The position numbers and the translations under genes are program-made. Positions 1 to 64,000 of a stretch of DNA of 64,000 nucleotides are shown here, in pieces; the first letter of the stretch is position 1; the number at the start of each line of letters is the position of its first letter. The stretch covers positions 10,898 to 74,897 of the forward strand of contig PBGD01000007.1 of assembly GCA_002718895.1 (NCBI GenBank), given 5' to 3'. The notes beneath the pieces are model-generated. The model searched no databases and was not told the DNA's origin. It worked only from the letters and a program-made list of their open reading frames with translations. Source of the stretch: Flavobacteriales bacterium. GTDB lineage: Bacteria; Bacteroidota; Bacteroidia; Flavobacteriales; TMED113.

Positions 1-74
1 TATATTTACATTAGAATTAATGCAATTTCTTAATTCATTATTGCGTTAATAATTTAATCATAAAACTTTTAAAC

Positions 75-233
75 ATGAAAATAATAGACCCTGCATACTT
101 GCGCAAAAAAATAAATAAACTCAACAAAAAAATTCACAGAGCAGAAAATCAGGGTGTAGATAATAAGGTTTGGTGGCGAAAAATAAAATTAGATAAATTA
201 AAATATAGATTAAAAAAAATGTTAAATCGCTAA
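75..233 (+). CDS. Small basic hypothetical protein, 52 aa (not in the ORF track)
   Basis: ATG at 75 to TAA at 231-233, translated by hand: MKIIDPAYLRKKINKLNKKIHRAENQGVDNKVWWRKIKLDKLKYRLKKMLNR. A-rich leader; convergent with the 288..2405 gene. Confidence 0.55.
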   Translation: MKIIDPAYLRKKINKLNKKIHRAENQGVDNKVWWRKIKLDKLKYRLKKMLNR

Positions 234-287
234 ATCATCCAACTATTTCAATTTTTTTAAGGCTAGCAGAATTAGTTTATGACTCAA

Positions 288-2405
288 TTATCGCTTAACT
301 ATTTCTATAGTTGTATCCTCTTTAAGGTCAAAAGTTAATTCAGTTTTATATATTTTTTTATTATTGATTTTAAAATAAGTAAAATTAGGACATGTTTCAT
401 CAATAATTTTTATTGTGTATTCTATTCCTGAAAAGTACTCTCCCAGAAAGTCACCCTGAAGACTTAAACTATTTAAATTAAAAGAACATTCTGACAGAAT
501 TTTAATTGTATACACGGATTTAATTTGAAAATATTTTTTTAATTGTTTTTTTATATTTTCAGGTCTTTTATTAAAAAATGTATACATCTTTTTAAGATTT
601 AATCTTTCCCATTTTTTAATTATTTTTTCATTGGTCCCAAAGTATTTTTTAGAGTCATATTTTTTAAGCAGTCGAGGCATTTCTGGCTCAATTTTTTTTT
701 GGAAATCTAATGCTGCTGAGAATATATTTTCTGGCTTTAGAAGGGTGTTTAATAGATCCATATACCTTGTCAAAAAGGTCTCCTTAATGTGGGTATTTGA
801 TAAGAAAACCAAAAACTCTTTATTAGAAGCTTCTTGCAATAAATACTCGAACATATCGTGTTCATACATATTATTTTTTTTAGACCCGATTCCTGCATCT
901 AAATCAACTAATAAGTATTTCCATTTTGTGTTTTTTTCTGAATTCCAGAACATAGAGTTATTAGGAATCCAATCTAGGTTTGCAGCATAAGTTTGCGTAA
1001 TATAGTAGTCAGTCCAATTTTTTATATCAAAATGACCTATAGCTCTTTCAGTTTCTAAAGGAGAATTTTTAATTGATAATTTCTTTATCTTTTCCCTAAG
1101 CTCAATGTATGATTTATTGTTGCCAATTATTTCTACGCCCCATAGTTTTAATAATGAATAATTATCGTCTCTACCAAAAGACTCTTCAAAATATGTTTTG
1201 TTGTATCTTTCTCTAAGATGTAATAAACCATAATACTCTCCATTAATAAAAACAACACATGGTTGTGCTGCTTGAAAATCTACATTAATTTTAGGGCCTA
1301 AATAATTCTGAAAAAAGGCGTCTCTAAAATGAACTTTCAATGCATCTTGTCCTGAGTTTCGAAGTATAATTTCTGAAAATTCATCACTTTTTTTATTCTT
1401 AAATGGTTGAAATTTAAAATTATCATTTTTATTATTTGCAATGAGCCTAATTGATTTTAGGGCACTTGTTTTTGAATAATTGCCGTGAATTTTAATTTTA
1501 ACCTTTTCTTTTAAAAGAGCTTTTTTGTCTTCATTAAAGTATTCGGCAAACGCTGCAAGTTTTATGTTTTTCCAGTAATTAGCGCCTTTATAAGGGAATG
1601 TGTCTTCTGCAGAAAACCCTTTTTTCATAATGCCAATTGTATCATTCCAAATAGAATTACTATCTGCAATTATAGAGACTATAGGTAGTTGGGTTTTTTC
1701 ATTAACAAATAATGATAAGTGCTTGTTTTTACTTTCAAATTCTCCTACAATAAACTTGGCTTTTATAGTGATATTTTCTTTCACTATTAAGCTGTCTTTA
1801 AATTGCTCTGAGTTTTTGTTTGGATTCGATCCATCTGTTGTAAAATACATTGGAATGCTAGATAAAGTTGGATCTATTTTTAGAGTTACAGAATTATTAT
1901 AAAATCCTGATTCTAAATTGAATTTAGGTTTTTTTAATCTTACAATACTTGCATTATTAGTTTTTCCCATACTTCTAGATGACATTGGAACAATCAGTTT
2001 ATTCCCATCTGGGAATCTTCCACAGTATGGTCTATTATTCAATTTTTTTAAATGAAAATCATCAACAATTTCGCCATTAATATTGAGTTGAATACTTATT
2101 TCTTTGGAATTAGTGGGAGTATCTACTTTTGCAAAAAACCAATCTTTCGCTTTTAATTTTGTTAACTCTTCAAGTATTATTTTTTTTGAATTTATTAATA
2201 TAAAAGCAGAGTCAATATTAATATCAAAATTACGAGAATTGAATATTTCTATATATTCTAATTGATTTGGAATTTCTTCAATAAATGATAATTCATTTAT
2301 AAAAACACCGTAGTGATTCTGAGAAAATTTATTGGTGTTTTTTTTAGTTCCTATTGTACAACTACATATTAAAATACATATAATAAACACGTAACATCCC
2401 CTCAT
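288..2405 (-). CDS. CotH kinase family protein with lamin-tail-like and chitobiase/Fn3-associated domains; probable lipoprotein
   Basis: N-terminal hydrophobic stretch ending LICSC. LTD-like INEL...EYIEIFN...GRFPDG. CHB_HEX_C-like FNLESGFY...YFTTDGSNP. CotH motifs KIHGNYS, LRNSGQD, NLDWIPNN, LVDLDAG. Confidence 0.85.
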   Translation of the reverse strand: MRGCYVFIICILICSCTIGTKKNTNKFSQNHYGVFINELSFIEEIPNQLEYIEIFNSRNFDINIDSAFILINSKKIILEELTKLKAKDWFFAKVDTPTNSKEISIQLNINGEIVDDFHLKKLNNRPYCGRFPDGNKLIVPMSSRSMGKTNNASIVRLKKPKFNLESGFYNNSVTLKIDPTLSSIPMYFTTDGSNPNKNSEQFKDSLIVKENITIKAKFIVGEFESKNKHLSLFVNEKTQLPIVSIIADSNSIWNDTIGIMKKGFSAEDTFPYKGANYWKNIKLAAFAEYFNEDKKALLKEKVKIKIHGNYSKTSALKSIRLIANNKNDNFKFQPFKNKKSDEFSEIILRNSGQDALKVHFRDAFFQNYLGPKINVDFQAAQPCVVFINGEYYGLLHLRERYNKTYFEESFGRDDNYSLLKLWGVEIIGNNKSYIELREKIKKLSIKNSPLETERAIGHFDIKNWTDYYITQTYAANLDWIPNNSMFWNSEKNTKWKYLLVDLDAGIGSKKNNMYEHDMFEYLLQEASNKEFLVFLSNTHIKETFLTRYMDLLNTLLKPENIFSAALDFQKKIEPEMPRLLKKYDSKKYFGTNEKIIKKWERLNLKKMYTFFNKRPENIKKQLKKYFQIKSVYTIKILSECSFNLNSLSLQGDFLGEYFSGIEYTIKIIDETCPNFTYFKINNKKIYKTELTFDLKEDTTIEIVKR

Positions 2406-5032
2406 GATCTAATCATTTTTTTAACAATTATTATTAAAAACATTATTAATAGAATATAACTTAAACCTTTATATTTATTAGAATTCTGCACAGAATTTAT
2501 TAAATAATTTGGGCCAATTATTTCAAATTTTTTATGTGAATTATCTAATTCTGAAACCGTAATGTTTTCAATATTTAGTTTTTCGTTTGGAAATAAAATG
2601 CGTTGATTTACACAATTCCAAATGATTTTTTTATTATCAAATATTTGTAAACCCTTTAAATCAATTGGGTACGGTGCATTTGATGTTAGGTATATGCTTG
2701 TCCCATTTTTTTCAGTAAATAATTTATATGGAAATTTCTTATTAGCTTTAATAAATTCAACATGTTTATTGACAAAAGTATTATTAAACATTTCATTTTC
2801 TGATACCGCACTTACAAGATTAGGATTTTCAATAATTATAGGATGAGCATTATTTATGTAGTAATTATTATTTAATTTAATCATACCACTTCCCTCTATC
2901 CCTACTCCTTTTTTGCAAGTCACAATAAGATTATTCTTCACCTGATTATTCATGGATGTGCTATCAATAGTCAACGAAATCCCTTTATCTTTAGAATTAA
3001 TAATTGTATTATTAAACACCTGTATTTGCTTGCCCCAATTCAGGTCAATACCATCATCTGCAGAATTAGTAATAAAGTTATTGTATATTTTAAGATCTTG
3101 ACATTTAGTTCCTTCAATAGCATCAGCTATTCCAATAATTGTATTTTTACTAACATCACCAGAGCAGTCTAACATAAGTACACCTTCACCTGAATTATTT
3201 TCAAAATAATTATTTATTATTGTAACAGGACAATGGTTGAAGCTCACAGACTCTCTGACAAAATTATCAGTGGCTTTACATTTTATCATTTTTGCTTCTC
3301 CTCTTATTTGGCGAATTATAGATTTCCATTTTACTTGTGAAAAATCACAGTATTCTAATTCTAGATCTCCTTCAGAATATATTCCTGACCAAAATAATTC
3401 TTCTCTATGACATTGAATCTTAATAAGATTATTTTTATCACCATGTATTTTTAAACTACCGTAATTTAAAATCTGGCAATTTGGATAAACATAAATCTCA
3501 CTTTTCCCTTTAACAATTAATTTGCCAGATTTTTCAATTTTGAGGTCTTGAGGAATTACAATTACTTTATTTTCAAGAACAACCTTGTCATTAATAGTCC
3601 CTGTTAAGAAGTGTGCTTCTCCGACATTAAAAAAACTTCTTGTGTTGTGACCATTTGTTTTAGTCTGGCCATTTACGGCATTTATGTGCCAATAGTATTT
3701 CCCTTTGGGCAAAGAATATTTGAAAAAAGTATCTCTAATATTTTTAAATATATAAGTTTCTTTATTATCAAATAATTTACTTTCACTTATTTTCAAGTCA
3801 TATGAATTACATTTTTCATTTCCCACATAAGAGTTCCCCCAGGTTAATAAAATGGTGTCTTTAAAATGTTGGTTATAATTATTATACATTAAAAATGGTG
3901 TGGGGGTATTATTAATTTGATTTTTAACCTCTTTTGGTCGATTTATTATATAATTTTTAATTTTTTTAATTTCTTTTTCCCATTGTTTAAAGGAATTTAC
4001 CTGGTCCGTTGTATCAAGATCTATATATTGATCTAAAGTAATTTTAAGTGAATCAATAATTGGATAAAGTACTTCTGGATTAAAAATATTTTCAGATATA
4101 TTTTCAATTTCTTTTTTAATATCTTCAAAAATAACAGGATGTAAAAAAAGTTTTTTAATTAATGGGTTTTCTGGCATAGCCCCAGAAGACAAATTACTCC
4201 ACGAGCAATAATCATATCTTAAAAACTCATTATATGAACTCATAGTTTTATCTAGGTCCCAAGGCAAGTAATACCATTTATTATCATCAATTATGTTGTG
4301 ATATAAAAAGTAATTATGATAGTAAGTGCTACCATTGCCAATTAATATATTTAGAGCAACAGATGATATCAAGTTTTGATAATTAAATTTATCTTTTATA
4401 AACTCACGATATCTATATATCGGTGTATAATTGATTTGATCAATTAATTGCTTAAGATCTTGATTTCCCCAATTTATATTATTTTTTTTTTGCCAATAAT
4501 AGTCCGCATCATCATACATTGACAAATTTGCATAATCTTTGCTAGCTTTATATAAGTTGCCATATGAACTTAAATTATTCCTTAATAGAAAACTATCATC
4601 TACATTTTCTACGTCTAAATAAATTCCTAAAAATTCGTCATTTAAAAATACAGCTTTGTGGGAGCAAGAAAACACAGGCACACTTATCATACTGTATAGT
4701 TGTGATGATAGTTGTTGGTGCATATATGATTTATCTAAATAGTCTGCATTTAGATTAATACTTTTATTTCCACTTTCAGTGGAAAATTTTATTTTAAGTG
4801 ACTTTTTGTTAAATTTTCTTGATGAACTACCTCTAACCCTTACTTTTGAGTTGTACTTTCCTCCGTCATACTGCAACTCACAGTTTATGTAATTATCATC
4901 TAAATAATTTAAGTAAATACCATTAAAATCTTCTGAATCACAATAAACAAATACCGAATCAATTTGTGAGCTAATTAAGTAGTTTGTAAAAAATAAAAAC
5001 ACAAAAATTATTCTTTTTAAATTTCGAGTCAT
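2402..5032 (-). CDS. CotH kinase family protein with Fn3-like and right-handed beta-helix domains and a C-terminal membrane anchor
   Basis: Signal peptide. CotH motifs KVRVRGSSSR.F.KKSLKIKF, LNADYLDKS, YYHNYFLY, YLPWDLDK. Beta-helix repeats (NSADDGIDL, NSKDKGISL). Ends in hydrophobic SYILLIMFLIIIV followed by KKMIRS. Confidence 0.85.
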   Translation of the reverse strand: MTRNLKRIIFVFLFFTNYLISSQIDSVFVYCDSEDFNGIYLNYLDDNYINCELQYDGGKYNSKVRVRGSSSRKFNKKSLKIKFSTESGNKSINLNADYLDKSYMHQQLSSQLYSMISVPVFSCSHKAVFLNDEFLGIYLDVENVDDSFLLRNNLSSYGNLYKASKDYANLSMYDDADYYWQKKNNINWGNQDLKQLIDQINYTPIYRYREFIKDKFNYQNLISSVALNILIGNGSTYYHNYFLYHNIIDDNKWYYLPWDLDKTMSSYNEFLRYDYCSWSNLSSGAMPENPLIKKLFLHPVIFEDIKKEIENISENIFNPEVLYPIIDSLKITLDQYIDLDTTDQVNSFKQWEKEIKKIKNYIINRPKEVKNQINNTPTPFLMYNNYNQHFKDTILLTWGNSYVGNEKCNSYDLKISESKLFDNKETYIFKNIRDTFFKYSLPKGKYYWHINAVNGQTKTNGHNTRSFFNVGEAHFLTGTINDKVVLENKVIVIPQDLKIEKSGKLIVKGKSEIYVYPNCQILNYGSLKIHGDKNNLIKIQCHREELFWSGIYSEGDLELEYCDFSQVKWKSIIRQIRGEAKMIKCKATDNFVRESVSFNHCPVTIINNYFENNSGEGVLMLDCSGDVSKNTIIGIADAIEGTKCQDLKIYNNFITNSADDGIDLNWGKQIQVFNNTIINSKDKGISLTIDSTSMNNQVKNNLIVTCKKGVGIEGSGMIKLNNNYYINNAHPIIIENPNLVSAVSENEMFNNTFVNKHVEFIKANKKFPYKLFTEKNGTSIYLTSNAPYPIDLKGLQIFDNKKIIWNCVNQRILFPNEKLNIENITVSELDNSHKKFEIIGPNYLINSVQNSNKYKGLSYILLIMFLIIIVKKMIRS

Positions 5033-5039
5033 TTTTTCA

Positions 5040-6977
5040 TTATTTAATTAAATACTTTTTCTCAATAGAACCATCATCATAAATTTCTAAATAAAAGCCT
5101 TTGGTTTTTGTTCTAATATTTCCAGGAACATCAATTACACTAATTAACTTTTTAAAATATAGCCTATTGTCATTTGTTTTTAATAAATCTAATTCAAATA
5201 AATTGGAGAATGAAAGGCATCCATTACTATCAATATATGAAACTGAATATGATCCATTTTGTAGTGGTATATAATTAAATTGATTAGCGCCATTAATACT
5301 GTCTCCATTTAAAAACCATTGATAACTCATCATGGACGATTCAGTATACAATGTAGATGAAGAGAAATTAATAGAAGCATTACTAGTTGGATAAAATTCA
5401 ACATTTGTAATAATTACACTATCACAACCAACAGGATTATATAAAGAGTCAATATATACACCTTCTTGAGTATATGTTGAATTTAATACAAATGCTGTAT
5501 CGCCTTCACAAATTGAATTATAAATATAATTAGTTTCATCTGAACACATCAACCCCTTAGCGACATTAATTGAGTATGGATATAAAGCAATATTAACAGT
5601 GCCAGTATCTTTCAATGTTTGTATATAATCATTTCCATCAATTACATCATATAAAGAGTCAGAATAACTTTTTTCCCAAAATACATTATTGCTATTTGAA
5701 AGCATATCGTCAACCGACACTATAATAGTATCTTCTGAAATATTTGTTAAAATAATAGACCCTTCTTGTGTTATCTCGTTTTCAAATCGCCAACCAAATA
5801 ATGTAGGATATTCAACAATTCTTGGCACACCATTATTATTAAAGAAGGTTACAGTATCCATTAAATTAATTGGTGTTTTGATTCTAGTAGCTTTTGATTT
5901 GTCAATTTTGACTTTATTCCATATTGAGGCAAAAACACCAGTAGCTCGTTTTCTATAATTATTTTGTGTATCTAGAGCATCCCAATTTTCAAAAATTCCA
6001 CCAATATTAAACATGCTAATGTCTTCAACCAATTTATTATTTAAAAATAATTGATGAGATGCGCTAAACATTAAAACTAAGCTCCATCTATTTCGGAATC
6101 GGTGATCAGAAGTATTATCCGTAATACCGTATCCAACCCAAAGTTCATAAGGCTGCAAATTCGTTGTTGTATCTTGAAATCCACGTACGGATTCATAAGT
6201 AGGGATTTGATCAAAAGCATATGCTAATAATTGCTTAGTGGTAAACAATGTGTCGGCACCTTTAAGGTAGAAAAATGCAGACCACCTAAATGCATCTGCT
6301 GGATTAGTCATATTATACAAGGCTTCATTCCAATACTGTGCCCTAGGGTTAGAAGCACCAAAGTTTCCAGCTGAAACCGCAATTTTAGTGTTTGGTAGAA
6401 ATGAACGAATAGAGTCAATATAAATATCACAAGTCGCGGCATAATCTTCAGCAGTAGGAAAATGACTAATGCTGTGTGTGTTTCCAGATTTTCCCATTTC
6501 ATCTCCTAGTCTAATTCGTTCAATTGAAACACCATTATTTTTGGCAGAATGTAAACTTTCAAGTTGAGAAGTAATACTACTGCTAATCATATTTAAGCAA
6601 TACAAACCTTCAGCATTCACTTGATTTAATGCATTTTGAAAATTTTCAGGAGTTATGTCAATAACTGTAGCATTTGCTTGACCCCAAGTTAATTGAATAG
6701 AATCAACACAGCAAGTATCTAAAAAAGATTGAGGGTAAAACCATCCATTGTCCCAATCCCATAAATCTGGAGATGGTGGGTAAGCTAATACGTCAGGAAA
6801 CATAGTAGCAACGGAGTCAACAAAAACACTATCCACCCATGATGGACCCCTCCAAGTTTGACCACCAAAATTAGCTGTTGGAATTGATCTATTAAAAGTA
6901 TCTAACTCAAGAATAAATTGTTGCGGAAAAATAAAAGAGCTTAATGAAATAAAAAATATAAATAAAAATTTATTCAT
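5040..6977 (-). CDS. Secreted GH-A clan-like (GH79/GH51-like) barrel protein with a short T9SS-like C-terminal tail
   Basis: Signal peptide. LAYP..PDLWDWDNGW, LNMISS, IRLGDE and ELWVGY resemble clan GH-A strand motifs. GCDS-type Ig-like segment. Tail IDVPG...EIYDDGSIEKKYLIK. Confidence 0.6.
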   Translation of the reverse strand: MNKFLFIFFISLSSFIFPQQFILELDTFNRSIPTANFGGQTWRGPSWVDSVFVDSVATMFPDVLAYPPSPDLWDWDNGWFYPQSFLDTCCVDSIQLTWGQANATVIDITPENFQNALNQVNAEGLYCLNMISSSITSQLESLHSAKNNGVSIERIRLGDEMGKSGNTHSISHFPTAEDYAATCDIYIDSIRSFLPNTKIAVSAGNFGASNPRAQYWNEALYNMTNPADAFRWSAFFYLKGADTLFTTKQLLAYAFDQIPTYESVRGFQDTTTNLQPYELWVGYGITDNTSDHRFRNRWSLVLMFSASHQLFLNNKLVEDISMFNIGGIFENWDALDTQNNYRKRATGVFASIWNKVKIDKSKATRIKTPINLMDTVTFFNNNGVPRIVEYPTLFGWRFENEITQEGSIILTNISEDTIIVSVDDMLSNSNNVFWEKSYSDSLYDVIDGNDYIQTLKDTGTVNIALYPYSINVAKGLMCSDETNYIYNSICEGDTAFVLNSTYTQEGVYIDSLYNPVGCDSVIITNVEFYPTSNASINFSSSTLYTESSMMSYQWFLNGDSINGANQFNYIPLQNGSYSVSYIDSNGCLSFSNLFELDLLKTNDNRLYFKKLISVIDVPGNIRTKTKGFYLEIYDDGSIEKKYLIK

Positions 6978-6997
6978 GAATATATATTATGTTATAT

Positions 6998-7005
6998 CAA
7001 ATATA
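6998..7005 (-). promoter_or_regulatory. Bacteroidota -7 promoter element (TATATTTG)
   Basis: Reverse complement of caaatata matches TAnnTTTG, 20 bp upstream of the 6977 ATG. Confidence 0.6.
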
Positions 7006-7065
7006 ACCCTTTTAAAATTGAGAAAAGTTATTACACTTTTATTTGGATTTTAAACTGATGTAAAC

Positions 7066-7926
7066 TTATTTTATTTGATCTAAAAAAAGAGATCTTCCTA
7101 AACTAATTAACTCATTAGCTTTAAAAAAGTCAAACATGCTGCTAGAACTTCTTGGAACTTTAATCACTAGGTTAGGTTTATGTTTTTCTATTGAATCTTG
7201 TATTATTTTATCTTGCATAATTTGAAAGGTTCTACCAGCAATATCAAAAAAACTACCAACTTGTCCGTTTTTAGTTAGCGAAAAATTGTCAATATTAATT
7301 GGGAGATAACTACTTAAAGATCGGATATATTTATCATAATCAATTAAATAACTCTTTTCTGTTTTATCGTGATTTGGTTCAAATGAATTTAAGTCAATGC
7401 CCATTAAAATATCGCCGTCTATTCTTTCTACATGTGATAATGGTAAGGGATTTATAATCCCTCCATCCACAAGAACTTTATTGTTTAGTTTTACAGGTTT
7501 TACAATTGATGGAATAGCACAAGATGCACGTATGGCATTAAATAAACTTCCTGATCTAAAGACATGCTCCTTGTGTGAAATTAAATCTACAGCTACTGCT
7601 GAATATGGTGTTTTTAAGTTTTCAATTTCAATATCTTGAAAAATCGTTTTAATTTCATTAAATATCTTATCACCCTTTAATATGCCTTGATGATTAATAG
7701 TAAAATCCATTAGACGAAAAACATCTTTTTTATCTAGTTGTACTACCCAATCTGTAAATTTAGATAGGTTGCCAGATGCATACATTCCTCCAATTAATGA
7801 GCCAATAGAGCAACCTGAAATAGAGGTAATTTTATAGCCTTGTTTTTCTAATTCTTCAATAATGCCAATTGCCGCTAACCCCCTTGCCCCTCCACTTGAA
7901 ATAACTAATGCAACATTTTTCATCAC
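7066..7926 (-). CDS. Patatin-like phospholipase (RssA-like)
   Basis: SGGARG oxyanion motif, GCSIG nucleophile elbow, DGG motif. Confidence 0.92.
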   Translation of the reverse strand: MMKNVALVISSGGARGLAAIGIIEELEKQGYKITSISGCSIGSLIGGMYASGNLSKFTDWVVQLDKKDVFRLMDFTINHQGILKGDKIFNEIKTIFQDIEIENLKTPYSAVAVDLISHKEHVFRSGSLFNAIRASCAIPSIVKPVKLNNKVLVDGGIINPLPLSHVERIDGDILMGIDLNSFEPNHDKTEKSYLIDYDKYIRSLSSYLPINIDNFSLTKNGQVGSFFDIAGRTFQIMQDKIIQDSIEKHKPNLVIKVPRSSSSMFDFFKANELISLGRSLFLDQIK

Positions 7927-7982
7927 TATAAATATAATAGTATTTAATTCATTAATTATTTAAATATGGTTTAGTTCCAATG

Positions 7983-9128
7983 TCAGTATTTACGACCATT
8001 TAGTAAAACACCAATTATTGTTTTACGTACAAATAAATGATATGAAGCAATTGAAATAAAAAAAACAATTGTTATAATAATTATAAATTTTAAAGATATC
8101 GGAACAGTAAAATGATTTATTAATCCAGGCAATAAAATAGTTAATGGTAGATGAATTAAATATATCCAATATGAAGCATCAAGGAGGTACTTCATAGAAT
8201 TATTATGAAAATTCAAATACTTTAGAAATAATCCAACAAGTCCATAAATAAATAGCCATGTAGAAAACGCATTTAAAATAATTAACATGTAGTTTTCAAG
8301 AATTTCGAAAAAAAGAAATGAAAGAGTAAATACTATAACTCCAAAAATTGTATAAAACAATGACCCCTCTTTAAAATACTCCATTAAATTATTTGACTTA
8401 AATAAAAACCACCCAAAAATGTAAAACAAGAAATAAAACATAAAGGTTTTTATGGAGGGGATAAAAGAAATTGAGGCATCTATCCAAATACTATTAGAAA
8501 CATATAATATAACAGATGTAATTACTGGTAAAATAGAAATTTTTAAAATTGAATTTGACAAAACATAATCATAAGTTCTATTTGAATATTGTTTCAGGAA
8601 ATCCATTTTTTTACTTTTTAGTATAATTGCATTAATTAGAATTGGAACTATTGAAAATAACATTAAGTAATATAAAAACCATAAATGCATGGTGTTGAAA
8701 GGTATAAAAGTAAATAAATTAATGTGCTCCCAAACATTAAAAGCAAGCGCGTTAGATTCATCTAATCTTAAAGCATTTGTGCTAAACTTAATGCATAAAC
8801 GAGCAATTGGTGTGAGAATAAATACAAATATTATAAAAGGTAAAAAAATTCTTTTCAATCTATTTCTAATCATTATTTTGGGCGATTTATTATAGAATAA
8901 AAAAGCTGCAAAAAAACCTGAAACAATAAAGAAAATAGGCATTCTAAATATGTGAATTACACCGAATAACCAATCAAAAAATATATGATTTGTTTCACTA
9001 TGAATTGGCCACCCAGGATAATGAGAACTAGAAAATGTTATTGCGGTGTGTAAAACTACTCCTAGCAACATCATGATGCCTCTCAGTGCATCAAGAGCGT
9101 GAATTCTTTTATTGTTTAACATAATCAA
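7983..9128 (-). CDS. Acyltransferase family 3 (OpgC/MdoC-like) membrane protein
   Basis: RIHALDALRG...LGVVLH, HIFRMPIFF.VSGFF, RLKRIFLP, HLWFLYYL, ASYWIYLIH; many TM helices. Confidence 0.9.
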   Translation of the reverse strand: MIMLNNKRIHALDALRGIMMLLGVVLHTAITFSSSHYPGWPIHSETNHIFFDWLFGVIHIFRMPIFFIVSGFFAAFLFYNKSPKIMIRNRLKRIFLPFIIFVFILTPIARLCIKFSTNALRLDESNALAFNVWEHINLFTFIPFNTMHLWFLYYLMLFSIVPILINAIILKSKKMDFLKQYSNRTYDYVLSNSILKISILPVITSVILYVSNSIWIDASISFIPSIKTFMFYFLFYIFGWFLFKSNNLMEYFKEGSLFYTIFGVIVFTLSFLFFEILENYMLIILNAFSTWLFIYGLVGLFLKYLNFHNNSMKYLLDASYWIYLIHLPLTILLPGLINHFTVPISLKFIIIITIVFFISIASYHLFVRKTIIGVLLNGRKY

Positions 9129-9142
9129 ATGGTATTAAATTA

Positions 9143-9787
9143 TCACTCATCATTTGGGTTAAGACAAACCATAACCATCGTAATAGCAAATACACATTCC
9201 CACAGTTCTGCGACCCTAGGAATTTGTAATATATTTAAAACTATACTCATTATTAAAAAAACAACACTATACTCCAATTTTGGTATAGGTATACTATATT
9301 TTAAGAATATATTATTAATCGAATTATATTTTTTGTGTATTACAGGTGTAAATAAAAAGTAAACAGACAAAACTGCAACTAATAGATAGGTAAAAATCCA
9401 TTTATTAAGCTTTATTCCATTAATATTTAAATTATGAATATTAGTTTCACTTTGCAGGTTGTTGTCGAGAAAAAAATCTGGTGAACTAATATTAAATATC
9501 CTTTGTCCCCAGGATATCTCTTCAGCAAAGCCAAAAAACAAAATCAAACCCATAATGATCAGTCCTGTTTTTTGAGATAATTTTAATTGTTGCCTTCTTT
9601 TGACAAAAGATTTAAATAATATACAAGAAGCAATTAACAATGCAATAGCAGAGATGTATTCAATAGATCCATCTTCTTTTACAATTTCGGCATATATAGT
9701 TGGATTGATAAAGTACATGCTTGTGCACGTACATATAATTATCATGCAAATACAATAAAATCTAAAAGAAATCAAAAAACTAATCAT
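9143..9787 (-). CDS. Conserved-looking multi-pass membrane protein of unknown function
   Basis: About 5-6 hydrophobic helices; polar motifs KEDGSIE and EEISWGQRIF...NLQSETNIHNL. Confidence 0.7.
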   Translation of the reverse strand: MISFLISFRFYCICMIIICTCTSMYFINPTIYAEIVKEDGSIEYISAIALLIASCILFKSFVKRRQQLKLSQKTGLIIMGLILFFGFAEEISWGQRIFNISSPDFFLDNNLQSETNIHNLNINGIKLNKWIFTYLLVAVLSVYFLFTPVIHKKYNSINNIFLKYSIPIPKLEYSVVFLIMSIVLNILQIPRVAELWECVFAITMVMVCLNPNDE

Positions 9788-9790
9788 TTT

Positions 9791-10216
9791 TTAATGACTA
9801 TGTCCGTGTCCGTGTCCGTGTCCGTGTCCGTGTCCGTGTCCGTGTTCATGTGAATGTAATTTTTTAATATCACTTTCGACATTTTCATACAAACTATATT
9901 CTAATTTACCGCCCAAAAATTTTGCTATTAAAACACCCTCTTTATTATAGTATTCTTCTTTTTTCGGAGCATGGTCATAACAATAATACTTAAGTTGACC
10001 ATTTTTATAATACTCTTTAATAAAATTCGATTTTTTGTTTTTTTCTATACGAATTTGACCGTTTTTAAAAAAAGACTTTGAACTTATTTCTTGATTTTTT
10101 TCGTAAGTAACTTCAAGTTTAATATCGCCATTTCTATAGTATGTTTTTTCTATCGATTGTGACAATAAACTAGATAAAGTCAACAAGGTCATTGATAAGA
10201 AACAATAAATTTTCAT
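9791..10216 (-). CDS. Exported MORN-variant-repeat (YwqK-like) protein with a His-rich C-terminal tail
   Basis: Signal peptide; repeats YYRNGDIK, FFKNGQIR, YYKNGQLK, YYNKEG; tail HSHE(HG)7HSH. Confidence 0.75.
   Translation of the reverse strand: MKIYCFLSMTLLTLSSLLSQSIEKTYYRNGDIKLEVTYEKNQEISSKSFFKNGQIRIEKNKKSNFIKEYYKNGQLKYYCYDHAPKKEEYYNKEGVLIAKFLGGKLEYSLYENVESDIKKLHSHEHGHGHGHGHGHGHGHSH
9801..9842. repeat. Perfect hexanucleotide tandem repeat (TGTCCG)7
   Basis: Seven consecutive tgtccg units read directly; encodes (HG)7 on the minus strand. Confidence 0.97.
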
Positions 10217-10260
10217 TTTATAAAATAAAAACTATAGAGCTGTTAATATTATAAAAATTA

Positions 10261-11517
10261 CTATTCAATAATGTATTTTTTGTCCACAGTGCCATCATCA
10301 TAGATTTCAAATTTAAATGATTTATTGGCATTATCTCTACCCATTAAATCTATCCATTGTATTATTGATTTAGTGTTTGGTTTTTCTATTATATTACTAG
10401 AACTGCAACAAGAACACATTACATCGGGATCTCCCCATTGAGAGCCGGTAGAATTAAAGTTAGTAAATCCGTTGTTTGCATAATCTAAACACCATTCACA
10501 CCATGAGTTTTGGTTTGGTCCCCCATTAGGATCAGATACAGGCCATGCATTGTATGTGTCACAACCAAAATCACACCAATCTTGACAATCAACCAAAGAT
10601 GTATATGTTCCACTTCCATCACCTGGGTCGGTACATTCATAGCCATTTGTTGTTGTGTTTAATTTACAACTCCAAGTGGCTGGTGGTGGAGGGCAACAAT
10701 CACACATTACATCGGGATCTCCCCAATTCACACCATTAGGATTAAAGTTGGGATAGTAGAATGAATTTGGGTTTTGATAATCTATACACCATTCACACCA
10801 TGAATTTTGATTTGGTCCACCGTTAGGGTCAGATGTTGGCCATGAACTATATGTATTACATTGACACAATTGATCTAGGGTGATGATTATTGAAGAATTT
10901 GCTACTGCTTCACAGTCAGCTAATGAAGAATACTGTCCACTTCCATCTCCTGGATCTGAGCACTCATAATAAGCAGCTTGCGGATTTATCGTGATACACC
11001 AGCTTGGTGTTGGAGTAGGAGTGCAGCAATCGCAAGACACATCAGGATCAGGACCCCAAGTAGCTCCGGTTGCATTAAAGTTAGTAAATCCGTTATTTGC
11101 ATAGTCTACACACCATTCACACCATGAATTTTGATTTGGTCCACCATTAGGATCAGATGCAGGCCAAGTATCATATGTATCGCAAAGATCACAAATAGGT
11201 TCACAATCCGATAAACAGCAGTATTGACCACTTCCGTCTCCTGGATCTACACATCCATCTGGTGTACAGTTGTAGCTTTCAGTCTGATTATTATCACAAC
11301 ATTCGCAAGAAACATCAGGATCAGGACCCCAAGTGGCTCCAGTTGCATTAAAATTTTGGAAATTATTGTTAGCGTAATCTACACACCACTCACACCATGA
11401 ATTTTGGTTTGGTCCACCATTGGGATCAGATGCAGGCCAAGTAGAATATAGCGAGCAGTCTTGAGAAAATGATGAAAAAGAGATGAGTATTCCAATAAAA
11501 AATAAGATGTGTTTCAT
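10261..11517 (-). CDS. Secreted cysteine-rich repeat protein with a short T9SS-like C-terminal tail
   Basis: Start moved to the ATG at 11517 (MKHILFF...SFSQ signal peptide) because a promoter box overlaps the TTG at 11544. Four ~54-aa modules alternate with three DPGDGSG modules. Tail IDLMGR...EIYDDGTVDKKYIIE. Confidence 0.85.
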   Translation of the reverse strand: MKHILFFIGILISFSSFSQDCSLYSTWPASDPNGGPNQNSWCEWCVDYANNNFQNFNATGATWGPDPDVSCECCDNNQTESYNCTPDGCVDPGDGSGQYCCLSDCEPICDLCDTYDTWPASDPNGGPNQNSWCEWCVDYANNGFTNFNATGATWGPDPDVSCDCCTPTPTPSWCITINPQAAYYECSDPGDGSGQYSSLADCEAVANSSIIITLDQLCQCNTYSSWPTSDPNGGPNQNSWCEWCIDYQNPNSFYYPNFNPNGVNWGDPDVMCDCCPPPPATWSCKLNTTTNGYECTDPGDGSGTYTSLVDCQDWCDFGCDTYNAWPVSDPNGGPNQNSWCEWCLDYANNGFTNFNSTGSQWGDPDVMCSCCSSSNIIEKPNTKSIIQWIDLMGRDNANKSFKFEIYDDGTVDKKYIIE

Positions 11518-11541
11518 AATGCTAAATGTTAAAATTTTTAG

Positions 11542-11549
11542 CAAAGGTA
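11542..11549 (-). promoter_or_regulatory. Bacteroidota -7 promoter element (TACCTTTG)
   Basis: Reverse complement of caaaggta, 24 bp upstream of ATG 11517. Confidence 0.65.
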
Positions 11550-11557
11550 CAAATTAT

Positions 11558-13291
11558 TTATTTGTTAAAGATTTTGCGCACAGAGCCATCATGCATAATT
11601 TCAAGATATAATCCTTTTTCTACAGTAGATCTTCCTAATAAATCAATTCTTTTAATTACATGAGATGTATTTAATTCTTCAATTGACAATGGAGTTTCAT
11701 CACATGCATCACCATAGCCATCACCATCAGAATCAGCTTGATCAGGGTTATAATCCCAGTAACAATTGTCACATGCATTACCAACACCATCATCGTCATT
11801 ATCAGATTGAGTAATGTTATAATTTTGATAGCAATTATCACATGCATTACCATAACCATCGCCATCGCTATCTGATTGACTTATGTTATAATCATCAACA
11901 CAGTTATCAACTTCATCTAGAATACCATCTCCATCAGCATCAGCAAACGGAGCACCACACTCATATTCTAGAGTTTCACAATTTGAATTTAAGCAACTAC
12001 TATTTAACTTAGGTATCAAAACCTGTGACTTTACAATTGGATGAAACTCGAAATATAAATCTGCAAGGCTAGTTACATGACAATAACTCATTATAGTTCC
12101 ATATTCGTAAGTAGAATTTAAAAATAACCCATCAGGGTTGCCGTAGCAACTATCATCAGGGTCAAATAAGCTTCCATACATATTGCAGTTATCTATTGCT
12201 CCACCAGGAAAATCATAATTTGCATCAGCATTCCAAACACAATCATGGGTGTGATTAGCACCAATATTGTGACCCAGTTCATGAGATACTACCATAAAAT
12301 GCCACGAATAAAAATTACTAAATGGTTGAGATAAATAATTATAATTAATAGTTGTACCTAGTCCTCCAGTTACGGCATAACCCCATTGATTTGAGCAAAG
12401 TACATCTAATTCAGCAAGTCCGCCGCCCACACTTTTTCTAGTAAATAAATGTGCAATATCTCGCTCTACCTGAGTAAATTGAGATGGCCACTGCCAAGTA
12501 TCTTCAAATGCATTTAGATATTCGTACATGTCATCATTTAGCTCATTGTACGGACCAGGTGTTTCCCATACATGCACATAACTAGCTTGAACAATTGCAT
12601 CTAACTCAGACGTGTATATTTCACTAACACCAGTTAAAATAGCTAGTGCCCATTCAACAGCATCTTCGCAACTATAATCAAATTCACTATAGGTGTAGAA
12701 GTCAATTTCAACAGCCATATTTAAACATAGTTGGTTACCACTTCGTTCATTTGAATTATGAAAATCTATATTTTGAGGTGTATTATCGCTTGTTTTTGTG
12801 TGGCAATTAAAATTAAAATCAGCAATCGTATCAGACATGTCCACAAGAGCATAATGATTATTCTCTATGTGGACAATTTCATAAACTTTACCATCTTTTT
12901 TCAATACACCAATTAATACATTTTTATAGATTGATAAACTCCCAGAAATTTGGGTTTTTCCTAAAACTCGATAAGAAATTGTTTTAGGGACGTAATCTTC
13001 CTCCTTATAACCTGTATCAGTTGTCCTACCTAATTTGAAACTTTGAGTGTAAGCTTCAAAATAATTTAACTCAAGTGTTAAGGATGTATTATTGAAAAAA
13101 GGTATTTGTACAGTCTTATAGCAAGGTTGAAAATTTGTTAAACTATCAATTAATTCTAGGTTTATATCTAAATAAATGGTGTTTTTAGCTTGATTAGTCA
13201 AAGGTTCTCCCGCTATGTCAGATAATATAAAAATATCTGATTGGCTTAAGCAAATGAAAGGGATGAGAATAATGAATAAAATTTTTTTCAC
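11558..13291 (-). CDS. Secreted M12 (reprolysin-like) zinc metalloprotease with thrombospondin type-3 repeats and a short T9SS-like tail
   Basis: HELGHNIGANH (HExxHxxGxxH), Met-turn TIMSY, repeats DxDGDGxxDxCDNC, tail IDLLGR...EIMHDGSVRKIFNK; GTG start. Confidence 0.9.
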   Translation of the reverse strand: MKKILFIILIPFICLSQSDIFILSDIAGEPLTNQAKNTIYLDINLELIDSLTNFQPCYKTVQIPFFNNTSLTLELNYFEAYTQSFKLGRTTDTGYKEEDYVPKTISYRVLGKTQISGSLSIYKNVLIGVLKKDGKVYEIVHIENNHYALVDMSDTIADFNFNCHTKTSDNTPQNIDFHNSNERSGNQLCLNMAVEIDFYTYSEFDYSCEDAVEWALAILTGVSEIYTSELDAIVQASYVHVWETPGPYNELNDDMYEYLNAFEDTWQWPSQFTQVERDIAHLFTRKSVGGGLAELDVLCSNQWGYAVTGGLGTTINYNYLSQPFSNFYSWHFMVVSHELGHNIGANHTHDCVWNADANYDFPGGAIDNCNMYGSLFDPDDSCYGNPDGLFLNSTYEYGTIMSYCHVTSLADLYFEFHPIVKSQVLIPKLNSSCLNSNCETLEYECGAPFADADGDGILDEVDNCVDDYNISQSDSDGDGYGNACDNCYQNYNITQSDNDDDGVGNACDNCYWDYNPDQADSDGDGYGDACDETPLSIEELNTSHVIKRIDLLGRSTVEKGLYLEIMHDGSVRKIFNK

Positions 13292-13295
13292 GAAT

Positions 13296-13303
13296 CAAAT
13301 ATA
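13296..13303 (-). promoter_or_regulatory. Bacteroidota -7 promoter element (TATATTTG) for the M12 protease gene
   Basis: Reverse complement of caaatata, 4 bp from the GTG start at 13291. Confidence 0.55.
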
Positions 13304-13304
13304 G

Positions 13305-13312
13305 TACTTTTG
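13305..13312 (+). promoter_or_regulatory. Bacteroidota -7 promoter element (TACTTTTG) for the divergent CotH gene
   Basis: Matches TAnnTTTG, 17 bp upstream of ATG 13330. Confidence 0.6.
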
Positions 13313-13329
13313 TACAAACGCATAATCTT

Positions 13330-16272
13330 ATGAGATATTTTAAAACCATCCTATTATTTATTTTAGTTTTTATTTCATGTAATAATCAAAAAAATAATGA
13401 TTTAAAAAACAATATTATATACTATTGTGATGCTGAAAATGCTACGGCAGATAAAAAGCAATTTATTACTCATGGAGACAAATTTGGTGGTGCTAAATCT
13501 AGAAATTCTGAAGATGCATACAAAGGAAATTATTCATGTAAGTTAGATCAAAGGATTAAGTATGGAATGGAAAAAAAAATATATGATGTTGTTCCAGGTG
13601 AATTGATCAAAGTCTCAGTTTTTCGCAAAAGTTCTATTGATAATAGTAAAGGCTTTTTAGTTGTTTCCACATCCAATTTAGAAGATGATCAAAAAATTTA
13701 TCAAAGTAGAAATAAAAGTTTTGGTGAAAAGGATGAAAATGGATGGGAGCATATTGCATTTGATGTTCAAATTCCGAAAAAAGGTATAAAAATATCAGTA
13801 CTTAAAGTGTATGTATATTTGGCTGATCAAGAGGGAGAGACTGTCTATTTTGATGACCTATTAATTGAGAGAGACTTTAGTAGATTAAGTTCTAAAAAAT
13901 ATGGTAAAGAAGCTATTAGTATTCAAATGGCAGATGTACATTATAACAAATTATTTGCTATGAGAGATACAGCTTTTTTGCAGGGAGTTATAAGCAGTAA
14001 CTTAAAAAAATTCGTTCCTGGAATTCTAAGTTATAAGGGAGAAAAATTTCCAATTGAAATAAGGTTAAAAGGAGATTGGACTGATCATATAATTGGTGGC
14101 AAGTGGTCGTTCAGAATAAAATTAAGACAATCACAAAGTTTAATGGGCTTAAAGCAGTTTTCACTCCAAAGTCCTGCAACAAGAAGTTTTTTAAATGAAT
14201 GGATAATACATGAAATGTGTCATGATGAGGATATTTTATCAACTCGTTATGAGTTCCACCCTTTAATAATTAATGGTATGTCATTTGGCATCTATGCATT
14301 AGAAGAACACTTTACTAAGCAATTAATAGAATCCAAAAAAAGAAGGGAAGGACCAATTTTAAAATTTGATGAGAATGGTCTTTGGGAAAGAGAACTATAT
14401 TATAAGAAGAATAATAAATATTTAAATAAGCCATTTTTTGAAGCTTCTAAGATTTTGCCATTTCAAAAGGGTAAAACTATTAGAACACCAAATTTGAAAA
14501 ACCAGTTTTTAATTGCTCAGAACTTAATGTTAAAATATAAAAATGGAGATTCTGATTTTACTAGTTATTTAGACCTAGATAGATTAGCAAAAGCATATGC
14601 AATCATGACCATCGGAAACGTTAAACATGCTTTCACATGGCACAATCAACGGTTTTACTATAATCCTGTTCTTAGTAAATTAGAACTAATTGTGTATGAC
14701 TGCTACCCTAATGCTACTCAACAAAAAACGGATCCAAAGATATTTGGAAATTGGGAAGAGGGTACACACTTTGTTAAACCTTCTGAATATGCAACTTTGG
14801 CCGTATTTAACGATTTAAATTTTAATCAGACTTATTTATATTACTTAAAAAAGTTTACTGCAAATTCTTACTATCAAAACTTTTTATCTTCTAAAAAAGA
14901 CAAAATAGACTCAATACAAACATTAATTTCGAAAGATTATTTGGGTTATAAGTTTAATAATGAATCATTTTGGAGCAATATTGAAAAGGTCAAAACCATG
15001 ATCACTGAGTATGAAGAAAAAATAAATAAAGAAACAATAAGATTTTCTAGGGAAAACAAAGTATATAATGAGAAAACTGATACTGTTTTCCCTTCAGTGT
15101 CACTAGTTGCTCATTTAGAGCAATCATACCCAGATGGAACAGCACAAATATCTTTGACTAATTATCATACAAAATCAATTATAGTGTGTGGTTATTCGAC
15201 AAAAGAAGATAGAGACAGTATTGTTGTACTTAACTCTCAGTTTTCTATGCTGCCAAGTATTTCAAAAGATGTAAAATATATTTTTGATAAAAATCCGTAT
15301 AAAATCTTTTATAAAGAAAATAACCAAAGCAATAAAACTACACATAGTTGTCTAGTTTCTAATTGGAACAAACCAGTTTTAAAATCAGAGTTATATAATT
15401 TAATGACCACTAAATTAGATTCCAATTGCGATTTTCTAAAAATAGATAGTAGCCAAGTTACTTTTTTAAAGGGTAGACATTTTGTAGAAAGAAGTATTAT
15501 TATTCCAAAAAACATGAATGTTGTATTTGAGCCAGGCACAGAATTAATATTTGACAATGAAACATTTTTTATAAGTTACTCATCTATTGATATGCAAGGG
15601 ACATTAGAAAATCCTATAAAAATCACATCTCTAGATAATACGGCTAACGGATTTACAATTTTTCAAGCCCCTGAAAGGTCTGTTCTTAAACACGTAGTTT
15701 TTGACGGTTTGAATACACTTGATCTTTATGGTTGGACATTAACGGGTGCAGTAAGTTTTTATGAATCAGATGTTGATATTAGCTATTGTGAATTTAATAA
15801 TAATGTATGTGAAGATGGTCTAAATGTTATACGCTCAGATTTCAATTTTGTAAATAGCACAATGACTAACACAGCTTTTGATGCTATAGACGGGGACTTT
15901 TGTACTGGAGAGATATCTGACTCAAAATTCTATACACTAGGCAATGATTGCTTAGATTTTTCTGGTAGTTACATGAAAATCAAGAACTGTCAAATTAATA
16001 GTGCTGGAGATAAGGGAATTTCATGTGGAGAAGCATCCACTCTAAATGTAAGTGATATTAAAATAGATGGAGCTCATACAGGTGCCGCTTCTAAAGATCA
16101 CTCAAAATTATTTATAAATAATATTGATATTAATAATTGTAAAATTGCATTTTCTAGTTTTGAAAAAAAATCTGAATATGGTCCAGGATATATGGAAGTA
16201 AAAAATTATAAAATAAATAATACACCAGTTGAATCAAATTCAATAGATGGTTCGAAAATATTATTAAAATAA
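13330..16272 (+). CDS. Lipoprotein with a carbohydrate-binding-like N-domain, a CotH kinase domain and a C-terminal beta-helix
   Basis: Lipobox FISC. CBM-like AYKGNYSCKL...VYFDDLLIE. Kinase motifs IRLKGDWTDH, KWSFRIKL, YALEEHF, WHNQRFYYNP, IVYD. Beta-helix repeats (CEDGLN, FDAIDGDF, NDCLDFSGS, DKGISCGE). Confidence 0.8.
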   Translation: MRYFKTILLFILVFISCNNQKNNDLKNNIIYYCDAENATADKKQFITHGDKFGGAKSRNSEDAYKGNYSCKLDQRIKYGMEKKIYDVVPGELIKVSVFRKSSIDNSKGFLVVSTSNLEDDQKIYQSRNKSFGEKDENGWEHIAFDVQIPKKGIKISVLKVYVYLADQEGETVYFDDLLIERDFSRLSSKKYGKEAISIQMADVHYNKLFAMRDTAFLQGVISSNLKKFVPGILSYKGEKFPIEIRLKGDWTDHIIGGKWSFRIKLRQSQSLMGLKQFSLQSPATRSFLNEWIIHEMCHDEDILSTRYEFHPLIINGMSFGIYALEEHFTKQLIESKKRREGPILKFDENGLWERELYYKKNNKYLNKPFFEASKILPFQKGKTIRTPNLKNQFLIAQNLMLKYKNGDSDFTSYLDLDRLAKAYAIMTIGNVKHAFTWHNQRFYYNPVLSKLELIVYDCYPNATQQKTDPKIFGNWEEGTHFVKPSEYATLAVFNDLNFNQTYLYYLKKFTANSYYQNFLSSKKDKIDSIQTLISKDYLGYKFNNESFWSNIEKVKTMITEYEEKINKETIRFSRENKVYNEKTDTVFPSVSLVAHLEQSYPDGTAQISLTNYHTKSIIVCGYSTKEDRDSIVVLNSQFSMLPSISKDVKYIFDKNPYKIFYKENNQSNKTTHSCLVSNWNKPVLKSELYNLMTTKLDSNCDFLKIDSSQVTFLKGRHFVERSIIIPKNMNVVFEPGTELIFDNETFFISYSSIDMQGTLENPIKITSLDNTANGFTIFQAPERSVLKHVVFDGLNTLDLYGWTLTGAVSFYESDVDISYCEFNNNVCEDGLNVIRSDFNFVNSTMTNTAFDAIDGDFCTGEISDSKFYTLGNDCLDFSGSYMKIKNCQINSAGDKGISCGEASTLNVSDIKIDGAHTGAASKDHSKLFINNIDINNCKIAFSSFEKKSEYGPGYMEVKNYKINNTPVESNSIDGSKILLK

Positions 16273-16283
16273 TTTAAAACTAT

Positions 16284-16880
16284 TTACAATATTATTCCTA
16301 CTCCCAAACTAATTATATATTGTTTTAAATCAATAGGTTCTAATTTAAAATTCCCATCAGCTATTTTATTTTCACATCTAATTTCTAAAATCATTTTTTT
16401 ATCAAAAATCCATCCGACACCTAAGTTAGCACTTGTATTTGTCCTTGATGTGAAATCTAATTCACTAAGATTTAGGGACGAAGAAGATGCTTGATCACTC
16501 CACTTCCACTTATAATTATTTGACATCAAGTAATTATAGTTAATACCATAAATAACATAAAAATTTCTTACTAAGAATAATTCCATATTAGAACTTATAC
16601 TCATCCAATTATAAATATATCTTTGAACCCATTTTTTGCCAGCAATTTCTCCAGAATTAGAGTGTATGTTTTTTGAAAAGGTTAATTCATTTTTGATTTT
16701 GATTTGTTTGCTTAGATTTATTTTTGCAAAGGATCTTAATTGAATTCCTAAATTGAAATCGTCGTTTAATTCGTAAGAAATATGATCAATCTTATGGCTA
16801 GCTCCTATTTCGAAGCCTATTTGCGCTCTTAGATTTATGGCGCAAAACAAAAAAAGAATTTTAATACAATTTCTTCTCAT
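16284..16880 (-). CDS. Outer-membrane beta-barrel protein (PorT/OmpA-like small barrel)
   Basis: Signal peptide, alternating amphipathic strands, C-terminal ISLGVGIIL. Confidence 0.65.
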   Translation of the reverse strand: MRRNCIKILFLFCAINLRAQIGFEIGASHKIDHISYELNDDFNLGIQLRSFAKINLSKQIKIKNELTFSKNIHSNSGEIAGKKWVQRYIYNWMSISSNMELFLVRNFYVIYGINYNYLMSNNYKWKWSDQASSSSLNLSELDFTSRTNTSANLGVGWIFDKKMILEIRCENKIADGNFKLEPIDLKQYIISLGVGIIL

Positions 16881-16897
16881 TTTGGTTATTAATCATT

Positions 16898-18595
16898 CTA
16901 ATTCTCTTGGCTTAAGGACTTTAATCTTTGTATCTCCTTTTCAATTGTATCATCTTCAATTCTAGAAAATAGAAGCGAAGGCATATTTAAAGTATGTTGT
17001 GGCTTTATTAAATCTATACTAGATAAATCGCCCCATTTATAAGCCTTTATATTTAACATTTTGGTGATTTTCTTTGCTGTAAAAGGTAAAAAAGGTTCGC
17101 ATAAAACAGAGAGGTGTGCAGTTATTTGAATAGCAATATTTAATATTGTTTCAGTGCGCTCTTGACCCGTAGAAGTTTTAAATAACTTCCAAGGTTCAGT
17201 ATCTGCAAGATATTTATTTCCAGCACGTGCAAGGTCCATAATTGTTTGCAAAGCAAAGCGAAATTTATAATTTTTAATATGTTGACTCACAATCTTGTGA
17301 GTATTTTCTAACTCTTTTAGAATAGTTTTATCATCAATTTCAATTGCATGCCTTTCAGGTGTTTTTCCATCCCAATATTTGTGACAAAGCACAAGTACCC
17401 TATTGATAAAATTACCAAGGATCGCGACTAATTCATTATTATTCCTTGCTTGAAAATCCTTCCAAGTAAAATCGTTATCTTTGTTTTCGGGAGCATTTAT
17501 ACATAAAGTGTATCTTAAAACATCTTGCTGATCAGGAAAATTTTTTAAGTACTCATGAAGCCAAACAGCCCAATTCCTAGAAGTGGAAATTTTTTGCCCC
17601 TCCAAATTTAAAAATTCATTTGCAGGAACATTATTTGGTAAAATATAATCACCATGGGCTTTTAACATTGTGGGAAATATAATGCAATGAAACACAATAT
17701 TATCTTTGCCAATAAAATGTATTAATTTAGTTTTTGGATCTTTCCAATATGGTTTCCAATCTACTTTATTTTCAATCGACCACTCTCGTGTTGCTGAAAT
17801 ATAGCCAATAGGTGCATCAAACCAAACGTATAAAACTTTACCATCTTCACCTTCGATCGGCACTTTAATCCCCCAGTCTAAATCTCTTGTTACTGCTCTA
17901 GGTTTAAGTCCTGCTTCGAGCCAAGATCTACATTGACCTATTACATTTGATTTCCAATCTTCTTTTTTAGAATTTAAAATCCATTCTTTTAGCCAATTTT
18001 CATATTTGTTTAATGGCAAATACCAGTGTTTAGTCTCTTTTTGGATTAGTTCACCACCACTTAATACTGACCTAGGGTTCTTTAGTTCTGAAGGATCTAA
18101 ACTTGTTCCACATTTTTCACATTGATCTCCATAAGCAGAGTCATTATTGCAAATTGGACACTCGCCTTGAATATATCTATCAGCTAAAAAAGTGTTTTCA
18201 ATATTATCAAAATACTGTTTAGAAGTTTTTTCAATAAACTGCTTTTTTTTGTGTAATTGAGTGAAAAAATCTTTTGAAATTTCGTGATGTATTTTATTTG
18301 ATGTTCTACTGTAATAATCGAATGATACGCCAAATTGTTCAAAGGAATTTTTAATTAAAGCATGATATTTATCGACGACTTCTTTTGGAGTAATTTTGTT
18401 TTGCTTAGCTTTTATTGTTATTGGAACACCATGTTCATCAGATCCACAAACAAATAAAACATTGTTGCCTACACTTCTGTTATATCTAGCAAAAATATCT
18501 GCTGGAATATACACGCCCGCTAGATGACCAATGTGTATTGGCCCATTTGCATAGGGTAATGCTGCAGTAATAGTAAATCTAGATGAGTCGCTCAT
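16898..18595 (-). CDS. metG: Methionine--tRNA ligase (short form)
   Basis: [28 protein letters not shown] zinc knuckle, [15 protein letters not shown]. Confidence 0.97.
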
Positions 18596-18634
18596 AGTTT
18601 TGTATATTGTGTAAAAGTATGTTAAACATTTAGA

Positions 18635-19567
18635 ATGACAATAAATAATACTAATTCTATAGTACCTCCTTATTTAGTTAAAGGAGATTTAATTGAAATT
18701 ATTGCACCAGCAAGGTATGTAACTCAAGAAGATATAAATTTTTCTATAAAATTAGTGGAAAAAGCGGGTTTCAAGGTCAAAATTAACTCAAGTGTTTATC
18801 AACAGCATAATATATTTGGAGGAACCCTTTTATCAAGATCAAATAATCTTCAAAATGCTTTAGATAATAGTGAAAGTAAGGCTATATTATTTGCTAGAGG
18901 GGGTTATGGGACAATTCAAATTATTGATAAAATAAATTTCATACAATTTAAAAATAGTCCAAAATGGCTTATAGGTTTCAGCGATATTACAGTACTATTA
19001 TCTCATATCTATTCAGTTTTTAATATTCAATCTATTCACGGACCAATGGCTTTCAACTTTAAAAGAACTAATCTAAACAATTTAAATGCTTTGTTTGATG
19101 TTTTACAAGGTCAGTCAAAGAATTTAAAATGTCCAAGTAGTAAATTTAATAAAACAGGATCTGCTTCAGGAACACTTTTCGGAGGTAATTTATCTGTTTT
19201 GTGTAGTTTAATTGGATCACGCTCTTTTCCATTAAATGATGCAAAAATTGTCTTTTTTATAGAAGATGTTGACGAGTACTTATATCACTTGGAAAGAATG
19301 ATATATACTTTAGATAGATGTGGGTTTTTTAACAAAGTACAAGGCTTAATTATTGGAGAAATGAAAAATATATTAGATAATGAAATAAAATTTGGCAAAA
19401 ACATAAATAATCTGATTTTAGATATAGTTGACAAATATGATTTTCCAGTTTGTTTTGATTTTCCTTTTGGACACAACCGCAATAACACTCCGCTTGTATT
19501 TGGGGCAAATGTTAAGCTAGAAGTTAATAAATTTGATACAAATCTCTACTTTCACAATGAGTATTAA
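18635..19567 (+). CDS. LD-carboxypeptidase, peptidase S66
   Basis: ARGGYG, IGFSDIT, HGPM, GGNLS, FIEDVDE, PFGH. Confidence 0.93.
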
Positions 19568-20282
19568 AACAAAAAATAAAGTTAGATTAAATAAGTTTAT
19601 TGCAATTTGTGGTGTTTGCTCTAGAAGGAAAGCTGATGAAATGATTCAGCAAGGACTGGTTATGGTAAATAAAAAAACTATAACCCAATTAGGGTATTAT
19701 GTAGACCCCAATGATATAGTTTGCGTAAGAGGCAAAAAAATTAAACCCGAAAAGAAACAATATATTTTACTTAATAAGCCCAAGGGCTATATAACAACAT
19801 TGAGTGATGAAAAAAACAGAAAAACAGTGATGTGTTTAATTAATTCTTCATTTAATGAACGACTATTCCCTGTTGGTAGGTTAGATAAAGATACTACAGG
19901 CTTATTGTTATTTACCAACGATGGTGATATTGCAAAAAAATTAACTCATCCAAAATATGAGGTAAAAAAATCATATAATGTATCTTTAAACAAGCAAGTT
20001 CCATTACTAGTGTTAGAAAACATAAAAAAAGGAGTACAACTAGATGATGGTATTATGAGAGTGGATTCAATAGATTATCTAGACGACTCAAAAAGAAATA
20101 TAACGTTAACTATTCATAGCGGAAAGAACAGAGTCATTAGAAGACTTTTTGAACACTTTAGTTTTGATGTTAAGAAATTAGATAGAGTTGGATACTCCTT
20201 CCTAACTAAGAAAAATTTGAGACAAGCAAATTGGAGGCTGTTAACACCCCAAGAAATTAAAAAATTAAAGAAAAATCACTAA
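19557..20282 (+). CDS. rRNA pseudouridine synthase (RsuA/RluB family)
   Basis: S4 domain RLNKFIA..GVCSRRKAD, NKPKG, PVGRLDKDTTGLLL, GKNRVIRR. ATG 19557 preferred over TTG 19533. Confidence 0.93.
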   Translation: MSIKTKNKVRLNKFIAICGVCSRRKADEMIQQGLVMVNKKTITQLGYYVDPNDIVCVRGKKIKPEKKQYILLNKPKGYITTLSDEKNRKTVMCLINSSFNERLFPVGRLDKDTTGLLLFTNDGDIAKKLTHPKYEVKKSYNVSLNKQVPLLVLENIKKGVQLDDGIMRVDSIDYLDDSKRNITLTIHSGKNRVIRRLFEHFSFDVKKLDRVGYSFLTKKNLRQANWRLLTPQEIKKLKKNH

Positions 20283-20301
20283 ATTATTATTTATAAATTA
20301 T

Positions 20302-21441
20302 ATGTTTAATTTGTTAGGTGTATTCTCAAATAAGTTTTTATTTTTTTTAGCCGCATTAATTATAGGGTCAACATTATGGTATACCAATAATTTAGCATCT
20401 CAATTTAAAATTGAAGAAGAAAAAAAAGTAGCTCTTTGGGCAAGAGCTACAAAAGAACTTTCTAATTTGAATAATTCAAATATTGATGTGGGTTTTATTT
20501 TTGATGTGGTAAATAACAATACTTCGATACCTGCAATTTTAGTAGATGACCATGGGGCTATTGTGCATGCAATTAATTTAAATCCTAACCAGTCTCCAGA
20601 AATCACTTTAGATTTAATGCAAAGAAGATATCCTAATCAACGTATTGAGATAGACTTAATAGATGGTACAAAAAATTTCATTTATTATAAAGACTCTAAA
20701 CTACTTCAAAGATTAAAATACTTTCCAGTTTTTATGTTTTCTATCATTGCTGCATTTATGCTTGTGGCATATTCTGCTTTTAGTAATGCAAGAATTGCAC
20801 AGCAAAATAAAGTTTGGACTGGAATGGCAAAAGAAACAGCACACCAAATAGGAACTCCTCTATCATCTTTAATGGGATGGCTAGAGCATTTAAAAGAACA
20901 AAGTGTTAATGAAGATGTTTGTAAGGAAATAGAAAACGATCTTACTAGACTCAGTGTTATTGCTAACAGATTTTCTAAAATAGGATCTTTACCATCTTTA
21001 GAAAAACAAGATATAATACCAATTATTGATAATTCAATTAATTACATGAAAAATAGAGCATCATCTAAGATTACTTTTCAAATTGTTTCACAAACAAAAT
21101 CTGCAGATGCGTATATTAATAAAGATTTATTTGAATGGGTTATAGAAAATATGATGAAAAATTCTATAGATGTTTTACAAGAAAAGGGAAGCATAGTTTT
21201 TAAAATTTCAAATGATAAACATTATCTTGTGTTAGATATTATAGATAATGGAAAAGGAATTAAAAAGCAGTTTTTTAATGAAATTTTTCAGCCAGGATTT
21301 ACTTCAAAGAAAAGAGGCTGGGGACTAGGATTGTCTTTAGTAAAACGAATTATTAAAGACTATCATAATGGCAAAGTTAGGGTAGTTAAATCTGTTCCAT
21401 TTAAAGAAACTATAATTAGAGTTTTATTAAACAAAAAATAA
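20302..21441 (+). CDS. Membrane sensor histidine kinase
   Basis: Two TM helices; H-box ETAHQIGTPLS, N-box ENMMKNS, DNGKG, F-box FQPGFTSK, GWGLGL. Confidence 0.93.
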   Translation: MFNLLGVFSNKFLFFLAALIIGSTLWYTNNLASQFKIEEEKKVALWARATKELSNLNNSNIDVGFIFDVVNNNTSIPAILVDDHGAIVHAINLNPNQSPEITLDLMQRRYPNQRIEIDLIDGTKNFIYYKDSKLLQRLKYFPVFMFSIIAAFMLVAYSAFSNARIAQQNKVWTGMAKETAHQIGTPLSSLMGWLEHLKEQSVNEDVCKEIENDLTRLSVIANRFSKIGSLPSLEKQDIIPIIDNSINYMKNRASSKITFQIVSQTKSADAYINKDLFEWVIENMMKNSIDVLQEKGSIVFKISNDKHYLVLDIIDNGKGIKKQFFNEIFQPGFTSKKRGWGLGLSLVKRIIKDYHNGKVRVVKSVPFKETIIRVLLNKK

Positions 21442-22568
21442 TGCCGGGAATATATATTCATATTCCATTTTGTTCACAAGCTTGTCATTATTGTGACTTT
21501 CACTTTTCTACTTCATTGAAAATAAAAAATCGGGTAATTTCTTGTATTAACAAAGAAATAAAATTAAAAAAAACATACCTTAAAGACCCACTAATTGAAA
21601 GTGTTTATTTTGGTGGAGGCACACCATCTTTATTGTCTTCAAAATTAATTAATAAAATTCTGAGCTCAATTAGATCAAGTTATAAGTTGGCTCAAAATGT
21701 AGAAATAACTATAGAAGCCAACCCAGAAGATATATCAAAAAACAAAATAGACAATTGGACACAAATGGGTATAAATAGGCTCAGTTTAGGTGTCCAATCT
21801 TTTAGAGACAGTGACTTAAAGTACATGAATAGATCCCATAATTGTAATCAAATAATTTCAGCCTTAGATTTATTAATTTCATCAAAAATTGATAATATTT
21901 CAATTGATTTAATTTATGGCTTCCCCCAACTAACAGATTCTTTTTGGGTTGACAATTTAAATAAGGCAATTAAGTTTAATGTTCAGCATATTTCTTGTTA
22001 TTGCTTAACAGTTGAAAAACAGACTCCTCTATATCACTTCATTAAAAACGGAACAGCTAAGCCTCTAAATCCTCAACAGGGAGCAAGTCAATTTTTAAAT
22101 TCAAAAGAGATACTAAAAAATAATGGATACATCCATTATGAAATTTCTAATTTTTCAAAACCTGGTTTTGAATCAGTCCATAATAGAAATTATTGGAATC
22201 GGTCTCATTATATTGGTATTGGGCCCTCGGCACACTCTTATAATGGTACCAGTCGACAGTGGAATCTTTCTAATAATACTAAATATTGTGAAAGTATTGA
22301 AAACAATAGAAGCTATTATAATGTTGAAATACTATCAAAAAAAAATATTATAAATGAATATATTTTAACCAACATTAGAACTTCAAATGGTATAGATTTA
22401 AAATCGCTTTCATCTTACATGAACAATGATGAATATAAAAGGTTCAAAAATAAAATGTCAGAACTAATGCAATCAGATTTTCTTACAATTCATAAAGATA
22501 AATTATTGCTTAGTGAAAAAGGAATGTTATTTGCTGATAGTATTTCAGAAGATTTATTTATAATTTAA
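21441..22568 (+). CDS. hemW: Radical SAM heme chaperone HemW
   Basis: GIYIHIPFCSQACHYCDF, YFGGGTPS, YEISNF, HNRNYW. Confidence 0.92.
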   Translation: MPGIYIHIPFCSQACHYCDFHFSTSLKIKNRVISCINKEIKLKKTYLKDPLIESVYFGGGTPSLLSSKLINKILSSIRSSYKLAQNVEITIEANPEDISKNKIDNWTQMGINRLSLGVQSFRDSDLKYMNRSHNCNQIISALDLLISSKIDNISIDLIYGFPQLTDSFWVDNLNKAIKFNVQHISCYCLTVEKQTPLYHFIKNGTAKPLNPQQGASQFLNSKEILKNNGYIHYEISNFSKPGFESVHNRNYWNRSHYIGIGPSAHSYNGTSRQWNLSNNTKYCESIENNRSYYNVEILSKKNIINEYILTNIRTSNGIDLKSLSSYMNNDEYKRFKNKMSELMQSDFLTIHKDKLLLSEKGMLFADSISEDLFII

Positions 22569-22576
22569 CATTGTAA

Positions 22577-23335
22577 ATGATAACTAATATCAAATATAAA
22601 AACAGCTTTTATTATGCTGATTTGACAAAGCCTCTAGATATATCAATACCTATTCATAGTGAAGGAGTTAGTGCTTGGGGTCTGAAACAACCAATTATTG
22701 AGCCAGTTAGAAGTAAAGATTGGGTTGGAGATACAAATCAAGGTTCTCCTGTAAATTTTAATAATATTTTTTTCAATCCTCATGCTCACTCTACACACAC
22801 GGAATGTTTAGGGCATATTAGTAAAACCAAGGAATCTTTAAATGATACATTAAGGTCCTTTTTTTTTATTTCTAAATTAATTTCTGTTAAGCCAAAGAAA
22901 AAATATAATGATTGTGTTATAACTAAACATACTTTATCCCCCCTGATAAGTAAGGATGATAATATTGATGCTTTGATTATTCGAACTTTGCCAAATTTAG
23001 AAAAGAAAAAATCTCAAAATTACACTAATACTAATCCAATTTATCTTTTGGAGGAAGCTGCAAGGTATTTATCTGAAATAAATATCAATCATTTATTAAT
23101 CGATGTTCCTTCTATTGATAAAGAAGATGACAATGGAGCACTAAGTTCACATAAAGCTTTTTGGAATTTTTCAGGCACTTTACGTTACGGAAGTACTATT
23201 ACAGAACTTATTTATGTTCCTGAAAAAATATGCGATGGCCTATATTTATTAAACTTACAATTTATCCCATTTCAAAATGATGCATCTCCAAGCCGACCTG
23301 TTTTGTTTAAATTAGAAAAAAACAATGCATTATGA
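22577..23335 (+). CDS. Cyclase-family metal hydrolase (kynurenine formamidase KynB-like)
   Basis: DISIP, PHAHSTHTECLGH, IDVPSID, ITEL, DASPSRP. Confidence 0.85.
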   Translation: MITNIKYKNSFYYADLTKPLDISIPIHSEGVSAWGLKQPIIEPVRSKDWVGDTNQGSPVNFNNIFFNPHAHSTHTECLGHISKTKESLNDTLRSFFFISKLISVKPKKKYNDCVITKHTLSPLISKDDNIDALIIRTLPNLEKKKSQNYTNTNPIYLLEEAARYLSEININHLLIDVPSIDKEDDNGALSSHKAFWNFSGTLRYGSTITELIYVPEKICDGLYLLNLQFIPFQNDASPSRPVLFKLEKNNAL

Positions 23336-25248
23336 ATGCAAATATAAAATACTGTAACAATTGGACTAATTATTCCCGTTTACAAACAAGAGAAGTTATG
23401 GTGGGAAATATTGGCGTTGGAGGATCTCACCCGATCAGAATTCAATCAATGACAACAACTAGCACAATGGATACGAAATCATCTGTAGAGCAAGCCATCT
23501 CAATGATTAAAGCAGGTTGTGAGCTAGTCAGATTTACTGCACCCAATATAAAAGAAGCTGAAAATTTAGCCAATATAAAGGACGCATTATTAAATAAGGG
23601 ATATACTACACCCATTGTTGCGGATATACACTTTACTCCAAATGCGGCTATTGCTGCAGCTAAAATTGTAGAAAAAGTTAGAATTAACCCTGGCAATTTT
23701 TCTGACAAAAAAAAATTTAATTTAAGCACATACTCTTCTGCACAATATTCTGATGAGTTAAAACGAATTGAAGAAAAATTTCATCCCTTAATAGATACAT
23801 GTATCAATCATAATACCGCCATGAGAATTGGCACTAACCATGGCTCGCTTTCAGATAGAATAATGAGTCAATATGGTGACACCCCACTTGGCATGGTGGA
23901 ATCTGCATTAGAATTTGTCCGTATTTGTGAAAAATATAATTTTTTCAATATTATTCTTTCAATGAAAGCTAGTAATACTATTGTTATGACCCAGGCCTAT
24001 AGACTACTTGTCTCAAAAATGCATCAAGAAAACATGAATTATCCTCTACATCTTGGTGTCACAGAAGCTGGAGAGGGAGACGATGGCAGGATCAAATCTG
24101 CTATTGGAATAGGGTCGTTATTAATGGATGGAATAGGCGATACAATTCGTGTGTCATTAACAGAGTCGCCTGAAAAAGAAATGCCTGTTGCAAAAAATAT
24201 TATAGAATATATTAATAAAAATAAAAACCACCCTCTCTTAGAAACAACAAAAACTGAGATTAACCCCATTGAATATTCTAGGAGAAAAACCATTTCAGTT
24301 TTAAATATTGGTCAAAAAAGTCCACCAATTGTAATAGCAGATTATAGAATGAAAAATAAAATTGATATTAATAGTTTTAGAGATATTGGATATACTTTTT
24401 TAAATAAATTGGATAAATGGTCAATTAGTCAAACTGCGGCAGACTATGTTTTTGTTGGTAAGCGAAATATTGATTTTAAGCTTCCTGGTAGCTTGCGTGT
24501 TATTTATGATTATGAAAATTGGATTGACACCAAAAATGGTTATCCACTTTTTAATAGCGATGAATTTTTGTCAAGCTTATATTTTTCTAAAAAATTAAAC
24601 TTTCTTAAAGTTCAAAAAAGTGATTTATCAGAAGATCTAATGCAAAAGATCAAAGAAAATAACAAAGTTGTTCTTTTAATTGAAAGTCATCATCAAAATT
24701 TTATTGGAGAACTTCGCACAATATTTAACAAGCTTATTAGTAATAATATAAAAGCTCCAGTTGTTTTAAGTTCTGATCAATCAGATTTAAACAAGGATTA
24801 TATTCAAATATTTTCATCCATAGATTTAGGCAGTTTAATGTTAGATGGATTGGGAGATGGTATTATGATTCAGGCTTTAAATTCAGAAACTTATTACATA
24901 AATAAATTAGCATTTAATATTTTGCAGGCAACAAGGACGCGTATTTCTAAAACTGAATATATATCATGTCCTTCTTGTGGAAGAACACAGTTTGATTTAG
25001 AAAAAACAACTCAAAAAATAAGAAAAGCAACCTCACATTTAAAGGGTTTAAAAATAGGAGTTATGGGCTGTATAGTAAATGGACCCGGTGAAATGGCAGA
25101 TGCTGATTATGGTTATGTTGGAACTGGCCCTGGAAAAATCAGCTTGTACAAACAGAAAAATATGATAAAAAAAAATATACCTACTGACAAGGCTCTTGAA
25201 GAATTAATTTTATTAATTAAATCAAATGGTGATTGGGTTGACTGTTAA
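23332..25248 (+). CDS. ispG: (E)-4-hydroxy-3-methylbut-2-enyl-diphosphate synthase, long form
   Basis: IQSMTT, VADIHF, RINPGN, RIGTNHGSL, HLGVTEAG, CPSCGRT, VMGCIVNGPGE. Confidence 0.97.
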   Translation: MNANIKYCNNWTNYSRLQTREVMVGNIGVGGSHPIRIQSMTTTSTMDTKSSVEQAISMIKAGCELVRFTAPNIKEAENLANIKDALLNKGYTTPIVADIHFTPNAAIAAAKIVEKVRINPGNFSDKKKFNLSTYSSAQYSDELKRIEEKFHPLIDTCINHNTAMRIGTNHGSLSDRIMSQYGDTPLGMVESALEFVRICEKYNFFNIILSMKASNTIVMTQAYRLLVSKMHQENMNYPLHLGVTEAGEGDDGRIKSAIGIGSLLMDGIGDTIRVSLTESPEKEMPVAKNIIEYINKNKNHPLLETTKTEINPIEYSRRKTISVLNIGQKSPPIVIADYRMKNKIDINSFRDIGYTFLNKLDKWSISQTAADYVFVGKRNIDFKLPGSLRVIYDYENWIDTKNGYPLFNSDEFLSSLYFSKKLNFLKVQKSDLSEDLMQKIKENNKVVLLIESHHQNFIGELRTIFNKLISNNIKAPVVLSSDQSDLNKDYIQIFSSIDLGSLMLDGLGDGIMIQALNSETYYINKLAFNILQATRTRISKTEYISCPSCGRTQFDLEKTTQKIRKATSHLKGLKIGVMGCIVNGPGEMADADYGYVGTGPGKISLYKQKNMIKKNIPTDKALEELILLIKSNGDWVDC

Positions 25249-26543
25249 TGATGAGTAGAAATTTTATTAAGAGAATCTATATTAATAAGTTCATTTGGAT
25301 AATGAATAGATTCTAGTTTTTTCATCCATTTGTTTTTAATCAGTTCAAAATTATTTTTATTAGATTCTTTGACTGGCTTTGATGATGGCAGTTGTGTTTT
25401 GAATGGATCTACTTGTTTCCCATTTTTCCAAAACCTATAACAAACATGTGGTCCAGTTGCTTGACCAGATCTTCCTACATAGCCAATTATATCAACACCT
25501 TGTTGTACCTTTTTGCCTCTTTTAATTTTATTTCGTTTCCAAAGCGTTTTGCTAGATTTGTCCATATGTAAATATTGTGTTGTGTAAGTGGAATTGTGTT
25601 TTATTTTAACATAATAGCCATTATATTTATTGTAAGAAGTTTCAATTATTTCACCATCAGCAGTACTGTATATTGGTGTGCCAATTGGTGCTGCAAAATC
25701 GGTGCCAAAATGCCCTTTCCATCTACCAGTTACGGGGTGTTTTCTTCTATTTGTAAACCTAGAAGATATTCTTGTGAATGAAACAGGAGCTTTTAAAAAA
25801 AACTTTCTTAAATTATTACCTTTTTCATCAAAATAATCTTCAAAGCCTTGGACTTCATTAAATGCAATGGCATAGTAATTGATTTTGTTTGAGTTAAATA
25901 ATGCTGCATGAACTTTTCCTACTCCAATAAATTCCCCATCTACATATTTCGCATCATATATTACCTTAAATTTATCTCCAGGCTTAACTCTGAAGAAGTC
26001 AATTGTCCATGGATAGATTTCGTCAGCAAAAATATTTACTAGTTTAGCAGAAAGATTACTTTCTTCCATGGCATACCACAAAGAAGAGTTTATAACGCCA
26101 GATCCTGTTTTTTCTTTAATTGTAACTTGTTTTTTATCCAGATAAACTATTGGTGGCGCTGTTAAATTAGCAACTAAGAAATCTACTTTATTAATTTCAT
26201 AAACAAAATATTTTAGTTTAGTTTTTAATGTATCGTCAAAAATCAAAGTGTAATTAGCATCAGCGGCAATTTCTCTCAGGTCAAATATAGGTCTTGATAA
26301 TTTTGCAACTTGATCAATTGTTTTGAAGTCAATGTTATGTGTTCTTAGAATATCTCCAACAAATTCATTTTTAAGAATTTTTTTATCTAAATAATATAAG
26401 TCATCTAACTTAATATTATAACGATATTTTTTAGAGATGATTTCGGAAACTACTGGCTTGTTATATTCATCAATTTTTTTTTTTTGAGACTTTATGCAGC
26501 CACTCAAAATCAAAATAATTATGTTAAATAAAAGTATTCTCAT
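25245..26543 (-). CDS. M23 family peptidoglycan DD-endopeptidase (MepM-like)
   Basis: HFGTDFAAP.GTP, YLHM, ATGPHVCY; lipoprotein-like LSGC N-terminus. Confidence 0.92.
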   Translation of the reverse strand: MRILLFNIIILILSGCIKSQKKKIDEYNKPVVSEIISKKYRYNIKLDDLYYLDKKILKNEFVGDILRTHNIDFKTIDQVAKLSRPIFDLREIAADANYTLIFDDTLKTKLKYFVYEINKVDFLVANLTAPPIVYLDKKQVTIKEKTGSGVINSSLWYAMEESNLSAKLVNIFADEIYPWTIDFFRVKPGDKFKVIYDAKYVDGEFIGVGKVHAALFNSNKINYYAIAFNEVQGFEDYFDEKGNNLRKFFLKAPVSFTRISSRFTNRRKHPVTGRWKGHFGTDFAAPIGTPIYSTADGEIIETSYNKYNGYYVKIKHNSTYTTQYLHMDKSSKTLWKRNKIKRGKKVQQGVDIIGYVGRSGQATGPHVCYRFWKNGKQVDPFKTQLPSSKPVKESNKNNFELIKNKWMKKLESIHYPNELINIDSLNKISTHH

Positions 26544-27512
26544 TTATATATTTATTGATTCAACCCATTTCCTACCCCATTGATTTCTTTCTTCTTTGGA
26601 CCACAAATTAGGAAAAAATATAATTTTTTGAAACCTGGGAGGGAGATATTCCTCCCAATTTGTGCCACCTGTAGCAGCTACTCTTTTATTTTTTATTTTT
26701 AAATACTTAGCAGCAGATTTATAGTGTGCTAGTTTCCAATGAATATTAAAGTTGTAATCATATTCTTTTAAAAGATTTACCAATTGAGAGTTTGCTTGAT
26801 CTTTTTTTGATAAGCTGAGATATTTTTCAAGTAAGTTTTTGCCTTTCATTTTTGTAGAAAGTTTTATTAGTTCTGGGTCATATTTTTTTTCAAATTGTTT
26901 AAGTGTGTAAGTTTTTGTTCCAGTTTTCATTTCATTAGCTCCTGATTTCCAATAGATGTTTTTGTATTGTGGATTTTTTAAGGATTTCTTTGTATTAGTA
27001 AGAAAACTTAATTGCGTTGAACGCAGCTCCATCATTCTAAATTGTGCACTTTGAAAACCACTGCTAGGAAGTAAAGCCATTCGGAATTTTAGAAATTGAT
27101 CTTTCTCCATTCCATTGATCATTATTTCAAAAGAATCAATTAAGTTCTTAAAATATCTATTTAATCTAATCATCTTTTCGATGAATAAGTTAACATTTAT
27201 TTTTTTGTTCCAACCCTTGTCTTCACCTGAAGGAAGCACAAGCCTTCCGTTCTCATTTATTTGCTCTAATTCTAATAGACATAATTTGAAATACAGCTCA
27301 GTTATTTGATGATAAATAATAAAAATATTTTCATCAGGAAAATCTGTTTTAGGCTGTTGAATTGAAAGCAAAGTTTCCAAATTAATATAGTTCCAGTAGT
27401 TGATATAGTCAGAGATTAAAAGCCCATCTAAATAAGAGTACAAATCTTGACCTGTAGCAGAATATTTAGATGATAAATCAGTAATTTTTTCTAAAATTTT
27501 TGTTTTATTCAT
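26544..27512 (-). CDS. kynA: Tryptophan 2,3-dioxygenase
   Basis: YINLETLLS.Q, FIIYHQITELYFK, SGFQSAQFR, ATGGT. Confidence 0.9.
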   Translation of the reverse strand: MNKTKILEKITDLSSKYSATGQDLYSYLDGLLISDYINYWNYINLETLLSIQQPKTDFPDENIFIIYHQITELYFKLCLLELEQINENGRLVLPSGEDKGWNKKINVNLFIEKMIRLNRYFKNLIDSFEIMINGMEKDQFLKFRMALLPSSGFQSAQFRMMELRSTQLSFLTNTKKSLKNPQYKNIYWKSGANEMKTGTKTYTLKQFEKKYDPELIKLSTKMKGKNLLEKYLSLSKKDQANSQLVNLLKEYDYNFNIHWKLAHYKSAAKYLKIKNKRVAATGGTNWEEYLPPRFQKIIFFPNLWSKEERNQWGRKWVESINI

Positions 27513-27549
27513 TTTTACTTGGGTTATTCTAATTAAATATAAAGATAAA

Positions 27550-28359
27550 TTACTTATTGATTTTAATTAAAGTGTTTTCCGCCTTGACCAAATTTATATA
27601 CACAGATCCAACTAGAACAGGGATTTCTAATTTAATTGGAATGTGCATTTTGTCTGCAGAAACCCACAAAAATGCTCCAAGCGAATGTTTAAACAATCTA
27701 CCTTTCTCTAAGTAGGGCTCAAGCTTAATCGTCTTTATTTCCCCAAATTTACTTTTAATACTTTCCTCACCATGATTTATTATATATGAATTATATGTTT
27801 TACCTTGATAAAGGTATGAAAAGCAAATTGTATCTGTCAATAAAAGATCTTCATGTAAAATTGTTCTAAGTTGATAAAATGTTGATAGTAAATCATTTGG
27901 TTGATTTTGGTTAAAAAAGACAAAAGGCTCTTCGTATTTATATTTACCCTCTTTAATTTTCATTTTAGATTTTATTGTTTTTAGTGAATTAATTTCAACT
28001 ATTGATTGATAATAGTGTTGAACACTGAAAATTAAACTAAAAATATTTGTTGTTTTACCTTTTGCATTAATTATATAGTGTGCGGCATTATTAAGGTTCT
28101 CATTTTTATTGTTAATATAAAACTCTGCATGACCTGCAAGTAATTTTTTTCTGGCTTGATTTCTTTTCCCATAATATATTCTGTATTTAAGTAATTCACC
28201 AAAGCTAAAAGCATTATTTAAATTTTTATTTGGATCACAAAAACTGTAGCAATCAATTTTTTTAGTAAAAACAGTATCTTTTGGAAAAAAAATAGATTTA
28301 TTTTGAGAAAAACTTGAAAAAAATCCAAAAAAACAAAAAAAAATGACATATTTTATCAT
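27550..28359 (-). CDS. DUF3108-like exported protein
   Basis: Signal peptide, AFSFGELLKY, DLLS.FY.LR, LWVSADK.HIP.K....LVGS. Confidence 0.75.
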   Translation of the reverse strand: MIKYVIFFCFFGFFSSFSQNKSIFFPKDTVFTKKIDCYSFCDPNKNLNNAFSFGELLKYRIYYGKRNQARKKLLAGHAEFYINNKNENLNNAAHYIINAKGKTTNIFSLIFSVQHYYQSIVEINSLKTIKSKMKIKEGKYKYEEPFVFFNQNQPNDLLSTFYQLRTILHEDLLLTDTICFSYLYQGKTYNSYIINHGEESIKSKFGEIKTIKLEPYLEKGRLFKHSLGAFLWVSADKMHIPIKLEIPVLVGSVYINLVKAENTLIKINK

Positions 28360-28460
28360 ACTGAAATAAATAGGTGAATAGTGTTATTTTTTTAGAAAAA
28401 AGGCATAAAAAGGGGTTTTTTTTCACATTTTTTTACAAAAAATAAGATTTTATTCAAATT

Positions 28461-31232
28461 TTAAGCAACTATATTAATGATTTTGTTTGGTACAATTATA
28501 ATTCGTTTAATCTTCTTTCCGCCAAGGTATTTATGTGTATTATCATTCGATACAATTTTATTTTCAATTTCTTTTTTAGATAAATTCTTTAATACATTTA
28601 ATTTGAATTTGAGTTTCCCATTAAAAGAAACGGGATATGTAAAGTGACTTTCTTGTAAATACTTATCATTATATTTTGGCCATTTTGCTTCTGATATAGA
28701 ATTTGGATTGCCTAATTTTTCCCATAACTCCTCAGTAATAAATGGAGCATAAGGAGAAAGTAAAATCAAAAAATCACTAATTATTGCCTTTTTATTACAC
28801 TTTAAATCCATTAATTCATTTATGCAAATCATTAATGCACTTACAACAGTGTTAAAAGAGTATCTATTTAAATCTTGAGTTATTTTTTTTATACACTTAT
28901 GTATAGATTTGTTTTCTTCTAAAGTTGGATTTGTGTCTACAATATTAAATTGATTATGTTTATCATGTGTTAAGCGCCATACTTTTTTTAAAAAATTATG
29001 TACACCATTAATTCCGTTTGTGTCCCATGGTTTGTATTGTTCTAATGGACCCAAAAACATTTCATATAACCTTAAAGTGTCTGCTCCGAATTTTTCAACT
29101 AGATCATCTGGAGTTTGAGTGTTGTATTTAGATTTTGACATTTTTTCTACTTCATAGCCACATTTGTATTTTGAGTCTTCATTCAGAATAAATTTAGCAT
29201 TTTTGTATTCGGAACGCCATGTTTTAAACTTGTCTATATCAAGTATATCATTTTTTACAAAATCGATATTGACATATAGTTTATTAGTTTTGTATTTGTT
29301 TTTTAATTCATCTGTAACAAATGTATTTGTTTTGGTAATTCTGTATACAAAATTAGACCTACCTAAAATCATGCCTTGATTAATTAATTTTTTAAATGGT
29401 TCTTTAAAATTTATAAATCCACGATCATAAAGAAATTTTGTCCAAAATCTAGAGTAGAGTAAATGGCCCACTGCATGTTCTGCACCTCCAATATAAAGGT
29501 CAACTTGCCCCCAGTAATTTGCTTTTTCTTTTGAAACAAATTCTTTTTCATTTTTGGGGTCCATGAACCTTAGAAAATACCATGATGAACCAGCCCAGCC
29601 AGGCATAGTATTATATTCCATTTTCTCGCCTTCAAAAATATTCCAATCAGATTTTTTAGCCCTAGCAAGTGGAGGTTCACCATGAGAAGTTGGGAGATAT
29701 TTATCTATCTTTGGTAATTCTACAGCTTCATGGTTGTTAATTATATAGGGAGCCCCATTTTTATAATATACCGGAAAAGGTTCTCCCCAATATCTTTGGC
29801 GACTAAATATAGCATCACGAAGTCTATAATTAATTTTAGCTAAGCCAATTCCCATTTCAACCAATTTACATGTTGATTTATCTATTGCATCACTTGCTCT
29901 TAAATCATTTAAAAAATCTGAATTTGCAATAATTGCATCCATATTTTGATACGCACTTTTTGCAATGTCTCTATTTTTAAAAATGTTTTTAATTTTTAAT
30001 TTGAATTTTTGAGCAAATTCCCAATCTCTTTGATCACCACAAGGAACTGCCATTATAGCACCAGTTCCATATGAGGAAAGAACATAATCTGCAATCCAAA
30101 TTGGCAATTTTTCTTTATTGAAAGGATGTATAACATAATTGCCTGAAAAAACCCCACTTATAGTTCTTGAATCAGACTGCCTGTCCCTTTCAGATCTTAA
30201 AGAAGCTTTTTCACAATAATCCTGAACGGTTTTTTTTGTTGATTCTGTAACAATTTTAGCAACTAATGGGTGTTCAGGAGAGATCACGATAAATGTAGTT
30301 CCAAAAATTGTATCTGGTCTTGTAGTAAAAACATCAATTAAATGATTTTTACAAGATGTTTGAAATTGAATTACGACTCCCTTTGATTTACCAATCCAGT
30401 TTTTTTGTGTTTCTTTTATTGCATCACTCCAATCTATTTCATCTAGATCATTTAAAAGACGCTCTGCATACGCTGTTATACGTAAAGACCATTGCTGCAT
30501 TTTTTTTTGTTTAACTGGAAAATTGCCTCTTTCTGAAAATCCATCTTTTACTTCATCATTTGCTAAAACTGTACCTAAGCCTTCACACCAATTTACTAAT
30601 GTTTCAGAAAGGAATGCTAAACGATATTTAAGAACTATAGATTGTTGTTTTGCATGAGTCCAGGAAAGCCATTGTTTTTTTGTGAAAATTGGAGTGTCTG
30701 TATCACACGGTGACTTAACATCAATATTACCATTTCTTTCAAACTCTGCAATTAGTTCTGAAATAGGCAAAGCTTTATCATCAATATTGCAATAATATGA
30801 TTGATATAATTGTTTAAAAATCCACTGTGTCCATTTGTAGTACTTTGGGTCTGATGTTTGAATTTCTCTTGACCAATCAAATGAAAAACCGATCTTATTT
30901 AGTTGATTTCTGTATCTTTTAATATTTTGTTTTGTGGTTAGTTCTGGATGCTGTCCAGTTTCAATAGCATATTGTTCTGCAGGTAAACCGAATGAATCAT
31001 AACCCATAGGGTGAAGAACATTATATCCATTTAACTTTTTATATCTTGCATAAATATCTGAAGCAATGTACCCCAACGGGTGACCTACATGTAAACCTGA
31101 CCCAGATGGATAGGGGAACATGTCCAAAACATAATATTTTTTTTTATTTATATTTTCTTTACTTAAATGAGTTTTTTGTTCATCCCATTTTTTACTCCAT
31201 TTTTTTTCTATTTTATTAAAGTTATAATCCAT
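28461..31232 (-). CDS. leuS: Leucine--tRNA ligase
   Basis: MFPYPSGSGLHVGH, FTTRPDT, SRQRYWGEP, YIGGAEHA, KMSKS. Confidence 0.98.
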   Translation of the reverse strand: MDYNFNKIEKKWSKKWDEQKTHLSKENINKKKYYVLDMFPYPSGSGLHVGHPLGYIASDIYARYKKLNGYNVLHPMGYDSFGLPAEQYAIETGQHPELTTKQNIKRYRNQLNKIGFSFDWSREIQTSDPKYYKWTQWIFKQLYQSYYCNIDDKALPISELIAEFERNGNIDVKSPCDTDTPIFTKKQWLSWTHAKQQSIVLKYRLAFLSETLVNWCEGLGTVLANDEVKDGFSERGNFPVKQKKMQQWSLRITAYAERLLNDLDEIDWSDAIKETQKNWIGKSKGVVIQFQTSCKNHLIDVFTTRPDTIFGTTFIVISPEHPLVAKIVTESTKKTVQDYCEKASLRSERDRQSDSRTISGVFSGNYVIHPFNKEKLPIWIADYVLSSYGTGAIMAVPCGDQRDWEFAQKFKLKIKNIFKNRDIAKSAYQNMDAIIANSDFLNDLRASDAIDKSTCKLVEMGIGLAKINYRLRDAIFSRQRYWGEPFPVYYKNGAPYIINNHEAVELPKIDKYLPTSHGEPPLARAKKSDWNIFEGEKMEYNTMPGWAGSSWYFLRFMDPKNEKEFVSKEKANYWGQVDLYIGGAEHAVGHLLYSRFWTKFLYDRGFINFKEPFKKLINQGMILGRSNFVYRITKTNTFVTDELKNKYKTNKLYVNIDFVKNDILDIDKFKTWRSEYKNAKFILNEDSKYKCGYEVEKMSKSKYNTQTPDDLVEKFGADTLRLYEMFLGPLEQYKPWDTNGINGVHNFLKKVWRLTHDKHNQFNIVDTNPTLEENKSIHKCIKKITQDLNRYSFNTVVSALMICINELMDLKCNKKAIISDFLILLSPYAPFITEELWEKLGNPNSISEAKWPKYNDKYLQESHFTYPVSFNGKLKFKLNVLKNLSKKEIENKIVSNDNTHKYLGGKKIKRIIIVPNKIINIVA

Positions 31233-31313
31233 CTTTATAGTAAGTATAATTATTTAAATGTATAAATTATATACAACATTAAATAAAATGATTATTTAAT
31301 TTTATATTTAAAG

Positions 31314-32192
31314 ATGGCATTAAAAACAGAGAATTTTTTTAAAAGTCAACTAAGGGTTTCTAAAATATCTATTTTTTTAGCAACAACTTTCTCATTTTTA
31401 TTAATGTTTATTATAGGATTAGTCATAATTAATTCCCACGCACTACAGACCAATCTCAAAGAAAATGTTGTAATGAATGTGGTTCTTGTAAATTCGTTAA
31501 AAGAAAAGGAAACGCAACAGCTAATAAAGTCTCTAAGTATTATGTCACATATAAAATCTGTAAAGTTTATTTCCAAGGAAGTTGCAGCAGAAGAACTTAA
31601 AAGTCAACTAGGCGAAAACTTTTTAGAATTGCTTGATGCAAATCCACTTTCAGATATTATAGAAATTAAATATGTTGCAGAATTTGTTAGTGCATCAAGT
31701 TTGTTAAATGAAAGAGATAATTTAAATAAATATTATCAAATAGATGAGGTTTTTTATGATCGAAATTTGTTATCACTGATTGATACCAGTTTTAATAAAT
31801 TAGCTACTTTTATTTTATTGTTTTCCTGCTTGATTATTTTTATATCCTTTAATCTAATTCATAGTAATATCAGACTCACTATTTATTCAAAAAGATTTTT
31901 GTTAAAAACTATGCAGCTAGTAGGTGCCACGAAGAGTTTTATACAGAAACCCTTTTTGACCTCAAACTTATTATCTTCACTATTTGCTTCAACTTTTGGT
32001 ATTTTTTTGTTGTCAGCTATATATTTTGTGGCTAAGGATCGACTGCCATCAATACAACAATTCATGTCTTTTAATGAAATATTATATTTACTTATAGTTG
32101 TATCTTTAGTTAATATTTTAATATCTTTTCTTTGTACATGGTTTTGTGTTAGAAACTATTTAAATTTGAGTACAGAAGATTTATATAAATAA
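31314..32192 (+). CDS. ftsX: Cell division permease-like protein FtsX
   Basis: Four TM helices; FISKE.A, NPL, IRLTIYSKRF..KTMQLVGAT..FIQKPF. Confidence 0.9.
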   Translation: MALKTENFFKSQLRVSKISIFLATTFSFLLMFIIGLVIINSHALQTNLKENVVMNVVLVNSLKEKETQQLIKSLSIMSHIKSVKFISKEVAAEELKSQLGENFLELLDANPLSDIIEIKYVAEFVSASSLLNERDNLNKYYQIDEVFYDRNLLSLIDTSFNKLATFILLFSCLIIFISFNLIHSNIRLTIYSKRFLLKTMQLVGATKSFIQKPFLTSNLLSSLFASTFGIFLLSAIYFVAKDRLPSIQQFMSFNEILYLLIVVSLVNILISFLCTWFCVRNYLNLSTEDLYK

Positions 32193-32422
32193 TGATTATG
32201 TCAGATCAAAAAAAATTTCTTTTCAATAAAAAAAATTATATTTTATTAATTATAAGTTTGTTATTTATTTCCATTGGTTTTGCATTAATGATAGGTGGCG
32301 GGGGAGTGACTAATTCAGATTTTAATCCGGAAATCTTCTCACCTCGACGAATTATCTATGCACCAATTGTAATTATTATGGGATATATTTTGATTGGCAT
32401 TTCAATTTTTTACAATGATTGA
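32192..32422 (+). CDS. DUF3098-like small membrane protein
   Basis: F.KKNY.L, LM.GGG, FNPEIFS.RRI..AP; usual position between ftsX and uppP. Confidence 0.85.
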   Translation: MIMSDQKKFLFNKKNYILLIISLLFISIGFALMIGGGGVTNSDFNPEIFSPRRIIYAPIVIIMGYILIGISIFYND

Positions 32423-33203
32423 AGAGCTTAAGTATTTTCTGTTGGGACTTATTCAGGGGCTAGCAGAATTTTTTCCTATTAGTAGTAGTGGACACATTGT
32501 CCTTTTTTCAAATTTAATAGATCTTTCAAGTAATCACCCTTTATTATTATCAATTGTAGTTCATTTTGCAACAACTTTAAGTACAATTATTGTCTATAAA
32601 AAAAGAATTTTTAATACTCTAAAGGGTGTTATGTGTCAAAGCCATGAGTCTGTATCATTTGTTACTAAAATCATTGTTTCATCCTTACCAATTGTAATTG
32701 TGGGTATTTTATTTAGGGAAAAAATAGAGTTTGTATTTAATCACTCTACTCAATTAGTAGCTCTTATGTTAACTCTTACAGGATTAATGTTAGTTTTTAA
32801 TCATAAACAAACAACACCCAAAAAGCATATAAACTATATGGATGCATTGTTAATGGGGGTTGCACAAAGTATTGCAATTTTACCAGGAATTTCAAGATCA
32901 GGAGCGACAATATCAATGGCACTATTATGTAAAATTGACAGAAAAAAAGCAGCAGAATTTTCTTTTTTAATGGTTTTATTACCCATTATTGGGATCACTA
33001 TTATTGAATTAATTATTTTACTTTCATCTTCTATTAACTTAAAATCAAGCGAAATATATGGACTTATAATTGCCTTTTTTTCTGCATTCATCTCAGGATT
33101 ATTTGCGTGTAGATACATGATAAGATTAGTTCAAAATAATAATTTAAAGTACTTTGGTTATTATTGCATTTTAGTTGGATTTTTTTTCATTCTGTTATAT
33201 TAA
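32415..33203 (+). CDS. uppP: Undecaprenyl-diphosphate phosphatase
   Basis: QGLAEFFPISSSGH, PGISRSGATI, AAEFSF; ATG 32415 preferred. Confidence 0.95.
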   Translation: MIEELKYFLLGLIQGLAEFFPISSSGHIVLFSNLIDLSSNHPLLLSIVVHFATTLSTIIVYKKRIFNTLKGVMCQSHESVSFVTKIIVSSLPIVIVGILFREKIEFVFNHSTQLVALMLTLTGLMLVFNHKQTTPKKHINYMDALLMGVAQSIAILPGISRSGATISMALLCKIDRKKAAEFSFLMVLLPIIGITIIELIILLSSSINLKSSEIYGLIIAFFSAFISGLFACRYMIRLVQNNNLKYFGYYCILVGFFFILLY

Positions 33204-33206
33204 GTT

Positions 33207-33893
33207 TTGATTAGCAAACATAAACCATCAGGCATATATTTGATAAACAAGCCTATTTCTTGGTCCTCTTTTGATGTTGTTAAAAAAATAAGGTCTTTTC
33301 TAAGAAAAAAATATAATATAAAAAAAATAAAAGTCGGACATTGTGGTACATTAGACCCATTAGCTTCAGGTTTATTAATAGTATTTGTTGGAGACAAAAC
33401 TAAAATTATAAGCCAGTATCAAAATTTAGATAAAGAATATATTGGAACTATAAAATTAGGGTCTGTCACAGATAGTTTTGATCGAGAAACAAAAGAGAAA
33501 AATCACAAGCCCTACTCTAATTTATCAATTGGTTCTATTAAGGAAGTTATAGAATCATTTCTTGGGCAACAAGACCAAATGCCACCAATTTTCTCTGCTG
33601 TTAAAATAAATGGTGAAAGATTGTATAAGCATGCTAGAAATGGTAATTATAATATTCATCTGGAACCTAGAATTATAAAAATCCATAAAATTAGTATTCT
33701 ATCAATTGATTTGCCTTTTTTGCAAATTTTAATTCGATGTAGTAAGGGAACATACATAAGGTCTTTGGCACATGATATTGGCAAAAAACTAGGTTGTGGT
33801 GCCTACTTGTTTAATTTGAAGAGATCTAAGATTGGACAACATAATTTGGTAGATGCATGTACTTTGGAAGAATTTATTAATAATTATAGTTAG
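33207..33893 (+). CDS. truB: tRNA pseudouridine(55) synthase
   Basis: KVGHCGTLDPLASG, PPIFSAVKING.RLY, CSKGTYIRSLAHD. Confidence 0.96.
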   Translation: MISKHKPSGIYLINKPISWSSFDVVKKIRSFLRKKYNIKKIKVGHCGTLDPLASGLLIVFVGDKTKIISQYQNLDKEYIGTIKLGSVTDSFDRETKEKNHKPYSNLSIGSIKEVIESFLGQQDQMPPIFSAVKINGERLYKHARNGNYNIHLEPRIIKIHKISILSIDLPFLQILIRCSKGTYIRSLAHDIGKKLGCGAYLFNLKRSKIGQHNLVDACTLEEFINNYS

Positions 33894-33933
33894 GAGATAA
33901 TTTTACTTTAATTTCTTACATATTATAATTTTG

Positions 33934-33941
33934 TATATTTG
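33934..33941 (+). promoter_or_regulatory. Bacteroidota -7 promoter element (TATATTTG) upstream of queA
   Basis: Matches TAnnTTTG, 28 bp upstream of ATG 33970. Confidence 0.6.
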
Positions 33942-33969
33942 CCTTTATTTTCATCTACCTTTAAACACC

Positions 33970-35025
33970 ATGAAGCTTAAATTATCTCATTTTGATTTTA
34001 AATTACCTGAAGAATTACTTAGAACTGATCCATTAGAAAATAGAGATGAATCTAGAATGATGGTTGTTCATAGAAATACTGGCGAAATTGAACATAGAAA
34101 ATTTAAAGATATTTTAGAATATTTTACGGAAGATGATGTTATGGTTTTAAATAACACAAAAGTAATACCTGCTAGATTATATGGCAATAAGGAAAAAACA
34201 GGTGCTAAGATCGAAGTTTTTTTAATGAGAGAGCTTAACAAAGAAAGTAGATTATGGGATGTGTTAGTTGATCCAGCTAGAAAAATTAGAATTGGCAACA
34301 AATTATATTTTGGTGAAAATGATGAGTTAATCGCAGAAGTTATTGACAACACAACTTCAAGAGGAAGAACGTTGCGGTTTTTACATGATGCACCTTATGA
34401 TGAATTCAAAAAGACTATTGAAAAGTTAGGACAAACACCACTTCCAAAATATATTAAGCGTGAACCAAATATCGAAGATGAAGAAAAATACCAAACAGTT
34501 TACGCAAAGCATAAAGGTGCTGTTGCTGCACCAACGGCTGGATTACATTTTAGTAAAATTGTATTAAAAAGATTAGAAATACTAGGTGTTAGTTTACCAG
34601 AAATCACCCTCCACATAGGACTAGGAACTTTTCGTCCTGTAGAAGTAGAAGATTTGTCTAAGCATAAAATGGATTCAGAAGAAATTTTTATAAATGATAG
34701 TGTAACTTCAGTTGTTAATCAAGCAATCAATAATAAAAAAAGAATTTGTGCTATAGGAACAACCACTATGCGCGCATTAGAAACACCAGTTTCATCATAT
34801 AAAACATTAAAGCCGTTCCAGGGTTGGACAAATAAATTTATTTTCCCACCACATGAATTTCAAATTGCAAATTCTTTACTTACAAATTTTCATTCTCCTA
34901 AATCTACAGTTTTAATGATGGTAAGTGCTTTTGGTGGACATGATTTGATTATGAAGGCCTACAAAGAAGCTATTAAAGAAAAATATAATTTTTTAAGCTA
35001 TGGCGATTGTATGTTGATAATTTAA
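33970..35025 (+). CDS. queA: S-adenosylmethionine:tRNA ribosyltransferase-isomerase
   Basis: [48 protein letters not shown]. Confidence 0.97.
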
Positions 35026-35762
35026 TGGCAACTCACATTTTAATATTAGCTGCAGGTGAAGGTTCCAGACTGAGAAATGATACGCCAAAACAATTTTTAG
35101 AAATTTCCGGCTTACCAATGGTTTTCCATAGCGTAAAAATGTTTAGACAAATAATTCCCGATTCAATAATACATATTGCATTACCCAAACATTATACTTC
35201 TAAGTGGTCGGATCTTTGTCATAAGCATAAATTTAAAGTCTCTCATAATTTTTATAATGGTGGTAATAGTAGAATTGAAACTGTATTTATTGGTTTAAAT
35301 AAAATAAACAAAGGTGAAAATATTTTTACTAGCTCAACCATTGGAATACATGACGCTGCTCGTCCTTTTATAAAAGGAGGATTAATAAGGAAATTATTGA
35401 GTTCAGCTAAAAAATATGGTAGCGCAGTTCCATACGTAACCCCTAATAGTGCTTTATTTCAATTTCCAAAAAATGATAAAAAATCTTGCAGTATAACTAA
35501 TCGAAATGATTATGCATTGATACAAACCCCCCAATTCTTTAATTTTAATCAACTTTTCTATAGCTACAGTAAAGTTTTTTCTAAATTTAAAACTAATGAT
35601 TTGTCATCAATCTTTTTAGATGATTCATCTGTATATAATTATTTCAAAATTCATCCAAAGTTGCAATTTATAAAAGGTGATTATTCAAATCTAAAAATAA
35701 CTACGGATGCAGATTATTTTATTGCAGATAAGTTATATGAATATACCAAGAAAACAAAATGA
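35025..35762 (+). CDS. ispD: 2-C-methyl-D-erythritol 4-phosphate cytidylyltransferase
   Basis: LAAGEGSRL...PKQFL, IHDAARP, QTPQ.F, NLKITT..D. Confidence 0.9.
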   Translation: MATHILILAAGEGSRLRNDTPKQFLEISGLPMVFHSVKMFRQIIPDSIIHIALPKHYTSKWSDLCHKHKFKVSHNFYNGGNSRIETVFIGLNKINKGENIFTSSTIGIHDAARPFIKGGLIRKLLSSAKKYGSAVPYVTPNSALFQFPKNDKKSCSITNRNDYALIQTPQFFNFNQLFYSYSKVFSKFKTNDLSSIFLDDSSVYNYFKIHPKLQFIKGDYSNLKITTDADYFIADKLYEYTKKTK

Positions 35763-36802
35763 ATGAAATTAAGTTAGATATTCGAGAAATTTCACTAGGA
35801 CAGCTAAAAGATTTTTTTATTGAAAAATCTCACAAATCTTTTCGAGCAGCACAGGTTTGGGAATGGATATGGAAACATAGAGTGCTTAATTTTGACAAAA
35901 TGACAAATTTGTCATTAAAACACATACAGTGTTTAAAGAAGCATTATACCATCAAAAAAATCAATATACTAGAATTTCATATTAGCAGTGATGGAACCGT
36001 GAAATTTTTATTCGAACTGGAATCTAAGAAGGTTGTTGAGGGTGTTTTAATTCCTCAAAGAAATAGACTTACTGCTTGCATTTCTTCTCAAGCTGGATGT
36101 AGCTTAGCATGCACTTTTTGTGCTACAGGTCAAATTAAATTACATAGAAATTTAAATCCTGGTGAAATATATGATCAAGTCTTTTTTATCAACCAGTATG
36201 CAGTAAAACACTTTAAAAAACCTTTAACTAATATTGTCTATATGGGAATGGGAGAACCTTTCTTGAATTATAAAAATGTTTTAAAAAGTATTCATTACAT
36301 TACGTCAAGTTTTGGTATGGCAATGTCCTATAAGAGAATCACTGTATCTACAGTGGGTATAACTAAAATAATTAAGAAAATTGCTGATGAGGGTGTAAAA
36401 TTTAATTTAGCTATTTCTTTACATTCTGCAAGTAATACTTTACGTTCTAAATTAATGGATATAAACAAAACAAATGATTTAGATAGCTTGTTAAATTCAT
36501 TAATTTATTTTTACGATAAAACTAGAATTAAGCCCACTTATGAATATGTTTTATTAAGTGGAGTTAACGATTCAGAACAAGATGCAAAACTTCTAGTTAA
36601 ATTTTGCAAAAAAAATCCATGTAAAGTAAATTTAATTGAGTATAACAAAGTTGCTAATTCAATTTATGAGAAATCTACTAATTTGGCTACCATTAAGTTC
36701 ATCAAATTACTAGAAAAAAATAATATTTTAGTGAAATTTAGACGAAGTCGTGGTGCAGATGTAAATGCTGCATGCGGCCAGTTAGCAAATAAAATAAATT
36801 AG
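35759..36802 (+). CDS. rlmN: Dual-specificity RNA methyltransferase RlmN
   Basis: CISSQAGCSLACTFCATG, MGMGEP, ISLH, AACGQL. Confidence 0.96.
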   Translation: MNEIKLDIREISLGQLKDFFIEKSHKSFRAAQVWEWIWKHRVLNFDKMTNLSLKHIQCLKKHYTIKKINILEFHISSDGTVKFLFELESKKVVEGVLIPQRNRLTACISSQAGCSLACTFCATGQIKLHRNLNPGEIYDQVFFINQYAVKHFKKPLTNIVYMGMGEPFLNYKNVLKSIHYITSSFGMAMSYKRITVSTVGITKIIKKIADEGVKFNLAISLHSASNTLRSKLMDINKTNDLDSLLNSLIYFYDKTRIKPTYEYVLLSGVNDSEQDAKLLVKFCKKNPCKVNLIEYNKVANSIYEKSTNLATIKFIKLLEKNNILVKFRRSRGADVNAACGQLANKIN

Positions 36803-36804
36803 TT

Positions 36805-37770
36805 TTGAATTTTTTAAAATACATAGAAACAGAATTATCAATATTTGATACCAGATTCAAAAGTAATTTGTCAACTAAGGCTAATTTATTACATAAGATC
36901 ACATCATATTTAAGTCAAAAAAGTGGTAAAAAAATCAGACCTATTTGTACAATTTTAGCTGCAGGATTATGTGGGGAAATTCATGAAAAAACATATCGTG
37001 GAGCAGTTTTAATTGAACTTTTACACACAGCAACATTAATTCATGATGATGTTGTTGATGAGGCATACCTACGTAGGAACCAAATTTCTATAAATGCTAT
37101 GTGGAAAAATAAAGTAGCAGTTTTAACTGGGGATTATTTTTTAGCCAAGGGTCTTAAACTTGCTGTATCATCAAAAGATTTTGATTTGCTATATTTAATG
37201 TCTGATGTAGTTCAAAAAATAGTTGAGGGTGAATTAATCCAAATAGAAAAAACTAAAAAGTTAAATTTGATAGTTGATGATTATTTCAAAATAATTGAAT
37301 TAAAAACAGGAGCCTTATTTCAAAGTGCTTTTGAAGCAGGTGCACTTTCAGTTGGTGCTAATGATCATCAATTTAAAATAATGTCTCAATTAGGCATAAA
37401 AATTGGCTTAATGTTTCAAATTAAAGATGATATATTAGATTATCCTATAAATTCAAAAAAAACTGGTAAAATAAAAGGTAATGATATTAAAGAAGGAAAA
37501 ATTAACTTACCTCTTTTAAAATCAATAACTAAAATGAATTTTAATCAAAAACAAAATGTTTATAGAATCTTAAGAAAAAAATCTAATAATTCTGATGAAA
37601 TAAAATATATTCAAGATTTAGTTTTTCAATATGATGGTATTCAACATGCAGAAAGTTTACTTAAATCCTATTATGATGAAATAATGCTTCTATTAGTTTC
37701 ATTTAAAAAAAATACCTATAAAGACGCCCTACTTTCTTTATTAAATTATTTAATTGTCCGTTCAAAATGA
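36805..37770 (+). CDS. Polyprenyl diphosphate synthase (IspB-like)
   Basis: GKKIRP, HDDVVD...RR, GDY, FQIKDD.LD, GK..GND..EGK. Confidence 0.93.
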   Translation: MNFLKYIETELSIFDTRFKSNLSTKANLLHKITSYLSQKSGKKIRPICTILAAGLCGEIHEKTYRGAVLIELLHTATLIHDDVVDEAYLRRNQISINAMWKNKVAVLTGDYFLAKGLKLAVSSKDFDLLYLMSDVVQKIVEGELIQIEKTKKLNLIVDDYFKIIELKTGALFQSAFEAGALSVGANDHQFKIMSQLGIKIGLMFQIKDDILDYPINSKKTGKIKGNDIKEGKINLPLLKSITKMNFNQKQNVYRILRKKSNNSDEIKYIQDLVFQYDGIQHAESLLKSYYDEIMLLLVSFKKNTYKDALLSLLNYLIVRSK

Positions 37771-39626
37771 AAATTTCTCAAAAAACTATAGATGAAATAT
37801 TTGGTGCAGCAATTATAGAAGAAGTTATTTCAGACTTTGTTGATTTAAAAAAAAGAGGAGCCAATTATAAAGGGTTGAGCCCTTTTAATGAAGAAAAAAC
37901 TCCATCTTTTGTTGTTTCACCTAGTAAAGAAATATGGAAAGACTTTAGCTCAGGAAAAGGAGGAAATTTAATTTCTTTTTTAATGGAACACGAGCAGTTT
38001 TCATATCCGGAATCTTTATTATACTTAGCAAAAAAATATAACATAACTGTAGAATATATTGATATTAATCCCGATGAAAAGAAAAAAGATAATCATCGTG
38101 AATCAACACTAATTGTAATGAATTATGTTAAGCAAATCTTTGCTGATGATTTATTTGGCTCAAATAGTAAAGCGTTGGATTATTTAAATAATCGAGGAAT
38201 AAATAATGAGATAGTCAAACTATTTGAGCTAGGTTTTTGTCCTAAAAAACAACTAAAGTTAGTTGATCAGATAAAGTCTGCTGGCTACAATGAAAAATAT
38301 TTACATGATACCAGAATTGTAAATAAAAATGGGACTAATCGGTTTTTAGATCGACTTATTTTTCCAATTCACAGTATTTCTGGTCAAGTTGTTGGTTTTG
38401 GCGCTCGTGTTTTATCTGATGTATTAAAATCTCCGAAATACTTAAACTCAGATACTTCTGAAATCTACCAAAAGAGTAAGGTTTTGTATGGATTAAATTT
38501 TTCTAAGAAATATATTAAGAAAGAAGATGTTTGCTATTTAGTTGAGGGATACACTGATGTGATTGCCATGTTTCAAGCAAATATTAAAAATGTTGTTGCT
38601 ACGTGTGGTACTGCTTTAACCAAAGAGCAAGTTAGATTAGTTAAAAGATTTACTAATAATATAGTTATCATTTTTGATTCAGATTCAGCTGGTGTTAGTG
38701 CATCATTAAAAGCCATTGATTTATTCTTAGAACAAGACATAAATCCGGAAGTAATACAATTGCCAACCGGCGAGGATCCAGCTTCATTTTGCGGTCAAAA
38801 ATCTACAGAGACAATTAAACAATTCTTTTTAGAACATAAAACTAATTTCATCGAATTTAAGTGTAGTTTAAACGTATCTGATGCATCTTCCGATTTAATA
38901 AAACATGTAAAAAATATTATATATTCAATATCATTAATTCATGATAATATTATGCAAGCTATTTATATTAAGAAAGCTGCCAAAAAATTTAGTTTACAGG
39001 AAGAAGATATTAGAAAAGAATTAAATAGATTAGCTAAAAAAACACCTCTCACATCATCTAGAAATTTAAATGATAACACCAATAAACAAATTGATTTTAA
39101 AAAATTGAAAAAAAATAACTTGGAGGAATTTCGGTTAATTAGGTTATTTATTAATTATGGATCTTCAAATATTGTGTTACCTGATGGCACTTTTCAAACT
39201 ATATCTCGATTTATTATTAATGAGTTAGATTCGGATAACATTGGCTTTACTACACCTATTTTTGACACACTGTATCAAGAGATTAAAAAAAATATCACAA
39301 TAATTGAATCGCAAAATAATGACTTTTTTTTATCTCATTCAAATTTAATTATAGTTGAATTAGCATCCTATATTATAGCAGATCAACCTTTTTTAGGAAA
39401 TTGGTCTAGGAAAGATATTGTAGTAAGAGAAGAAAAGGACTTACTTTCTCAAGTAGCAAAAGAATCAATTTTACGATTTAAGTTAAAAAGAGTACAAAGT
39501 ATGCGAAAGAATGCATTAGAGAAATTAAAAAACCCCAATGCATCGGTTGATAATGACTTGACTACTTTCACTCAATTAAATCAATTAGAGAAAAAAATAC
39601 AAAAGGAATTAGGTAGAATTTGTTGA
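37767..39626 (+). CDS. dnaG: DNA primase
   Basis: EKTPSF, R.IFPI, PKYLNS, TOPRIM VEGYTDV and FDSDSAG, DP. Confidence 0.96.
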   Translation: MKISQKTIDEIFGAAIIEEVISDFVDLKKRGANYKGLSPFNEEKTPSFVVSPSKEIWKDFSSGKGGNLISFLMEHEQFSYPESLLYLAKKYNITVEYIDINPDEKKKDNHRESTLIVMNYVKQIFADDLFGSNSKALDYLNNRGINNEIVKLFELGFCPKKQLKLVDQIKSAGYNEKYLHDTRIVNKNGTNRFLDRLIFPIHSISGQVVGFGARVLSDVLKSPKYLNSDTSEIYQKSKVLYGLNFSKKYIKKEDVCYLVEGYTDVIAMFQANIKNVVATCGTALTKEQVRLVKRFTNNIVIIFDSDSAGVSASLKAIDLFLEQDINPEVIQLPTGEDPASFCGQKSTETIKQFFLEHKTNFIEFKCSLNVSDASSDLIKHVKNIIYSISLIHDNIMQAIYIKKAAKKFSLQEEDIRKELNRLAKKTPLTSSRNLNDNTNKQIDFKKLKKNNLEEFRLIRLFINYGSSNIVLPDGTFQTISRFIINELDSDNIGFTTPIFDTLYQEIKKNITIIESQNNDFFLSHSNLIIVELASYIIADQPFLGNWSRKDIVVREEKDLLSQVAKESILRFKLKRVQSMRKNALEKLKNPNASVDNDLTTFTQLNQLEKKIQKELGRIC

Positions 39627-40361
39627 TTTTAATTTATCTAATATTTCACAAAACTCTTTTGGTTTAAGTTGTTGATTTTGATCACTTAAAGCAATTTCTG
39701 GCTTTTTATGAACTTCAATCATAAAGCCTATAACCTCATAAGACAATGCTTTAACACATACATCATAAATTAATTCTGTGTTGCCTGAAATATGGCTTGG
39801 GTCACATATGAGGGGGATTTTCGGAAATATTTTTTTAAATTTTCTCACTATATCCCAGCGTGGAAGATTTCTATACGGAGAAGGTGACTCTGAAAAAAAA
39901 CCTCTGTTAATAACTTTAATGTTTTTTATTTTAGATTTTTTAAATCTTTCAATTGCACCTATCCATAATTCCAAATTAGGAAAAATTGGGTTCTTAATCC
40001 ATATTTCTAAATCAGATCCTCTTGTTGCTTCACAAATCTCTTGAACCGAGAAAGGATTACAAGTTGTTCTAGCCCCGATCCATAGTATTCCTATTTCATG
40101 CTTAAGTGCAAGTTCAACATGTTGTGCAGTGCCTACTTCAATGGCAAATGGTTTTTTGTATTTAATTTGTGCTTCTTGAATCCATGAAAGGCCCTCCTCT
40201 CCAATACCTTGAAAATTATTTGGAGAGGTTCTCGCTTTCCAAATCCCAGCTCTGAAAATATCCACATCTTTATTAATACTATCTATTGTATCAAAAAATA
40301 TTTTTTTTGTTTCAATTGCACAAGGGCCCGCAATAATAATATGTTTGTTATTTTTTCCCAT
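39609..40361 (-). CDS. DAHP synthase (class I-beta) lacking a chorismate mutase domain
   Basis: IAGPCAIE, FRAGIWKART, WIGART, KNP, CDPSH, IEVH..P..ALSD..QQ. Confidence 0.85.
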   Translation of the reverse strand: MGKNNKHIIIAGPCAIETKKIFFDTIDSINKDVDIFRAGIWKARTSPNNFQGIGEEGLSWIQEAQIKYKKPFAIEVGTAQHVELALKHEIGILWIGARTTCNPFSVQEICEATRGSDLEIWIKNPIFPNLELWIGAIERFKKSKIKNIKVINRGFFSESPSPYRNLPRWDIVRKFKKIFPKIPLICDPSHISGNTELIYDVCVKALSYEVIGFMIEVHKKPEIALSDQNQQLKPKEFCEILDKLKSTNST

Positions 40362-41019
40362 TTAAAATAATTATAAACTCTCCCTTTAATTTTAATTCTG
40401 AAAATAATTTTAATAAGTTCTCCAATGATCCTCTATATGTATTTTCGTGTAATTTAGTCAACTCTTTCACGATGACAGCCTCCCTTTGAGGGTCTATTTC
40501 TGCAAATTCTCGAATTGTTTTAATAATTCTATGTTTTGATTCATAGATAATTGAAGAGCAATTTTTTTGTAAAATTTCTGTAATTGTTTTTTTTCTACCC
40601 TTTTTAATTGGTATAAAACCATTGAAATAAAACTTTTCACTTGGGAATCCTGATTGAATTAACGCAGGTATACATGCAGTTGGTCCAGGTAGACAAATAA
40701 CATTTATTTGTTTTTTTATACACTCACGAATTATTAAAAAGCCTGGGTCTGATATACCAGGAGTTCCAGCATCACTTACAAGACAACAATTAATTCCTTT
40801 ATAAATCTTTTCAATTACATTATTTAGTATTTTGTGTTCATTGTATTTATGATAACTAATCATCTTGGTTTTAATGCCATAATGTGAAAGTAATTTTTTT
40901 GTAGTTCTTGTATCTTCTGCTAACACCAGATCTGATTGTTTTAGTAAACGTACACTTCTGTATGTTATATCTTCTAAGTTTCCAATAGGAGTTGGAATTA
41001 TATGTAGAACTCTTTCCAT
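40348..41019 (-). CDS. rsmI: 16S rRNA (cytidine(1402)-2'-O)-methyltransferase
   Basis: PTPIGNLEDIT, AEDTR, VSDAGTPGISDPG, YES.HR, ELTK.HE, KGEF. Confidence 0.96.
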   Translation of the reverse strand: MERVLHIIPTPIGNLEDITYRSVRLLKQSDLVLAEDTRTTKKLLSHYGIKTKMISYHKYNEHKILNNVIEKIYKGINCCLVSDAGTPGISDPGFLIIRECIKKQINVICLPGPTACIPALIQSGFPSEKFYFNGFIPIKKGRKKTITEILQKNCSSIIYESKHRIIKTIREFAEIDPQREAVIVKELTKLHENTYRGSLENLLKLFSELKLKGEFIIILNGKK

Positions 41020-41066
41020 ACTAATTGTTAATTTACTAATTTAGGGAATATAATTTATAAGTTTTT

Positions 41067-41606
41067 ATGAAGGGAATTGAAGTTATTACTGGTTGCATGT
41101 TCTCAGGTAAAACTACTGCACTTTTTTCTAGATTAAAATCAAGTAGAGACACCCCCCTCTTAGTAAAACCACTTATTGACGATAGAGAAAGTGGTAATAT
41201 TATCTCTACTCATAGTGGAATTAAGCTTAAAGCTATCAGAGTTAATCATTTATCAGATATTTTTAATTTAATATCAAAAAATACAATTTTAGGAATAGAT
41301 GAAGCACAATTTTTTCCAAATACAATTATTCGTGATTTAAAGTTGCTCAAAAATATAAATGTAAAAGTTATTATAGCAGGTCTTGATAAAGATTATTTAA
41401 ACAACAACTTTGAGATTATGAATCAGATCATTAGTTTATCTGATCATGTGACTAGACTGTATGCCGAATGTAAATGTGGCCATAAAGCTAATTTTTCTTA
41501 TAGAAAAAATCAATTGTTTACAGATCAAGTTTTAATTGGAGATAAAGATGTATATGAAGCCTTATGTGAAAATTGTTTTATGCAAAAACAAAAAAACAAA
41601 TCATGA
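41067..41606 (+). CDS. tdk: Thymidine kinase
   Basis: GCMFSGKTT, IDEAQFF, AGLD, zinc-binding C.CG and YEALC..C. Confidence 0.93.
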   Translation: MKGIEVITGCMFSGKTTALFSRLKSSRDTPLLVKPLIDDRESGNIISTHSGIKLKAIRVNHLSDIFNLISKNTILGIDEAQFFPNTIIRDLKLLKNINVKVIIAGLDKDYLNNNFEIMNQIISLSDHVTRLYAECKCGHKANFSYRKNQLFTDQVLIGDKDVYEALCENCFMQKQKNKS

Positions 41607-42706
41607 AAGATCAATTATATTCAACTAAGCTATCAATTAACTCTTCATCATTAGAGAAAAACCTTAATTATTTTAAATCTAATAATAAAGGTACTAAGAT
41701 TATTGCTATGGTTAAGGCAAATGCTTATGGCCATGGAGATATTCAAATTACTAAAAAATTAGAATATTTTGGAGTAGAATATTTTGGAGTAGCAGATTTT
41801 GAAGAAGGAATTAGGTTAAGAAAAAATCAAATAAGTAGCCGAATTATGGTTATGAATCCCTCTGTGAATTCTTTAAGTGCAATAATTAGATATAATTTAG
41901 AACCTGTAATATATAATATAGAATTATTTAATTCACTTATTCAATGCTCTAAGGCTTTAAAAAGTAAAAATAAAATTTATTTTCATGTTAAAATTAATAC
42001 TGGGATGAATAGGTGGGGATTTGATATTATAGAATTACCAACTTTAATTAAAAATATAAAAAACAACCCGCAACTGATTCTAACTTCTTTATATTCTCAT
42101 TTATCTTCTTCAGAAACTCAAGCCAATGATTCTTTTACTTTGAGTCAAATAAAAAAAATAATTAATTGTCAACAAATTTTTTTAGATTACTTAGGAGATC
42201 TTTACCCTACTCACATTCTAAATTCAAGTGGCACATTAAGGCAGTTTAAAAGTAATAATAATTTCAATTTATGTAGAATTGGCATGCTTTTATATGGCGG
42301 TATTAATCATCCAGAAATATCACCAATTTCAGAATTAAGCTCTACTATTTTACAAATTAGGCAAATTCAAAAAAATGAATCAGTTGGATATTACAGAAAC
42401 TTTATTGCTAAAAAGAAAATGAAAATAGCTTTGATCCCTTTTGGTTATGCCGATGGACTTCAAAGAAGTTGGGGTAATGGAGTATTAAAATTTTATTACA
42501 ATGGACATTTTTTGCCGACTGTTGGACATATTTCCATGGATAGTTGTATAGTAGATGTATCTTGCATAGAAAATATTTCCATTGGTGATGAAATTTACTT
42601 TTTTTGTAATAAAAGACCTGTGTGGGATTTGGCAAGAGAACTCAATACAATTTCTTATGAAATTTTATCTACTTTATCTCAAAGAATAAAAAGAATTATT
42701 TATTGA
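41603..42706 (+). CDS. alr: Alanine racemase
   Basis: AMVKANAYGHG, HVKINTGMNR, GYADG, ISMD, TISYE; ATG 41603 overlaps the tdk stop. Confidence 0.94.
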   Translation: MKDQLYSTKLSINSSSLEKNLNYFKSNNKGTKIIAMVKANAYGHGDIQITKKLEYFGVEYFGVADFEEGIRLRKNQISSRIMVMNPSVNSLSAIIRYNLEPVIYNIELFNSLIQCSKALKSKNKIYFHVKINTGMNRWGFDIIELPTLIKNIKNNPQLILTSLYSHLSSSETQANDSFTLSQIKKIINCQQIFLDYLGDLYPTHILNSSGTLRQFKSNNNFNLCRIGMLLYGGINHPEISPISELSSTILQIRQIQKNESVGYYRNFIAKKKMKIALIPFGYADGLQRSWGNGVLKFYYNGHFLPTVGHISMDSCIVDVSCIENISIGDEIYFFCNKRPVWDLARELNTISYEILSTLSQRIKRIIY

Positions 42707-44003
42707 TTTTTGGCTGGTATAATATAAAGCTAAAAAGACAGAAAAAAATCAATGTATTATGATTAAAAAAGTAATTGTCAAATAACATGATAAATAAGAA
42801 AAAAAATGGAAAGATGATTTGCAAATTGTTTTTTTTGTTGTTTTCAAAATAAATTTTGATCTGCTTGATAAAAATGCATAACATTAAAATCAGTCCAATT
42901 AGTCCTAGTTCTACCAAAATAAAAAGAAAATTATTATGAGGATGTTTCAGTTTTTCCTTGTGCACAAAATATGAATTATATACTTGTTCAAATTTATTTA
43001 CGCCGTGTCCAGCAATCGGTTTTTTTAAAATTAATTCTAATGAATTTTTCATAAAAAGATACCTTTTACCTATACTTGTCTCGTATTCAGGTTTTTTATT
43101 TTTAATATCATTAAGCCAATGAGGGTCATTTAAAATTTTTTCAGTAAAACCTTCAATGTCAACAGAGTCTGTTTTACTTGCCATATATTTTGCATTTAAA
43201 TATATCTTTTCATTCATTTCAGGGGGGTTATAAAGCCATCTAAGACTTTTTATTGTTTCAGATGCTCTATTTTGAAACGGTGTATATGAAAAACATGAAA
43301 TTATTATTGTTAAAGTAAAAATAGTAAATACTATGACTTTACTTAAATTAGGCTTAAACCACAATAATATTATAGGGAGAAAAACAATACTAGCTAAAAT
43401 ACCAACTCTCCCATAAGAATTAAGTAATGTGACAAAAGATACAATACATAGACTCCAAAATATAATTGATTTTGTTCTAAATAGTTGGGTAGACAGAATT
43501 AATATTAAACTAAAGCATAGAAATATTGAATAATCAAAGTGATCTAAAAATCCATGCAGAAAAAATTCTTGAGCATAATGTCCCTTTTTAATAAATGAGT
43601 TATTAGGAGTGAGTAAAGTTGCGGTTGATAAAAATATATTAATAATAATACCTAATACAAATGCTTTTTTTGACTTATTAATATCTTTACTTTTTATTTC
43701 CATAGAAAAAAGAATTGGGAGAAGTAATAGATAAAGTTGTTTTTCTACAGTCTTATTCCACAAATTGGAGTTGCTAAAAAAATTATTTATTAGAAAGTAT
43801 ATTAAAAAAAATATAACATATATTGAAATATGGTTATTTAAAATTTTTTTGATTTTATAATCACTACTCATTATCCATGACACAAAAAATAAAAGGCATA
43901 TAATAGTCGATATGCTTGTAGAAATTGTCACAAAAAACCCTAATAAAATTAAAAGAATGGAGTTGATTTTTGGATAGTTAATTTTTCGAATTGACCACGA
44001 CAT
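42696..44003 (-). CDS. O-antigen ligase family (WaaL/Wzy_C) membrane protein
   Basis: Many TM helices; GR.G, S.GKR, P..GHG, HPHNNFL..LVELGLIG. Confidence 0.85.
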   Translation of the reverse strand: MSWSIRKINYPKINSILLILLGFFVTISTSISTIICLLFFVSWIMSSDYKIKKILNNHISIYVIFFLIYFLINNFFSNSNLWNKTVEKQLYLLLLPILFSMEIKSKDINKSKKAFVLGIIINIFLSTATLLTPNNSFIKKGHYAQEFFLHGFLDHFDYSIFLCFSLILILSTQLFRTKSIIFWSLCIVSFVTLLNSYGRVGILASIVFLPIILLWFKPNLSKVIVFTIFTLTIIISCFSYTPFQNRASETIKSLRWLYNPPEMNEKIYLNAKYMASKTDSVDIEGFTEKILNDPHWLNDIKNKKPEYETSIGKRYLFMKNSLELILKKPIAGHGVNKFEQVYNSYFVHKEKLKHPHNNFLFILVELGLIGLILMLCIFIKQIKIYFENNKKNNLQIIFPFFFLFIMLFDNYFFNHNTLIFFCLFSFILYQPKINK

Positions 44004-44017
44004 ATTTTATGTGCAAG

Positions 44018-45670
44018 TTATGGTGCTAAGATATTAGCATATTCATCCGCATTACTTAGTATCATTAATGCTTTATCAACATATGGGTCACCTTCAAGTT
44101 GATACTCTATTCGTCCGGCTTCATAAAAATAACGAGTTATTAAATGTTCTGATAATTGTTTGCTAATTTCTGATTTATATTTTTGAATATCTTTTTTTTT
44201 GTTAATTTGAATTTGTTCTTTCAATGTCTCCAATTCTATTTGGATACCTTCTAAATTAAAATCAATGTCACTTAACTCATTGATTTCTTGTTCAATATTT
44301 TCAATGATAAATTCATTATTTGCAGTAAAATTAAATCCAACCTCTTCTAAATAATTAGTAAATTGATTATAAATGGAATCAGGTAAATTAAACTCATTTA
44401 CTTGATTTTCAGTTAAGTTATAGTTTACATTATTTCCAAATTTAAAAATATAATTATCTCTTAATAATGGCCAAAGTATTTCTGGAAATTCATTTCTTTT
44501 TACTTTAATGTCAGGATCGATTCCACCTCCATCATAGACTTCTCTACCATTTTTAGTGAAAAATTTGTTCCTTAGACTATCAGTTTGATTTGATGTGTCT
44601 ATATCAAGATAACTATTATAATTTTGTGTTTTAATTAAATCTTGAATACATCTACCTGAAGGGGTATAGTATTTAGCTACTGTAACTTTTAGCCTTGAGT
44701 TGTAACTTAAATTTCTACTTTGTTGTACTAATCCCTTGCCAAATGTTTTGTTACCAATGATTACACCTCTGTCTAAATCCTGAATTGCTCCAGCAACAAT
44801 TTCCGAAGCAGATGCAGATGATTCATTAACTAAAATGACTATAGGTATTTCAGGGTATTTAGGTTCCTGCTTAGTTGTATAGGTCTTTTCCCATTCTACA
44901 TTTTTCCCACTTGTAGTTACAACTGTTTCGTTTTTATTTATAAATAAGTTTGACATTCTTATAGATTCATTTAATAAACCACCAGGATTAGACCTTAAAT
45001 CTATAATTAAACCTTTTAAATTCTGCTTTTTAATTAGTTTATTGATTGCTTCCTCAACTTCTTTGGAGCAATTTTTTGTAAATCTTTTTAGCTTGACATA
45101 CCCAATGTCGTCTCTCAAAATTCCAGAATAAGGTACACTTGGAACTTGTATTTTTTCTCGAATTATATTTATGTTTTTAGTTAAATTTTCCTTGCGAAGA
45201 ACCTTAACACTTACTGAAGTACCTGGAGTGCCTTTTAAAAGATTGCTCACATCTTGAACACTAGCGTCATTTATTTCTTCTCCCTCTATTTCTATTAAAA
45301 CATCTCCCATTTTTAGACCAGCTTTGTCTGCTGGAAAGTTTTTGTAAGGTTCATAAATAACAACATTTTTGTCAATTTTTCTAATTGTAGAGCCAATACC
45401 ACCATATTCACCAGTTGTTTGAAATCTAAAGTCTTCAACTTCAGATTCAGGAATGTATTTTGTGTAAGGATCTAATCTTTTTAGCATTGTATCAATTGTG
45501 CTGTGCATCAATTCACCTGGGTCTACAGGGTCTACATAGTATGAGTTTATTTCACGATAAATATTATTAAAAATTTCAAGATTTTTGCTTATTTCAAAAT
45601 AGTTTGTGACAAAGCTTGTCAACAAAAAAATAGAAATTGATAAAATTAAGTACTTTTTAAGTTTTTTCAT
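44018..45670 (-). CDS. S41 family C-terminal processing peptidase
   Basis: LDPYT, PDZ GGIG, DLRSNPGGLL, SASASEIVAGAIQD, FGKGLVQ. Confidence 0.95.
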   Translation of the reverse strand: MKKLKKYLILSISIFLLTSFVTNYFEISKNLEIFNNIYREINSYYVDPVDPGELMHSTIDTMLKRLDPYTKYIPESEVEDFRFQTTGEYGGIGSTIRKIDKNVVIYEPYKNFPADKAGLKMGDVLIEIEGEEINDASVQDVSNLLKGTPGTSVSVKVLRKENLTKNINIIREKIQVPSVPYSGILRDDIGYVKLKRFTKNCSKEVEEAINKLIKKQNLKGLIIDLRSNPGGLLNESIRMSNLFINKNETVVTTSGKNVEWEKTYTTKQEPKYPEIPIVILVNESSASASEIVAGAIQDLDRGVIIGNKTFGKGLVQQSRNLSYNSRLKVTVAKYYTPSGRCIQDLIKTQNYNSYLDIDTSNQTDSLRNKFFTKNGREVYDGGGIDPDIKVKRNEFPEILWPLLRDNYIFKFGNNVNYNLTENQVNEFNLPDSIYNQFTNYLEEVGFNFTANNEFIIENIEQEINELSDIDFNLEGIQIELETLKEQIQINKKKDIQKYKSEISKQLSEHLITRYFYEAGRIEYQLEGDPYVDKALMILSNADEYANILAP

Positions 45671-45681
45671 GGTTGTTAAGT

Positions 45682-45900
45682 TTATGGTACGGGATCATAT
45701 CCAGACCCGCCAAAGGGGTTACACTTTATTACTCTTTTAAATGTTAGATATATTGCATGAAAAGTATTGTGTTTTTTAAATGCTTGAATGCTATATGATG
45801 AGCACGTTGGGTAGAAACGACAATTTTTGCCTAAAATAGGAGATATTATATACTTATATGCTTTTATAATTAAAATAAATAAGCTATTGATAGTTTTCAT
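45682..45900 (-). CDS. yidD: Membrane protein insertion efficiency factor
   Basis: ISP....CRFYPTCSSY, KCNPFGGSGYDPVP. Confidence 0.95.
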   Translation of the reverse strand: MKTINSLFILIIKAYKYIISPILGKNCRFYPTCSSYSIQAFKKHNTFHAIYLTFKRVIKCNPFGGSGYDPVP

Positions 45901-46246
45901 TTAGTTTTTTTTTCAAGACAGTAAATAAAGGTAGTAATTCTTTACTTAATTTATTAAAATCTATCAAATATGTTGAATTATATATAATAATAATATTTAA
46001 TGATTTTTGATTTGAATAAAAATCTTTATTTATAAAAAATATTTCCCTTAAAATTCGTTTGATATAGTTTCTATGAACGGCTTTTTTTATTTTTTTTTTA
46101 GGGACTGAAATAATGGGTTTTTTAATTTCATTTTCATTTTTAATTATTTCATAAATAACAATTAGTGATTTTGTAAAAAGTCTATCTCCATTATTATAAA
46201 GTTGATTTATTCTCTTTTGAGAGAGAGTAGAATCACTGTTTAGCAT
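45884..46246 (-). CDS. rnpA: Ribonuclease P protein component
   Basis: ISVPKKK.KKAVHRNYIKRILRE; adjacent to yidD. Confidence 0.85.
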   Translation of the reverse strand: MLNSDSTLSQKRINQLYNNGDRLFTKSLIVIYEIIKNENEIKKPIISVPKKKIKKAVHRNYIKRILREIFFINKDFYSNQKSLNIIIIYNSTYLIDFNKLSKELLPLFTVLKKKLNENYQ

Positions 46247-46251
46247 GTAAA

Positions 46252-47001
46252 TTATTTTAAATTATTTAGGTATGCATCCATTGCCATAATCATAGAGGGA
46301 TAATTTTCTGTAGGTGCGTTTATTGCAATTGAAAATCCGGCTTTTACGGCAGCTTTATTTGTGGATTTACCAAATGTTGCAATTTTAGTATCACCTTGTT
46401 TATAATTAGGAAAGTTTTCTAAAATCGCATCAATATCTCTTGGGCTATAGGATATTAAAAAATCAAAAGATGATAATTTTAATTTTGATAAATCTTTGGA
46501 AACTGTTTTAAAAAATGCACATCTTCTATATTTAATTTCACTTTTATCCAGCTTGGTTATAAATTCTTCTTTTACAAAGTTAGATGAAACAAATAAAAAG
46601 TTTTCTTGTTCATGTTTAGTGCATAATTCAACTAATTCATCAAAACTATTATTTGCTGAGTAGATTTTTCTTTTTCTATAAGCAATATATTTCTGAAGAT
46701 AATATGATACTGCTTCAGAAATGCAAAAATATTTCATGGAATTGGGCACATTTATTCTCATTTCATCGCATATTCGAAAATAATGATTTACAGCATTTCT
46801 GCTTGTTAAAATAATACTTGTGTAAGATGGAATATGTAGTTTTTGTAGTCTAATATTTTTTACAGTTTCTCCCTCAATTGACAAAAAAGGTGAGAAATGG
46901 ATATTAAGGTCATGCTTTTTGGCTAGATCAAAGTAAGGAGAGTTTAAGTTAGATGGATTTGGTTGCGCAATAAGGACTTTTGTTTTCTTTTTCTTTTTCA
47001 C
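46252..47001 (-). CDS. hemD: Uroporphyrinogen-III synthase-like protein
   Basis: QP.P....SPYFDL, ILTSRNAV.HYF, YFCISEAV.YYLQKYI.YRKRK, AP....PSM; Bacteroidota synteny. Confidence 0.8.
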   Translation of the reverse strand: MKKKKKTKVLIAQPNPSNLNSPYFDLAKKHDLNIHFSPFLSIEGETVKNIRLQKLHIPSYTSIILTSRNAVNHYFRICDEMRINVPNSMKYFCISEAVSYYLQKYIAYRKRKIYSANNSFDELVELCTKHEQENFLFVSSNFVKEEFITKLDKSEIKYRRCAFFKTVSKDLSKLKLSSFDFLISYSPRDIDAILENFPNYKQGDTKIATFGKSTNKAAVKAGFSIAINAPTENYPSMIMAMDAYLNNLK

Positions 47002-47022
47002 CTATCTTAAGTTTTAGTGTAT

Positions 47023-47667
47023 TTAATATATCATATTAGAATTAACCAATTTTAAAATTAAAAAGTATGGAAATAATTCTAGACCACAAAGGTACAAAAT
47101 ATTATAAAATATTAATCTATTACTCATTAGATTTAATCTCTTAATAAAAATGAATTTTGAAATAAAGTATATAAAACAGTAGCAATAAAAAATGTAAGTT
47201 CCTAAATCATTAATTAATTGCCCTTCTTTAACATATGATGAAATAAAAATTAAGGGGAAAAAAAGTAAGCTTAACGCAAATAGAACACTTGAGTAGTTGT
47301 AGAAGTATTTTTTACCATAATCTTTTAATTCAAATGTATATGTAATAAAATATATGCAGCTAATTTTTAATGCAAATAATAATGATAACAGTATCATAAT
47401 CTTTATAAAGATAAAAACAGACATCTTCCCATAAAGACCATAAAACCAAAAAGATAAAATAGTTGATTTAATTATCAATGTATTGGTAAAGCTAAAAAAT
47501 TTGTAAATCAGCTTATCACTTCTGTGATAAATTAACGAGTATTTATGATTAAATAAGAATTGAGCAAGCAAAATGATTCTTGTTCTATCTCTGTATGCAA
47601 TAATAGCGAAAAAAATAACAGAAAATATCATTTGAAATGTGTAAAAATCTGTTAAGTAAAAATTCAT
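47023..47667 (-). CDS. DUF4271-like membrane protein
   Basis: Multi-TM; C-terminal FY.ILYLC.LE..P; sits upstream of hemD as is common in Bacteroidota. Confidence 0.7.
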   Translation of the reverse strand: MNFYLTDFYTFQMIFSVIFFAIIAYRDRTRIILLAQFLFNHKYSLIYHRSDKLIYKFFSFTNTLIIKSTILSFWFYGLYGKMSVFIFIKIMILLSLLFALKISCIYFITYTFELKDYGKKYFYNYSSVLFALSLLFFPLIFISSYVKEGQLINDLGTYIFYCYCFIYFISKFIFIKRLNLMSNRLIFYNILYLCGLELFPYFLILKLVNSNMIY

Positions 47668-47709
47668 AAATAATTTTCTATTCTAAATAATTCTATAAAT
47701 CTAAATTAT

Positions 47710-47717
47710 TATTTTTG
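47710..47717 (+). promoter_or_regulatory. Bacteroidota -7 promoter element (TATTTTTG)
   Basis: Matches TAnnTTTG, 24 bp upstream of ATG 47742. Confidence 0.5.
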
Positions 47718-47741
47718 TTTCTGACATTAATATATAATTTT

Positions 47742-48923
47742 ATGGCCACTCAAGATCATTTTGTTTCACCGGATTATTATCTTTTAGATGAATTGTTATC
47801 AGAAGAACACCTTTTGATCAGAAAAACTATTAGAGATTTTGTTAAGAAAGAAATTTCTCCAATTATTGAAGAAGTTTGTCAATCTTGTACTTTCCCTAAG
47901 AGTATTTTACCTAAATTAGGACAGTTAGGTTGTTTCGGTTCATTTATTCCTAGTAAATTTGGTGGCGCAGAATTAGATCAAATTTCTTACGGATTAATTA
48001 TGCAAGAACTTGAACGTGGTGACTCTGGCATTAGATCAACAGCATCAGTTCAATCTTCTTTAGTCATGTATCCTATTTATCAATATGGATCAGATTTTCA
48101 TAGAGAAAAGTATTTGAAAAAACTTGCTTCCGGAGAATTAATAGGATGCTTTGGTTTAACTGAACCAAATCACGGTTCCAATCCAGCCGGCATGGAAAGT
48201 AACTTTATTGACAAAGGTGAGTATTTTTTATTAAATGGAGCTAAATTATGGATATCAAATTCTCCCTTTGCCGACCTTGCTATTGTTTGGGCTAAAAATG
48301 AGGCTGGTAGAATTCAGGGACTAATTGTTGAAACAGAATTGGAAGGTGTGTCAGCCCCAGAAACACACAATAAATGGTCTTTGAGAGGTTCTGTCACTGG
48401 AGAATTAATTTTTGAAAATGTAAAAGTGCCTAAGGAAAATTTGTTACCAGGTAAGGATGGTCTTGGTGCACCATTGGGATGTCTAGATAGTGCTAGATAT
48501 GGAATTGCATGGGGTGCAATCGGCGCTGCCATGGATTGCTATGATACAGCTCTTCGCTATTCTTTAGAACGCAATCAATTTGGTCGACCTATTGGATCAT
48601 TTCAGCTCCAACAAAAAAAATTAGCAGAAATGATTACAGAAATTACAAAAGCTCAATTTTTAACTTGGAGGTTGGGTGTTTTGAAAAACCAAAATAAAGC
48701 TACATCAGCTCAAATTTCAATGGCTAAAAGAAACAATGTTGATATGGCGTTAAGTATTGCTCGAAATGCTAGGCAGATTTTAGGTGGCATGGGTATAACA
48801 GGTGAGTACCCTATAATGCGACACATGATGAACTTGGAATCAGTAGTAACATATGAGGGCACACATGATATACATCTTCTTATTACAGGTCTCGATATTA
48901 CAGGCTTAAATGCGTTTAAGTAA
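47742..48923 (+). CDS. Acyl-CoA dehydrogenase, glutaryl-CoA dehydrogenase-like
   Basis: ELERGDSG.RS..SVQSSL, CFGLTEPNHGSNP, ARYGIAWG, TYEGTHDIH.L. Confidence 0.92.
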   Translation: MATQDHFVSPDYYLLDELLSEEHLLIRKTIRDFVKKEISPIIEEVCQSCTFPKSILPKLGQLGCFGSFIPSKFGGAELDQISYGLIMQELERGDSGIRSTASVQSSLVMYPIYQYGSDFHREKYLKKLASGELIGCFGLTEPNHGSNPAGMESNFIDKGEYFLLNGAKLWISNSPFADLAIVWAKNEAGRIQGLIVETELEGVSAPETHNKWSLRGSVTGELIFENVKVPKENLLPGKDGLGAPLGCLDSARYGIAWGAIGAAMDCYDTALRYSLERNQFGRPIGSFQLQQKKLAEMITEITKAQFLTWRLGVLKNQNKATSAQISMAKRNNVDMALSIARNARQILGGMGITGEYPIMRHMMNLESVVTYEGTHDIHLLITGLDITGLNAFK

Positions 48924-48968
48924 TTGTACTGTAAACAGGATATTGAAAATAAAAATTAGCTTTATCTA

Positions 48969-50777
48969 TTAACCTTCGCAGCTTTCACAATCTTTTTTTT
49001 GTTTAAATTTCTGTGCAGCATTCATGCTATGTTGATAATACAAAGATTTTAAACCCAATTTCCAGGCAGTAATATAAATTTTATTTATTTCTTTGGCAGT
49101 CATGTCAGGATGAATCATAATATTTACAGATTGTCCTTGATCAATATAATTCTGCCTATTAGCTGCTTGATATATAATATCTATTTGATCAATTTCCGAG
49201 TATGTTTTAAATACGCTTTTTTCTTGATCAGATAAACATTCTAAATGTTGAACAGAACCATCTCTGTCTCGAATGCTATTCCAAACTTCCTGATTATTTT
49301 CGCCTTTTGTTTCTAATAAATTAACTAAAAAAGGATTTTTAATGGTTGTTTTTATTTTAGCAATATCTTTAACATAGATATTAGACCAAATTGGTTCAAT
49401 ACCCTGAGAAACTTGACCTAAAATAAATGCAGATGATGTTGTAGGAGCTATTGCATTTAGAGTAGTATTTCTTCTGCCATAATTTTTCAAAACTTTTGGT
49501 TCGCCAAATTTTTCGGCTAATTTTTCAGATGCTCGATATGATTTTTCTTTAATTAATTTAAATATTTCATTATTTAAGTTAAATGCATCAGTACTATTGA
49601 ATGGTAACATTTTGGATTGTAGGAATGAATGCCACCCTAGCACACCTAGTCCCAGGGCACGATTTTCTTTTGCGAAGTTATAGGCCCGTTCCATAAATAA
49701 AAATGTTTGATTATCTTCTCTGTCAGATGAGTCTCTATAAACCTCAAGTTTTTCAAGAAATTCAGTGATTACTGCATCTAAAAAATAGACCATTGTTTCT
49801 ACAGCATCAGTTTCTTTCCACTTGTCGTAGTGAAGTATATTAATAGAGGAGAGAACGCAGACAAATGACCAGTTTTCATTTGATGGGAGCATAATCTCCG
49901 TACATAAGTTACTTGCATTTATCATACATTTTTTATCGCGATATACTTTAGGTGACCCATCGTTTGCTTTATCTTTGAAGAAAATATAAGGATAACCAAT
50001 TTCTCCTCTTCTTTGAATCACTTTAGCCCATATGTTTCTTTTTTCCTTATCTCCATCTATCATTTCTTTCATCCATTTATCTGTCACACTAACTCCGTGT
50101 GTTAATTCTTGAATCGGGTTACCCTCGGTTCCAATATCTAAAAACTCTGAAATATCTTCATGCTCAACTGGGAGGTAGGGTGAAAATCTTCCTCTTCTCA
50201 CTGAACCCTGGCTTACCACGTCTACCATTGTTTCAAAAAGTTGCATTATGTGGACGGATCCAGATGCTTGACCATTATTTTTTACTGGGGCACCTCTGTG
50301 TCTAATATTCCCAAAATATCCAGACGTGCCTCCACCTAGCTTTGACATCATACCAACTTCGGATTGGGTGTATAAAATATTACCCATGTCATCATCAATG
50401 TTCGAACCAAAACAACTAATAGGTAAGCCTCTTTTTTTTCCAAAATTTGACCAAACAGGTGATGCTAATGAATAAAAACCTTCGGACATATATTTATAAA
50501 ACTTGTCACTATATCCATCAATACCTAGAATTTGCTCAGCTCTATTTGCAATTTGTCTAATACGTGTTTCTGCTTCAATATCTTCGGGTATGTATCCTGC
50601 CGCTAAGAAGGCACGGCTATTTTTTGTTAGCCATTTAAATGTTCCGGATTCATTTTTATGTTTTATTTGCTTGTTTTTTAATTGTTTTTTTCTAGCATCT
50701 AATAGAACATCTTGATGAGTTTTATGAGGGTCTAATTCTGCTTTTTCTAATTTGTTATTTAAAATTGTTTTTTTCAT
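48969..50777 (-). CDS. nrdA: Ribonucleoside-diphosphate reductase alpha subunit (no ATP-cone)
   Basis: PISCF, SNLCTEI, AIAPTTSS, KSLYY, C-terminal CESCEG. Confidence 0.96.
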   Translation of the reverse strand: MKKTILNNKLEKAELDPHKTHQDVLLDARKKQLKNKQIKHKNESGTFKWLTKNSRAFLAAGYIPEDIEAETRIRQIANRAEQILGIDGYSDKFYKYMSEGFYSLASPVWSNFGKKRGLPISCFGSNIDDDMGNILYTQSEVGMMSKLGGGTSGYFGNIRHRGAPVKNNGQASGSVHIMQLFETMVDVVSQGSVRRGRFSPYLPVEHEDISEFLDIGTEGNPIQELTHGVSVTDKWMKEMIDGDKEKRNIWAKVIQRRGEIGYPYIFFKDKANDGSPKVYRDKKCMINASNLCTEIMLPSNENWSFVCVLSSINILHYDKWKETDAVETMVYFLDAVITEFLEKLEVYRDSSDREDNQTFLFMERAYNFAKENRALGLGVLGWHSFLQSKMLPFNSTDAFNLNNEIFKLIKEKSYRASEKLAEKFGEPKVLKNYGRRNTTLNAIAPTTSSAFILGQVSQGIEPIWSNIYVKDIAKIKTTIKNPFLVNLLETKGENNQEVWNSIRDRDGSVQHLECLSDQEKSVFKTYSEIDQIDIIYQAANRQNYIDQGQSVNIMIHPDMTAKEINKIYITAWKLGLKSLYYQHSMNAAQKFKQKKDCESCEG

Positions 50778-50779
50778 AT

Positions 50780-52054
50780 TTAAAAAAGGTCGTCGCCTGT
50801 TATACTTTGTGTTCTTTTACTGTAATTAATCGATCTTTTTACAAAAAAATCGCCATGTTTTGTTCCGATAATTTCATCATTAAACCATTCTGTTTGATTA
50901 ACTAAATTATCTGTTGTCTCAAATACTTTATCAATCCCAATACTTTCTAAAGAACGATTAAATCTATCTTTTATAAACTCTTTAACTTGATTCTTAGGAA
51001 GGAAATCTAGTTCTCCTTCTTCAAATATCCAGTCAATAATTTTACTTTCAGCTGTATACGCTTCTTCACACATTTCTTGAACTTTCAATTTGTATTTATC
51101 GTCAAACCAATCTGGCTTTTCAGATCTAAGAATTTTAATTAAGTCTATGCCAAAGTCTCCATGAATTTGCTCTTCTTTAGAAGTTGCTTCAACCACGTTG
51201 GATATCCCCTTTAACATATTTTTATGTTTATTAAATGCCATAATAATTAAAAATTGAGAAAATAGAGAAACATGTTCTATAAAAAGAGAGAACAGTAAAA
51301 TCGATTCTGTGTATTCTTGAGCATTTTCACTTTTTGACTTAGCCAGAGCTGTTTCTAAGTATTTAACTCTTCTCATTATAACTGGCTTTTTTTTGAGGAC
51401 TTCAAACTCTTTATTTAAACCTAGGATCTCTAATAAGTGTGAATATGCGTCTGCATGTCTGACTTCGCTCTCTGCAAATGTTGCACCTACTGATCCAATT
51501 TCAGGTTTGGGAATTTTATGATAGATATCACCCCAAAAAGTTTTTACAGCTACTTCAATTTGAGAAATTGCTAACATAGTATTTTTGATAGCATTTCTTT
51601 CAATATGTGTAAGGCCTGTTTTAAAGTCTTGAATGTCGCTAGTAAAGTTAAACTCAGAATGAATCCAATATGAATGTCTAATTGCTGGAACATATTCATA
51701 AAGCTCAGGATATTCATATGGTTTTAAATTAATTCTTTTTTCAAACATGTTTCTTGCTCTTTTTTGAGCTTGTTGGTTTCTATAAAGTATATATGCTTTA
51801 GCTACGTCAAGAAACTGACTTTTCATGAGAGTTTGCTCCACCAAATCTTGAATTTCTTCAACATTAGGGACATAATTTGGATTTTTTTCCTTTCTTTCAG
51901 ACAGAGCTGAATAAACTTGTTCTGTGATCTTTTCAGCATCTTTTACATCCCCATTTTTAACAGAGAGCATTGCTTTTAGAATAGCATCTGTAATTTTTTC
52001 AATTTCAAAAGGTTTTTTTGAAAAGTTTCTTTTAAAAATAGTATCAATTTTCAT
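50780..52054 (-). CDS. nrdB: Ribonucleotide reductase beta subunit with an N-terminal ATP-cone
   Basis: ATP-cone IFKRN...F..EKI..AI.KA...VEEIQDLVE..LM....DVAKAYILYR; ferritin-like ligands QIEVAVK, SEVRH, IEH, EEQIH. Confidence 0.95.
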   Translation of the reverse strand: MKIDTIFKRNFSKKPFEIEKITDAILKAMLSVKNGDVKDAEKITEQVYSALSERKEKNPNYVPNVEEIQDLVEQTLMKSQFLDVAKAYILYRNQQAQKRARNMFEKRINLKPYEYPELYEYVPAIRHSYWIHSEFNFTSDIQDFKTGLTHIERNAIKNTMLAISQIEVAVKTFWGDIYHKIPKPEIGSVGATFAESEVRHADAYSHLLEILGLNKEFEVLKKKPVIMRRVKYLETALAKSKSENAQEYTESILLFSLFIEHVSLFSQFLIIMAFNKHKNMLKGISNVVEATSKEEQIHGDFGIDLIKILRSEKPDWFDDKYKLKVQEMCEEAYTAESKIIDWIFEEGELDFLPKNQVKEFIKDRFNRSLESIGIDKVFETTDNLVNQTEWFNDEIIGTKHGDFFVKRSINYSKRTQSITGDDLF

Positions 52055-52499
52055 TTTCAAATATTAGAATTTTATTATTATTCAGCTTAGGCTAAATTTA
52101 CAATTAAACGACGTCTATATCTCAGATTGATCAAAGACCTTTTTAACAAAACACGTGTTAATAAATAATATTTCATCATTTTTTAGATCTAATAATTATA
52201 ACTCTATTTATACATCTATAAAACACAACATTGTTGATGTCATATATATAAAAACTTAGCACCGATTTATACAACATATAGTTAGCTATTTTAGTCACGA
52301 GTAAATGTCACAGATTTTATCTATCACAAAATAATCTCTCGGATTATGTACTGAAATATGCTGTTGGGGGCAAGTAACTTAATTTTGTAAAAAATCAATT
52401 ACTGAAGGCAAATATTTAACATTAAATTAAATTTTACAATAAACTTTGAAAAATAAATTCATTTATTTTTTAACATTCATTGTTATTAACTTTTTGTAT

Positions 52500-52507
52500 T
52501 AGATTTG
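52500..52507 (+). promoter_or_regulatory. Bacteroidota -7 promoter element (TAGATTTG) upstream of glyQS
   Basis: Matches TAnnTTTG, about 60 bp upstream of GTG 52570. Confidence 0.5.
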
Positions 52508-52569
52508 TTGTGTAGTTATTACTGGATTTAGTAATTTAAATTACAACTATTTTAATAAATTAAATTAGC

Positions 52570-54075
52570 GTGTTAGATTTAAAGAAAATTATAAGTCATT
52601 CTAAAGAATATGGTTTCATCTTTCCTTCAAGTGAAATATACGATGGTCTTTCAGCCATATATGATTATGGTCCCTTTGGCGTAGAATTAAAAAATAATAT
52701 TAAAAATTATTGGTGGAAATCCATGGTTCAAGAAAATGAAAATATCGTAGGATTAGATTCATCGATATTTATGCATCCAAGAATATGGAAGGCCTCTGGC
52801 CATGTTGATGCATTTAGCGATCCTTTAGTTGATAATAAAGATTCAAAGAAAAGATATCGTGCTGATACTTTAATTGAGGATCATGTAATAAAGATTCAAA
52901 AAAAAATTGATAAAGAAATTTTAAAGGGGGAGAAGAGATTTGGCGATGACTTTAATAATGAGAAATTTCAACAAACAAACACCAAAATAATAAAGTATAA
53001 TAAAGAGATAAAAGCGATTAAACAAAAATTAAATAGTTCGTTACAACAAGATAATTTAATTGGTTTAAGTGAATTAATTGATCAATTGGATATAAAATGT
53101 CCCATTTCAGGCACTAATAATTGGACAGATGTAAGAAAGTTTAATTTAATGTTTGACACTCAATTAGGTGCTATAAGTGATGTTGCAAGTAAATTATATC
53201 TTCGACCAGAGACTGCACAGGGTATTTTTGTCAATTTTCTCAATGTACAAAAAAGTGCCAGAAAAAAAATTCCCTTTGGAATTGCTCAAATAGGAAAAGC
53301 TTTTAGAAATGAAATTGTGGCAAGACAATTTATTTTTAGAATGAGAGAATTTGAACAAATGGAGATGCAATTTTTTGTAAAACCTGGAGATGAAATAAAG
53401 TGGTATTCATTTTGGAAACAGCAAAGAATGGAATGGCATAAAAAATTAAATCTTCAACTTGGAGAGTATCAATTTCATGATCATCAAAACTTAGCTCATT
53501 ATGCAAATGCGGCATGTGATATCGAATTTAATTTTCCAATTGGATTTAAAGAACTGGAAGGAATCCATTCACGAACTAATTATGATTTATCTCAACATCA
53601 AATATTTAGTAAAAAGAAATTATCGTATTATGATACTGAAATACAAGAAAGTTATTTACCATATGTGGTTGAAACTTCTGTAGGCCTAGATAGATTATTT
53701 CTTTCTATATTATGTGGATCACTTGTAGAAGAGCCAGTAAATAATGAAAAAAGAATTGTGTTAAAAATACCTCCTTTCTTATCTCCTATAAGTGTAGCAG
53801 TTTTGCCATTGATCAAAAAAGATGGTTTGAGCAATAAAGCAAGGTCTATTTTTAATTATCTAAGATCAAAGTTTAGGTGTCAATTTGAAGACAAGGATTC
53901 AATAGGTAAAAGGTATAGAAGACAAGATGCAATAGGAACACCAATATGTCTTACAATTGATCATGATACAATTAGCGACGATATGGTTACTTTAAGAAAT
54001 CGAGATACTATGTTACAGGAAAGAGTTGCAATAAAGAATTTGCCGAAAATTATTAGAGGGAAGCTTGATATCTAG
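52570..54075 (+). CDS. glyQS: Glycine--tRNA ligase (alpha2 type)
   Basis: SSEIY.GL...YDYGP.G, YLRPETAQGIF, FRNEI, REFEQME, ELEGIHSR, IGKRYRRQD.IGTP. Confidence 0.96.
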   Translation: MLDLKKIISHSKEYGFIFPSSEIYDGLSAIYDYGPFGVELKNNIKNYWWKSMVQENENIVGLDSSIFMHPRIWKASGHVDAFSDPLVDNKDSKKRYRADTLIEDHVIKIQKKIDKEILKGEKRFGDDFNNEKFQQTNTKIIKYNKEIKAIKQKLNSSLQQDNLIGLSELIDQLDIKCPISGTNNWTDVRKFNLMFDTQLGAISDVASKLYLRPETAQGIFVNFLNVQKSARKKIPFGIAQIGKAFRNEIVARQFIFRMREFEQMEMQFFVKPGDEIKWYSFWKQQRMEWHKKLNLQLGEYQFHDHQNLAHYANAACDIEFNFPIGFKELEGIHSRTNYDLSQHQIFSKKKLSYYDTEIQESYLPYVVETSVGLDRLFLSILCGSLVEEPVNNEKRIVLKIPPFLSPISVAVLPLIKKDGLSNKARSIFNYLRSKFRCQFEDKDSIGKRYRRQDAIGTPICLTIDHDTISDDMVTLRNRDTMLQERVAIKNLPKIIRGKLDI

Positions 54076-54649
54076 TTTCCACATTTTTCCAATTAACAAT
54101 ATTCCAAAATGCATTAATATAATCAGGACGTTTATTTTGATACTTTAAATAATATGCATGTTCCCACACATCTAATCCCATTATAGGAACGCCTCCACAT
54201 TGCCCATCCATCAATGGATTATCTTGGTTAGAAGTCGAGCAAATACTTAAATTGCTGTTTTTAGAACATAACCAAGCCCAGCCCGAACCAAATCTGGTTG
54301 ATGCAGCATTTTCAAACTCTTTTTTCATATTATCAAAGCTACCAAAGTTCTGATCAATTATTTTCATAAATTGGTTTGATGGGGATATTGTTTGAGGACA
54401 TAAATTATCCCAAAATAAACAATGATTAAAATATCCTCCACCATTATTCCTAATGGAATCTGGAATGTTTGGAGACATTAAAATTTGTTCAATAGATTTA
54501 TTTTCAAATTCAGTACCTTTAATAGCATCATTTAATTTATTTGTGTAACCAGCATGATGTTTAGAATGGTGAATTTCCATAGTTTTAGCATCTATGTTTG
54601 GTTCTAATGCGTCATATGAATAATCTAGTGTTGGAAGTGTAAAAGACAT
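54053..54649 (-). CDS. sodA: Superoxide dismutase, Mn/Fe family (probably Mn-type)
   Basis: HHSKHH, RNNGGG..NH, FGSGWAWL, NQDNP, DVWEHAYY. Confidence 0.93.
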   Translation of the reverse strand: MSFTLPTLDYSYDALEPNIDAKTMEIHHSKHHAGYTNKLNDAIKGTEFENKSIEQILMSPNIPDSIRNNGGGYFNHCLFWDNLCPQTISPSNQFMKIIDQNFGSFDNMKKEFENAASTRFGSGWAWLCSKNSNLSICSTSNQDNPLMDGQCGGVPIMGLDVWEHAYYLKYQNKRPDYINAFWNIVNWKNVETRYQASL

Positions 54650-54656
54650 AATAATT

Positions 54657-56189
54657 TTATTTTTTAATTAAAGATAGTGAACTTATTATAATATTATCTT
54701 TTTCATTTAAAAACATTTGCATCTCTTCCCACCCCCAGACTTGTCTTATAATCAAGGCTTGAATTCTAATATAAATATTTTCCTGATTTGTTTTTATTTG
54801 ATTTATTATTTCAGAATCACTATCAAACTCCAATTTTACCCATGTCACAATGTCTGTATACATAGAATGTAAAACTGTATTTGATATTTTCCATTCATTA
54901 TAATTCTTTTGTTTGATGTTATGTCTATTATAATCAACAAAATCAAAAACTAAATCATTAAAAAAATTGCTAGAATATAAATACATTACCGCCATAGGTA
55001 TTTTTTCATTCTGTTCAATTTTATAATCTGGCTCAATACCTCCACCTCCATATACTAAATCACCATTTTCAGTGTTGAATACCCGCAAACTATCTACGTC
55101 TTTATTTTTACCATAAAAGTACTCTTCTTCATCTTCTTCTACATATGGTTTTTGGATACACCTACCTGATGGGGTATAATATCTGGAAACAGTAAGTCTA
55201 ATTAATGATCCATCATTAAGTGAAATTTGCTCTTGCACCAAGCCTTTACCAAAACTTCTAGATCCAATAATTAATCCTCTATTGTGGTCTTGAATTGCTC
55301 CAGCAATAATTTCACTTGCTGATGCAGACCCCTCATCAATTAGAATATAAATATCCCCGTTTTTATATATGCCATTTTTATCAGAAAAATATTTATATTC
55401 GGGTCTAAATTGCCCCTTGGTGTAAACCAAGAGTTTATTCTGATTAAAAAATTCATTTAAAATTTTTACTGCTTGATCTAAGTAGCCACCACTATTTCCT
55501 CTTAAATCTAAGATTAAACTTTTTATTTTGTTTTTTTCTAATAAAAATTCAAGCTTATTTCTAAATTCTCTGTGAGTAGTTTCAGCAAATCTATTTAATT
55601 TAATATAACCAATTTGTGGAGCAATTTCATATGCAGCATCGAGACTGTTGAGAGGAATTTTATCTCTAATTATTTTGACAATTTTGTTGTTTTTTTTGAA
55701 TTTAGGATGTGTAGTAATTGTTACTTCTGTACCTTTTTCTCCACGAAGCTTTTTAATGACATCTTCATTTTTAATTCCAATTCCTGCTACATTTTCGCCG
55801 TCAATGGAGATTATTCTTTCACCCGCAATCAAGCCTACATTATCAGATGGTCCATTTGGAATAATATTTACAATTACAATTGTGTCCTTTTGAATGGCAA
55901 ACTCTATTCCAATTCCTTCAAAGCTTCCTTGCATCATTTCCATTGACGATTGAACCTGTTTCGCGTTCATATATATGGAATGAGGATCTAAATTTTTTAA
56001 AGTTTGTTCTATAGAACTTTCAATTAATGAATTCATGTCAATTGAGTCAACATAGTTTTTTTCAATAGCATTTAGTAGTAAACTTATTTTATTATTGTTT
56101 GTGTTTCCAATTTTGAAAAAAAGACTATTACCTACAATAAAAACTGAAGCTATAATTAATGCATTATTAATAATTTGCTTTATTTTCAT
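54657..56189 (-). CDS. S41 family C-terminal processing peptidase
   Basis: LDPHS.Y, FEGIGI, DLRGNSGG, SASASEIIAGAIQD, FGKGLVQ. Confidence 0.95.
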   Translation of the reverse strand: MKIKQIINNALIIASVFIVGNSLFFKIGNTNNNKISLLLNAIEKNYVDSIDMNSLIESSIEQTLKNLDPHSIYMNAKQVQSSMEMMQGSFEGIGIEFAIQKDTIVIVNIIPNGPSDNVGLIAGERIISIDGENVAGIGIKNEDVIKKLRGEKGTEVTITTHPKFKKNNKIVKIIRDKIPLNSLDAAYEIAPQIGYIKLNRFAETTHREFRNKLEFLLEKNKIKSLILDLRGNSGGYLDQAVKILNEFFNQNKLLVYTKGQFRPEYKYFSDKNGIYKNGDIYILIDEGSASASEIIAGAIQDHNRGLIIGSRSFGKGLVQEQISLNDGSLIRLTVSRYYTPSGRCIQKPYVEEDEEEYFYGKNKDVDSLRVFNTENGDLVYGGGGIEPDYKIEQNEKIPMAVMYLYSSNFFNDLVFDFVDYNRHNIKQKNYNEWKISNTVLHSMYTDIVTWVKLEFDSDSEIINQIKTNQENIYIRIQALIIRQVWGWEEMQMFLNEKDNIIISSLSLIKK

Positions 56190-56191
56190 TA

Positions 56192-56620
56192 CTACGTTAG
56201 CTTTTTTAAATGAGTGATTTCTATCCCTGATTTTTTCAAAAAATCAATACCAGATTTATCTTTATATTCTTGGTGGTAAATCAGCCTCCTTATTCCAGCT
56301 TGATAAATTAATTTACTACATTCTTTACATGGTGAAAGGGTTAAATATAAATCGGCATCTTTACATGATTGTCCATTATGGGCACATTTTAATATCGCAT
56401 TAGCTTCAGCATGTAAAACATACCACTTAGTTAAGCCATTATCTAATTCACATTTGTTCTCAAAATTAGAGGGAGTTCCATTATATCCGTCGGAAATGAT
56501 CATATTGTTTCTAACAATTAATGCGCCTACTTTTTTACGAATGCAATGAGATAAATTGGCCCATTCAAGCGCCATTCTCATATAAGCTTTATCATATCTT
56601 AGCTGTTTAATTGCATTCAT
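56192..56620 (-). CDS. dCMP deaminase family protein
   Basis: VGA.IV, GYNGTP, HAEANA, SPCKEC. Confidence 0.93.
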   Translation of the reverse strand: MNAIKQLRYDKAYMRMALEWANLSHCIRKKVGALIVRNNMIISDGYNGTPSNFENKCELDNGLTKWYVLHAEANAILKCAHNGQSCKDADLYLTLSPCKECSKLIYQAGIRRLIYHQEYKDKSGIDFLKKSGIEITHLKKLT

Positions 56621-56631
56621 AATTTAAAAAG

Positions 56632-56715
56632 TACCCAGAGTGGGAATCGAACCCACACTCTGTTTCCAGAACTGGATTTTGAATCCAGCGCGTCTACCAA
56701 TTCCGCCATCTGGGC
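56632..56715 (-). tRNA. tRNA-Leu(CAA)
   Basis: Reverse complement GCCCAGATGGCGGAATTGGTAGACGCGCTGGATTCAAAATCCAGT...GTGGGTTCGATTCCCACTCTGGGTA. Anticodon arm CTGGA-TTCAAAA-TCCAG, long variable arm, CCA not encoded. Confidence 0.97.
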
Positions 56716-56729
56716 AAAATCACAATCTA

Positions 56730-56737
56730 CAAATCTA
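56730..56737 (-). promoter_or_regulatory. Bacteroidota -7 promoter element (TAGATTTG) for tRNA-Leu
   Basis: Reverse complement of caaatcta, 14 bp upstream of the tRNA 5' end. Confidence 0.6.
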
Positions 56738-56781
56738 ATAGAATTAGTTCACATAATAGATATTATATATAATTAATTTAG

Positions 56782-56789
56782 TAAATTTG
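56782..56789 (+). promoter_or_regulatory. Bacteroidota -7 promoter element (TAAATTTG) for prs-rplY-pth
   Basis: Matches TAnnTTTG, 25 bp upstream of ATG 56815. Confidence 0.65.
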
Positions 56790-56814
56790 CCTCCCTTGAA
56801 TTAAATATTATTCA

Positions 56815-57747
56815 ATGTCGTCAAAAGTAAAAATATTTTCAGGTCGATTTTCTCAAGAATTAGCTTCTAGAATTGCATCTGCATATAAGTTAGATTTAGG
56901 AAATGTAGTGTTTCATAATTTTAGTGATGGTGAATTTCAGCCATCGTATGAAGAAACTGTCCGAGGAAGTAAGGTGTTTATTATTCAATCTACACCTCCT
57001 CCATATGAAAATCTAATGGAGTTATTGTTAATGATAGATGCTGCCAAAAGAGCTTCTGCTAGTGAAATAATTGCTGTTGTTCCTTATTTTGGAATGGCAA
57101 GGCAGGATAGAAAAGATAAGCCTCGTGTTCCTATAGGTGCAAAATTATCAGCTAATTTGTTAAGTTCTGCCGGCGCAACTAGAATCGTTACGATTGATTT
57201 ACATGCTGATCAAATTCAAGGTTTCTTTGAAGTACCAGTTGACCATTTGTTTGCATCTACTGTATTTTTAAAATATATTCAATCTTTAAAATTATCTAAC
57301 TTAGTTATTGCCTCTCCTGATGTAGGAGGTACAAAAAGAGCGAATACTTATGCAAAATACTTAAATACTGAAATGGTGATTTGCTATAAGAAAAGGTTAG
57401 TTGCTAACAAAATAGATGAGATGCGTATTATTGGAAATGTCGAGGGGAAAAATGTAGTTTTAGTTGATGATATGATTGATACAGGTGGCACACTTGTAAA
57501 AGCAGCTGAAATAATGATTAATGAAGGAGCTTCTAGTGTACGAGCAATTTGTACACACCCAGTTTTATCATCAAATGCATATGAAAATATTACAAATTCT
57601 TTACTTGAAGAGTTAATAGTAAGTGATACAATCCCATTAAAAAAGGATTGTTCAAAAATCAAGGTTTTAACAATTTCGAATTTATTTGCTGATGTTATTA
57701 ATAATATAGATAGCCATCAGTCAATAAGTTCACAGTTTTTAATTTAA
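56815..57747 (+). CDS. prs: Ribose-phosphate pyrophosphokinase
   Basis: FSDGE, PYFG.ARQDRK, DLHADQIQGFF, SPDVGG, VDDMIDTGGT. Confidence 0.97.
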   Translation: MSSKVKIFSGRFSQELASRIASAYKLDLGNVVFHNFSDGEFQPSYEETVRGSKVFIIQSTPPPYENLMELLLMIDAAKRASASEIIAVVPYFGMARQDRKDKPRVPIGAKLSANLLSSAGATRIVTIDLHADQIQGFFEVPVDHLFASTVFLKYIQSLKLSNLVIASPDVGGTKRANTYAKYLNTEMVICYKKRLVANKIDEMRIIGNVEGKNVVLVDDMIDTGGTLVKAAEIMINEGASSVRAICTHPVLSSNAYENITNSLLEELIVSDTIPLKKDCSKIKVLTISNLFADVINNIDSHQSISSQFLI

Positions 57748-57757
57748 AAAATATATT

Positions 57758-58396
57758 ATGAAATCGGTATCAATAAATGGAATAGCGAGAGTAGATTTAG
57801 GTAAAAAATTTGCTAAAAAATTGCGAAAAGAAGATAATGTACCATGTGTTATTTACGGTGGGAAAGAAACCCCTGTACACTTCTACGCACATTCAAATGA
57901 ATTTAGAAAAATTGTATATACTCCCAATGTATATTTAATTGACATTGTAATAGAAAAACAAAATATAAAGGCGATAATGGGGGACATTCAATTCCATCCA
58001 GTAACAGACAAAATTTTACACATTGATTTTATTAGAATTTTTGATAACAAAAAATTCAAAGTAGAACTGCCAATTGTTTTAGAAGGTAACTCAATTGGTG
58101 TGAGAAATGGTGGTAGATTGGCACTAAATATGCGCCGTTTATGTATTGAAGGTTTATCGGCAGACATGCCTGAGAACATAAATATTGATATTTCAAATGT
58201 TAAGATTGGTCAAGCAATCCGTGTTTCTGATTTAAATTTAGACAATCTCACAATTATTAATAATCCTAATGATGTTGTAATGGCGGTGAAAACTGCAAGA
58301 GCTGCTATTCAGGAAGAAAATGAAGTAGATTCCCCAGAAAATTCTGAGGAGCCTAAATCTGAGGAGCCTAAATCTGAAGAAAATACGTCGGAATAA
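57758..58396 (+). CDS. rplY: 50S ribosomal protein L25/Ctc
   Basis: LR....VPCVIYGG, IQFHPVTD.ILHIDF, G.S.GV..GG; acidic tail. Confidence 0.96.
   Translation: MKSVSINGIARVDLGKKFAKKLRKEDNVPCVIYGGKETPVHFYAHSNEFRKIVYTPNVYLIDIVIEKQNIKAIMGDIQFHPVTDKILHIDFIRIFDNKKFKVELPIVLEGNSIGVRNGGRLALNMRRLCIEGLSADMPENINIDISNVKIGQAIRVSDLNLDNLTIINNPNDVVMAVKTARAAIQEENEVDSPENSEEPKSEEPKSEENTSE
58343..58377. repeat. 15-bp tandem duplication (TCTGAGGAGCCTAAA)x2 plus a partial copy in the L25 tail
   Basis: Read directly; encodes SEEPK-SEEPK-SE. Confidence 0.9.
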
Positions 58397-58427
58397 TTTA
58401 TCTTAATATATACAATTAACCGTATTT

Positions 58428-58988
58428 ATGAATAAGTTTTTAATTGTAGGACTTGGCAATCCAGGTCACAATTACGTTGGTACACGTCACAATATTGGAT
58501 TTGAAATATTAGATCAATGTGCTGAACATTTCTCTACGTCTTTTGAAGAATTGAAATATGGTAGCTTAGCTAAATTTAAAATGAAAGGTAGAAGTGTTCA
58601 TTTATTAAAACCTTCTACTTTTATGAACTTAAGTGGAAAAGCAGTAAGATACTATTTGCAGAGCTATAAAATTAATTTAAATAATTTATTAGTATCAGCA
58701 GATGATCTGCACCTACCATTGGGTACAATTAGATTAAAAAGAGGTGGACGTGATGGTGGTCATAATGGACATAGAGATATAATTGATAAAATGAATAGTT
58801 GTAATTATGCGAGATTAAAGTTTGGAATAGGTAGTGATTTTGATTTTGGAGAACAATCAAATTTTGTATTAGGAACATGGCCTGAAAATCAAAGAGAGAT
58901 TGTGAATGCTTGTATAAAAAAATCTATTAGTGCTATTATAGATTTCTGTAGCTTAGGAATAGATGATGCAATGAAAAATCACAATTGA
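58428..58988 (+). CDS. pth: Peptidyl-tRNA hydrolase
   Basis: LIVGLGNPG, TRHNIGF, KP.TFMNLSG, DDL.L, GGHNG. Confidence 0.97.
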   Translation: MNKFLIVGLGNPGHNYVGTRHNIGFEILDQCAEHFSTSFEELKYGSLAKFKMKGRSVHLLKPSTFMNLSGKAVRYYLQSYKINLNNLLVSADDLHLPLGTIRLKRGGRDGGHNGHRDIIDKMNSCNYARLKFGIGSDFDFGEQSNFVLGTWPENQREIVNACIKKSISAIIDFCSLGIDDAMKNHN

Positions 58989-59062
58989 CACAATAATTTT
59001 TTATACAACGCGTTTTTTATGTACAATTTATTTATATACGGGGGTATATTAAAATTCTTAAT

Positions 59063-59090
59063 AGAGGGACATTAGTCCCTCTTCTTTTTT
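59063..59090 (+). terminator. Intrinsic terminator after pth
   Basis: Perfect 8-bp stem AGAGGGAC-ATTA-GTCCCTCT followed by TCTTTTTT. Confidence 0.85.
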
Positions 59091-59099
59091 GATTATAAT

Positions 59100-59348
59100 T
59101 TAAATTATAGAAAAATGAGCTAGTACATATAGAGATAAACAGATGTACATTGGATATTTAACTAATTTATTTTGCAATATATCTTTTGGAAAATCTTTTA
59201 ATTCATTTTCAAAAAGATATAAAATCAGATACCATAAAATTATATTATTGTCTGGTAATACTCCGATATCAAAGAATGAGGATAGAATTATATCAACAGA
59301 CGTAATTAATCCAATGATACAATAAACGATAATAAGTATTTTTTTCAT
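59100..59348 (-). CDS. Small hypothetical membrane protein
   Basis: 82 aa, ATG start with A-rich leader, about 3 hydrophobic segments. Confidence 0.6.
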   Translation of the reverse strand: MKKILIIVYCIIGLITSVDIILSSFFDIGVLPDNNIILWYLILYLFENELKDFPKDILQNKLVKYPMYICLSLYVLAHFSII

Positions 59349-59489
59349 TTTACTTTAATTTATTATTGTAAATATACTAATAAAGTATTTATTATTTTAA
59401 AACCCCTTCAATCTATAAAAAAGGTAAAATTAGAGAAGAGAGAATTGGTAGAGTTTTTAAGTCAGAAATTACTAATGTGGGAGTGTTGG

Positions 59490-60113
59490 TTAATTAATAC
59501 AAGGAGTTCCATCTACTTTAACCATCTTTTCAATTAATTTCCTTGTTGTAATACTATAGTTATTATTTATAACATCTGTTGTATCTATAGATACAAACTC
59601 CAAAGTGAAACTTGAATCAGTGAATTCTGTTATGTTCAATATGGGTTCTTGATCTTCTTTCATGTCTAATAAAATTGTGGTATTATTTAAGTAGTAACTA
59701 CCATTAGTGAGTTTGGGATACATATCTCCAAAATAATTCGATGTATTATTATTAGAATCTATGTGGTTTACACACCTGTCAAATGTACCATCATATTTAA
59801 ATGTCAAGTGGTAAGTAAAATATAGTTCTAATCCAAAAGTCATTGGATTATTATCAAAGAATGGACTTTGATTAAATTCACTTCCTTCAGTAGTTGTAGA
59901 TGTTTCAGTACCATATATAGGGTCAATTTCAATATCATCAATTATTTCTATGTCTTCTGTAGAATCTAACACCCAATGTCCCAAAATAGATTCGGGATAA
60001 TCAGAAACAGGGATTTGGGTTGTTTCATCATTATTTATAGTGTCGGGATTGTCTTTTTCACATCCAATAGAAAATAATAATGTAACCACTAATAAAAAAA
60101 GATACTTATTCAT
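59490..60113 (-). CDS. Hypothetical lipoprotein, lipocalin-like
   Basis: Lipobox SIGC followed by EKD; ILGHWVL (GxW), LTF..DGT, G.Y, I.E.T....L pattern. Confidence 0.7.
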   Translation of the reverse strand: MNKYLFLLVVTLLFSIGCEKDNPDTINNDETTQIPVSDYPESILGHWVLDSTEDIEIIDDIEIDPIYGTETSTTTEGSEFNQSPFFDNNPMTFGLELYFTYHLTFKYDGTFDRCVNHIDSNNNTSNYFGDMYPKLTNGSYYLNNTTILLDMKEDQEPILNITEFTDSSFTLEFVSIDTTDVINNNYSITTRKLIEKMVKVDGTPCIN

Positions 60114-60147
60114 AAGATTAATTTACGAAAAAAATAATGGTCGGAAA

Positions 60148-61986
60148 CTACTCCACCGTAACAGATTTAGCTAAATTTCTTGGTTGGTCTACGTTACATC
60201 CCCTCATTTTCGCTATGTGATATGAAAATAGCTGTAGAGGGATGATGTTAATCAAAGGACTCAAATAATAATTTGTCTTTGGAACTTCAATAAAATCATC
60301 TGCAATTTTACTAATTTGATTATCACCTTCAGAAACAATTGCAATTAATTTACCATTTCTAGCTTTTATTTCTTGAGCATTGGCGAAAATCTTTTCATAG
60401 TTTCTTCTGTTTGTAGCAATAATAATAGTTGGCATATTTTCATCTATTAAAGCAATCGGTCCATGTTTCATTTCTGCTGCTGGATAACCTTCAGCATGAA
60501 TGTATGATATTTCTTTTAACTTTAAAGCGCCTTCAAGGGCTACTGGAAAACTCACACCCCTGCCCAAATACAATGCATTTTTTGCATTTTTATATTTTTT
60601 GGCAATTTCTTTTATATTATCACGGCATTTACTCAAAGTAAATTGCATTTTTTGATGAATAGATTTTAGTTCGTTGGTAATTTGATTAAAATCATTTTTA
60701 GAAATATTATTTTTAATTTTTGCTAGAGCTAATGCGATTAAAATAGACACAGATACTTGAGCAGTAAATGCTTTGGTGGAAGCGACTCCTATTTCAGGAC
60801 CAGCGTGTGTAAATGTTCCTACATTAACTAGCCTTGAAATTGATGAGCCAACCACATTACAAATCCCATATACTAATGCACCTTTCTCTTTAGCTAATTT
60901 TAAGGCTGAAAGTGTATCAGCTGTTTCTCCAGATTGAGAAAAGGCAATAACAATATCATTTTTGTAAATAACCGGATCACGATATCGGAATTCTGAAGCA
61001 TATTCAACTTCAACAGGTAATTTAGCTAAGCCTTCAATAATATATTCTGCTACTAATCCAGCAAGCCATGAAGTGCCACATCCTACTATAATTATTCTTT
61101 TTGAATTTTTAAAATTTTCAATACTTTCATTAAATCCTCTTAATTTAATTGTTTGAGTTTCTTGTAAAATTCTCCCCCTCAATGTGTCCACAATGGATTT
61201 AGGTTGTTCATAAATTTCTTTTAACATAAAAGTTTCATAACCTCCCTTTTCAATTTCTTCCAGCTCCATTGTCAATTGTTTAATAACTGGGGATTTAATT
61301 TTTTGATCTATTGTTAAAATTGAAAGTTTATTTCTTGAAATTTCTGCTATTTCGCCATCATCTAAATAAATAGCTTTTTTAGTATATTTCAAAAATGGTG
61401 ATGGGTCTGATGCAATATAATACTCTTCTTTACCAACACCAATTACTAATGGACTTCCATTTTTAGCTATTATAATAGTTTCAGGGTCTTCATTGCTCAT
61501 TACTAAAATAGAAAATGCTCCTACAACTTGAGTCAAAGTTTGCTGAATCGTTTCAGATAAAGATAATTTTAAATCACTATGTATGTATTCAATTAAATTT
61601 ATTAAAACCTCTGTGTCAGTATCTGATCTGAATTTGTAACCTTTTTGTATTAATCCTTCTTTTAGGGAATCATAATTTTCAATTATACCATTATGTACTA
61701 TTGCTAATTTTTTATTCATAGAAAAATGAGGATGCGCATTTTTGTCAATTGGTTTTCCGTGCGTAGCCCATCTTGTGTGCCCCATGACGATAGAAGAAGA
61801 ATCTTTTTTGTTTATTAATTCTTCTAAATCTGCAACTTTACCTTTTTTTTTTGATATGTGTAGTTTTTTATTTTTAAAATAACATAATCCAGCTGAATCG
61901 TAACCTCTGTATTCTAATCTTTTAAGGCCTTCAATTGCAATGGGAATTCCATTTTGTTCACCTATATAACCAACGATGCCACACAT
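60148..61986 (-). CDS. glmS: Glutamine--fructose-6-phosphate transaminase (isomerizing)
   Basis: MCGIVG, LEYRGYDSAG, GHTRWATHG, SQSGETADT, PRNLAKSVTVE. Confidence 0.98.
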   Translation of the reverse strand: MCGIVGYIGEQNGIPIAIEGLKRLEYRGYDSAGLCYFKNKKLHISKKKGKVADLEELINKKDSSSIVMGHTRWATHGKPIDKNAHPHFSMNKKLAIVHNGIIENYDSLKEGLIQKGYKFRSDTDTEVLINLIEYIHSDLKLSLSETIQQTLTQVVGAFSILVMSNEDPETIIIAKNGSPLVIGVGKEEYYIASDPSPFLKYTKKAIYLDDGEIAEISRNKLSILTIDQKIKSPVIKQLTMELEEIEKGGYETFMLKEIYEQPKSIVDTLRGRILQETQTIKLRGFNESIENFKNSKRIIIVGCGTSWLAGLVAEYIIEGLAKLPVEVEYASEFRYRDPVIYKNDIVIAFSQSGETADTLSALKLAKEKGALVYGICNVVGSSISRLVNVGTFTHAGPEIGVASTKAFTAQVSVSILIALALAKIKNNISKNDFNQITNELKSIHQKMQFTLSKCRDNIKEIAKKYKNAKNALYLGRGVSFPVALEGALKLKEISYIHAEGYPAAEMKHGPIALIDENMPTIIIATNRRNYEKIFANAQEIKARNGKLIAIVSEGDNQISKIADDFIEVPKTNYYLSPLINIIPLQLFSYHIAKMRGCNVDQPRNLAKSVTVE

Positions 61987-61991
61987 GTATG

Positions 61992-63167
61992 TTAAACTTT
62001 AATTAATACTAGTTTAAGACGAATTGGTTTGGAAGTTGTATTATTTATAATTATTCTTGAAGCACTAGCTCCTCTTTGATATGGATAAAGTTTAATTATT
62101 GGAGAATCACCATCAGTGATGATTTTTTGGACCTCTCTAGTGATATTAATTTCATATGAACTAGTTTCTGTATTCAGTGTTCCTCCACTAATTTCTTCAT
62201 TATTTGAATCAATAAATGAAATTTTATTAGGAATTTGCATCCCATTATTGTCATTATAAACTTCTAAAGAGAGAAGAGCTTCATTTACTATATATCCAGA
62301 ATCACTAAAGTTATTTAAAAATGAAAGATCAATTTCGCTAATGAAACCTCCCATAGATTGTAAAAAAATTAAACTATCTATTTGCTCAAGATCACTATTA
62401 TCTTCAAGTTGAAAATTATTAAGTCTAACACCGTTGATAGGAAAGTCATTTTCCTGTTCTTGCATCTCGGAATCTATATATTTTACATTAAGAACAGCAT
62501 CATCACTATTTAAATTAAAATACATAACTGCACTATTGAGAGAATTTGTCTTTATATGAAGACCTTTAAAATTGTTTTTAAATGTACTATCATTCTGAAG
62601 AAATTCGTCGGATAAATTTAGAATATTATCATAAACAAAATCGTTAGGTAATTCTAGCTCTAGATAACCACTACTTCTAACATTGCTTAATTGTTCCACG
62701 TTGTTAACACTATTCATAATTACATTTGAATTAATGGAATCATTCGAGTCAAAATCATAGTTAATATTCTCAGTAAGATGAGAAATTTCAATTTGATATT
62801 CTGCTAGCGAATCACCATAATAACCTATATATGGCAAAGTGATTTTAGCACTTTCTATACTATTTACATTAAAGCTCATATCATTATTAGGCAAACCAAT
62901 TTCAAAACAAAAGGAAGCTTTATTTGTGCCAAAAACTGGATCTACATAGCCACCGAGAAGATTAATATCATTTGACGGGGATTGATTAATTGGCCCTTCT
63001 TGTATTGAAGAGCTTTTAATATTAATTAAAGAGTCATCTAAAATAAAAACGACATATTCGTCATTTGCTAGTATGTTTTCCCCAATGAGACTTGTTTCAT
63101 TTTCACATGAGAAAATAAGGCTTATTAATAAAAAAGGAATAAAAAAATACTTGGAAATAGTATGCAT
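61992..63167 (-). CDS. DUF4270-like lipoprotein
   Basis: Lipobox IFSC, LLG.Y.DPVFG...ASF, F...FKGL.I; usual position between the glycogen synthase-like gene and glmS. Confidence 0.75.
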   Translation of the reverse strand: MHTISKYFFIPFLLISLIFSCENETSLIGENILANDEYVVFILDDSLINIKSSSIQEGPINQSPSNDINLLGGYVDPVFGTNKASFCFEIGLPNNDMSFNVNSIESAKITLPYIGYYGDSLAEYQIEISHLTENINYDFDSNDSINSNVIMNSVNNVEQLSNVRSSGYLELELPNDFVYDNILNLSDEFLQNDSTFKNNFKGLHIKTNSLNSAVMYFNLNSDDAVLNVKYIDSEMQEQENDFPINGVRLNNFQLEDNSDLEQIDSLIFLQSMGGFISEIDLSFLNNFSDSGYIVNEALLSLEVYNDNNGMQIPNKISFIDSNNEEISGGTLNTETSSYEINITREVQKIITDGDSPIIKLYPYQRGASASRIIINNTTSKPIRLKLVLIKV

Positions 63168-63173
63168 ATTTAG

Positions 63174-63986
63174 TTACACTAATGCTTCAGAAAAAAAATT
63201 TTGATAAAAATGATAATACGCATTTTGTTCATTTTCTTCAGGCTGCAAAGTTGAAATGCAATTATTATTAGCAAATTCTGTTAATTCTTTACACATATAG
63301 TTTTGTTCTAAAATAATTCCGTCAGAAAATTGACTTGCTATTAATTGCAAATTTTTATGATTTGATTTTTTAAGTATGTTAATATCATCATGTTCAATTC
63401 CATCAAATTTTATTTTATTAATAAGCTCAGAATTTAAATTATCATCAAAATTATCTTTATAAAAAGAGGAAATGATTTTTGTGTTTTCAAAAACTTGATG
63501 GGTATTATAGATTTTTTTGAGGTATAGTGGCAGTAACGATGTAAACCATCCGTGACAATGGATTATATCAGGACTCCATCCAAGCATCTGCAATGTTTCA
63601 AGCACACCTCTACAGAAAAACATCATTCTTTCATCATTGTCAGCTATATTTTCATGGTTTTTGTTTTTCAAGATAGCTTTTCTTTGAAAATACTCATCAT
63701 TATCAATGAAGTATACTTGTAATCTGGCCTGAGGAATTGAAGCCACCTTAACAATTAGTGGTTGATCAATATCGTTAATTACAATATTCACTCCCGAAAG
63801 ACGTATTACTTCGTGGAGTTGGTGTCTCCTTTCGTTTACACAGCCGTACTTCGGCATAAATAATCTAACCTCTATATCCTTATTTTTTTTTACTTTTTTT
63901 GCTAACTCAAGAACATGCTCGGCTATGTTACTATTTTCAATATATGGAAAAACTTCCTGAGAAACTATTAGAATTCTTTTCTGCAT
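63174..63986 (-). CDS. Glycogen/starch synthase N-terminal domain protein (GT5-like)
   Basis: R.FMPKYG..NERRHQLHEVIRLSG, QVYFIDN.EYF, DNDER..FF, PDIIHCHGW. Confidence 0.9.
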   Translation of the reverse strand: MQKRILIVSQEVFPYIENSNIAEHVLELAKKVKKNKDIEVRLFMPKYGCVNERRHQLHEVIRLSGVNIVINDIDQPLIVKVASIPQARLQVYFIDNDEYFQRKAILKNKNHENIADNDERMMFFCRGVLETLQMLGWSPDIIHCHGWFTSLLPLYLKKIYNTHQVFENTKIISSFYKDNFDDNLNSELINKIKFDGIEHDDINILKKSNHKNLQLIASQFSDGIILEQNYMCKELTEFANNNCISTLQPEENEQNAYYHFYQNFFSEALV

Positions 63987-64000
63987 CTACAATCTTACAT

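Follow-up and report, generated by a model that had tools for sequence, protein, structure and literature searches.

The 16-kb stretch analysed here is probably a lineage-specific accessory region of surface and secreted-protein genes with two conserved units in it, and not one dedicated system, a reading that rests on domain content, catalytic-residue patterns, gene distribution and synteny. Its patatin, acyltransferase, membrane, MORN/His, Cys-repeat and M12B genes are positional neighbours, not demonstrable partners. We consider an operon reading of the gene-dense 'CotH clusters' of streamlined marine Flavobacteriales unwarranted, and the Ser-variant CotH subfamily together with its companion CotH gene stands out as a concrete candidate pair, either an extracellular pseudokinase–kinase pair or a glycan-modifying one.

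Organization of the locus and its genomic setting

The initial annotation had listed ten genes between positions 288 and 16272 of the window (the whole 64,000-nt stretch of DNA analysed), nine of them co-oriented and the largest CotH gene diverging across a 38-bp gap. The ORF list agrees, and the ten ORFs were named w1–w10 (Table 1); w1–w9 lie on the minus strand with spacings of −4 to 88 nt. The host is a marine member of Flavobacteriales with a genome of 1.34 Mb and about 28% GC, and the locus is bordered by backbone genes, a 200-aa gene (C7:10042-10644 in contig numbering) and umuDC on one side and MetRS on the other. CotH genes continue past the window edge, 6–11 kb upstream (C7:278-1615 and C7:3252-4703), and these two are separated from the window by YceI, umuDC and SDR genes. 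In a six-frame search with the Pfam CotH model PF08757 (gathering score 23.8 bits), the 1.34-Mb genome contained 7 CotH genes, 5 of which lie inside 26 kb. The CotH genes on C7 did not arise by recent tandem duplication, because the paralogues fall into deeply separated, well-supported clades (NGS clade 100/100, D-type clade 100/98).

Table 1. Features of the locus (window coordinates unless given in aa)
Feature	Position	Strand	Description
w1	288..2405	-	Probable lipoprotein, 705 aa; CHB_HEX_C-like + CotH (about 600-1496); Pfam CotH E 1.9e-29
w2	2402..5032	-	876 aa; signal peptide, CotH (about 3932-4843), beta-helix, C-terminal membrane anchor
w3	5040..6977	-	Exported, 645 aa; N-terminal ~475 aa, Cys-rich region, short tail (about 5043-5177)
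w4	7066..7926	-	Patatin-like phospholipase (RssA-like); Pfam Patatin E 2.6e-30; no signal peptide
w5	7983..9128	-	Membrane acyltransferase (OpgC/MdoC-like); Pfam Acyl_transf_3 E 2.8e-30
w6	9143..9787	-	Multi-pass membrane protein, 214 aa; hydrophobic segments in sequence
w7	9791..10216	-	Exported, 141 aa; MORN_2 repeats, (HG)n His-rich tail
w8	10261..11544	-	Exported; four Cys-rich ~55-aa repeats, three C.DPGDGSG.Y linkers, tail (about 10264-10398)
w9	11558..13291	-	M12B zinc metalloprotease; TSP3 Ca-binding repeats, short tail (about 11561-11695)
w9/w10 gap	13292..13329	.	Divergent intergenic gap, 38 bp
w10	13330..16272	+	Probable lipoprotein, 980 aa; CBM-like, CotH fold, Ig-like, AlgG-like beta-helix
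w10 domains	aa 28-182 (about); aa 192-566; aa 685-980		CBM-like beta-sandwich; CotH fold (nt about 13903-15027); beta-helix

The initial annotation had proposed that all ten genes may form one extracytoplasmic system for making or altering a surface coat, in which CotH would phosphorylate w8 and w3, the M12B protease would mature cargo, and the acyltransferase and patatin would remodel the envelope. We regard this as highly improbable. It draws on the nine co-oriented genes with gaps of at most 88 nt, on the unusual number and concentration of CotH genes, and on the fact that every product but the patatin looks exported or membrane-bound. However, the tight packing of w1–w9 is the norm of this genome: same-strand neighbours are separated by a median of 8 nt, 82% of gaps do not exceed 88 nt, and 21 co-oriented runs of at least nine genes together contain 23% of all genes.

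The gene order itself is reproducible, a further point for a single system. Contigs from three other marine metagenome runs (two other studies) bridged the w1/w2, w2/w3, w4/w5 and w9/w10 junctions in the same order; hence the species keeps a stable arrangement, and the nine genes may be co-transcribed. Contig joints with sides of 20–36 letters were set aside as repeats or other organisms. One RNA run (X21) yielded only a 246-nt contig within w8, a second piece covering 1-294, and low-complexity matches to the (HG)n repeat. Internal promoter boxes had been cited against a single operon; they do not exceed chance, with 121 sigma-70-like sites against 111.5 ± 9.3 in shuffled sequences, and a sigma-70 model is unsuited to Bacteroidota promoters. 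A terminator scan likewise gave no more hits than shuffles.

Neighbouring genes and their distribution in relatives

When neighbourhoods were compared across 41 genomes (the host and 40 relatives), the ten-gene set was not recurrent, and only adjacency of the w2–w1 type recurred. Two genes, w5 and w10, were found in the host alone (each 1/41), and no homolog of w3–w9 turned up in 79 loci holding w10 relatives or in 80 holding w2 relatives, except for tail-only or TSP3-only matches in locus L109. In one relative (G004), the interval from MetRS to the 200-aa flank gene measures about 6.6 kb and contains a single CotH gene. This absence of co-occurrence outside the species argues against one coat-building system and is a refuting outcome that the initial annotation had itself named. 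The fallback offered by the initial annotation, a dumping ground of unrelated secreted genes, comes close to what was found.

The individual assignments of a His-tailed exported protein (w7), an acyltransferase-3 (w5), a patatin (w4), a membrane protein (w6) and a protease (w9) were all recovered. The patatin also speaks against a single extracytoplasmic system, having no signal peptide and a different context in relatives: homologs occur in 23 of the 41 genomes, and the patatin gene of G002 lies 3.7 kb from umuD with w1–w3 not nearby. w4 (NCBIfam RssA E 1.8e-52, below cut-off) is a backbone gene outside any CotH unit. The acyltransferase w5 (NCBIfam MdoC E 2.6e-44, below cut-off) is lineage-specific, and w7 matched MORN_2 below cut-off (E 3.7e-06). 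No family was found for w6 at E ≤ 0.01, and as a DUF4956 protein it was not recognisable (Pfam hmmscan, E ≤ 10); searches of w10, w3, w8, w6 and w11 at this threshold returned nothing useful.

Neither Pfam nor NCBIfam matched w3, which has 116 homologs (39–80% identity among 23 aligned). Its N-terminal ~475 aa may represent a clan GH-A-like glycoside hydrolase, an idea that comes from ESM Atlas features alone, which pointed to GH79/GH39/ASD1 clusters at 0.95–0.97 and serve as a lead only; the AlphaFold model (pLDDT 48) was too poor and was excluded from fold searches. Three relatives have a w3 homolog close to a CotH gene, adjacent to it in G012, 13 kb away in G007 and 17 kb away in G023. Some w3 homologs carry dockerin-like ends.

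The start of w8 is likely the ATG at 11517; the ESM Atlas record of w8 begins at residue 10, and no usable match was obtained there. Relatives of w8 are few, with 17 representatives at E ≤ 1e-10 out of 1.84 billion, and its repeat region was found in 2 of the 41 genomes, in one of them as a weak 55-residue match. The repeats are rich in Cys, Asp, Asn, Gly, Pro and Trp and are not of the Ser/Lys/Arg-rich CotB/CotG kind, which also argues against w8 as a coat substrate in a single system. In w9 (Pfam Reprolysin_5, E 3.5e-15, 57.2 bits), the zinc motif HELGHNIGANH (HEXXHXXGXXH) is intact. w9 is a third paralog found in the host only; orthologs in relatives match the copies on contigs C2 and C6, and the nearest w9 homologs in relatives share a contig with a CotH gene in 1 of 24 cases.

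Recent acquisition of w5–w10 as a foreign island, with the CotH genes as passengers that have no role in the host envelope, would account for the lack of real homologs of w5, w8 and w10 in the 40 relatives, for the more than 1500 homologs of w10 in distant Bacteroidota, and for a G+C content of 0.33–0.37 at 10–13 kb against about 0.26–0.30 around it. We nevertheless consider it very unlikely. The rise in G+C coincides with w8 and w9, both rich in Cys, Gly, Asp and Pro, and may therefore simply reflect amino-acid composition. Moreover, no integrase, transposase or tRNA gene was found among the ORFs of 1–20 kb, the segment is fixed in several populations, and w10 shares only 44–47% identity with the closest full-length homologs found outside the species, so that any transfer was not recent.

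A shared C-terminal tail

Three genes (w3, w8 and w9) end in one C-terminal tail of about 45 aa, as first described. The tail is not special to the w1–w10 locus: it ends 23 ORFs of the host genome, spread over many contigs. Loci from the same family (416 kb) gave 45 tail matches and other loci (2.5 Mb) gave 7, of which 6 were in same-family records; among the loci examined, the tail is confined to this marine Flavobacteriales family and one MED-G20 record. Pfam, NCBIfam and TIGR04183 did not detect it in w3, w8 or w9, and the genome's 41 TIGR04183 matches include none of these tails.

We compared the tail with the type A CTD of the T9SS (TIGR04183/PF18962), one of the two CTD classes, type A and type B (PMC9143113, PMC12618676). 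Like it, the tail is C-terminal on signal-peptide proteins of a SprA-bearing Bacteroidota genome (SprA_N, 556 bits on contig C19) and has the central 'v.I.D..G+' strand, and the two are interchanged among w3 homologs, with a canonical YPNP-type CTD (PF18962) replacing the tail in 7 of 115. In contrast, the tail is about 45 aa against about 72 aa and has no N-terminal YPNP strand, and hhalign aligned the two over 14 columns at 30% probability. The tail, short and specific to this lineage, is probably a T9SS-type signal variant. With 23 tail-bearing proteins beside 40 canonical T9SS tails over the model cut-off in the host, T9SS models that miss the tail undercount the secretomes of these abundant ocean bacteria.

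Tail-bearing cargo was modestly enriched near CotH genes of the host (4 of 22 against 1.2 expected, P 0.03, post hoc), a point for the one-system proposal, and was also dense around CotH genes of relatives. CotH and cargo may therefore be functionally linked in some looser way.

CotH domains and their catalytic residues

That the locus has three CotH genes stands for w1 and w2 by Pfam (103.6 and 185.9 bits) and for w10 by fold and by six-frame search (40.6 bits); by hmmscan, w10 gave no Pfam match even at E ≤ 10. The six-frame match of the w1 domain lies at C7:11497-12393. A full catalytic motif is found in w1 only.

The catalytic Asp position was taken as that of N-x-D, five residues ahead of the metal-binding Asn and putatively equivalent to D228 of B. 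subtilis, and was mapped with one phmmer alignment and MAFFT alignments, not by side-chain superposition. Since a phmmer search with w1 and a search with the w10-family profile gave no CotH match among PDB sequences, w1 and w10 were mapped through MAFFT alignments bridged by w2. In this mapping, the catalytic Asp is kept in w1 only, replaced by Ser in w2 and missing in w10. The metal-binding Asn and the DFG-like Asp (B. subtilis D251) are present in all three (w1 NN...VDLD, w2 HN...WDLD, w10 HN...YDCY). Catalytic mutants of B. subtilis CotH at D228 and D251 are described in PMC7821199 (citing Nguyen et al. 2016), where CotH is also presented as distantly related to Fam20C. Loss of the catalytic Asp in two of three CotH domains is a further argument against a single kinase-based coat system.

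All CotH proteins of the locus look extracytoplasmic. With the spore-coat Ser/Thr kinase CotH of Bacillus (PF08757; B. cereus 5JD9/5JDA) they share the family, w1 and w2 being over the Pfam threshold; w1 retains Asp, Asn and Asp, and the w10 model has the same fold, with Z about 27 over almost the whole chain. Unlike Bacillus CotH, they are predicted exported lipoproteins, anchored proteins or T9SS-type cargo of a Gram-negative host in which sporulation is not expected, they carry fused CBM-like, Ig and beta-helix domains, no CotB/CotG-like Ser-rich substrates lie near the locus, and at the position aligned with B. subtilis D228 there is Ser in w2 and no Asp in w10. CotH-like proteins are common in non-spore-forming bacteria; to our knowledge, activity is known for the Bacillus enzymes only. 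A literature search, with subscription journals outside its coverage, found no description of a Flavobacteriia CotH, a Ser-variant CotH subfamily or paired CotH genes.

The w2–w1 pair

In w2, which matches CotH (E 1.8e-54), Beta_helix and NosD in Pfam, the motif reads NGSTYYHNY, with Ser for the catalytic Asp in the phmmer alignment to 5jd9. All 5 orthologs and all 82 homologs have this Ser, a count possibly biased because homolog candidates were chosen by shared 5-residue words and the locus scan was patterned on the motif itself. By sequence, w2 is a member of a sharply defined CotH subfamily with the motif N-x-S-T-Y-Y-H-N-Y, joined to a beta-helix like those of carbohydrate enzymes. In w2 the HN and WDLD motifs are retained, as is the N-lobe motif R.RG.SSR..KKSLKIK. 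In w1, the catalytic motif is complete (NLDWIPNN ... VDLD), and the residues D478, N483, D501 and D503 do not vary among the 9 w1/A-type sequences.

The start of w1 overlaps the stop of w2 as ATGA, and the two genes are a translationally coupled pair. A search for related loci with w2 alone as query gave no relative; loci were found with an alignment of the five orthologs as query. Among the 46 loci with at least 1.8 kb of downstream sequence, a second same-strand CotH gene starts −178 to +20 nt after the w2 relative in 19, and for w2 relatives of 790–1070 aa it follows directly in 17 of 18. One natural fusion (1415 aa) joins an NGS-type and an Asp-bearing CotH domain. The w2–w1 pair is a real conserved unit elsewhere, with a CotH gene that retains the Asp coming straight after the Ser variant, and in 14 of the 19 pairs the partner belongs to a different CotH subtype that keeps the Asp and has Ser for the metal-binding Asn.

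Fam20A–Fam20C is a pseudokinase–kinase pair of the animal secretory pathway. Given the conserved bicistron and the one fusion, w2–w1 can be compared with it: an active-site-altered paralogue stands beside a canonical secreted kinase of the same fold, both outside the cytoplasm. Unlike that pair, interaction and activation are putative for w2–w1, most partners (14/19) are of the subtype just described, and w2 retains its other active-site motifs, so that the Ser variant may itself be an enzyme.

The w10 family

The AlphaFold model of w10 (pLDDT 88.8) superimposed on 5jd9/5jda with Z 26.8–27.0 and rmsd 3.2–3.3 Å over 326–330 of about 358 residues (Foldseek E 3.6e-12 for the CotH fold), and mainly by this predicted fold w10 is assigned as the third CotH protein. 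Its homologs number more than 1500, most of them with precomputed PF08757 matches, and none was found in the 40 relatives. They form a large Bacteroidota family with CBM-like, CotH-fold, Ig and AlgG-like beta-helix domains. The family has no Asp at the catalytic-Asp position, which is variable, and the neighbouring H433 is invariant; the retained residues are K247, D249, D252, H253, H433, H438, N439 and D457.

The beta-helix of w10 aligned with AlgG at Z 27.6 (rmsd 2.3 Å, 267 residues) and with the A-modules of AlgE4 and AlgE6 at Z 26, and the N-terminal domain is CBM4/16/22/61-like (TM to target about 0.6). Compared with AlgG/AlgE epimerases and polysaccharide-lyase beta-helices, however, identity is 10–14% and the likeness is one of fold; moreover, the CotH fold joined to the w10 beta-helix has no counterpart in the epimerases.

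Elsewhere, DUF4956 and VTC (polyphosphate-polymerase-like) genes usually come after the w10-family gene, with DUF4956 at 27 and VTC at 22 of the 79 loci. In 17 of these loci a T9SS-CTD protein is divergent from the w10 homolog; as a counterpart of w9 it was rejected (BLASTP E 0.41). An unrelated Acyl_transf_3 gene was seen about 4 kb from the w10-family gene in 8 of the 79.

Possible substrates and phosphoryl donor

For substrates, phosphoryl donor, the w2–w1 interaction and the T9SS dependence of the tail, we infer the following. With their CBM and beta-helix domains, the outward-facing CotH enzymes would bind glycans of the surface or the environment, and their CotH domains may perform phosphoryl-transfer-type chemistry on the bound glycans. 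The Ser-variant w2 would assist the canonical CotH as its partner, in a non-canonical or regulatory role, and the tail on w3, w8 and w9 would mark a common export route only. The initial annotation had the kinases act on exported proteins or glycans: glycans are plausible because of the fused CBM-like and AlgG-like beta-helix domains, and the CotH enzymes of the locus probably act on them, while exported proteins have the modest cargo enrichment given above. Because the cell exterior is without ATP, polyphosphate from VTC/DUF4956 may be a phosphoryl donor.

The same glycan-related domains could be taken to mean that the CotH/beta-helix proteins and w3 degrade or bind algal polysaccharides, the CotH folds serving as pseudoenzyme binding modules or scaffolds with no phosphoryl transfer. 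The CBM-like N-domain of w10, its beta-helix closest to AlgG, AlgE, polysaccharide lyases and GH87, the Beta_helix and NosD matches of w2, the likeness of w3 to GH79/GH39-type clusters by language-model features, the dockerin-like ends of some w3 homologs and the missing catalytic Asp of w2 and w10 are all consistent with this. Nevertheless, we hold it unlikely, as the Asp-less subfamilies of w2 and w10 keep invariant residues around the kinase active site, which favours catalysis and not decay, the VTC/DUF4956 link points to phosphate chemistry, and no SusC/SusD-type gene was found among the 26 annotated ORFs of C7:1-31,200 (12 in L001 and 14 in window 1-20282).

A bolder extension of glycan-directed phosphoryl transfer, and to us a decidedly unlikely one, is that the bicistron of NxSTYYHNY-CotH/beta-helix and Asp-bearing CotH encodes a new two-part extracellular enzyme of Bacteroidota and allied phyla. 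Its donor would be polyphosphate made and exported by VTC/DUF4956 and not ATP. Glycan binding, to a surface or an algal glycan, would fall to the Ser subunit, which would also either activate its canonical partner, as in Fam20A–Fam20C, or catalyse a different transfer; separately, T9SS sorting signals would gain a third, lineage-specific class in the 45-aa tail.

The link of CotH to polyphosphate has a counterpart in Gram-positive pel loci, for which cotH, a polyphosphate-polymerase (VTC-like) gene and DUF4956 are described as an accessory set (Whitfield et al. 2020, PMC7112168; bioRxiv 10.1101/2024.04.20.589940). The likeness lies in the neighbours of the w10 family and in VTC–CotH adjacency in this bacterial family. 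In contrast to the pel loci as outlined in those reports, there is no pel operon at our locus, and its CotH proteins have beta-helix domains and non-canonical active sites. The sole VTC and DUF4956 genes of the host lie at C14:16464-17854, on a contig with no CotH match; these two genes are thus not adjacent to a CotH gene in this genome, and neither was found in the window. Across the 41 genomes, VTC was found in 18, all of them CotH-positive; the 13 CotH-negative genomes lack it. VTC lay within about 2.5 kb of a CotH gene in 11 of its 18 genomes.

Gene layout and domain content

All ten ORFs (w1-w10) that the initial annotation had assigned to one CotH system between window positions 288 and 16272 are present, nine on the minus strand and w10 on the plus strand, and its observation was largely accurate. 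The ATG at 11517, which it gave as the start of w8, is the likely start of that gene, and the divergent gap between w9 and w10 is indeed 38 bp (13292-13329). This gap carries TACTTTTG ~20 nt upstream of the w10 start, which agrees with the Bacteroidota -7 promoter consensus TAnnTTTG. Moreover, the w2 stop and the w1 start overlap as ATGA.

Positions of the ten ORFs in the window and their Pfam hmmscan matches
ORF	Position	Strand	Length	Pfam
w1	288-2405	-	705 aa	CotH (E 1.9e-29), CHB_HEX_C
w2	2402-5032	-	876 aa	CotH (E 1.8e-54), Beta_helix, NosD
w3	5040-6977	-	645 aa	no family
w4	7066-7926	-	286 aa	patatin
w5	7983-9128	-	381 aa	Acyl_transf_3
w6	9143-9787	-	214 aa	no family
w7	9791-10216	-	141 aa	MORN_2, weak
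w8	10261-11544	-	427 aa	no family
w9	11558-13291	-	577 aa	reprolysin-like M12B, TSP3 repeats
w10	13330-16272	+	980 aa	no family

An NCBIfam scan of the window ORFs gave nothing beyond two sub-threshold matches, RssA-like for w4 and MdoC-like for w5. The (HG)n-coding repeat of w7 (window 9800-9845) reached a summed contig depth of thousands-fold in metagenome runs, which is a low-complexity artefact, not abundance. Residues ~83-125 of w8 hold a 40-aa linker module, C.DPGDGSG.Y..L.DC...C, that also occurs, in 3-9 copies, in many proteins of a 1.84-billion-protein library that are otherwise unrelated; the main w8 repeat, W-P-x-S-D-P-N-G-G-P-N-Q-N-S-W-C-E-W-C, is very rare there, with about a dozen representatives. 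The window corresponds to positions 10898-74897 of contig C7 in the source genome, which comprises 1.34 Mb in 34 contigs (~28% G+C, 85% completeness), of which contig C1 may be mis-binned because its G+C content is 39.5%, against 25.5-33.6% in the remaining 33.

Co-occurrence of the ten genes

CotH is a family trait, being found in 28 of 41 genomes (the source genome included) and in 15/15 of the same family, with 1-7 copies per genome. The source genome has seven copies, five of them inside 26 kb of contig C7; two of the C7 genes lie upstream of the window, with YceI, umuDC, an SDR gene and others intervening. Recent tandem expansion as the origin of these genes was ruled out by a tree, in which the CotH paralogues fall into old, separate clades.

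Matches to w5 and to w10 were each confined to the source genome (1/41), and the w8 repeats occurred in 2/41 genomes, one by a 55-residue match at E 1.9e-7. The w9 protease domain was found in 17/41 genomes; the source genome has three w9 paralogues, and the best matches of relatives are ~1000-aa and ~620-aa forms corresponding to its C2 and C6 copies, while one of the 24 w9-like matches in other genomes is on a CotH-bearing contig, 13 kb apart. The w4 patatin is present in 23/41 genomes and in 4/15 within the family, and in one relative (G002) it lies 3.7 kb from umuD with w1-w3 absent between. The N-domain of w3 occurs in 7/41 genomes: it adjoins CotH genes in G012, is 13-17 kb distant from them in G007 and G023, and is on contigs without CotH in G011, G014 and contig C45 of G012. 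Moreover, in G004 ~6.6 kb with a single CotH gene separates MetRS from the flanking 200-aa gene, and therefore the slot between backbone genes that the window cluster occupies is a variable one.

Loci around relatives of w10 (n = 79 from genome contigs, flanks up to 10 kb) contained no homologs of w1, w3-w9 or w11 at a tblastn cut-off of 1e-6, and one D-type CotH, the third subtype described below, was found across them. No homologs of w3-w7 were detected in 80 loci that were collected with the alignment of w2 and have flanks of at most 8 kb, and w8/w9 matches there were tail and TSP3 matches in a single locus, L109. Thus, with w5 and w10 confined to the source genome among the 41 and w3-w7 absent from these 159 loci, the proposal of one ten-gene system is not supported. 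The remaining genes, w4-w9, are best regarded as independent genes of the surface, envelope or backbone.

A crude ORF call put the coding share of the source genome at 92%, with a median same-strand gap of 8 nt and 82% of gaps at or below 88 nt, and its 21 co-oriented runs of at least nine genes contain 23% of genes; tight packing is the norm in this genome and no argument for an operon. The internal promoter boxes once held against a single operon do not exceed the chance level for sigma-70-like boxes. A looser link is favoured by two observations: the order of these genes is also seen in metagenome contigs from three other marine runs, which belong to two other studies, and, of 22 non-CotH genes with the short C-terminal tail, 4 have a CotH domain no more than 10 kb away where 1.2 would be expected (P 0.033, post hoc).

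CotH fold and active-site variants

The CotH fold is present in all three proteins for which it had been claimed, in w1 and w2 by Pfam and in w10 by a six-frame genome search and a model. CotH was not reported for w10 by hmmscan; the six-frame search scored 40.6 bits, above the cut-off of 23.8, and in an AlphaFold model built from 23 sequences (pLDDT 88.8, pTM 0.85) residues 192-566 align with B. cereus CotH 5jda/5jd9 (Z 27.0/26.8, rmsd 3.2-3.3 Å over 326-330 residues), 5jd9 also being the top Foldseek match (E 3.6e-12). By model comparison, its N-terminal domain is a beta-sandwich similar to the carbohydrate-binding modules CBM4, 16, 22 and 61, and residues 685-980 form a beta-helix nearest to the alginate epimerase AlgG (Z 27.6), with AlgE, polysaccharide lyases, GH87 enzymes and phage tailspikes as further near folds. 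More than 1500 homologs of w10 (~980-1000 aa) were found, the majority with precomputed PF08757 and PF13229.

PMC7821199 gives the B. subtilis CotH variants D228Q and D251A as catalytically inactive and describes Bacillus CotH as the sole family member with demonstrated activity. In the phmmer alignment with w2, B. cereus 5jd9 reads QNFD(224)GFVHN(229)Y ... WD(247)YD, and as its 23-residue spacing equals that from D228 to D251, the Asp of N-x-D was assigned the catalytic role; the metal ligand would be the Asn that lies five residues further on, and WD.D would hold the DFG-like Asp.

Motifs were compared across 29 aligned CotH domains of the source genome and relatives, together with subfamily alignments. 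The w1 kind (A-type) has NLDWIPNN ... VDLD, with D478, N483, D501 and D503 invariant in 9/9. In w2 the motif is NGSTYYHNY ... PWDLD (NGS-type), where Ser235 replaces the catalytic Asp; this Ser is kept in 5/5 orthologs (30-56% identity) and in 82/82 homologs (29-100% identity over the domain), a set selected by shared 5-residue words that may favour the Ser motif. The w10 family has N-x-x-H-A-x-x-W-H-N ... Y-D-C-Y without the catalytic Asp, with H433, W437, H438, N439 and D457 invariant in 23/23, and the N-lobe block LKGDW.DH is also invariant. Judged from these alignments, the Asp-less sites of w2 and w10 are conserved variants and not decay, and the canonical kinase constellation appears in one of the three window proteins, w1.

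A short-tailed CotH gene upstream of the window (C7:3252-4703, in L001) keeps the Asp and has Ser for the metal-binding Asn; with its orthologs and the partners in L117-L155 it makes up a third CotH subtype, K-N-I-D-A-Y-R-L-S-T ... W-D-F-N (D-type).

A conserved w2-w1 gene pair

Proteins with N[GA]STYYHN were found in 56 loci, a set biased because this motif was among the scan patterns, and four of the loci surveyed for pairs are the same records as relatives G005, G007, G008 and G010. In 46/56 the sequence extends 1.8 kb or more downstream, and in 19 of these a second CotH gene starts -178 to +20 nt downstream on the same strand; when the protein is 790-1070 aa, the size class of w2, this gene follows in 17/18 loci. 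Of these pairs, 14 have a D-type partner, three an A-type partner as in w1 and two a partner of unresolved subtype. Thus, w2-w1 is a conserved CotH gene pair with a sharply defined Ser-variant member.

In an uncultured bacterium MAG, the product of L111:3874-8118 (+) has 1415 aa and comprises an NGS-type CotH at aa 115-460, an Asp-bearing CotH at aa 582-912 and a T9SS-like tail; the two gene types that adjoin in the window are here naturally fused. NGS-type members of ~1100 aa end in canonical T9SS C-terminal sorting domains (CTDs), those of ~900 aa have lipoprotein-like signals, and a membrane anchor at the C-terminus is found in w2 and the two relatives closest to it.

Polyphosphate genes near the w10 family

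Neighbours in the 79 w10-family loci were clustered and one representative per cluster was annotated. DUF4956 was present in 27/79 loci and VTC, a polyphosphate-polymerase-like gene, in 22/79, in most cases immediately downstream and co-oriented; GT2 glycosyltransferase was present in 13/79 and an Acyl_transf_3 gene in 8/79. A T9SS-CTD protein, mostly divergent upstream, occurred in 17/79, and its candidacy as a w9 relative was ruled out by BLASTP (E 0.41).

VTC was found in 18/41 genomes, all 18 with CotH, and in 0/13 CotH-negative genomes; no statistic is given for this co-occurrence because related genomes are not independent samples. In 11/18 genomes VTC and a CotH gene of ~750-790 aa are no more than ~2.5 kb apart. 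An accessory set of secreted CotH gene, polyphosphate-polymerase-like gene and DUF4956, of unknown function, is described for pel loci of Gram-positive bacteria in PMC7112168 and bioRxiv 10.1101/2024.04.20.589940.

The source genome has its only VTC and DUF4956 genes at C14:16464-17854, on a contig without any CotH match; w10 is thus a member of the Asp-less CotH/beta-helix family that is detached from the usual polyphosphate genes. The C14 genes lack a nearby CotH gene, whereas 11 related genomes have one, and after them, in the same orientation, comes a 224-aa gene whose product resembles an outer-membrane protein (C14:15839-17854 in all).

A lineage-specific C-terminal tail

Searching with a profile of the tail sequences gave 23 tail-terminated ORFs in the source genome, spread over many contigs, with the approximate consensus I-D-L-L-G-R, 5-9 residues, L-x-I-Y-D-D-G-S-V-E-K-K-Y-I-I-K. 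The short tails went undetected in a TIGR04183 profile search of the genome, which gave 41 other matches, 40 above cut-off. When the tail profile was compared with that of the canonical CTDs of this genome, 14 columns aligned, covering the central strand only, at 30% probability. SprA was found in the genome. The short tail is probably an export signal, a truncated T9SS type A-like form, and its occurrence in w3, w8 and w9 would indicate only the same exit route from the cell.

Tail matches numbered 45 in 416 kb of same-family loci (22/28 loci), one in 1.32 Mb of w10-family loci of other Bacteroidota and six in 1.17 Mb of w2-family loci, all six within two same-family records; the short tail is lineage-specific. 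The majority of 115 w3 homologs end in it, 7/115 in a canonical YPNP-type CTD (PF18962) and ~40/115 in a dockerin-like double D-L-N-x-D-G-x-V-x-x-x-D-L-L repeat, and therefore one core carries three C-terminal modules in marine Flavobacteriales.

Possible function

Each CotH protein here has, as read from the sequences, a signal peptide, a lipobox-like N-terminus, a membrane anchor or an export tail. The scheme that follows is inferred in its glycan target, phosphoryl chemistry, polyphosphate donor and role of w2 alike. On the most economical reading, outward-facing CotH enzymes with carbohydrate-type modules would act on glycans, and their kinase-fold domains would perform phosphoryl-transfer-type chemistry; the VTC/DUF4956 link could supply polyphosphate as donor outside the cell, and the Ser-variant w2 might either regulate its partner w1 or be an enzyme whose chemistry is altered. 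A literature search of limited coverage found no paper on the Ser-variant CotH subfamily, its pairing with a second CotH or the short tail. What remains of the locus is a conserved CotH pair with a Ser variant, the Asp-less w10 and an export tail missed by current models; w3 may be a glycoside hydrolase, as a lead only.

Follow-up and report, generated by a model that had tools for sequence, protein, structure and literature searches.

A predicted exported protein of alternating cysteine-rich modules in an uncultured marine Flavobacteriales bacterium

Gene, module layout and neighbouring genes

The DNA analyzed here is a stretch of 64,000 nucleotides (the window) from an uncultured Flavobacteriales bacterium, in which the gene P0001 lies on the minus strand. 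Counted from the ATG, its product has 418 residues (427 if translation began at a TTG 27 nt upstream), including 38 Cys and 20 Trp. The layout runs from a signal peptide through A, B-A, B-A and B-A to a C-terminal tag, with 6+6+6+4+6+4+6 = 38 Cys in the successive modules. The features, in the direction of transcription, are as follows.

10261..11517, minus strand: whole gene P0001 (open reading frame including the stop; homologues; dN/dS <1)
11542..11549, minus strand: TACCTTTG, candidate -7 promoter word in the 40-nt spacer upstream of the ATG
11461..11517, minus strand: signal-peptide-like N-terminus, aa 1-19, MKHILFFIGILISFSSFSQ (the same N-terminus as in P0003, P0004 and P0006)
11296..11457, minus strand: module A1, aa 21-74, 6 Cys, at the mature N-terminus (HMM E 4e-29)
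11191..11277, minus strand: module B1, aa 81-109, 6-Cys variant with YCCLSDC (HMM E 1.3e-14)
11023..11184, minus strand: module A2, aa 112-165, 6 Cys (HMM E 1e-29)
11005..11022, minus strand: Pro/Thr linker TPTPTP, aa 166-171, after A2 (read from the sequence)
10864..11007, minus strand: module B2, aa 171-218, 4 Cys, long variant with the fourth Cys 16 residues further on (HMM E 1.5e-13)
10693..10860, minus strand: module A3, aa 220-275, 6 Cys, subtype with an SFYY insertion (match to the A HMM)
10678..10692, minus strand: Pro linker PPPPA, aa 276-280, after A3 (read from the sequence)
10573..10677, minus strand: module B3, aa 281-315, 4 Cys (HMM E 1.6e-11)
10405..10563, minus strand: module A4, aa 319-371, 6 Cys (HMM E 2.4e-31)
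10264..10386, minus strand: short sorting-type tag, aa 378-418, ending in IDLMGRDNANKSFKFEIYDDGTVDKKYIIE (profile E 1.9e-23)

This mapping confirms the preliminary description, which had given 38 Cys in an A-B-A-B-A-B-A-tail architecture, four A copies with 6 Cys each, three B copies with 6, 4 and 4 Cys, an even Cys count per module (6/6/6/4/6/4/6), and Pro-rich linkers (TPTPTP and PPPP) after two A modules, now located after A2 and A3. It had also called the protein secreted, and both the signal-peptide-like N-terminus and the sorting-type C-terminal tag agree with this. The putative signal cleavage site, judged by eye, follows SFS, and a lipobox is absent. In the module region (aa 20-371), 47 Asp+Glu stand against 1 Lys+Arg. 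Because just 1-3 residues separate the last Cys of a B module from the first Cys of the A module behind it, and the flexible linkers come after A, the natural unit is B-A, and the layout is therefore A, three B-A units and the tail.

The A-B-A-B-A-B-A-tail layout is kept in two orthologues (72% and 70% identity), and codon use is native (GC3 of 0.248 in the gene vs 0.18-0.24 in its neighbours). At the level of sequence, the evidence supports P0001 as a real, presumably exported modular protein under purifying selection. Metatranscriptome contigs from three runs in two studies match the gene at 98.8-100% identity (11054-11299, 10236-10386, and one variant contig), which is a weak hint of transcription, as DNA can occur in RNA libraries. 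A depth spike at 9755-9905 consists of unrelated contigs that match the His-Gly repeat of the next gene, and gaps in contig cover in the RNA runs carry no information. Upstream, TACCTTTG fits TAnnTTTG, the consensus of the Bacteroidota -7 promoter word; as a promoter element it is a lead only. The window contains this word 112 times vs 123.6 expected, so that there is no enrichment, and scans of the window for sigma-70 promoters (30 vs 26.4 in shuffles) and for terminators (2 vs 1.8 in shuffles) did not rise above the shuffled sequences.

The gene 40 nt upstream (window 11558-13291, minus strand) encodes an M12B-like zinc protease that carries the same C-terminal tag. In the protease, TSP_3 (PF02412) is matched at E 9.7e-4, which is below its cut-off, and NCBIfam thrombospondin-repeat models match too; neither the thrombospondin type 3 repeat (PF02412) nor these NCBIfam models match the P0001 product. 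A conserved neighbour at 5040-6977 has no relative in Pfam, NCBIfam or PDB.

The adjacency of the two genes on the same strand and their common tag would fit a multi-headed inhibitor of the protease, with both proteins exported by the same tag, and secreted protease inhibitors are usually built from small disulfide-rich modules in tandem. In its C-terminal half, B also bears a weak likeness to the end of the Kunitz-type toxin chain PDB 2kcr (11 residues, E 2.8, not significant), and an Atlas cluster with a Kunitz label, at a score of 0.81, fell short of the level that counts. As a Kunitz/BPTI inhibitor (PF00014), B was rejected, as Pfam gave no match for 23 B modules at E 10. The neighbouring protease is, moreover, a lineage-specific paralogue whose nearest family relatives are ~1000 aa long at 38-44% identity. 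No M12B neighbour was recognized by eye at L012, L015, L017 and L018, the A loci for which flanking open reading frames are listed, and at L013 and L014 the A gene is accompanied just by a gene fragment and an MsrA-like gene. The fusion partners of A are propellers and a GldB-like protein and include no proteases. An inhibitor role is very unlikely on this evidence.

Sequestration of metal or Ca2+ outside the cell, with CxxC, CxCC and the acidic loops binding cations and no disulfides formed, was weighed as well. Each A module contains CEWC and CxCC motifs, the acidity of the module region is extreme, and the downstream gene (9791-10216) encodes a product that ends in a His-Gly repeat tail, a feature typical of metal binding. 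Against such a role stand the even Cys count in every module, the extracellular, oxidizing location, the gain or loss of Cys in pairs among variant modules (e.g., the extra CC in B1), and the lack of a match to any metal-binding family, and we consider it very unlikely.

Conservation, distribution and relationships of modules A and B

The module A HMM matches the four copies at E 2e-31 to 4e-29, far beyond chance, and the Cys spacing is C-x20-C-x2-C-x24/27-C-x-CC. The stretch SDPNGGPNQNSWCEWC is unchanged in 4/4 copies, with synonymous differences at 5 of its 16 codons, and a Nei-Gojobori analysis over whole A modules gave dN/dS values of 0.09-0.32 and dS from 0.64 to saturation. Tandem Repeats Finder found no repeat at the DNA level. 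Given the low dN/dS, the high dS and the undetected DNA repeat, the A copies are old and are conserved at the protein level. The claims in the preliminary description of a stretch held invariant despite silent DNA changes, and of purifying selection, are thus borne out. In a tree of A copies across orthologues the copies group by position, and the duplications are therefore older than the divergence of the orthologues; the A3-type (SFYY) subtype forms a supported clade (98/94). Among 15 sequences, 20 of the 53 A columns are invariant, including four Trp, Tyr28, Phe36 and several Asp, Asn, Pro and Gly, and the same conserved core is found in 40 distinct A modules. Identity to the first alignment row is 57-85% for A and 31-86% for B; A is by far the more conserved of the two.

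Module B is a bead of ~29 residues with the consensus S-x-N-C-T-x3-C-x-DPGDGSG-x-Y-x-SL-x2-C-E-x2-C. The B modules of P0001 differ from this common bead in that B1 carries two additional, vicinal Cys and in B2 16 residues are inserted ahead of the last Cys. The CC variant of the B1 type also occurs in P0008 and L017, and a long variant similar to B2 in P0003 and P0004. Profile comparison indicates that A and B are unrelated (probability 0.2%).

B is not rare. Of 301 genomes sampled from this order, 70 contain it, and it was confirmed in 94 viral-contig stretches; the earlier statement that such disulfide density is rare in bacteria is not supported. Elsewhere B is single or in tandem, mostly directly ahead of a type IX secretion sorting domain, and in GTDB genomes the sorting domains that it directly precedes belong to unrelated proteins, among them plastocyanin-like and CBM48-like ones. 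In P0001, B alternates with A and does not form B-only arrays. A is very rare, with 13 true carriers found among 1.84 billion representatives, together with 7 metagenome loci. GTDB genome contigs gave no match to the A pattern, A is absent from every other GTDB species genome, and 3 pattern matches in viral contigs yielded 0 confirmed modules. Only module A is truly rare; the disulfide-bead design is familiar, and domain A is new.

Neither A nor B is found in Pfam, NCBIfam, PHROGs or PDB sequences, in line with the earlier view that the modules were not recognizable as known ones. Searched against Pfam at E 10, 15 A modules gave nothing save a stray NinD match (E 0.046), and profile searches of PDB with A and B gave nothing below E 0.3. 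In the ESM Atlas, module A alone had no usable match, and the best matches of the whole protein (0.85) were unnamed clusters under the level that counts. Literature searches by motif words or keywords returned nothing on modules A and B; a diatom-adhesive preprint is, in its available part, unrelated to them.

In design, module A resembles small carbohydrate-binding modules. CBM1, CBM14 (peritrophin-A) and CBM18 (hevein) have 35-70 residues, 2-4 disulfides and a few conserved aromatics, and often occur in tandem on secreted proteins. The likeness lies in size, disulfides, aromatics and tandem secreted arrays; there is no sequence similarity, however, and the Cys spacing of A is unlike the patterns known for those families. 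A known Pfam carbohydrate-binding module was rejected, since neither the whole protein nor the separate modules matched any of the CBM families in Pfam. In small disulfide domains, conserved Trp often constitute the core.

The center of A, EWC-x-DY-x-NN-x-F-x-NFN-x2-G, is similar to the strand-turn-strand core of NHL (PF01436), iWVaD-x2-NNRVq-x-FN-x2-G. With hhalign, A aligned to NHL repeats over 19 columns with a probability of 66% (reversed control, 0.1%) and to FG-GAP_3-type repeats (W-x-IDYA-x-NGFG-x-W) over 21 columns with a probability of 94%, both values being inflated because the compared proteins, whose identity was confirmed by Pfam, were picked from the A profile's own matches. Unlike NHL and FG-GAP (PF13517) repeats, which it resembles over only ~20 of 53 positions, A is a single six-Cys unit and not part of a multi-blade ring. 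Neither PF01436 nor PF13517 matches A even at E 10, and the A units are split by B modules and linkers; an NHL/FG-GAP beta-propeller was ruled out on these grounds. A more distant connection, which we regard as doubtful, is that A is an autonomous mini-domain: one blade-like beta-meander of NHL/FG-GAP ancestry that was freed from its ring, stapled by three disulfides, and arose recently in one clade of streamlined ocean Flavobacteriales as a portable unit binding glycan or Ca2+ on type IX secretion system (T9SS) cargo.

The C-terminal tag and its relation to type IX secretion

The tag of ~40 residues occurs at 22 places in its own genome and in 59 of 151 genomes of the order, with counts of 14/14, 2/2, 14/14, 14/14 and 13/14 in five small-genome families. 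Homologues with A/B modules carry either this tag (P0009, P0010, P0011, P0026 and P0036) or PF18962 in its place (P0007, P0008, P0013 and P0020), and across these homologous architectures the tag swaps with the canonical PF18962 domain. The profiles PF18962 and TIGR04183 match neither the P0001 product nor 8 tags even at E 10, and together with a profile of the long C-terminal domains (CTDs) of the same genome they all fail to detect the tag. The tag has no match in Pfam or NCBIfam, and 11 tags compared by hhalign with 28 canonical tails from their own genome gave a probability of 3%. Assignment as T9SS type A cargo (PF18962 / TIGR04183) was rejected, as there is no profile match and the tag is not demonstrably homologous to PF18962. 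The genome carries SprA (556 bits) and GldM, and 36 canonical PF18962 tails score over the cut-off. In its own assembly, which is 84.6% complete, no PorV or PorU sortase scored over the cut-off; PorV did so in 10 of 15 other genomes of the family.

In Prevotella intermedia, short CTDs are cleaved, glycosylated T9SS signals (Open Biol 2025, PMC11969387). The tag, a candidate short CTD, shares with them a length of ~40 residues at the protein end, two conserved Gly a few residues apart, the first of them with a basic residue behind it, and basic residues at the extreme end, although its mapping onto motifs B, D and E of PMC11969387 was made by eye. It is found on a large number of unrelated exported proteins in a Bacteroidota genome with a T9SS, and it is interchangeable with the long PF18962 domain in homologues.

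Putative role of the protein

We tentatively favor, as a possible account of these observations, a T9SS-exported, strongly acidic, multivalent surface binding protein in which A would be the putative binding unit and B the spacer. The product would be an exported, disulfide-locked beads-on-a-string protein of a small-genome marine bacterium. Its N-terminal signal peptide would direct Sec export, after which oxidation in the periplasm could form up to 19 disulfides, with each module closed on itself, as the even Cys counts suggest. The ~40-residue tag would then direct passage through the T9SS, after which the protein would be attached to the surface or released. Outside the cell, its four A modules may together bind a repetitive ligand in a multivalent manner, most plausibly, to judge from composition, a surface of glycan or polysaccharide, possibly together with Ca2+. 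The lectin, adhesin or metal/Ca-binding function put forward in the preliminary description would likewise be conjectured from composition. A single A module would lie at the mature N-terminal tip, and the others would be spaced by B beads and Pro/Thr linkers. B is probably a generic spacer bead, given its place in GTDB genomes immediately ahead of sorting domains in proteins that are unrelated.

The assignment of A as the functional unit draws on its contexts and its composition. P0001 and seven relatives (P0003, P0004, P0006, P0007, P0041, P0047 and L014) contain nothing but a signal peptide, A/B modules and a tag, and in 9 of 44 distinct contexts, as read by eye, the mature N-terminus is occupied by A. 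These features, the invariant A columns and the acidic module region suggest that A is the part of the protein that functions. In larger relatives, B-A lies between an N-terminal domain and the tag, the former being an FG-GAP propeller in P0010-P0015 and an SdrD-like region in P0009 and P0012. For B-A in this stalk position, a passive spacer fits equally well. Extended to the whole protein, A and B alike would be rigid disulfide-stapled spacer beads in a surface-coat or stalk component without a specific ligand, a reading that gains from the B-A position between N-terminal domains and sorting tag in FG-GAP propeller proteins and others, and from B serving as a pre-tag bead in many unrelated proteins. 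However, P0001 and at least seven relatives lack a "head" domain that a stalk could carry, the conservation of A greatly exceeds that of B, many of the invariant positions of A are polar loop residues, and A occurs without B inside the GldB-like protein P0016. We consider a mere spacer rather unlikely.

Although abundant, ocean Flavobacteriales with small genomes are uncultured, and uncatalogued parts make up much of the proteome that they export. P0001 unites three such parts: the rare, conserved Trp/Cys module A, the four-Cys bead B, which is common and shared with ocean phages, and a ~40-residue tag of sorting type that escapes the standard models PF18962 and TIGR04183. Defining A, B and the tag would improve the annotation of marine secretomes. 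If A is only a spacer, P0001 would be a modular surface protein of an ordinary kind that contains one new building block. If the blade origin of A were true, it would document a repeat-protein blade turned into an independently folding domain and provide a new small binding scaffold. If A is a ligand-binding unit, it would offer a compact scaffold stabilized by disulfides and a way to learn what these bacteria attach to.

Architecture and age of the target protein

The target gene (window positions 10261-11517, minus strand) encodes a conserved, native, exported-looking modular protein with three kinds of part: module A, which is rare, the common bead B and a C-terminal tag that occurs across the lineage. 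From its ATG the protein has 418 residues and begins MKHILFFIG, a signal-peptide-like start that is also found in its relatives; a TTG start nine codons upstream is possible. It contains 38 Cys and 20 Trp, and its most frequent residues are Asn, Asp, Cys, Ser, Pro and Gly. The ORF and the module map confirm the alternating seven-module layout, the linkers and the even cysteine count per module (6/6/6/4/6/4/6 from the N- to the C-terminus) given in the preliminary description.

Module map of the target protein (A, Trp/Cys-rich module of ~54 residues; B, four-Cys bead of 29 residues)
A1: residues 21-74, 6 Cys
B1: residues 81-109, 6 Cys
A2: residues 112-165, 6 Cys
TPTPTP linker: between A2 and B2
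B2: residues 171-218, 4 Cys
A3: residues 220-275, 6 Cys
PPPP linker: between A3 and B3
B3: residues 281-315, 4 Cys
A4: residues 319-371, 6 Cys
Tail: 47 residues, C-terminal to A4

Because only 1-3 residues separate the cysteines of B from those of the following A, and the flexible linkers come after A, we take the repeating unit to be B-A. Two full-length orthologues from ENA assemblies (72% and 70% identity) keep the seven modules and the tail. GC3 is similar in the target (0.248) and its neighbours (0.18-0.24); the raised total GC (0.39) arises at second codon positions, i.e., from amino-acid composition.

The 16-residue core SDPNGGPNQNSWCEWC is, as described earlier, the same in every A copy; 5 of its 16 codons vary synonymously. 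Across whole A modules of the target, dN/dS is 0.09-0.32 and dS ranges from 0.64 to saturation, and no DNA-level tandem repeat is detectable. Thus, the A copies are ancient duplicates under purifying selection, in agreement with the selection proposed earlier, rather than products of recent amplification or gene conversion. In a phylogeny of 40 distinct A modules, sequences group by position across orthologues: for example, the A1 modules of three proteins cluster together, and a subtype with an SFYY insertion forms a clade (support 98/94).

At least half of the target's sampled words are present in two runs labelled marine metagenome. Contigs of three metatranscriptome runs (two studies) match the target at 98.8-100% identity, with three differences over 11054-11299 and none over 10236-10386; one contig is a module-order variant. 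Since such libraries can carry DNA, these contigs are no more than a hint of expression. In the 40-nt spacer behind the gene of an M12B-like zinc protease, 24 nt upstream of the target ATG, TACCTTTG (11542-11549, minus strand) fits the Bacteroidota -7 promoter word. Since this word is not enriched across the window, the match may be due to chance.

Novelty and distribution of modules A and B

That the modules are unrecognised holds in every collection searched. The target protein has no match in Pfam, NCBIfam or PHROGs (a PF04717 match of 16.8 bits was discounted as a sub-threshold stray). Compared singly with Pfam at E up to 10, 15 A modules gave only a stray NinD match (E 0.046) and 23 B modules gave none, while the profiles of both found nothing below E 0.3 among PDB sequences. 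In nine A- or B-rich homologues, Pfam matches are confined to the other domains, and full-text literature searches by motif words and by keywords returned nothing on either module. A and B show no relationship to one another (hhalign probability 0.2%).

Scored against 1,835,955,588 representatives, the 53-position A profile found 20 proteins with an E-value no higher than 0.001. True A modules are present in 13 of these, twelve near-full-length and one a fragment. In the other seven, all large proteins, the score adds up incomplete matches across repeats, and they were rejected; three are NHL-repeat proteins, two have FG-GAP_3 repeats, one is an fn3/phosphatase and one a CARDB protein. A also occurs in 15 of the 39 matches of a word-based protein search. 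It is absent from 40 relatives, from the family's other 15 genomes and, by pattern scan, from every GTDB species genome. Searched for in metagenomes and viromes, as had been proposed, A was found in seven loci among 241 million metagenome records and in no viral contig. Viral contigs of IMG/VR yielded 94 confirmed stretches with B (loci L028-L105, e.g., L081 2433-5750, L036 3213-5633 and L092). All A-bearing contigs have 27-31% GC.

Architectures containing module A (P, homologous proteins; L, metagenome loci)
Signal peptide, A/B modules and tag only: target, P0003, P0004, P0006, P0007, P0008, P0041, P0047, L014
FG-GAP propeller, then B-A, then tag: P0010, P0011, P0013-P0015, P0046, L012
Long N-terminal region, then B-B-B-A: P0009, P0012
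N-domain of unknown kind, then A-B-B, then C-terminal domain: P0051
GldB-like protein with A inserted, without B: P0016

Among 44 distinct A contexts, A is directly preceded by a B fitting the pattern in 25 and follows a signal peptide in nine (read by eye from the printed rows). P0016 (ENA, 422 residues) carries a single A at residues 135-187 ahead of a GldB-like PF25594 match (residues 233-422, E 8.6e-41), so the use of A extends to an envelope protein outside A/B arrays.

Over 19 columns, the middle of A aligns with the NHL-repeat core (strand-turn-strand), at an hhalign probability of 66% against 0.1% for the reversed-profile control; over 21 columns it aligns with FG-GAP_3-type repeats (94%). 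Both comparison targets were drawn from A's own match list, which inflates these probabilities. The Pfam models of these repeats do not match A. The alignments hint that A contains a propeller-blade-like β-meander, which implies no membership in those families.

Module B is far more widespread. A regular expression finds it in 38 of the 39 matches of the word-based protein search, together with PKD domains, M43 and C70-like peptidases, FG-GAP propellers or a phage virion protein. Its 29-position profile is positive in 70 of the 301 genomes covered within the order, most of which belong to small-genome families (41/42, 20/21, 3/15, 3/17 and 1/2), and in none of 250 sampled from the rest of the phylum. 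The disulfide density thought earlier to be rare in bacteria is therefore normal for this lineage's secretome. Some viral carriers are very large Cys-rich ORFs (up to a 3364-residue open frame with 188 Cys), and one of seven scanned B-bearing phage ORFs has a Hoc-like head-decoration region. Given the 94 viral stretches, ocean phages share the bead with Flavobacteriales cargo. Its usual position in GTDB genomes is directly ahead of the canonical T9SS domain (PF18962/TIGR04183), and the only other B in the target's genome is flanked by a CBM48-like region and a canonical T9SS tail:

Locus L022 (contig C10 of the same genome)
1243-2991, minus: 583-residue B/CBM48-like protein, directly upstream of the next gene
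171-1253, minus: GH16 glycoside hydrolase

By eye, the 583-residue protein also contains a further short motif bracketed by Cys, GCTD-x2-A-x-NY-x3-A-x2-DDGSC, in several copies.

The C-terminal tag and the gene neighbourhood

The last 41 residues of the target (...IDLMGRDNANKSFKFEIYDDGTVDKKYIIE) recur at the C-termini of other proteins, as a tag of ~40 residues with the consensus K-x-iI-x2-iDilGR-x4-K-x-F-x-L-x-IYDDGSVEKKYl. Three proteins of the window carry it:

10264-10386, minus: target
11561-11683, minus: M12B-like protease
C-terminus of ORF 5040-6977, minus: 645-residue protein

The tag profile matches 22 places in the genome. Within the order, 59 of 151 genomes have the tag, all from small-genome families, at 1-43 copies each. 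The PF18962 and TIGR04183 models do not detect it, and it has no detectable homology to the genome's 28 best canonical tails. In homologous architectures, it replaces the canonical domain. The genome encodes SprA, GldM and 36 canonical T9SS tails; neither PorV (NF033710) nor the PorU sortase (NF033707) exceeds its cut-off in the 84.6%-complete assembly. As PorV does so in 10 of the family's other 15 genomes, this is likely a gap in the assembly. In Prevotella intermedia, short T9SS C-terminal domains are cleaved and glycosylated (PMC11969387). The tag is probably a cut-down T9SS signal of this kind.

The assembly comprises 1.34 Mb (29% GC). Marine Flavobacteriales MAGs, among them 'Flavobacteriales bacterium TMED191', encode a MetRS with 70% identity to its own. 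The target belongs to a series of same-strand genes whose products are exported or envelope proteins:

288-6977, minus: two CotH-like proteins (one with a right-handed β-helix) beside the 645-residue tagged protein of unknown kind
Patatin-like protein, acyltransferase and membrane protein
9791-10216, minus: small exported protein with MORN_2-like repeats (27 bits, just under cut-off) and a His-Gly tail, ending HSHEHGHGHGHGHGHGHGHSH
10261-11517, minus: target
11558-13291, minus: M12B-like protease with thrombospondin-type repeats and tag

The His-Gly repeat DNA of the 9791-10216 gene draws many unrelated contigs, producing a depth spike at 9755-9905. Searches of Pfam, NCBIfam and PDB found no relative of the 645-residue protein. 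In metagenome locus L017 (692-4450), a B-A-B-A gene adjoins its 73%-identical orthologue, with a CotH-like gene nearby, so the region is loosely conserved. The adjacency to the protease is absent from the other loci, as judged by eye from the ORFs flanking the A genes of L012, L015, L017 and L018. We consider it very unlikely that the target inhibits the protease beside it.

Proposed role of the target

Several features suggest that A is a binding unit: (i) Several members of the family lack any other domain that might supply a function. (ii) A is located at the mature tip. (iii) A is conserved much more than B, including polar loop residues and four Trp. (iv) The module region contains 47 acidic residues and one basic residue. 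On these sequence features, we tentatively propose that the A modules may bind a repetitive ligand multivalently, for instance a polysaccharide, perhaps with Ca2+. A passive spacer or coat element seems unlikely, and a protein that sequesters metal or Ca2+ very unlikely. The interpretation in the preliminary description thereby finds partial support.

The target would be exported by Sec, its disulfides would form within modules in the periplasm, and the short tag would take it through the T9SS to surface display or release, where ligand binding by A, the weaker part of the proposal, might follow. Modular, Cys-rich T9SS-type cargo is a familiar design; module A is a new, very rare sequence family.
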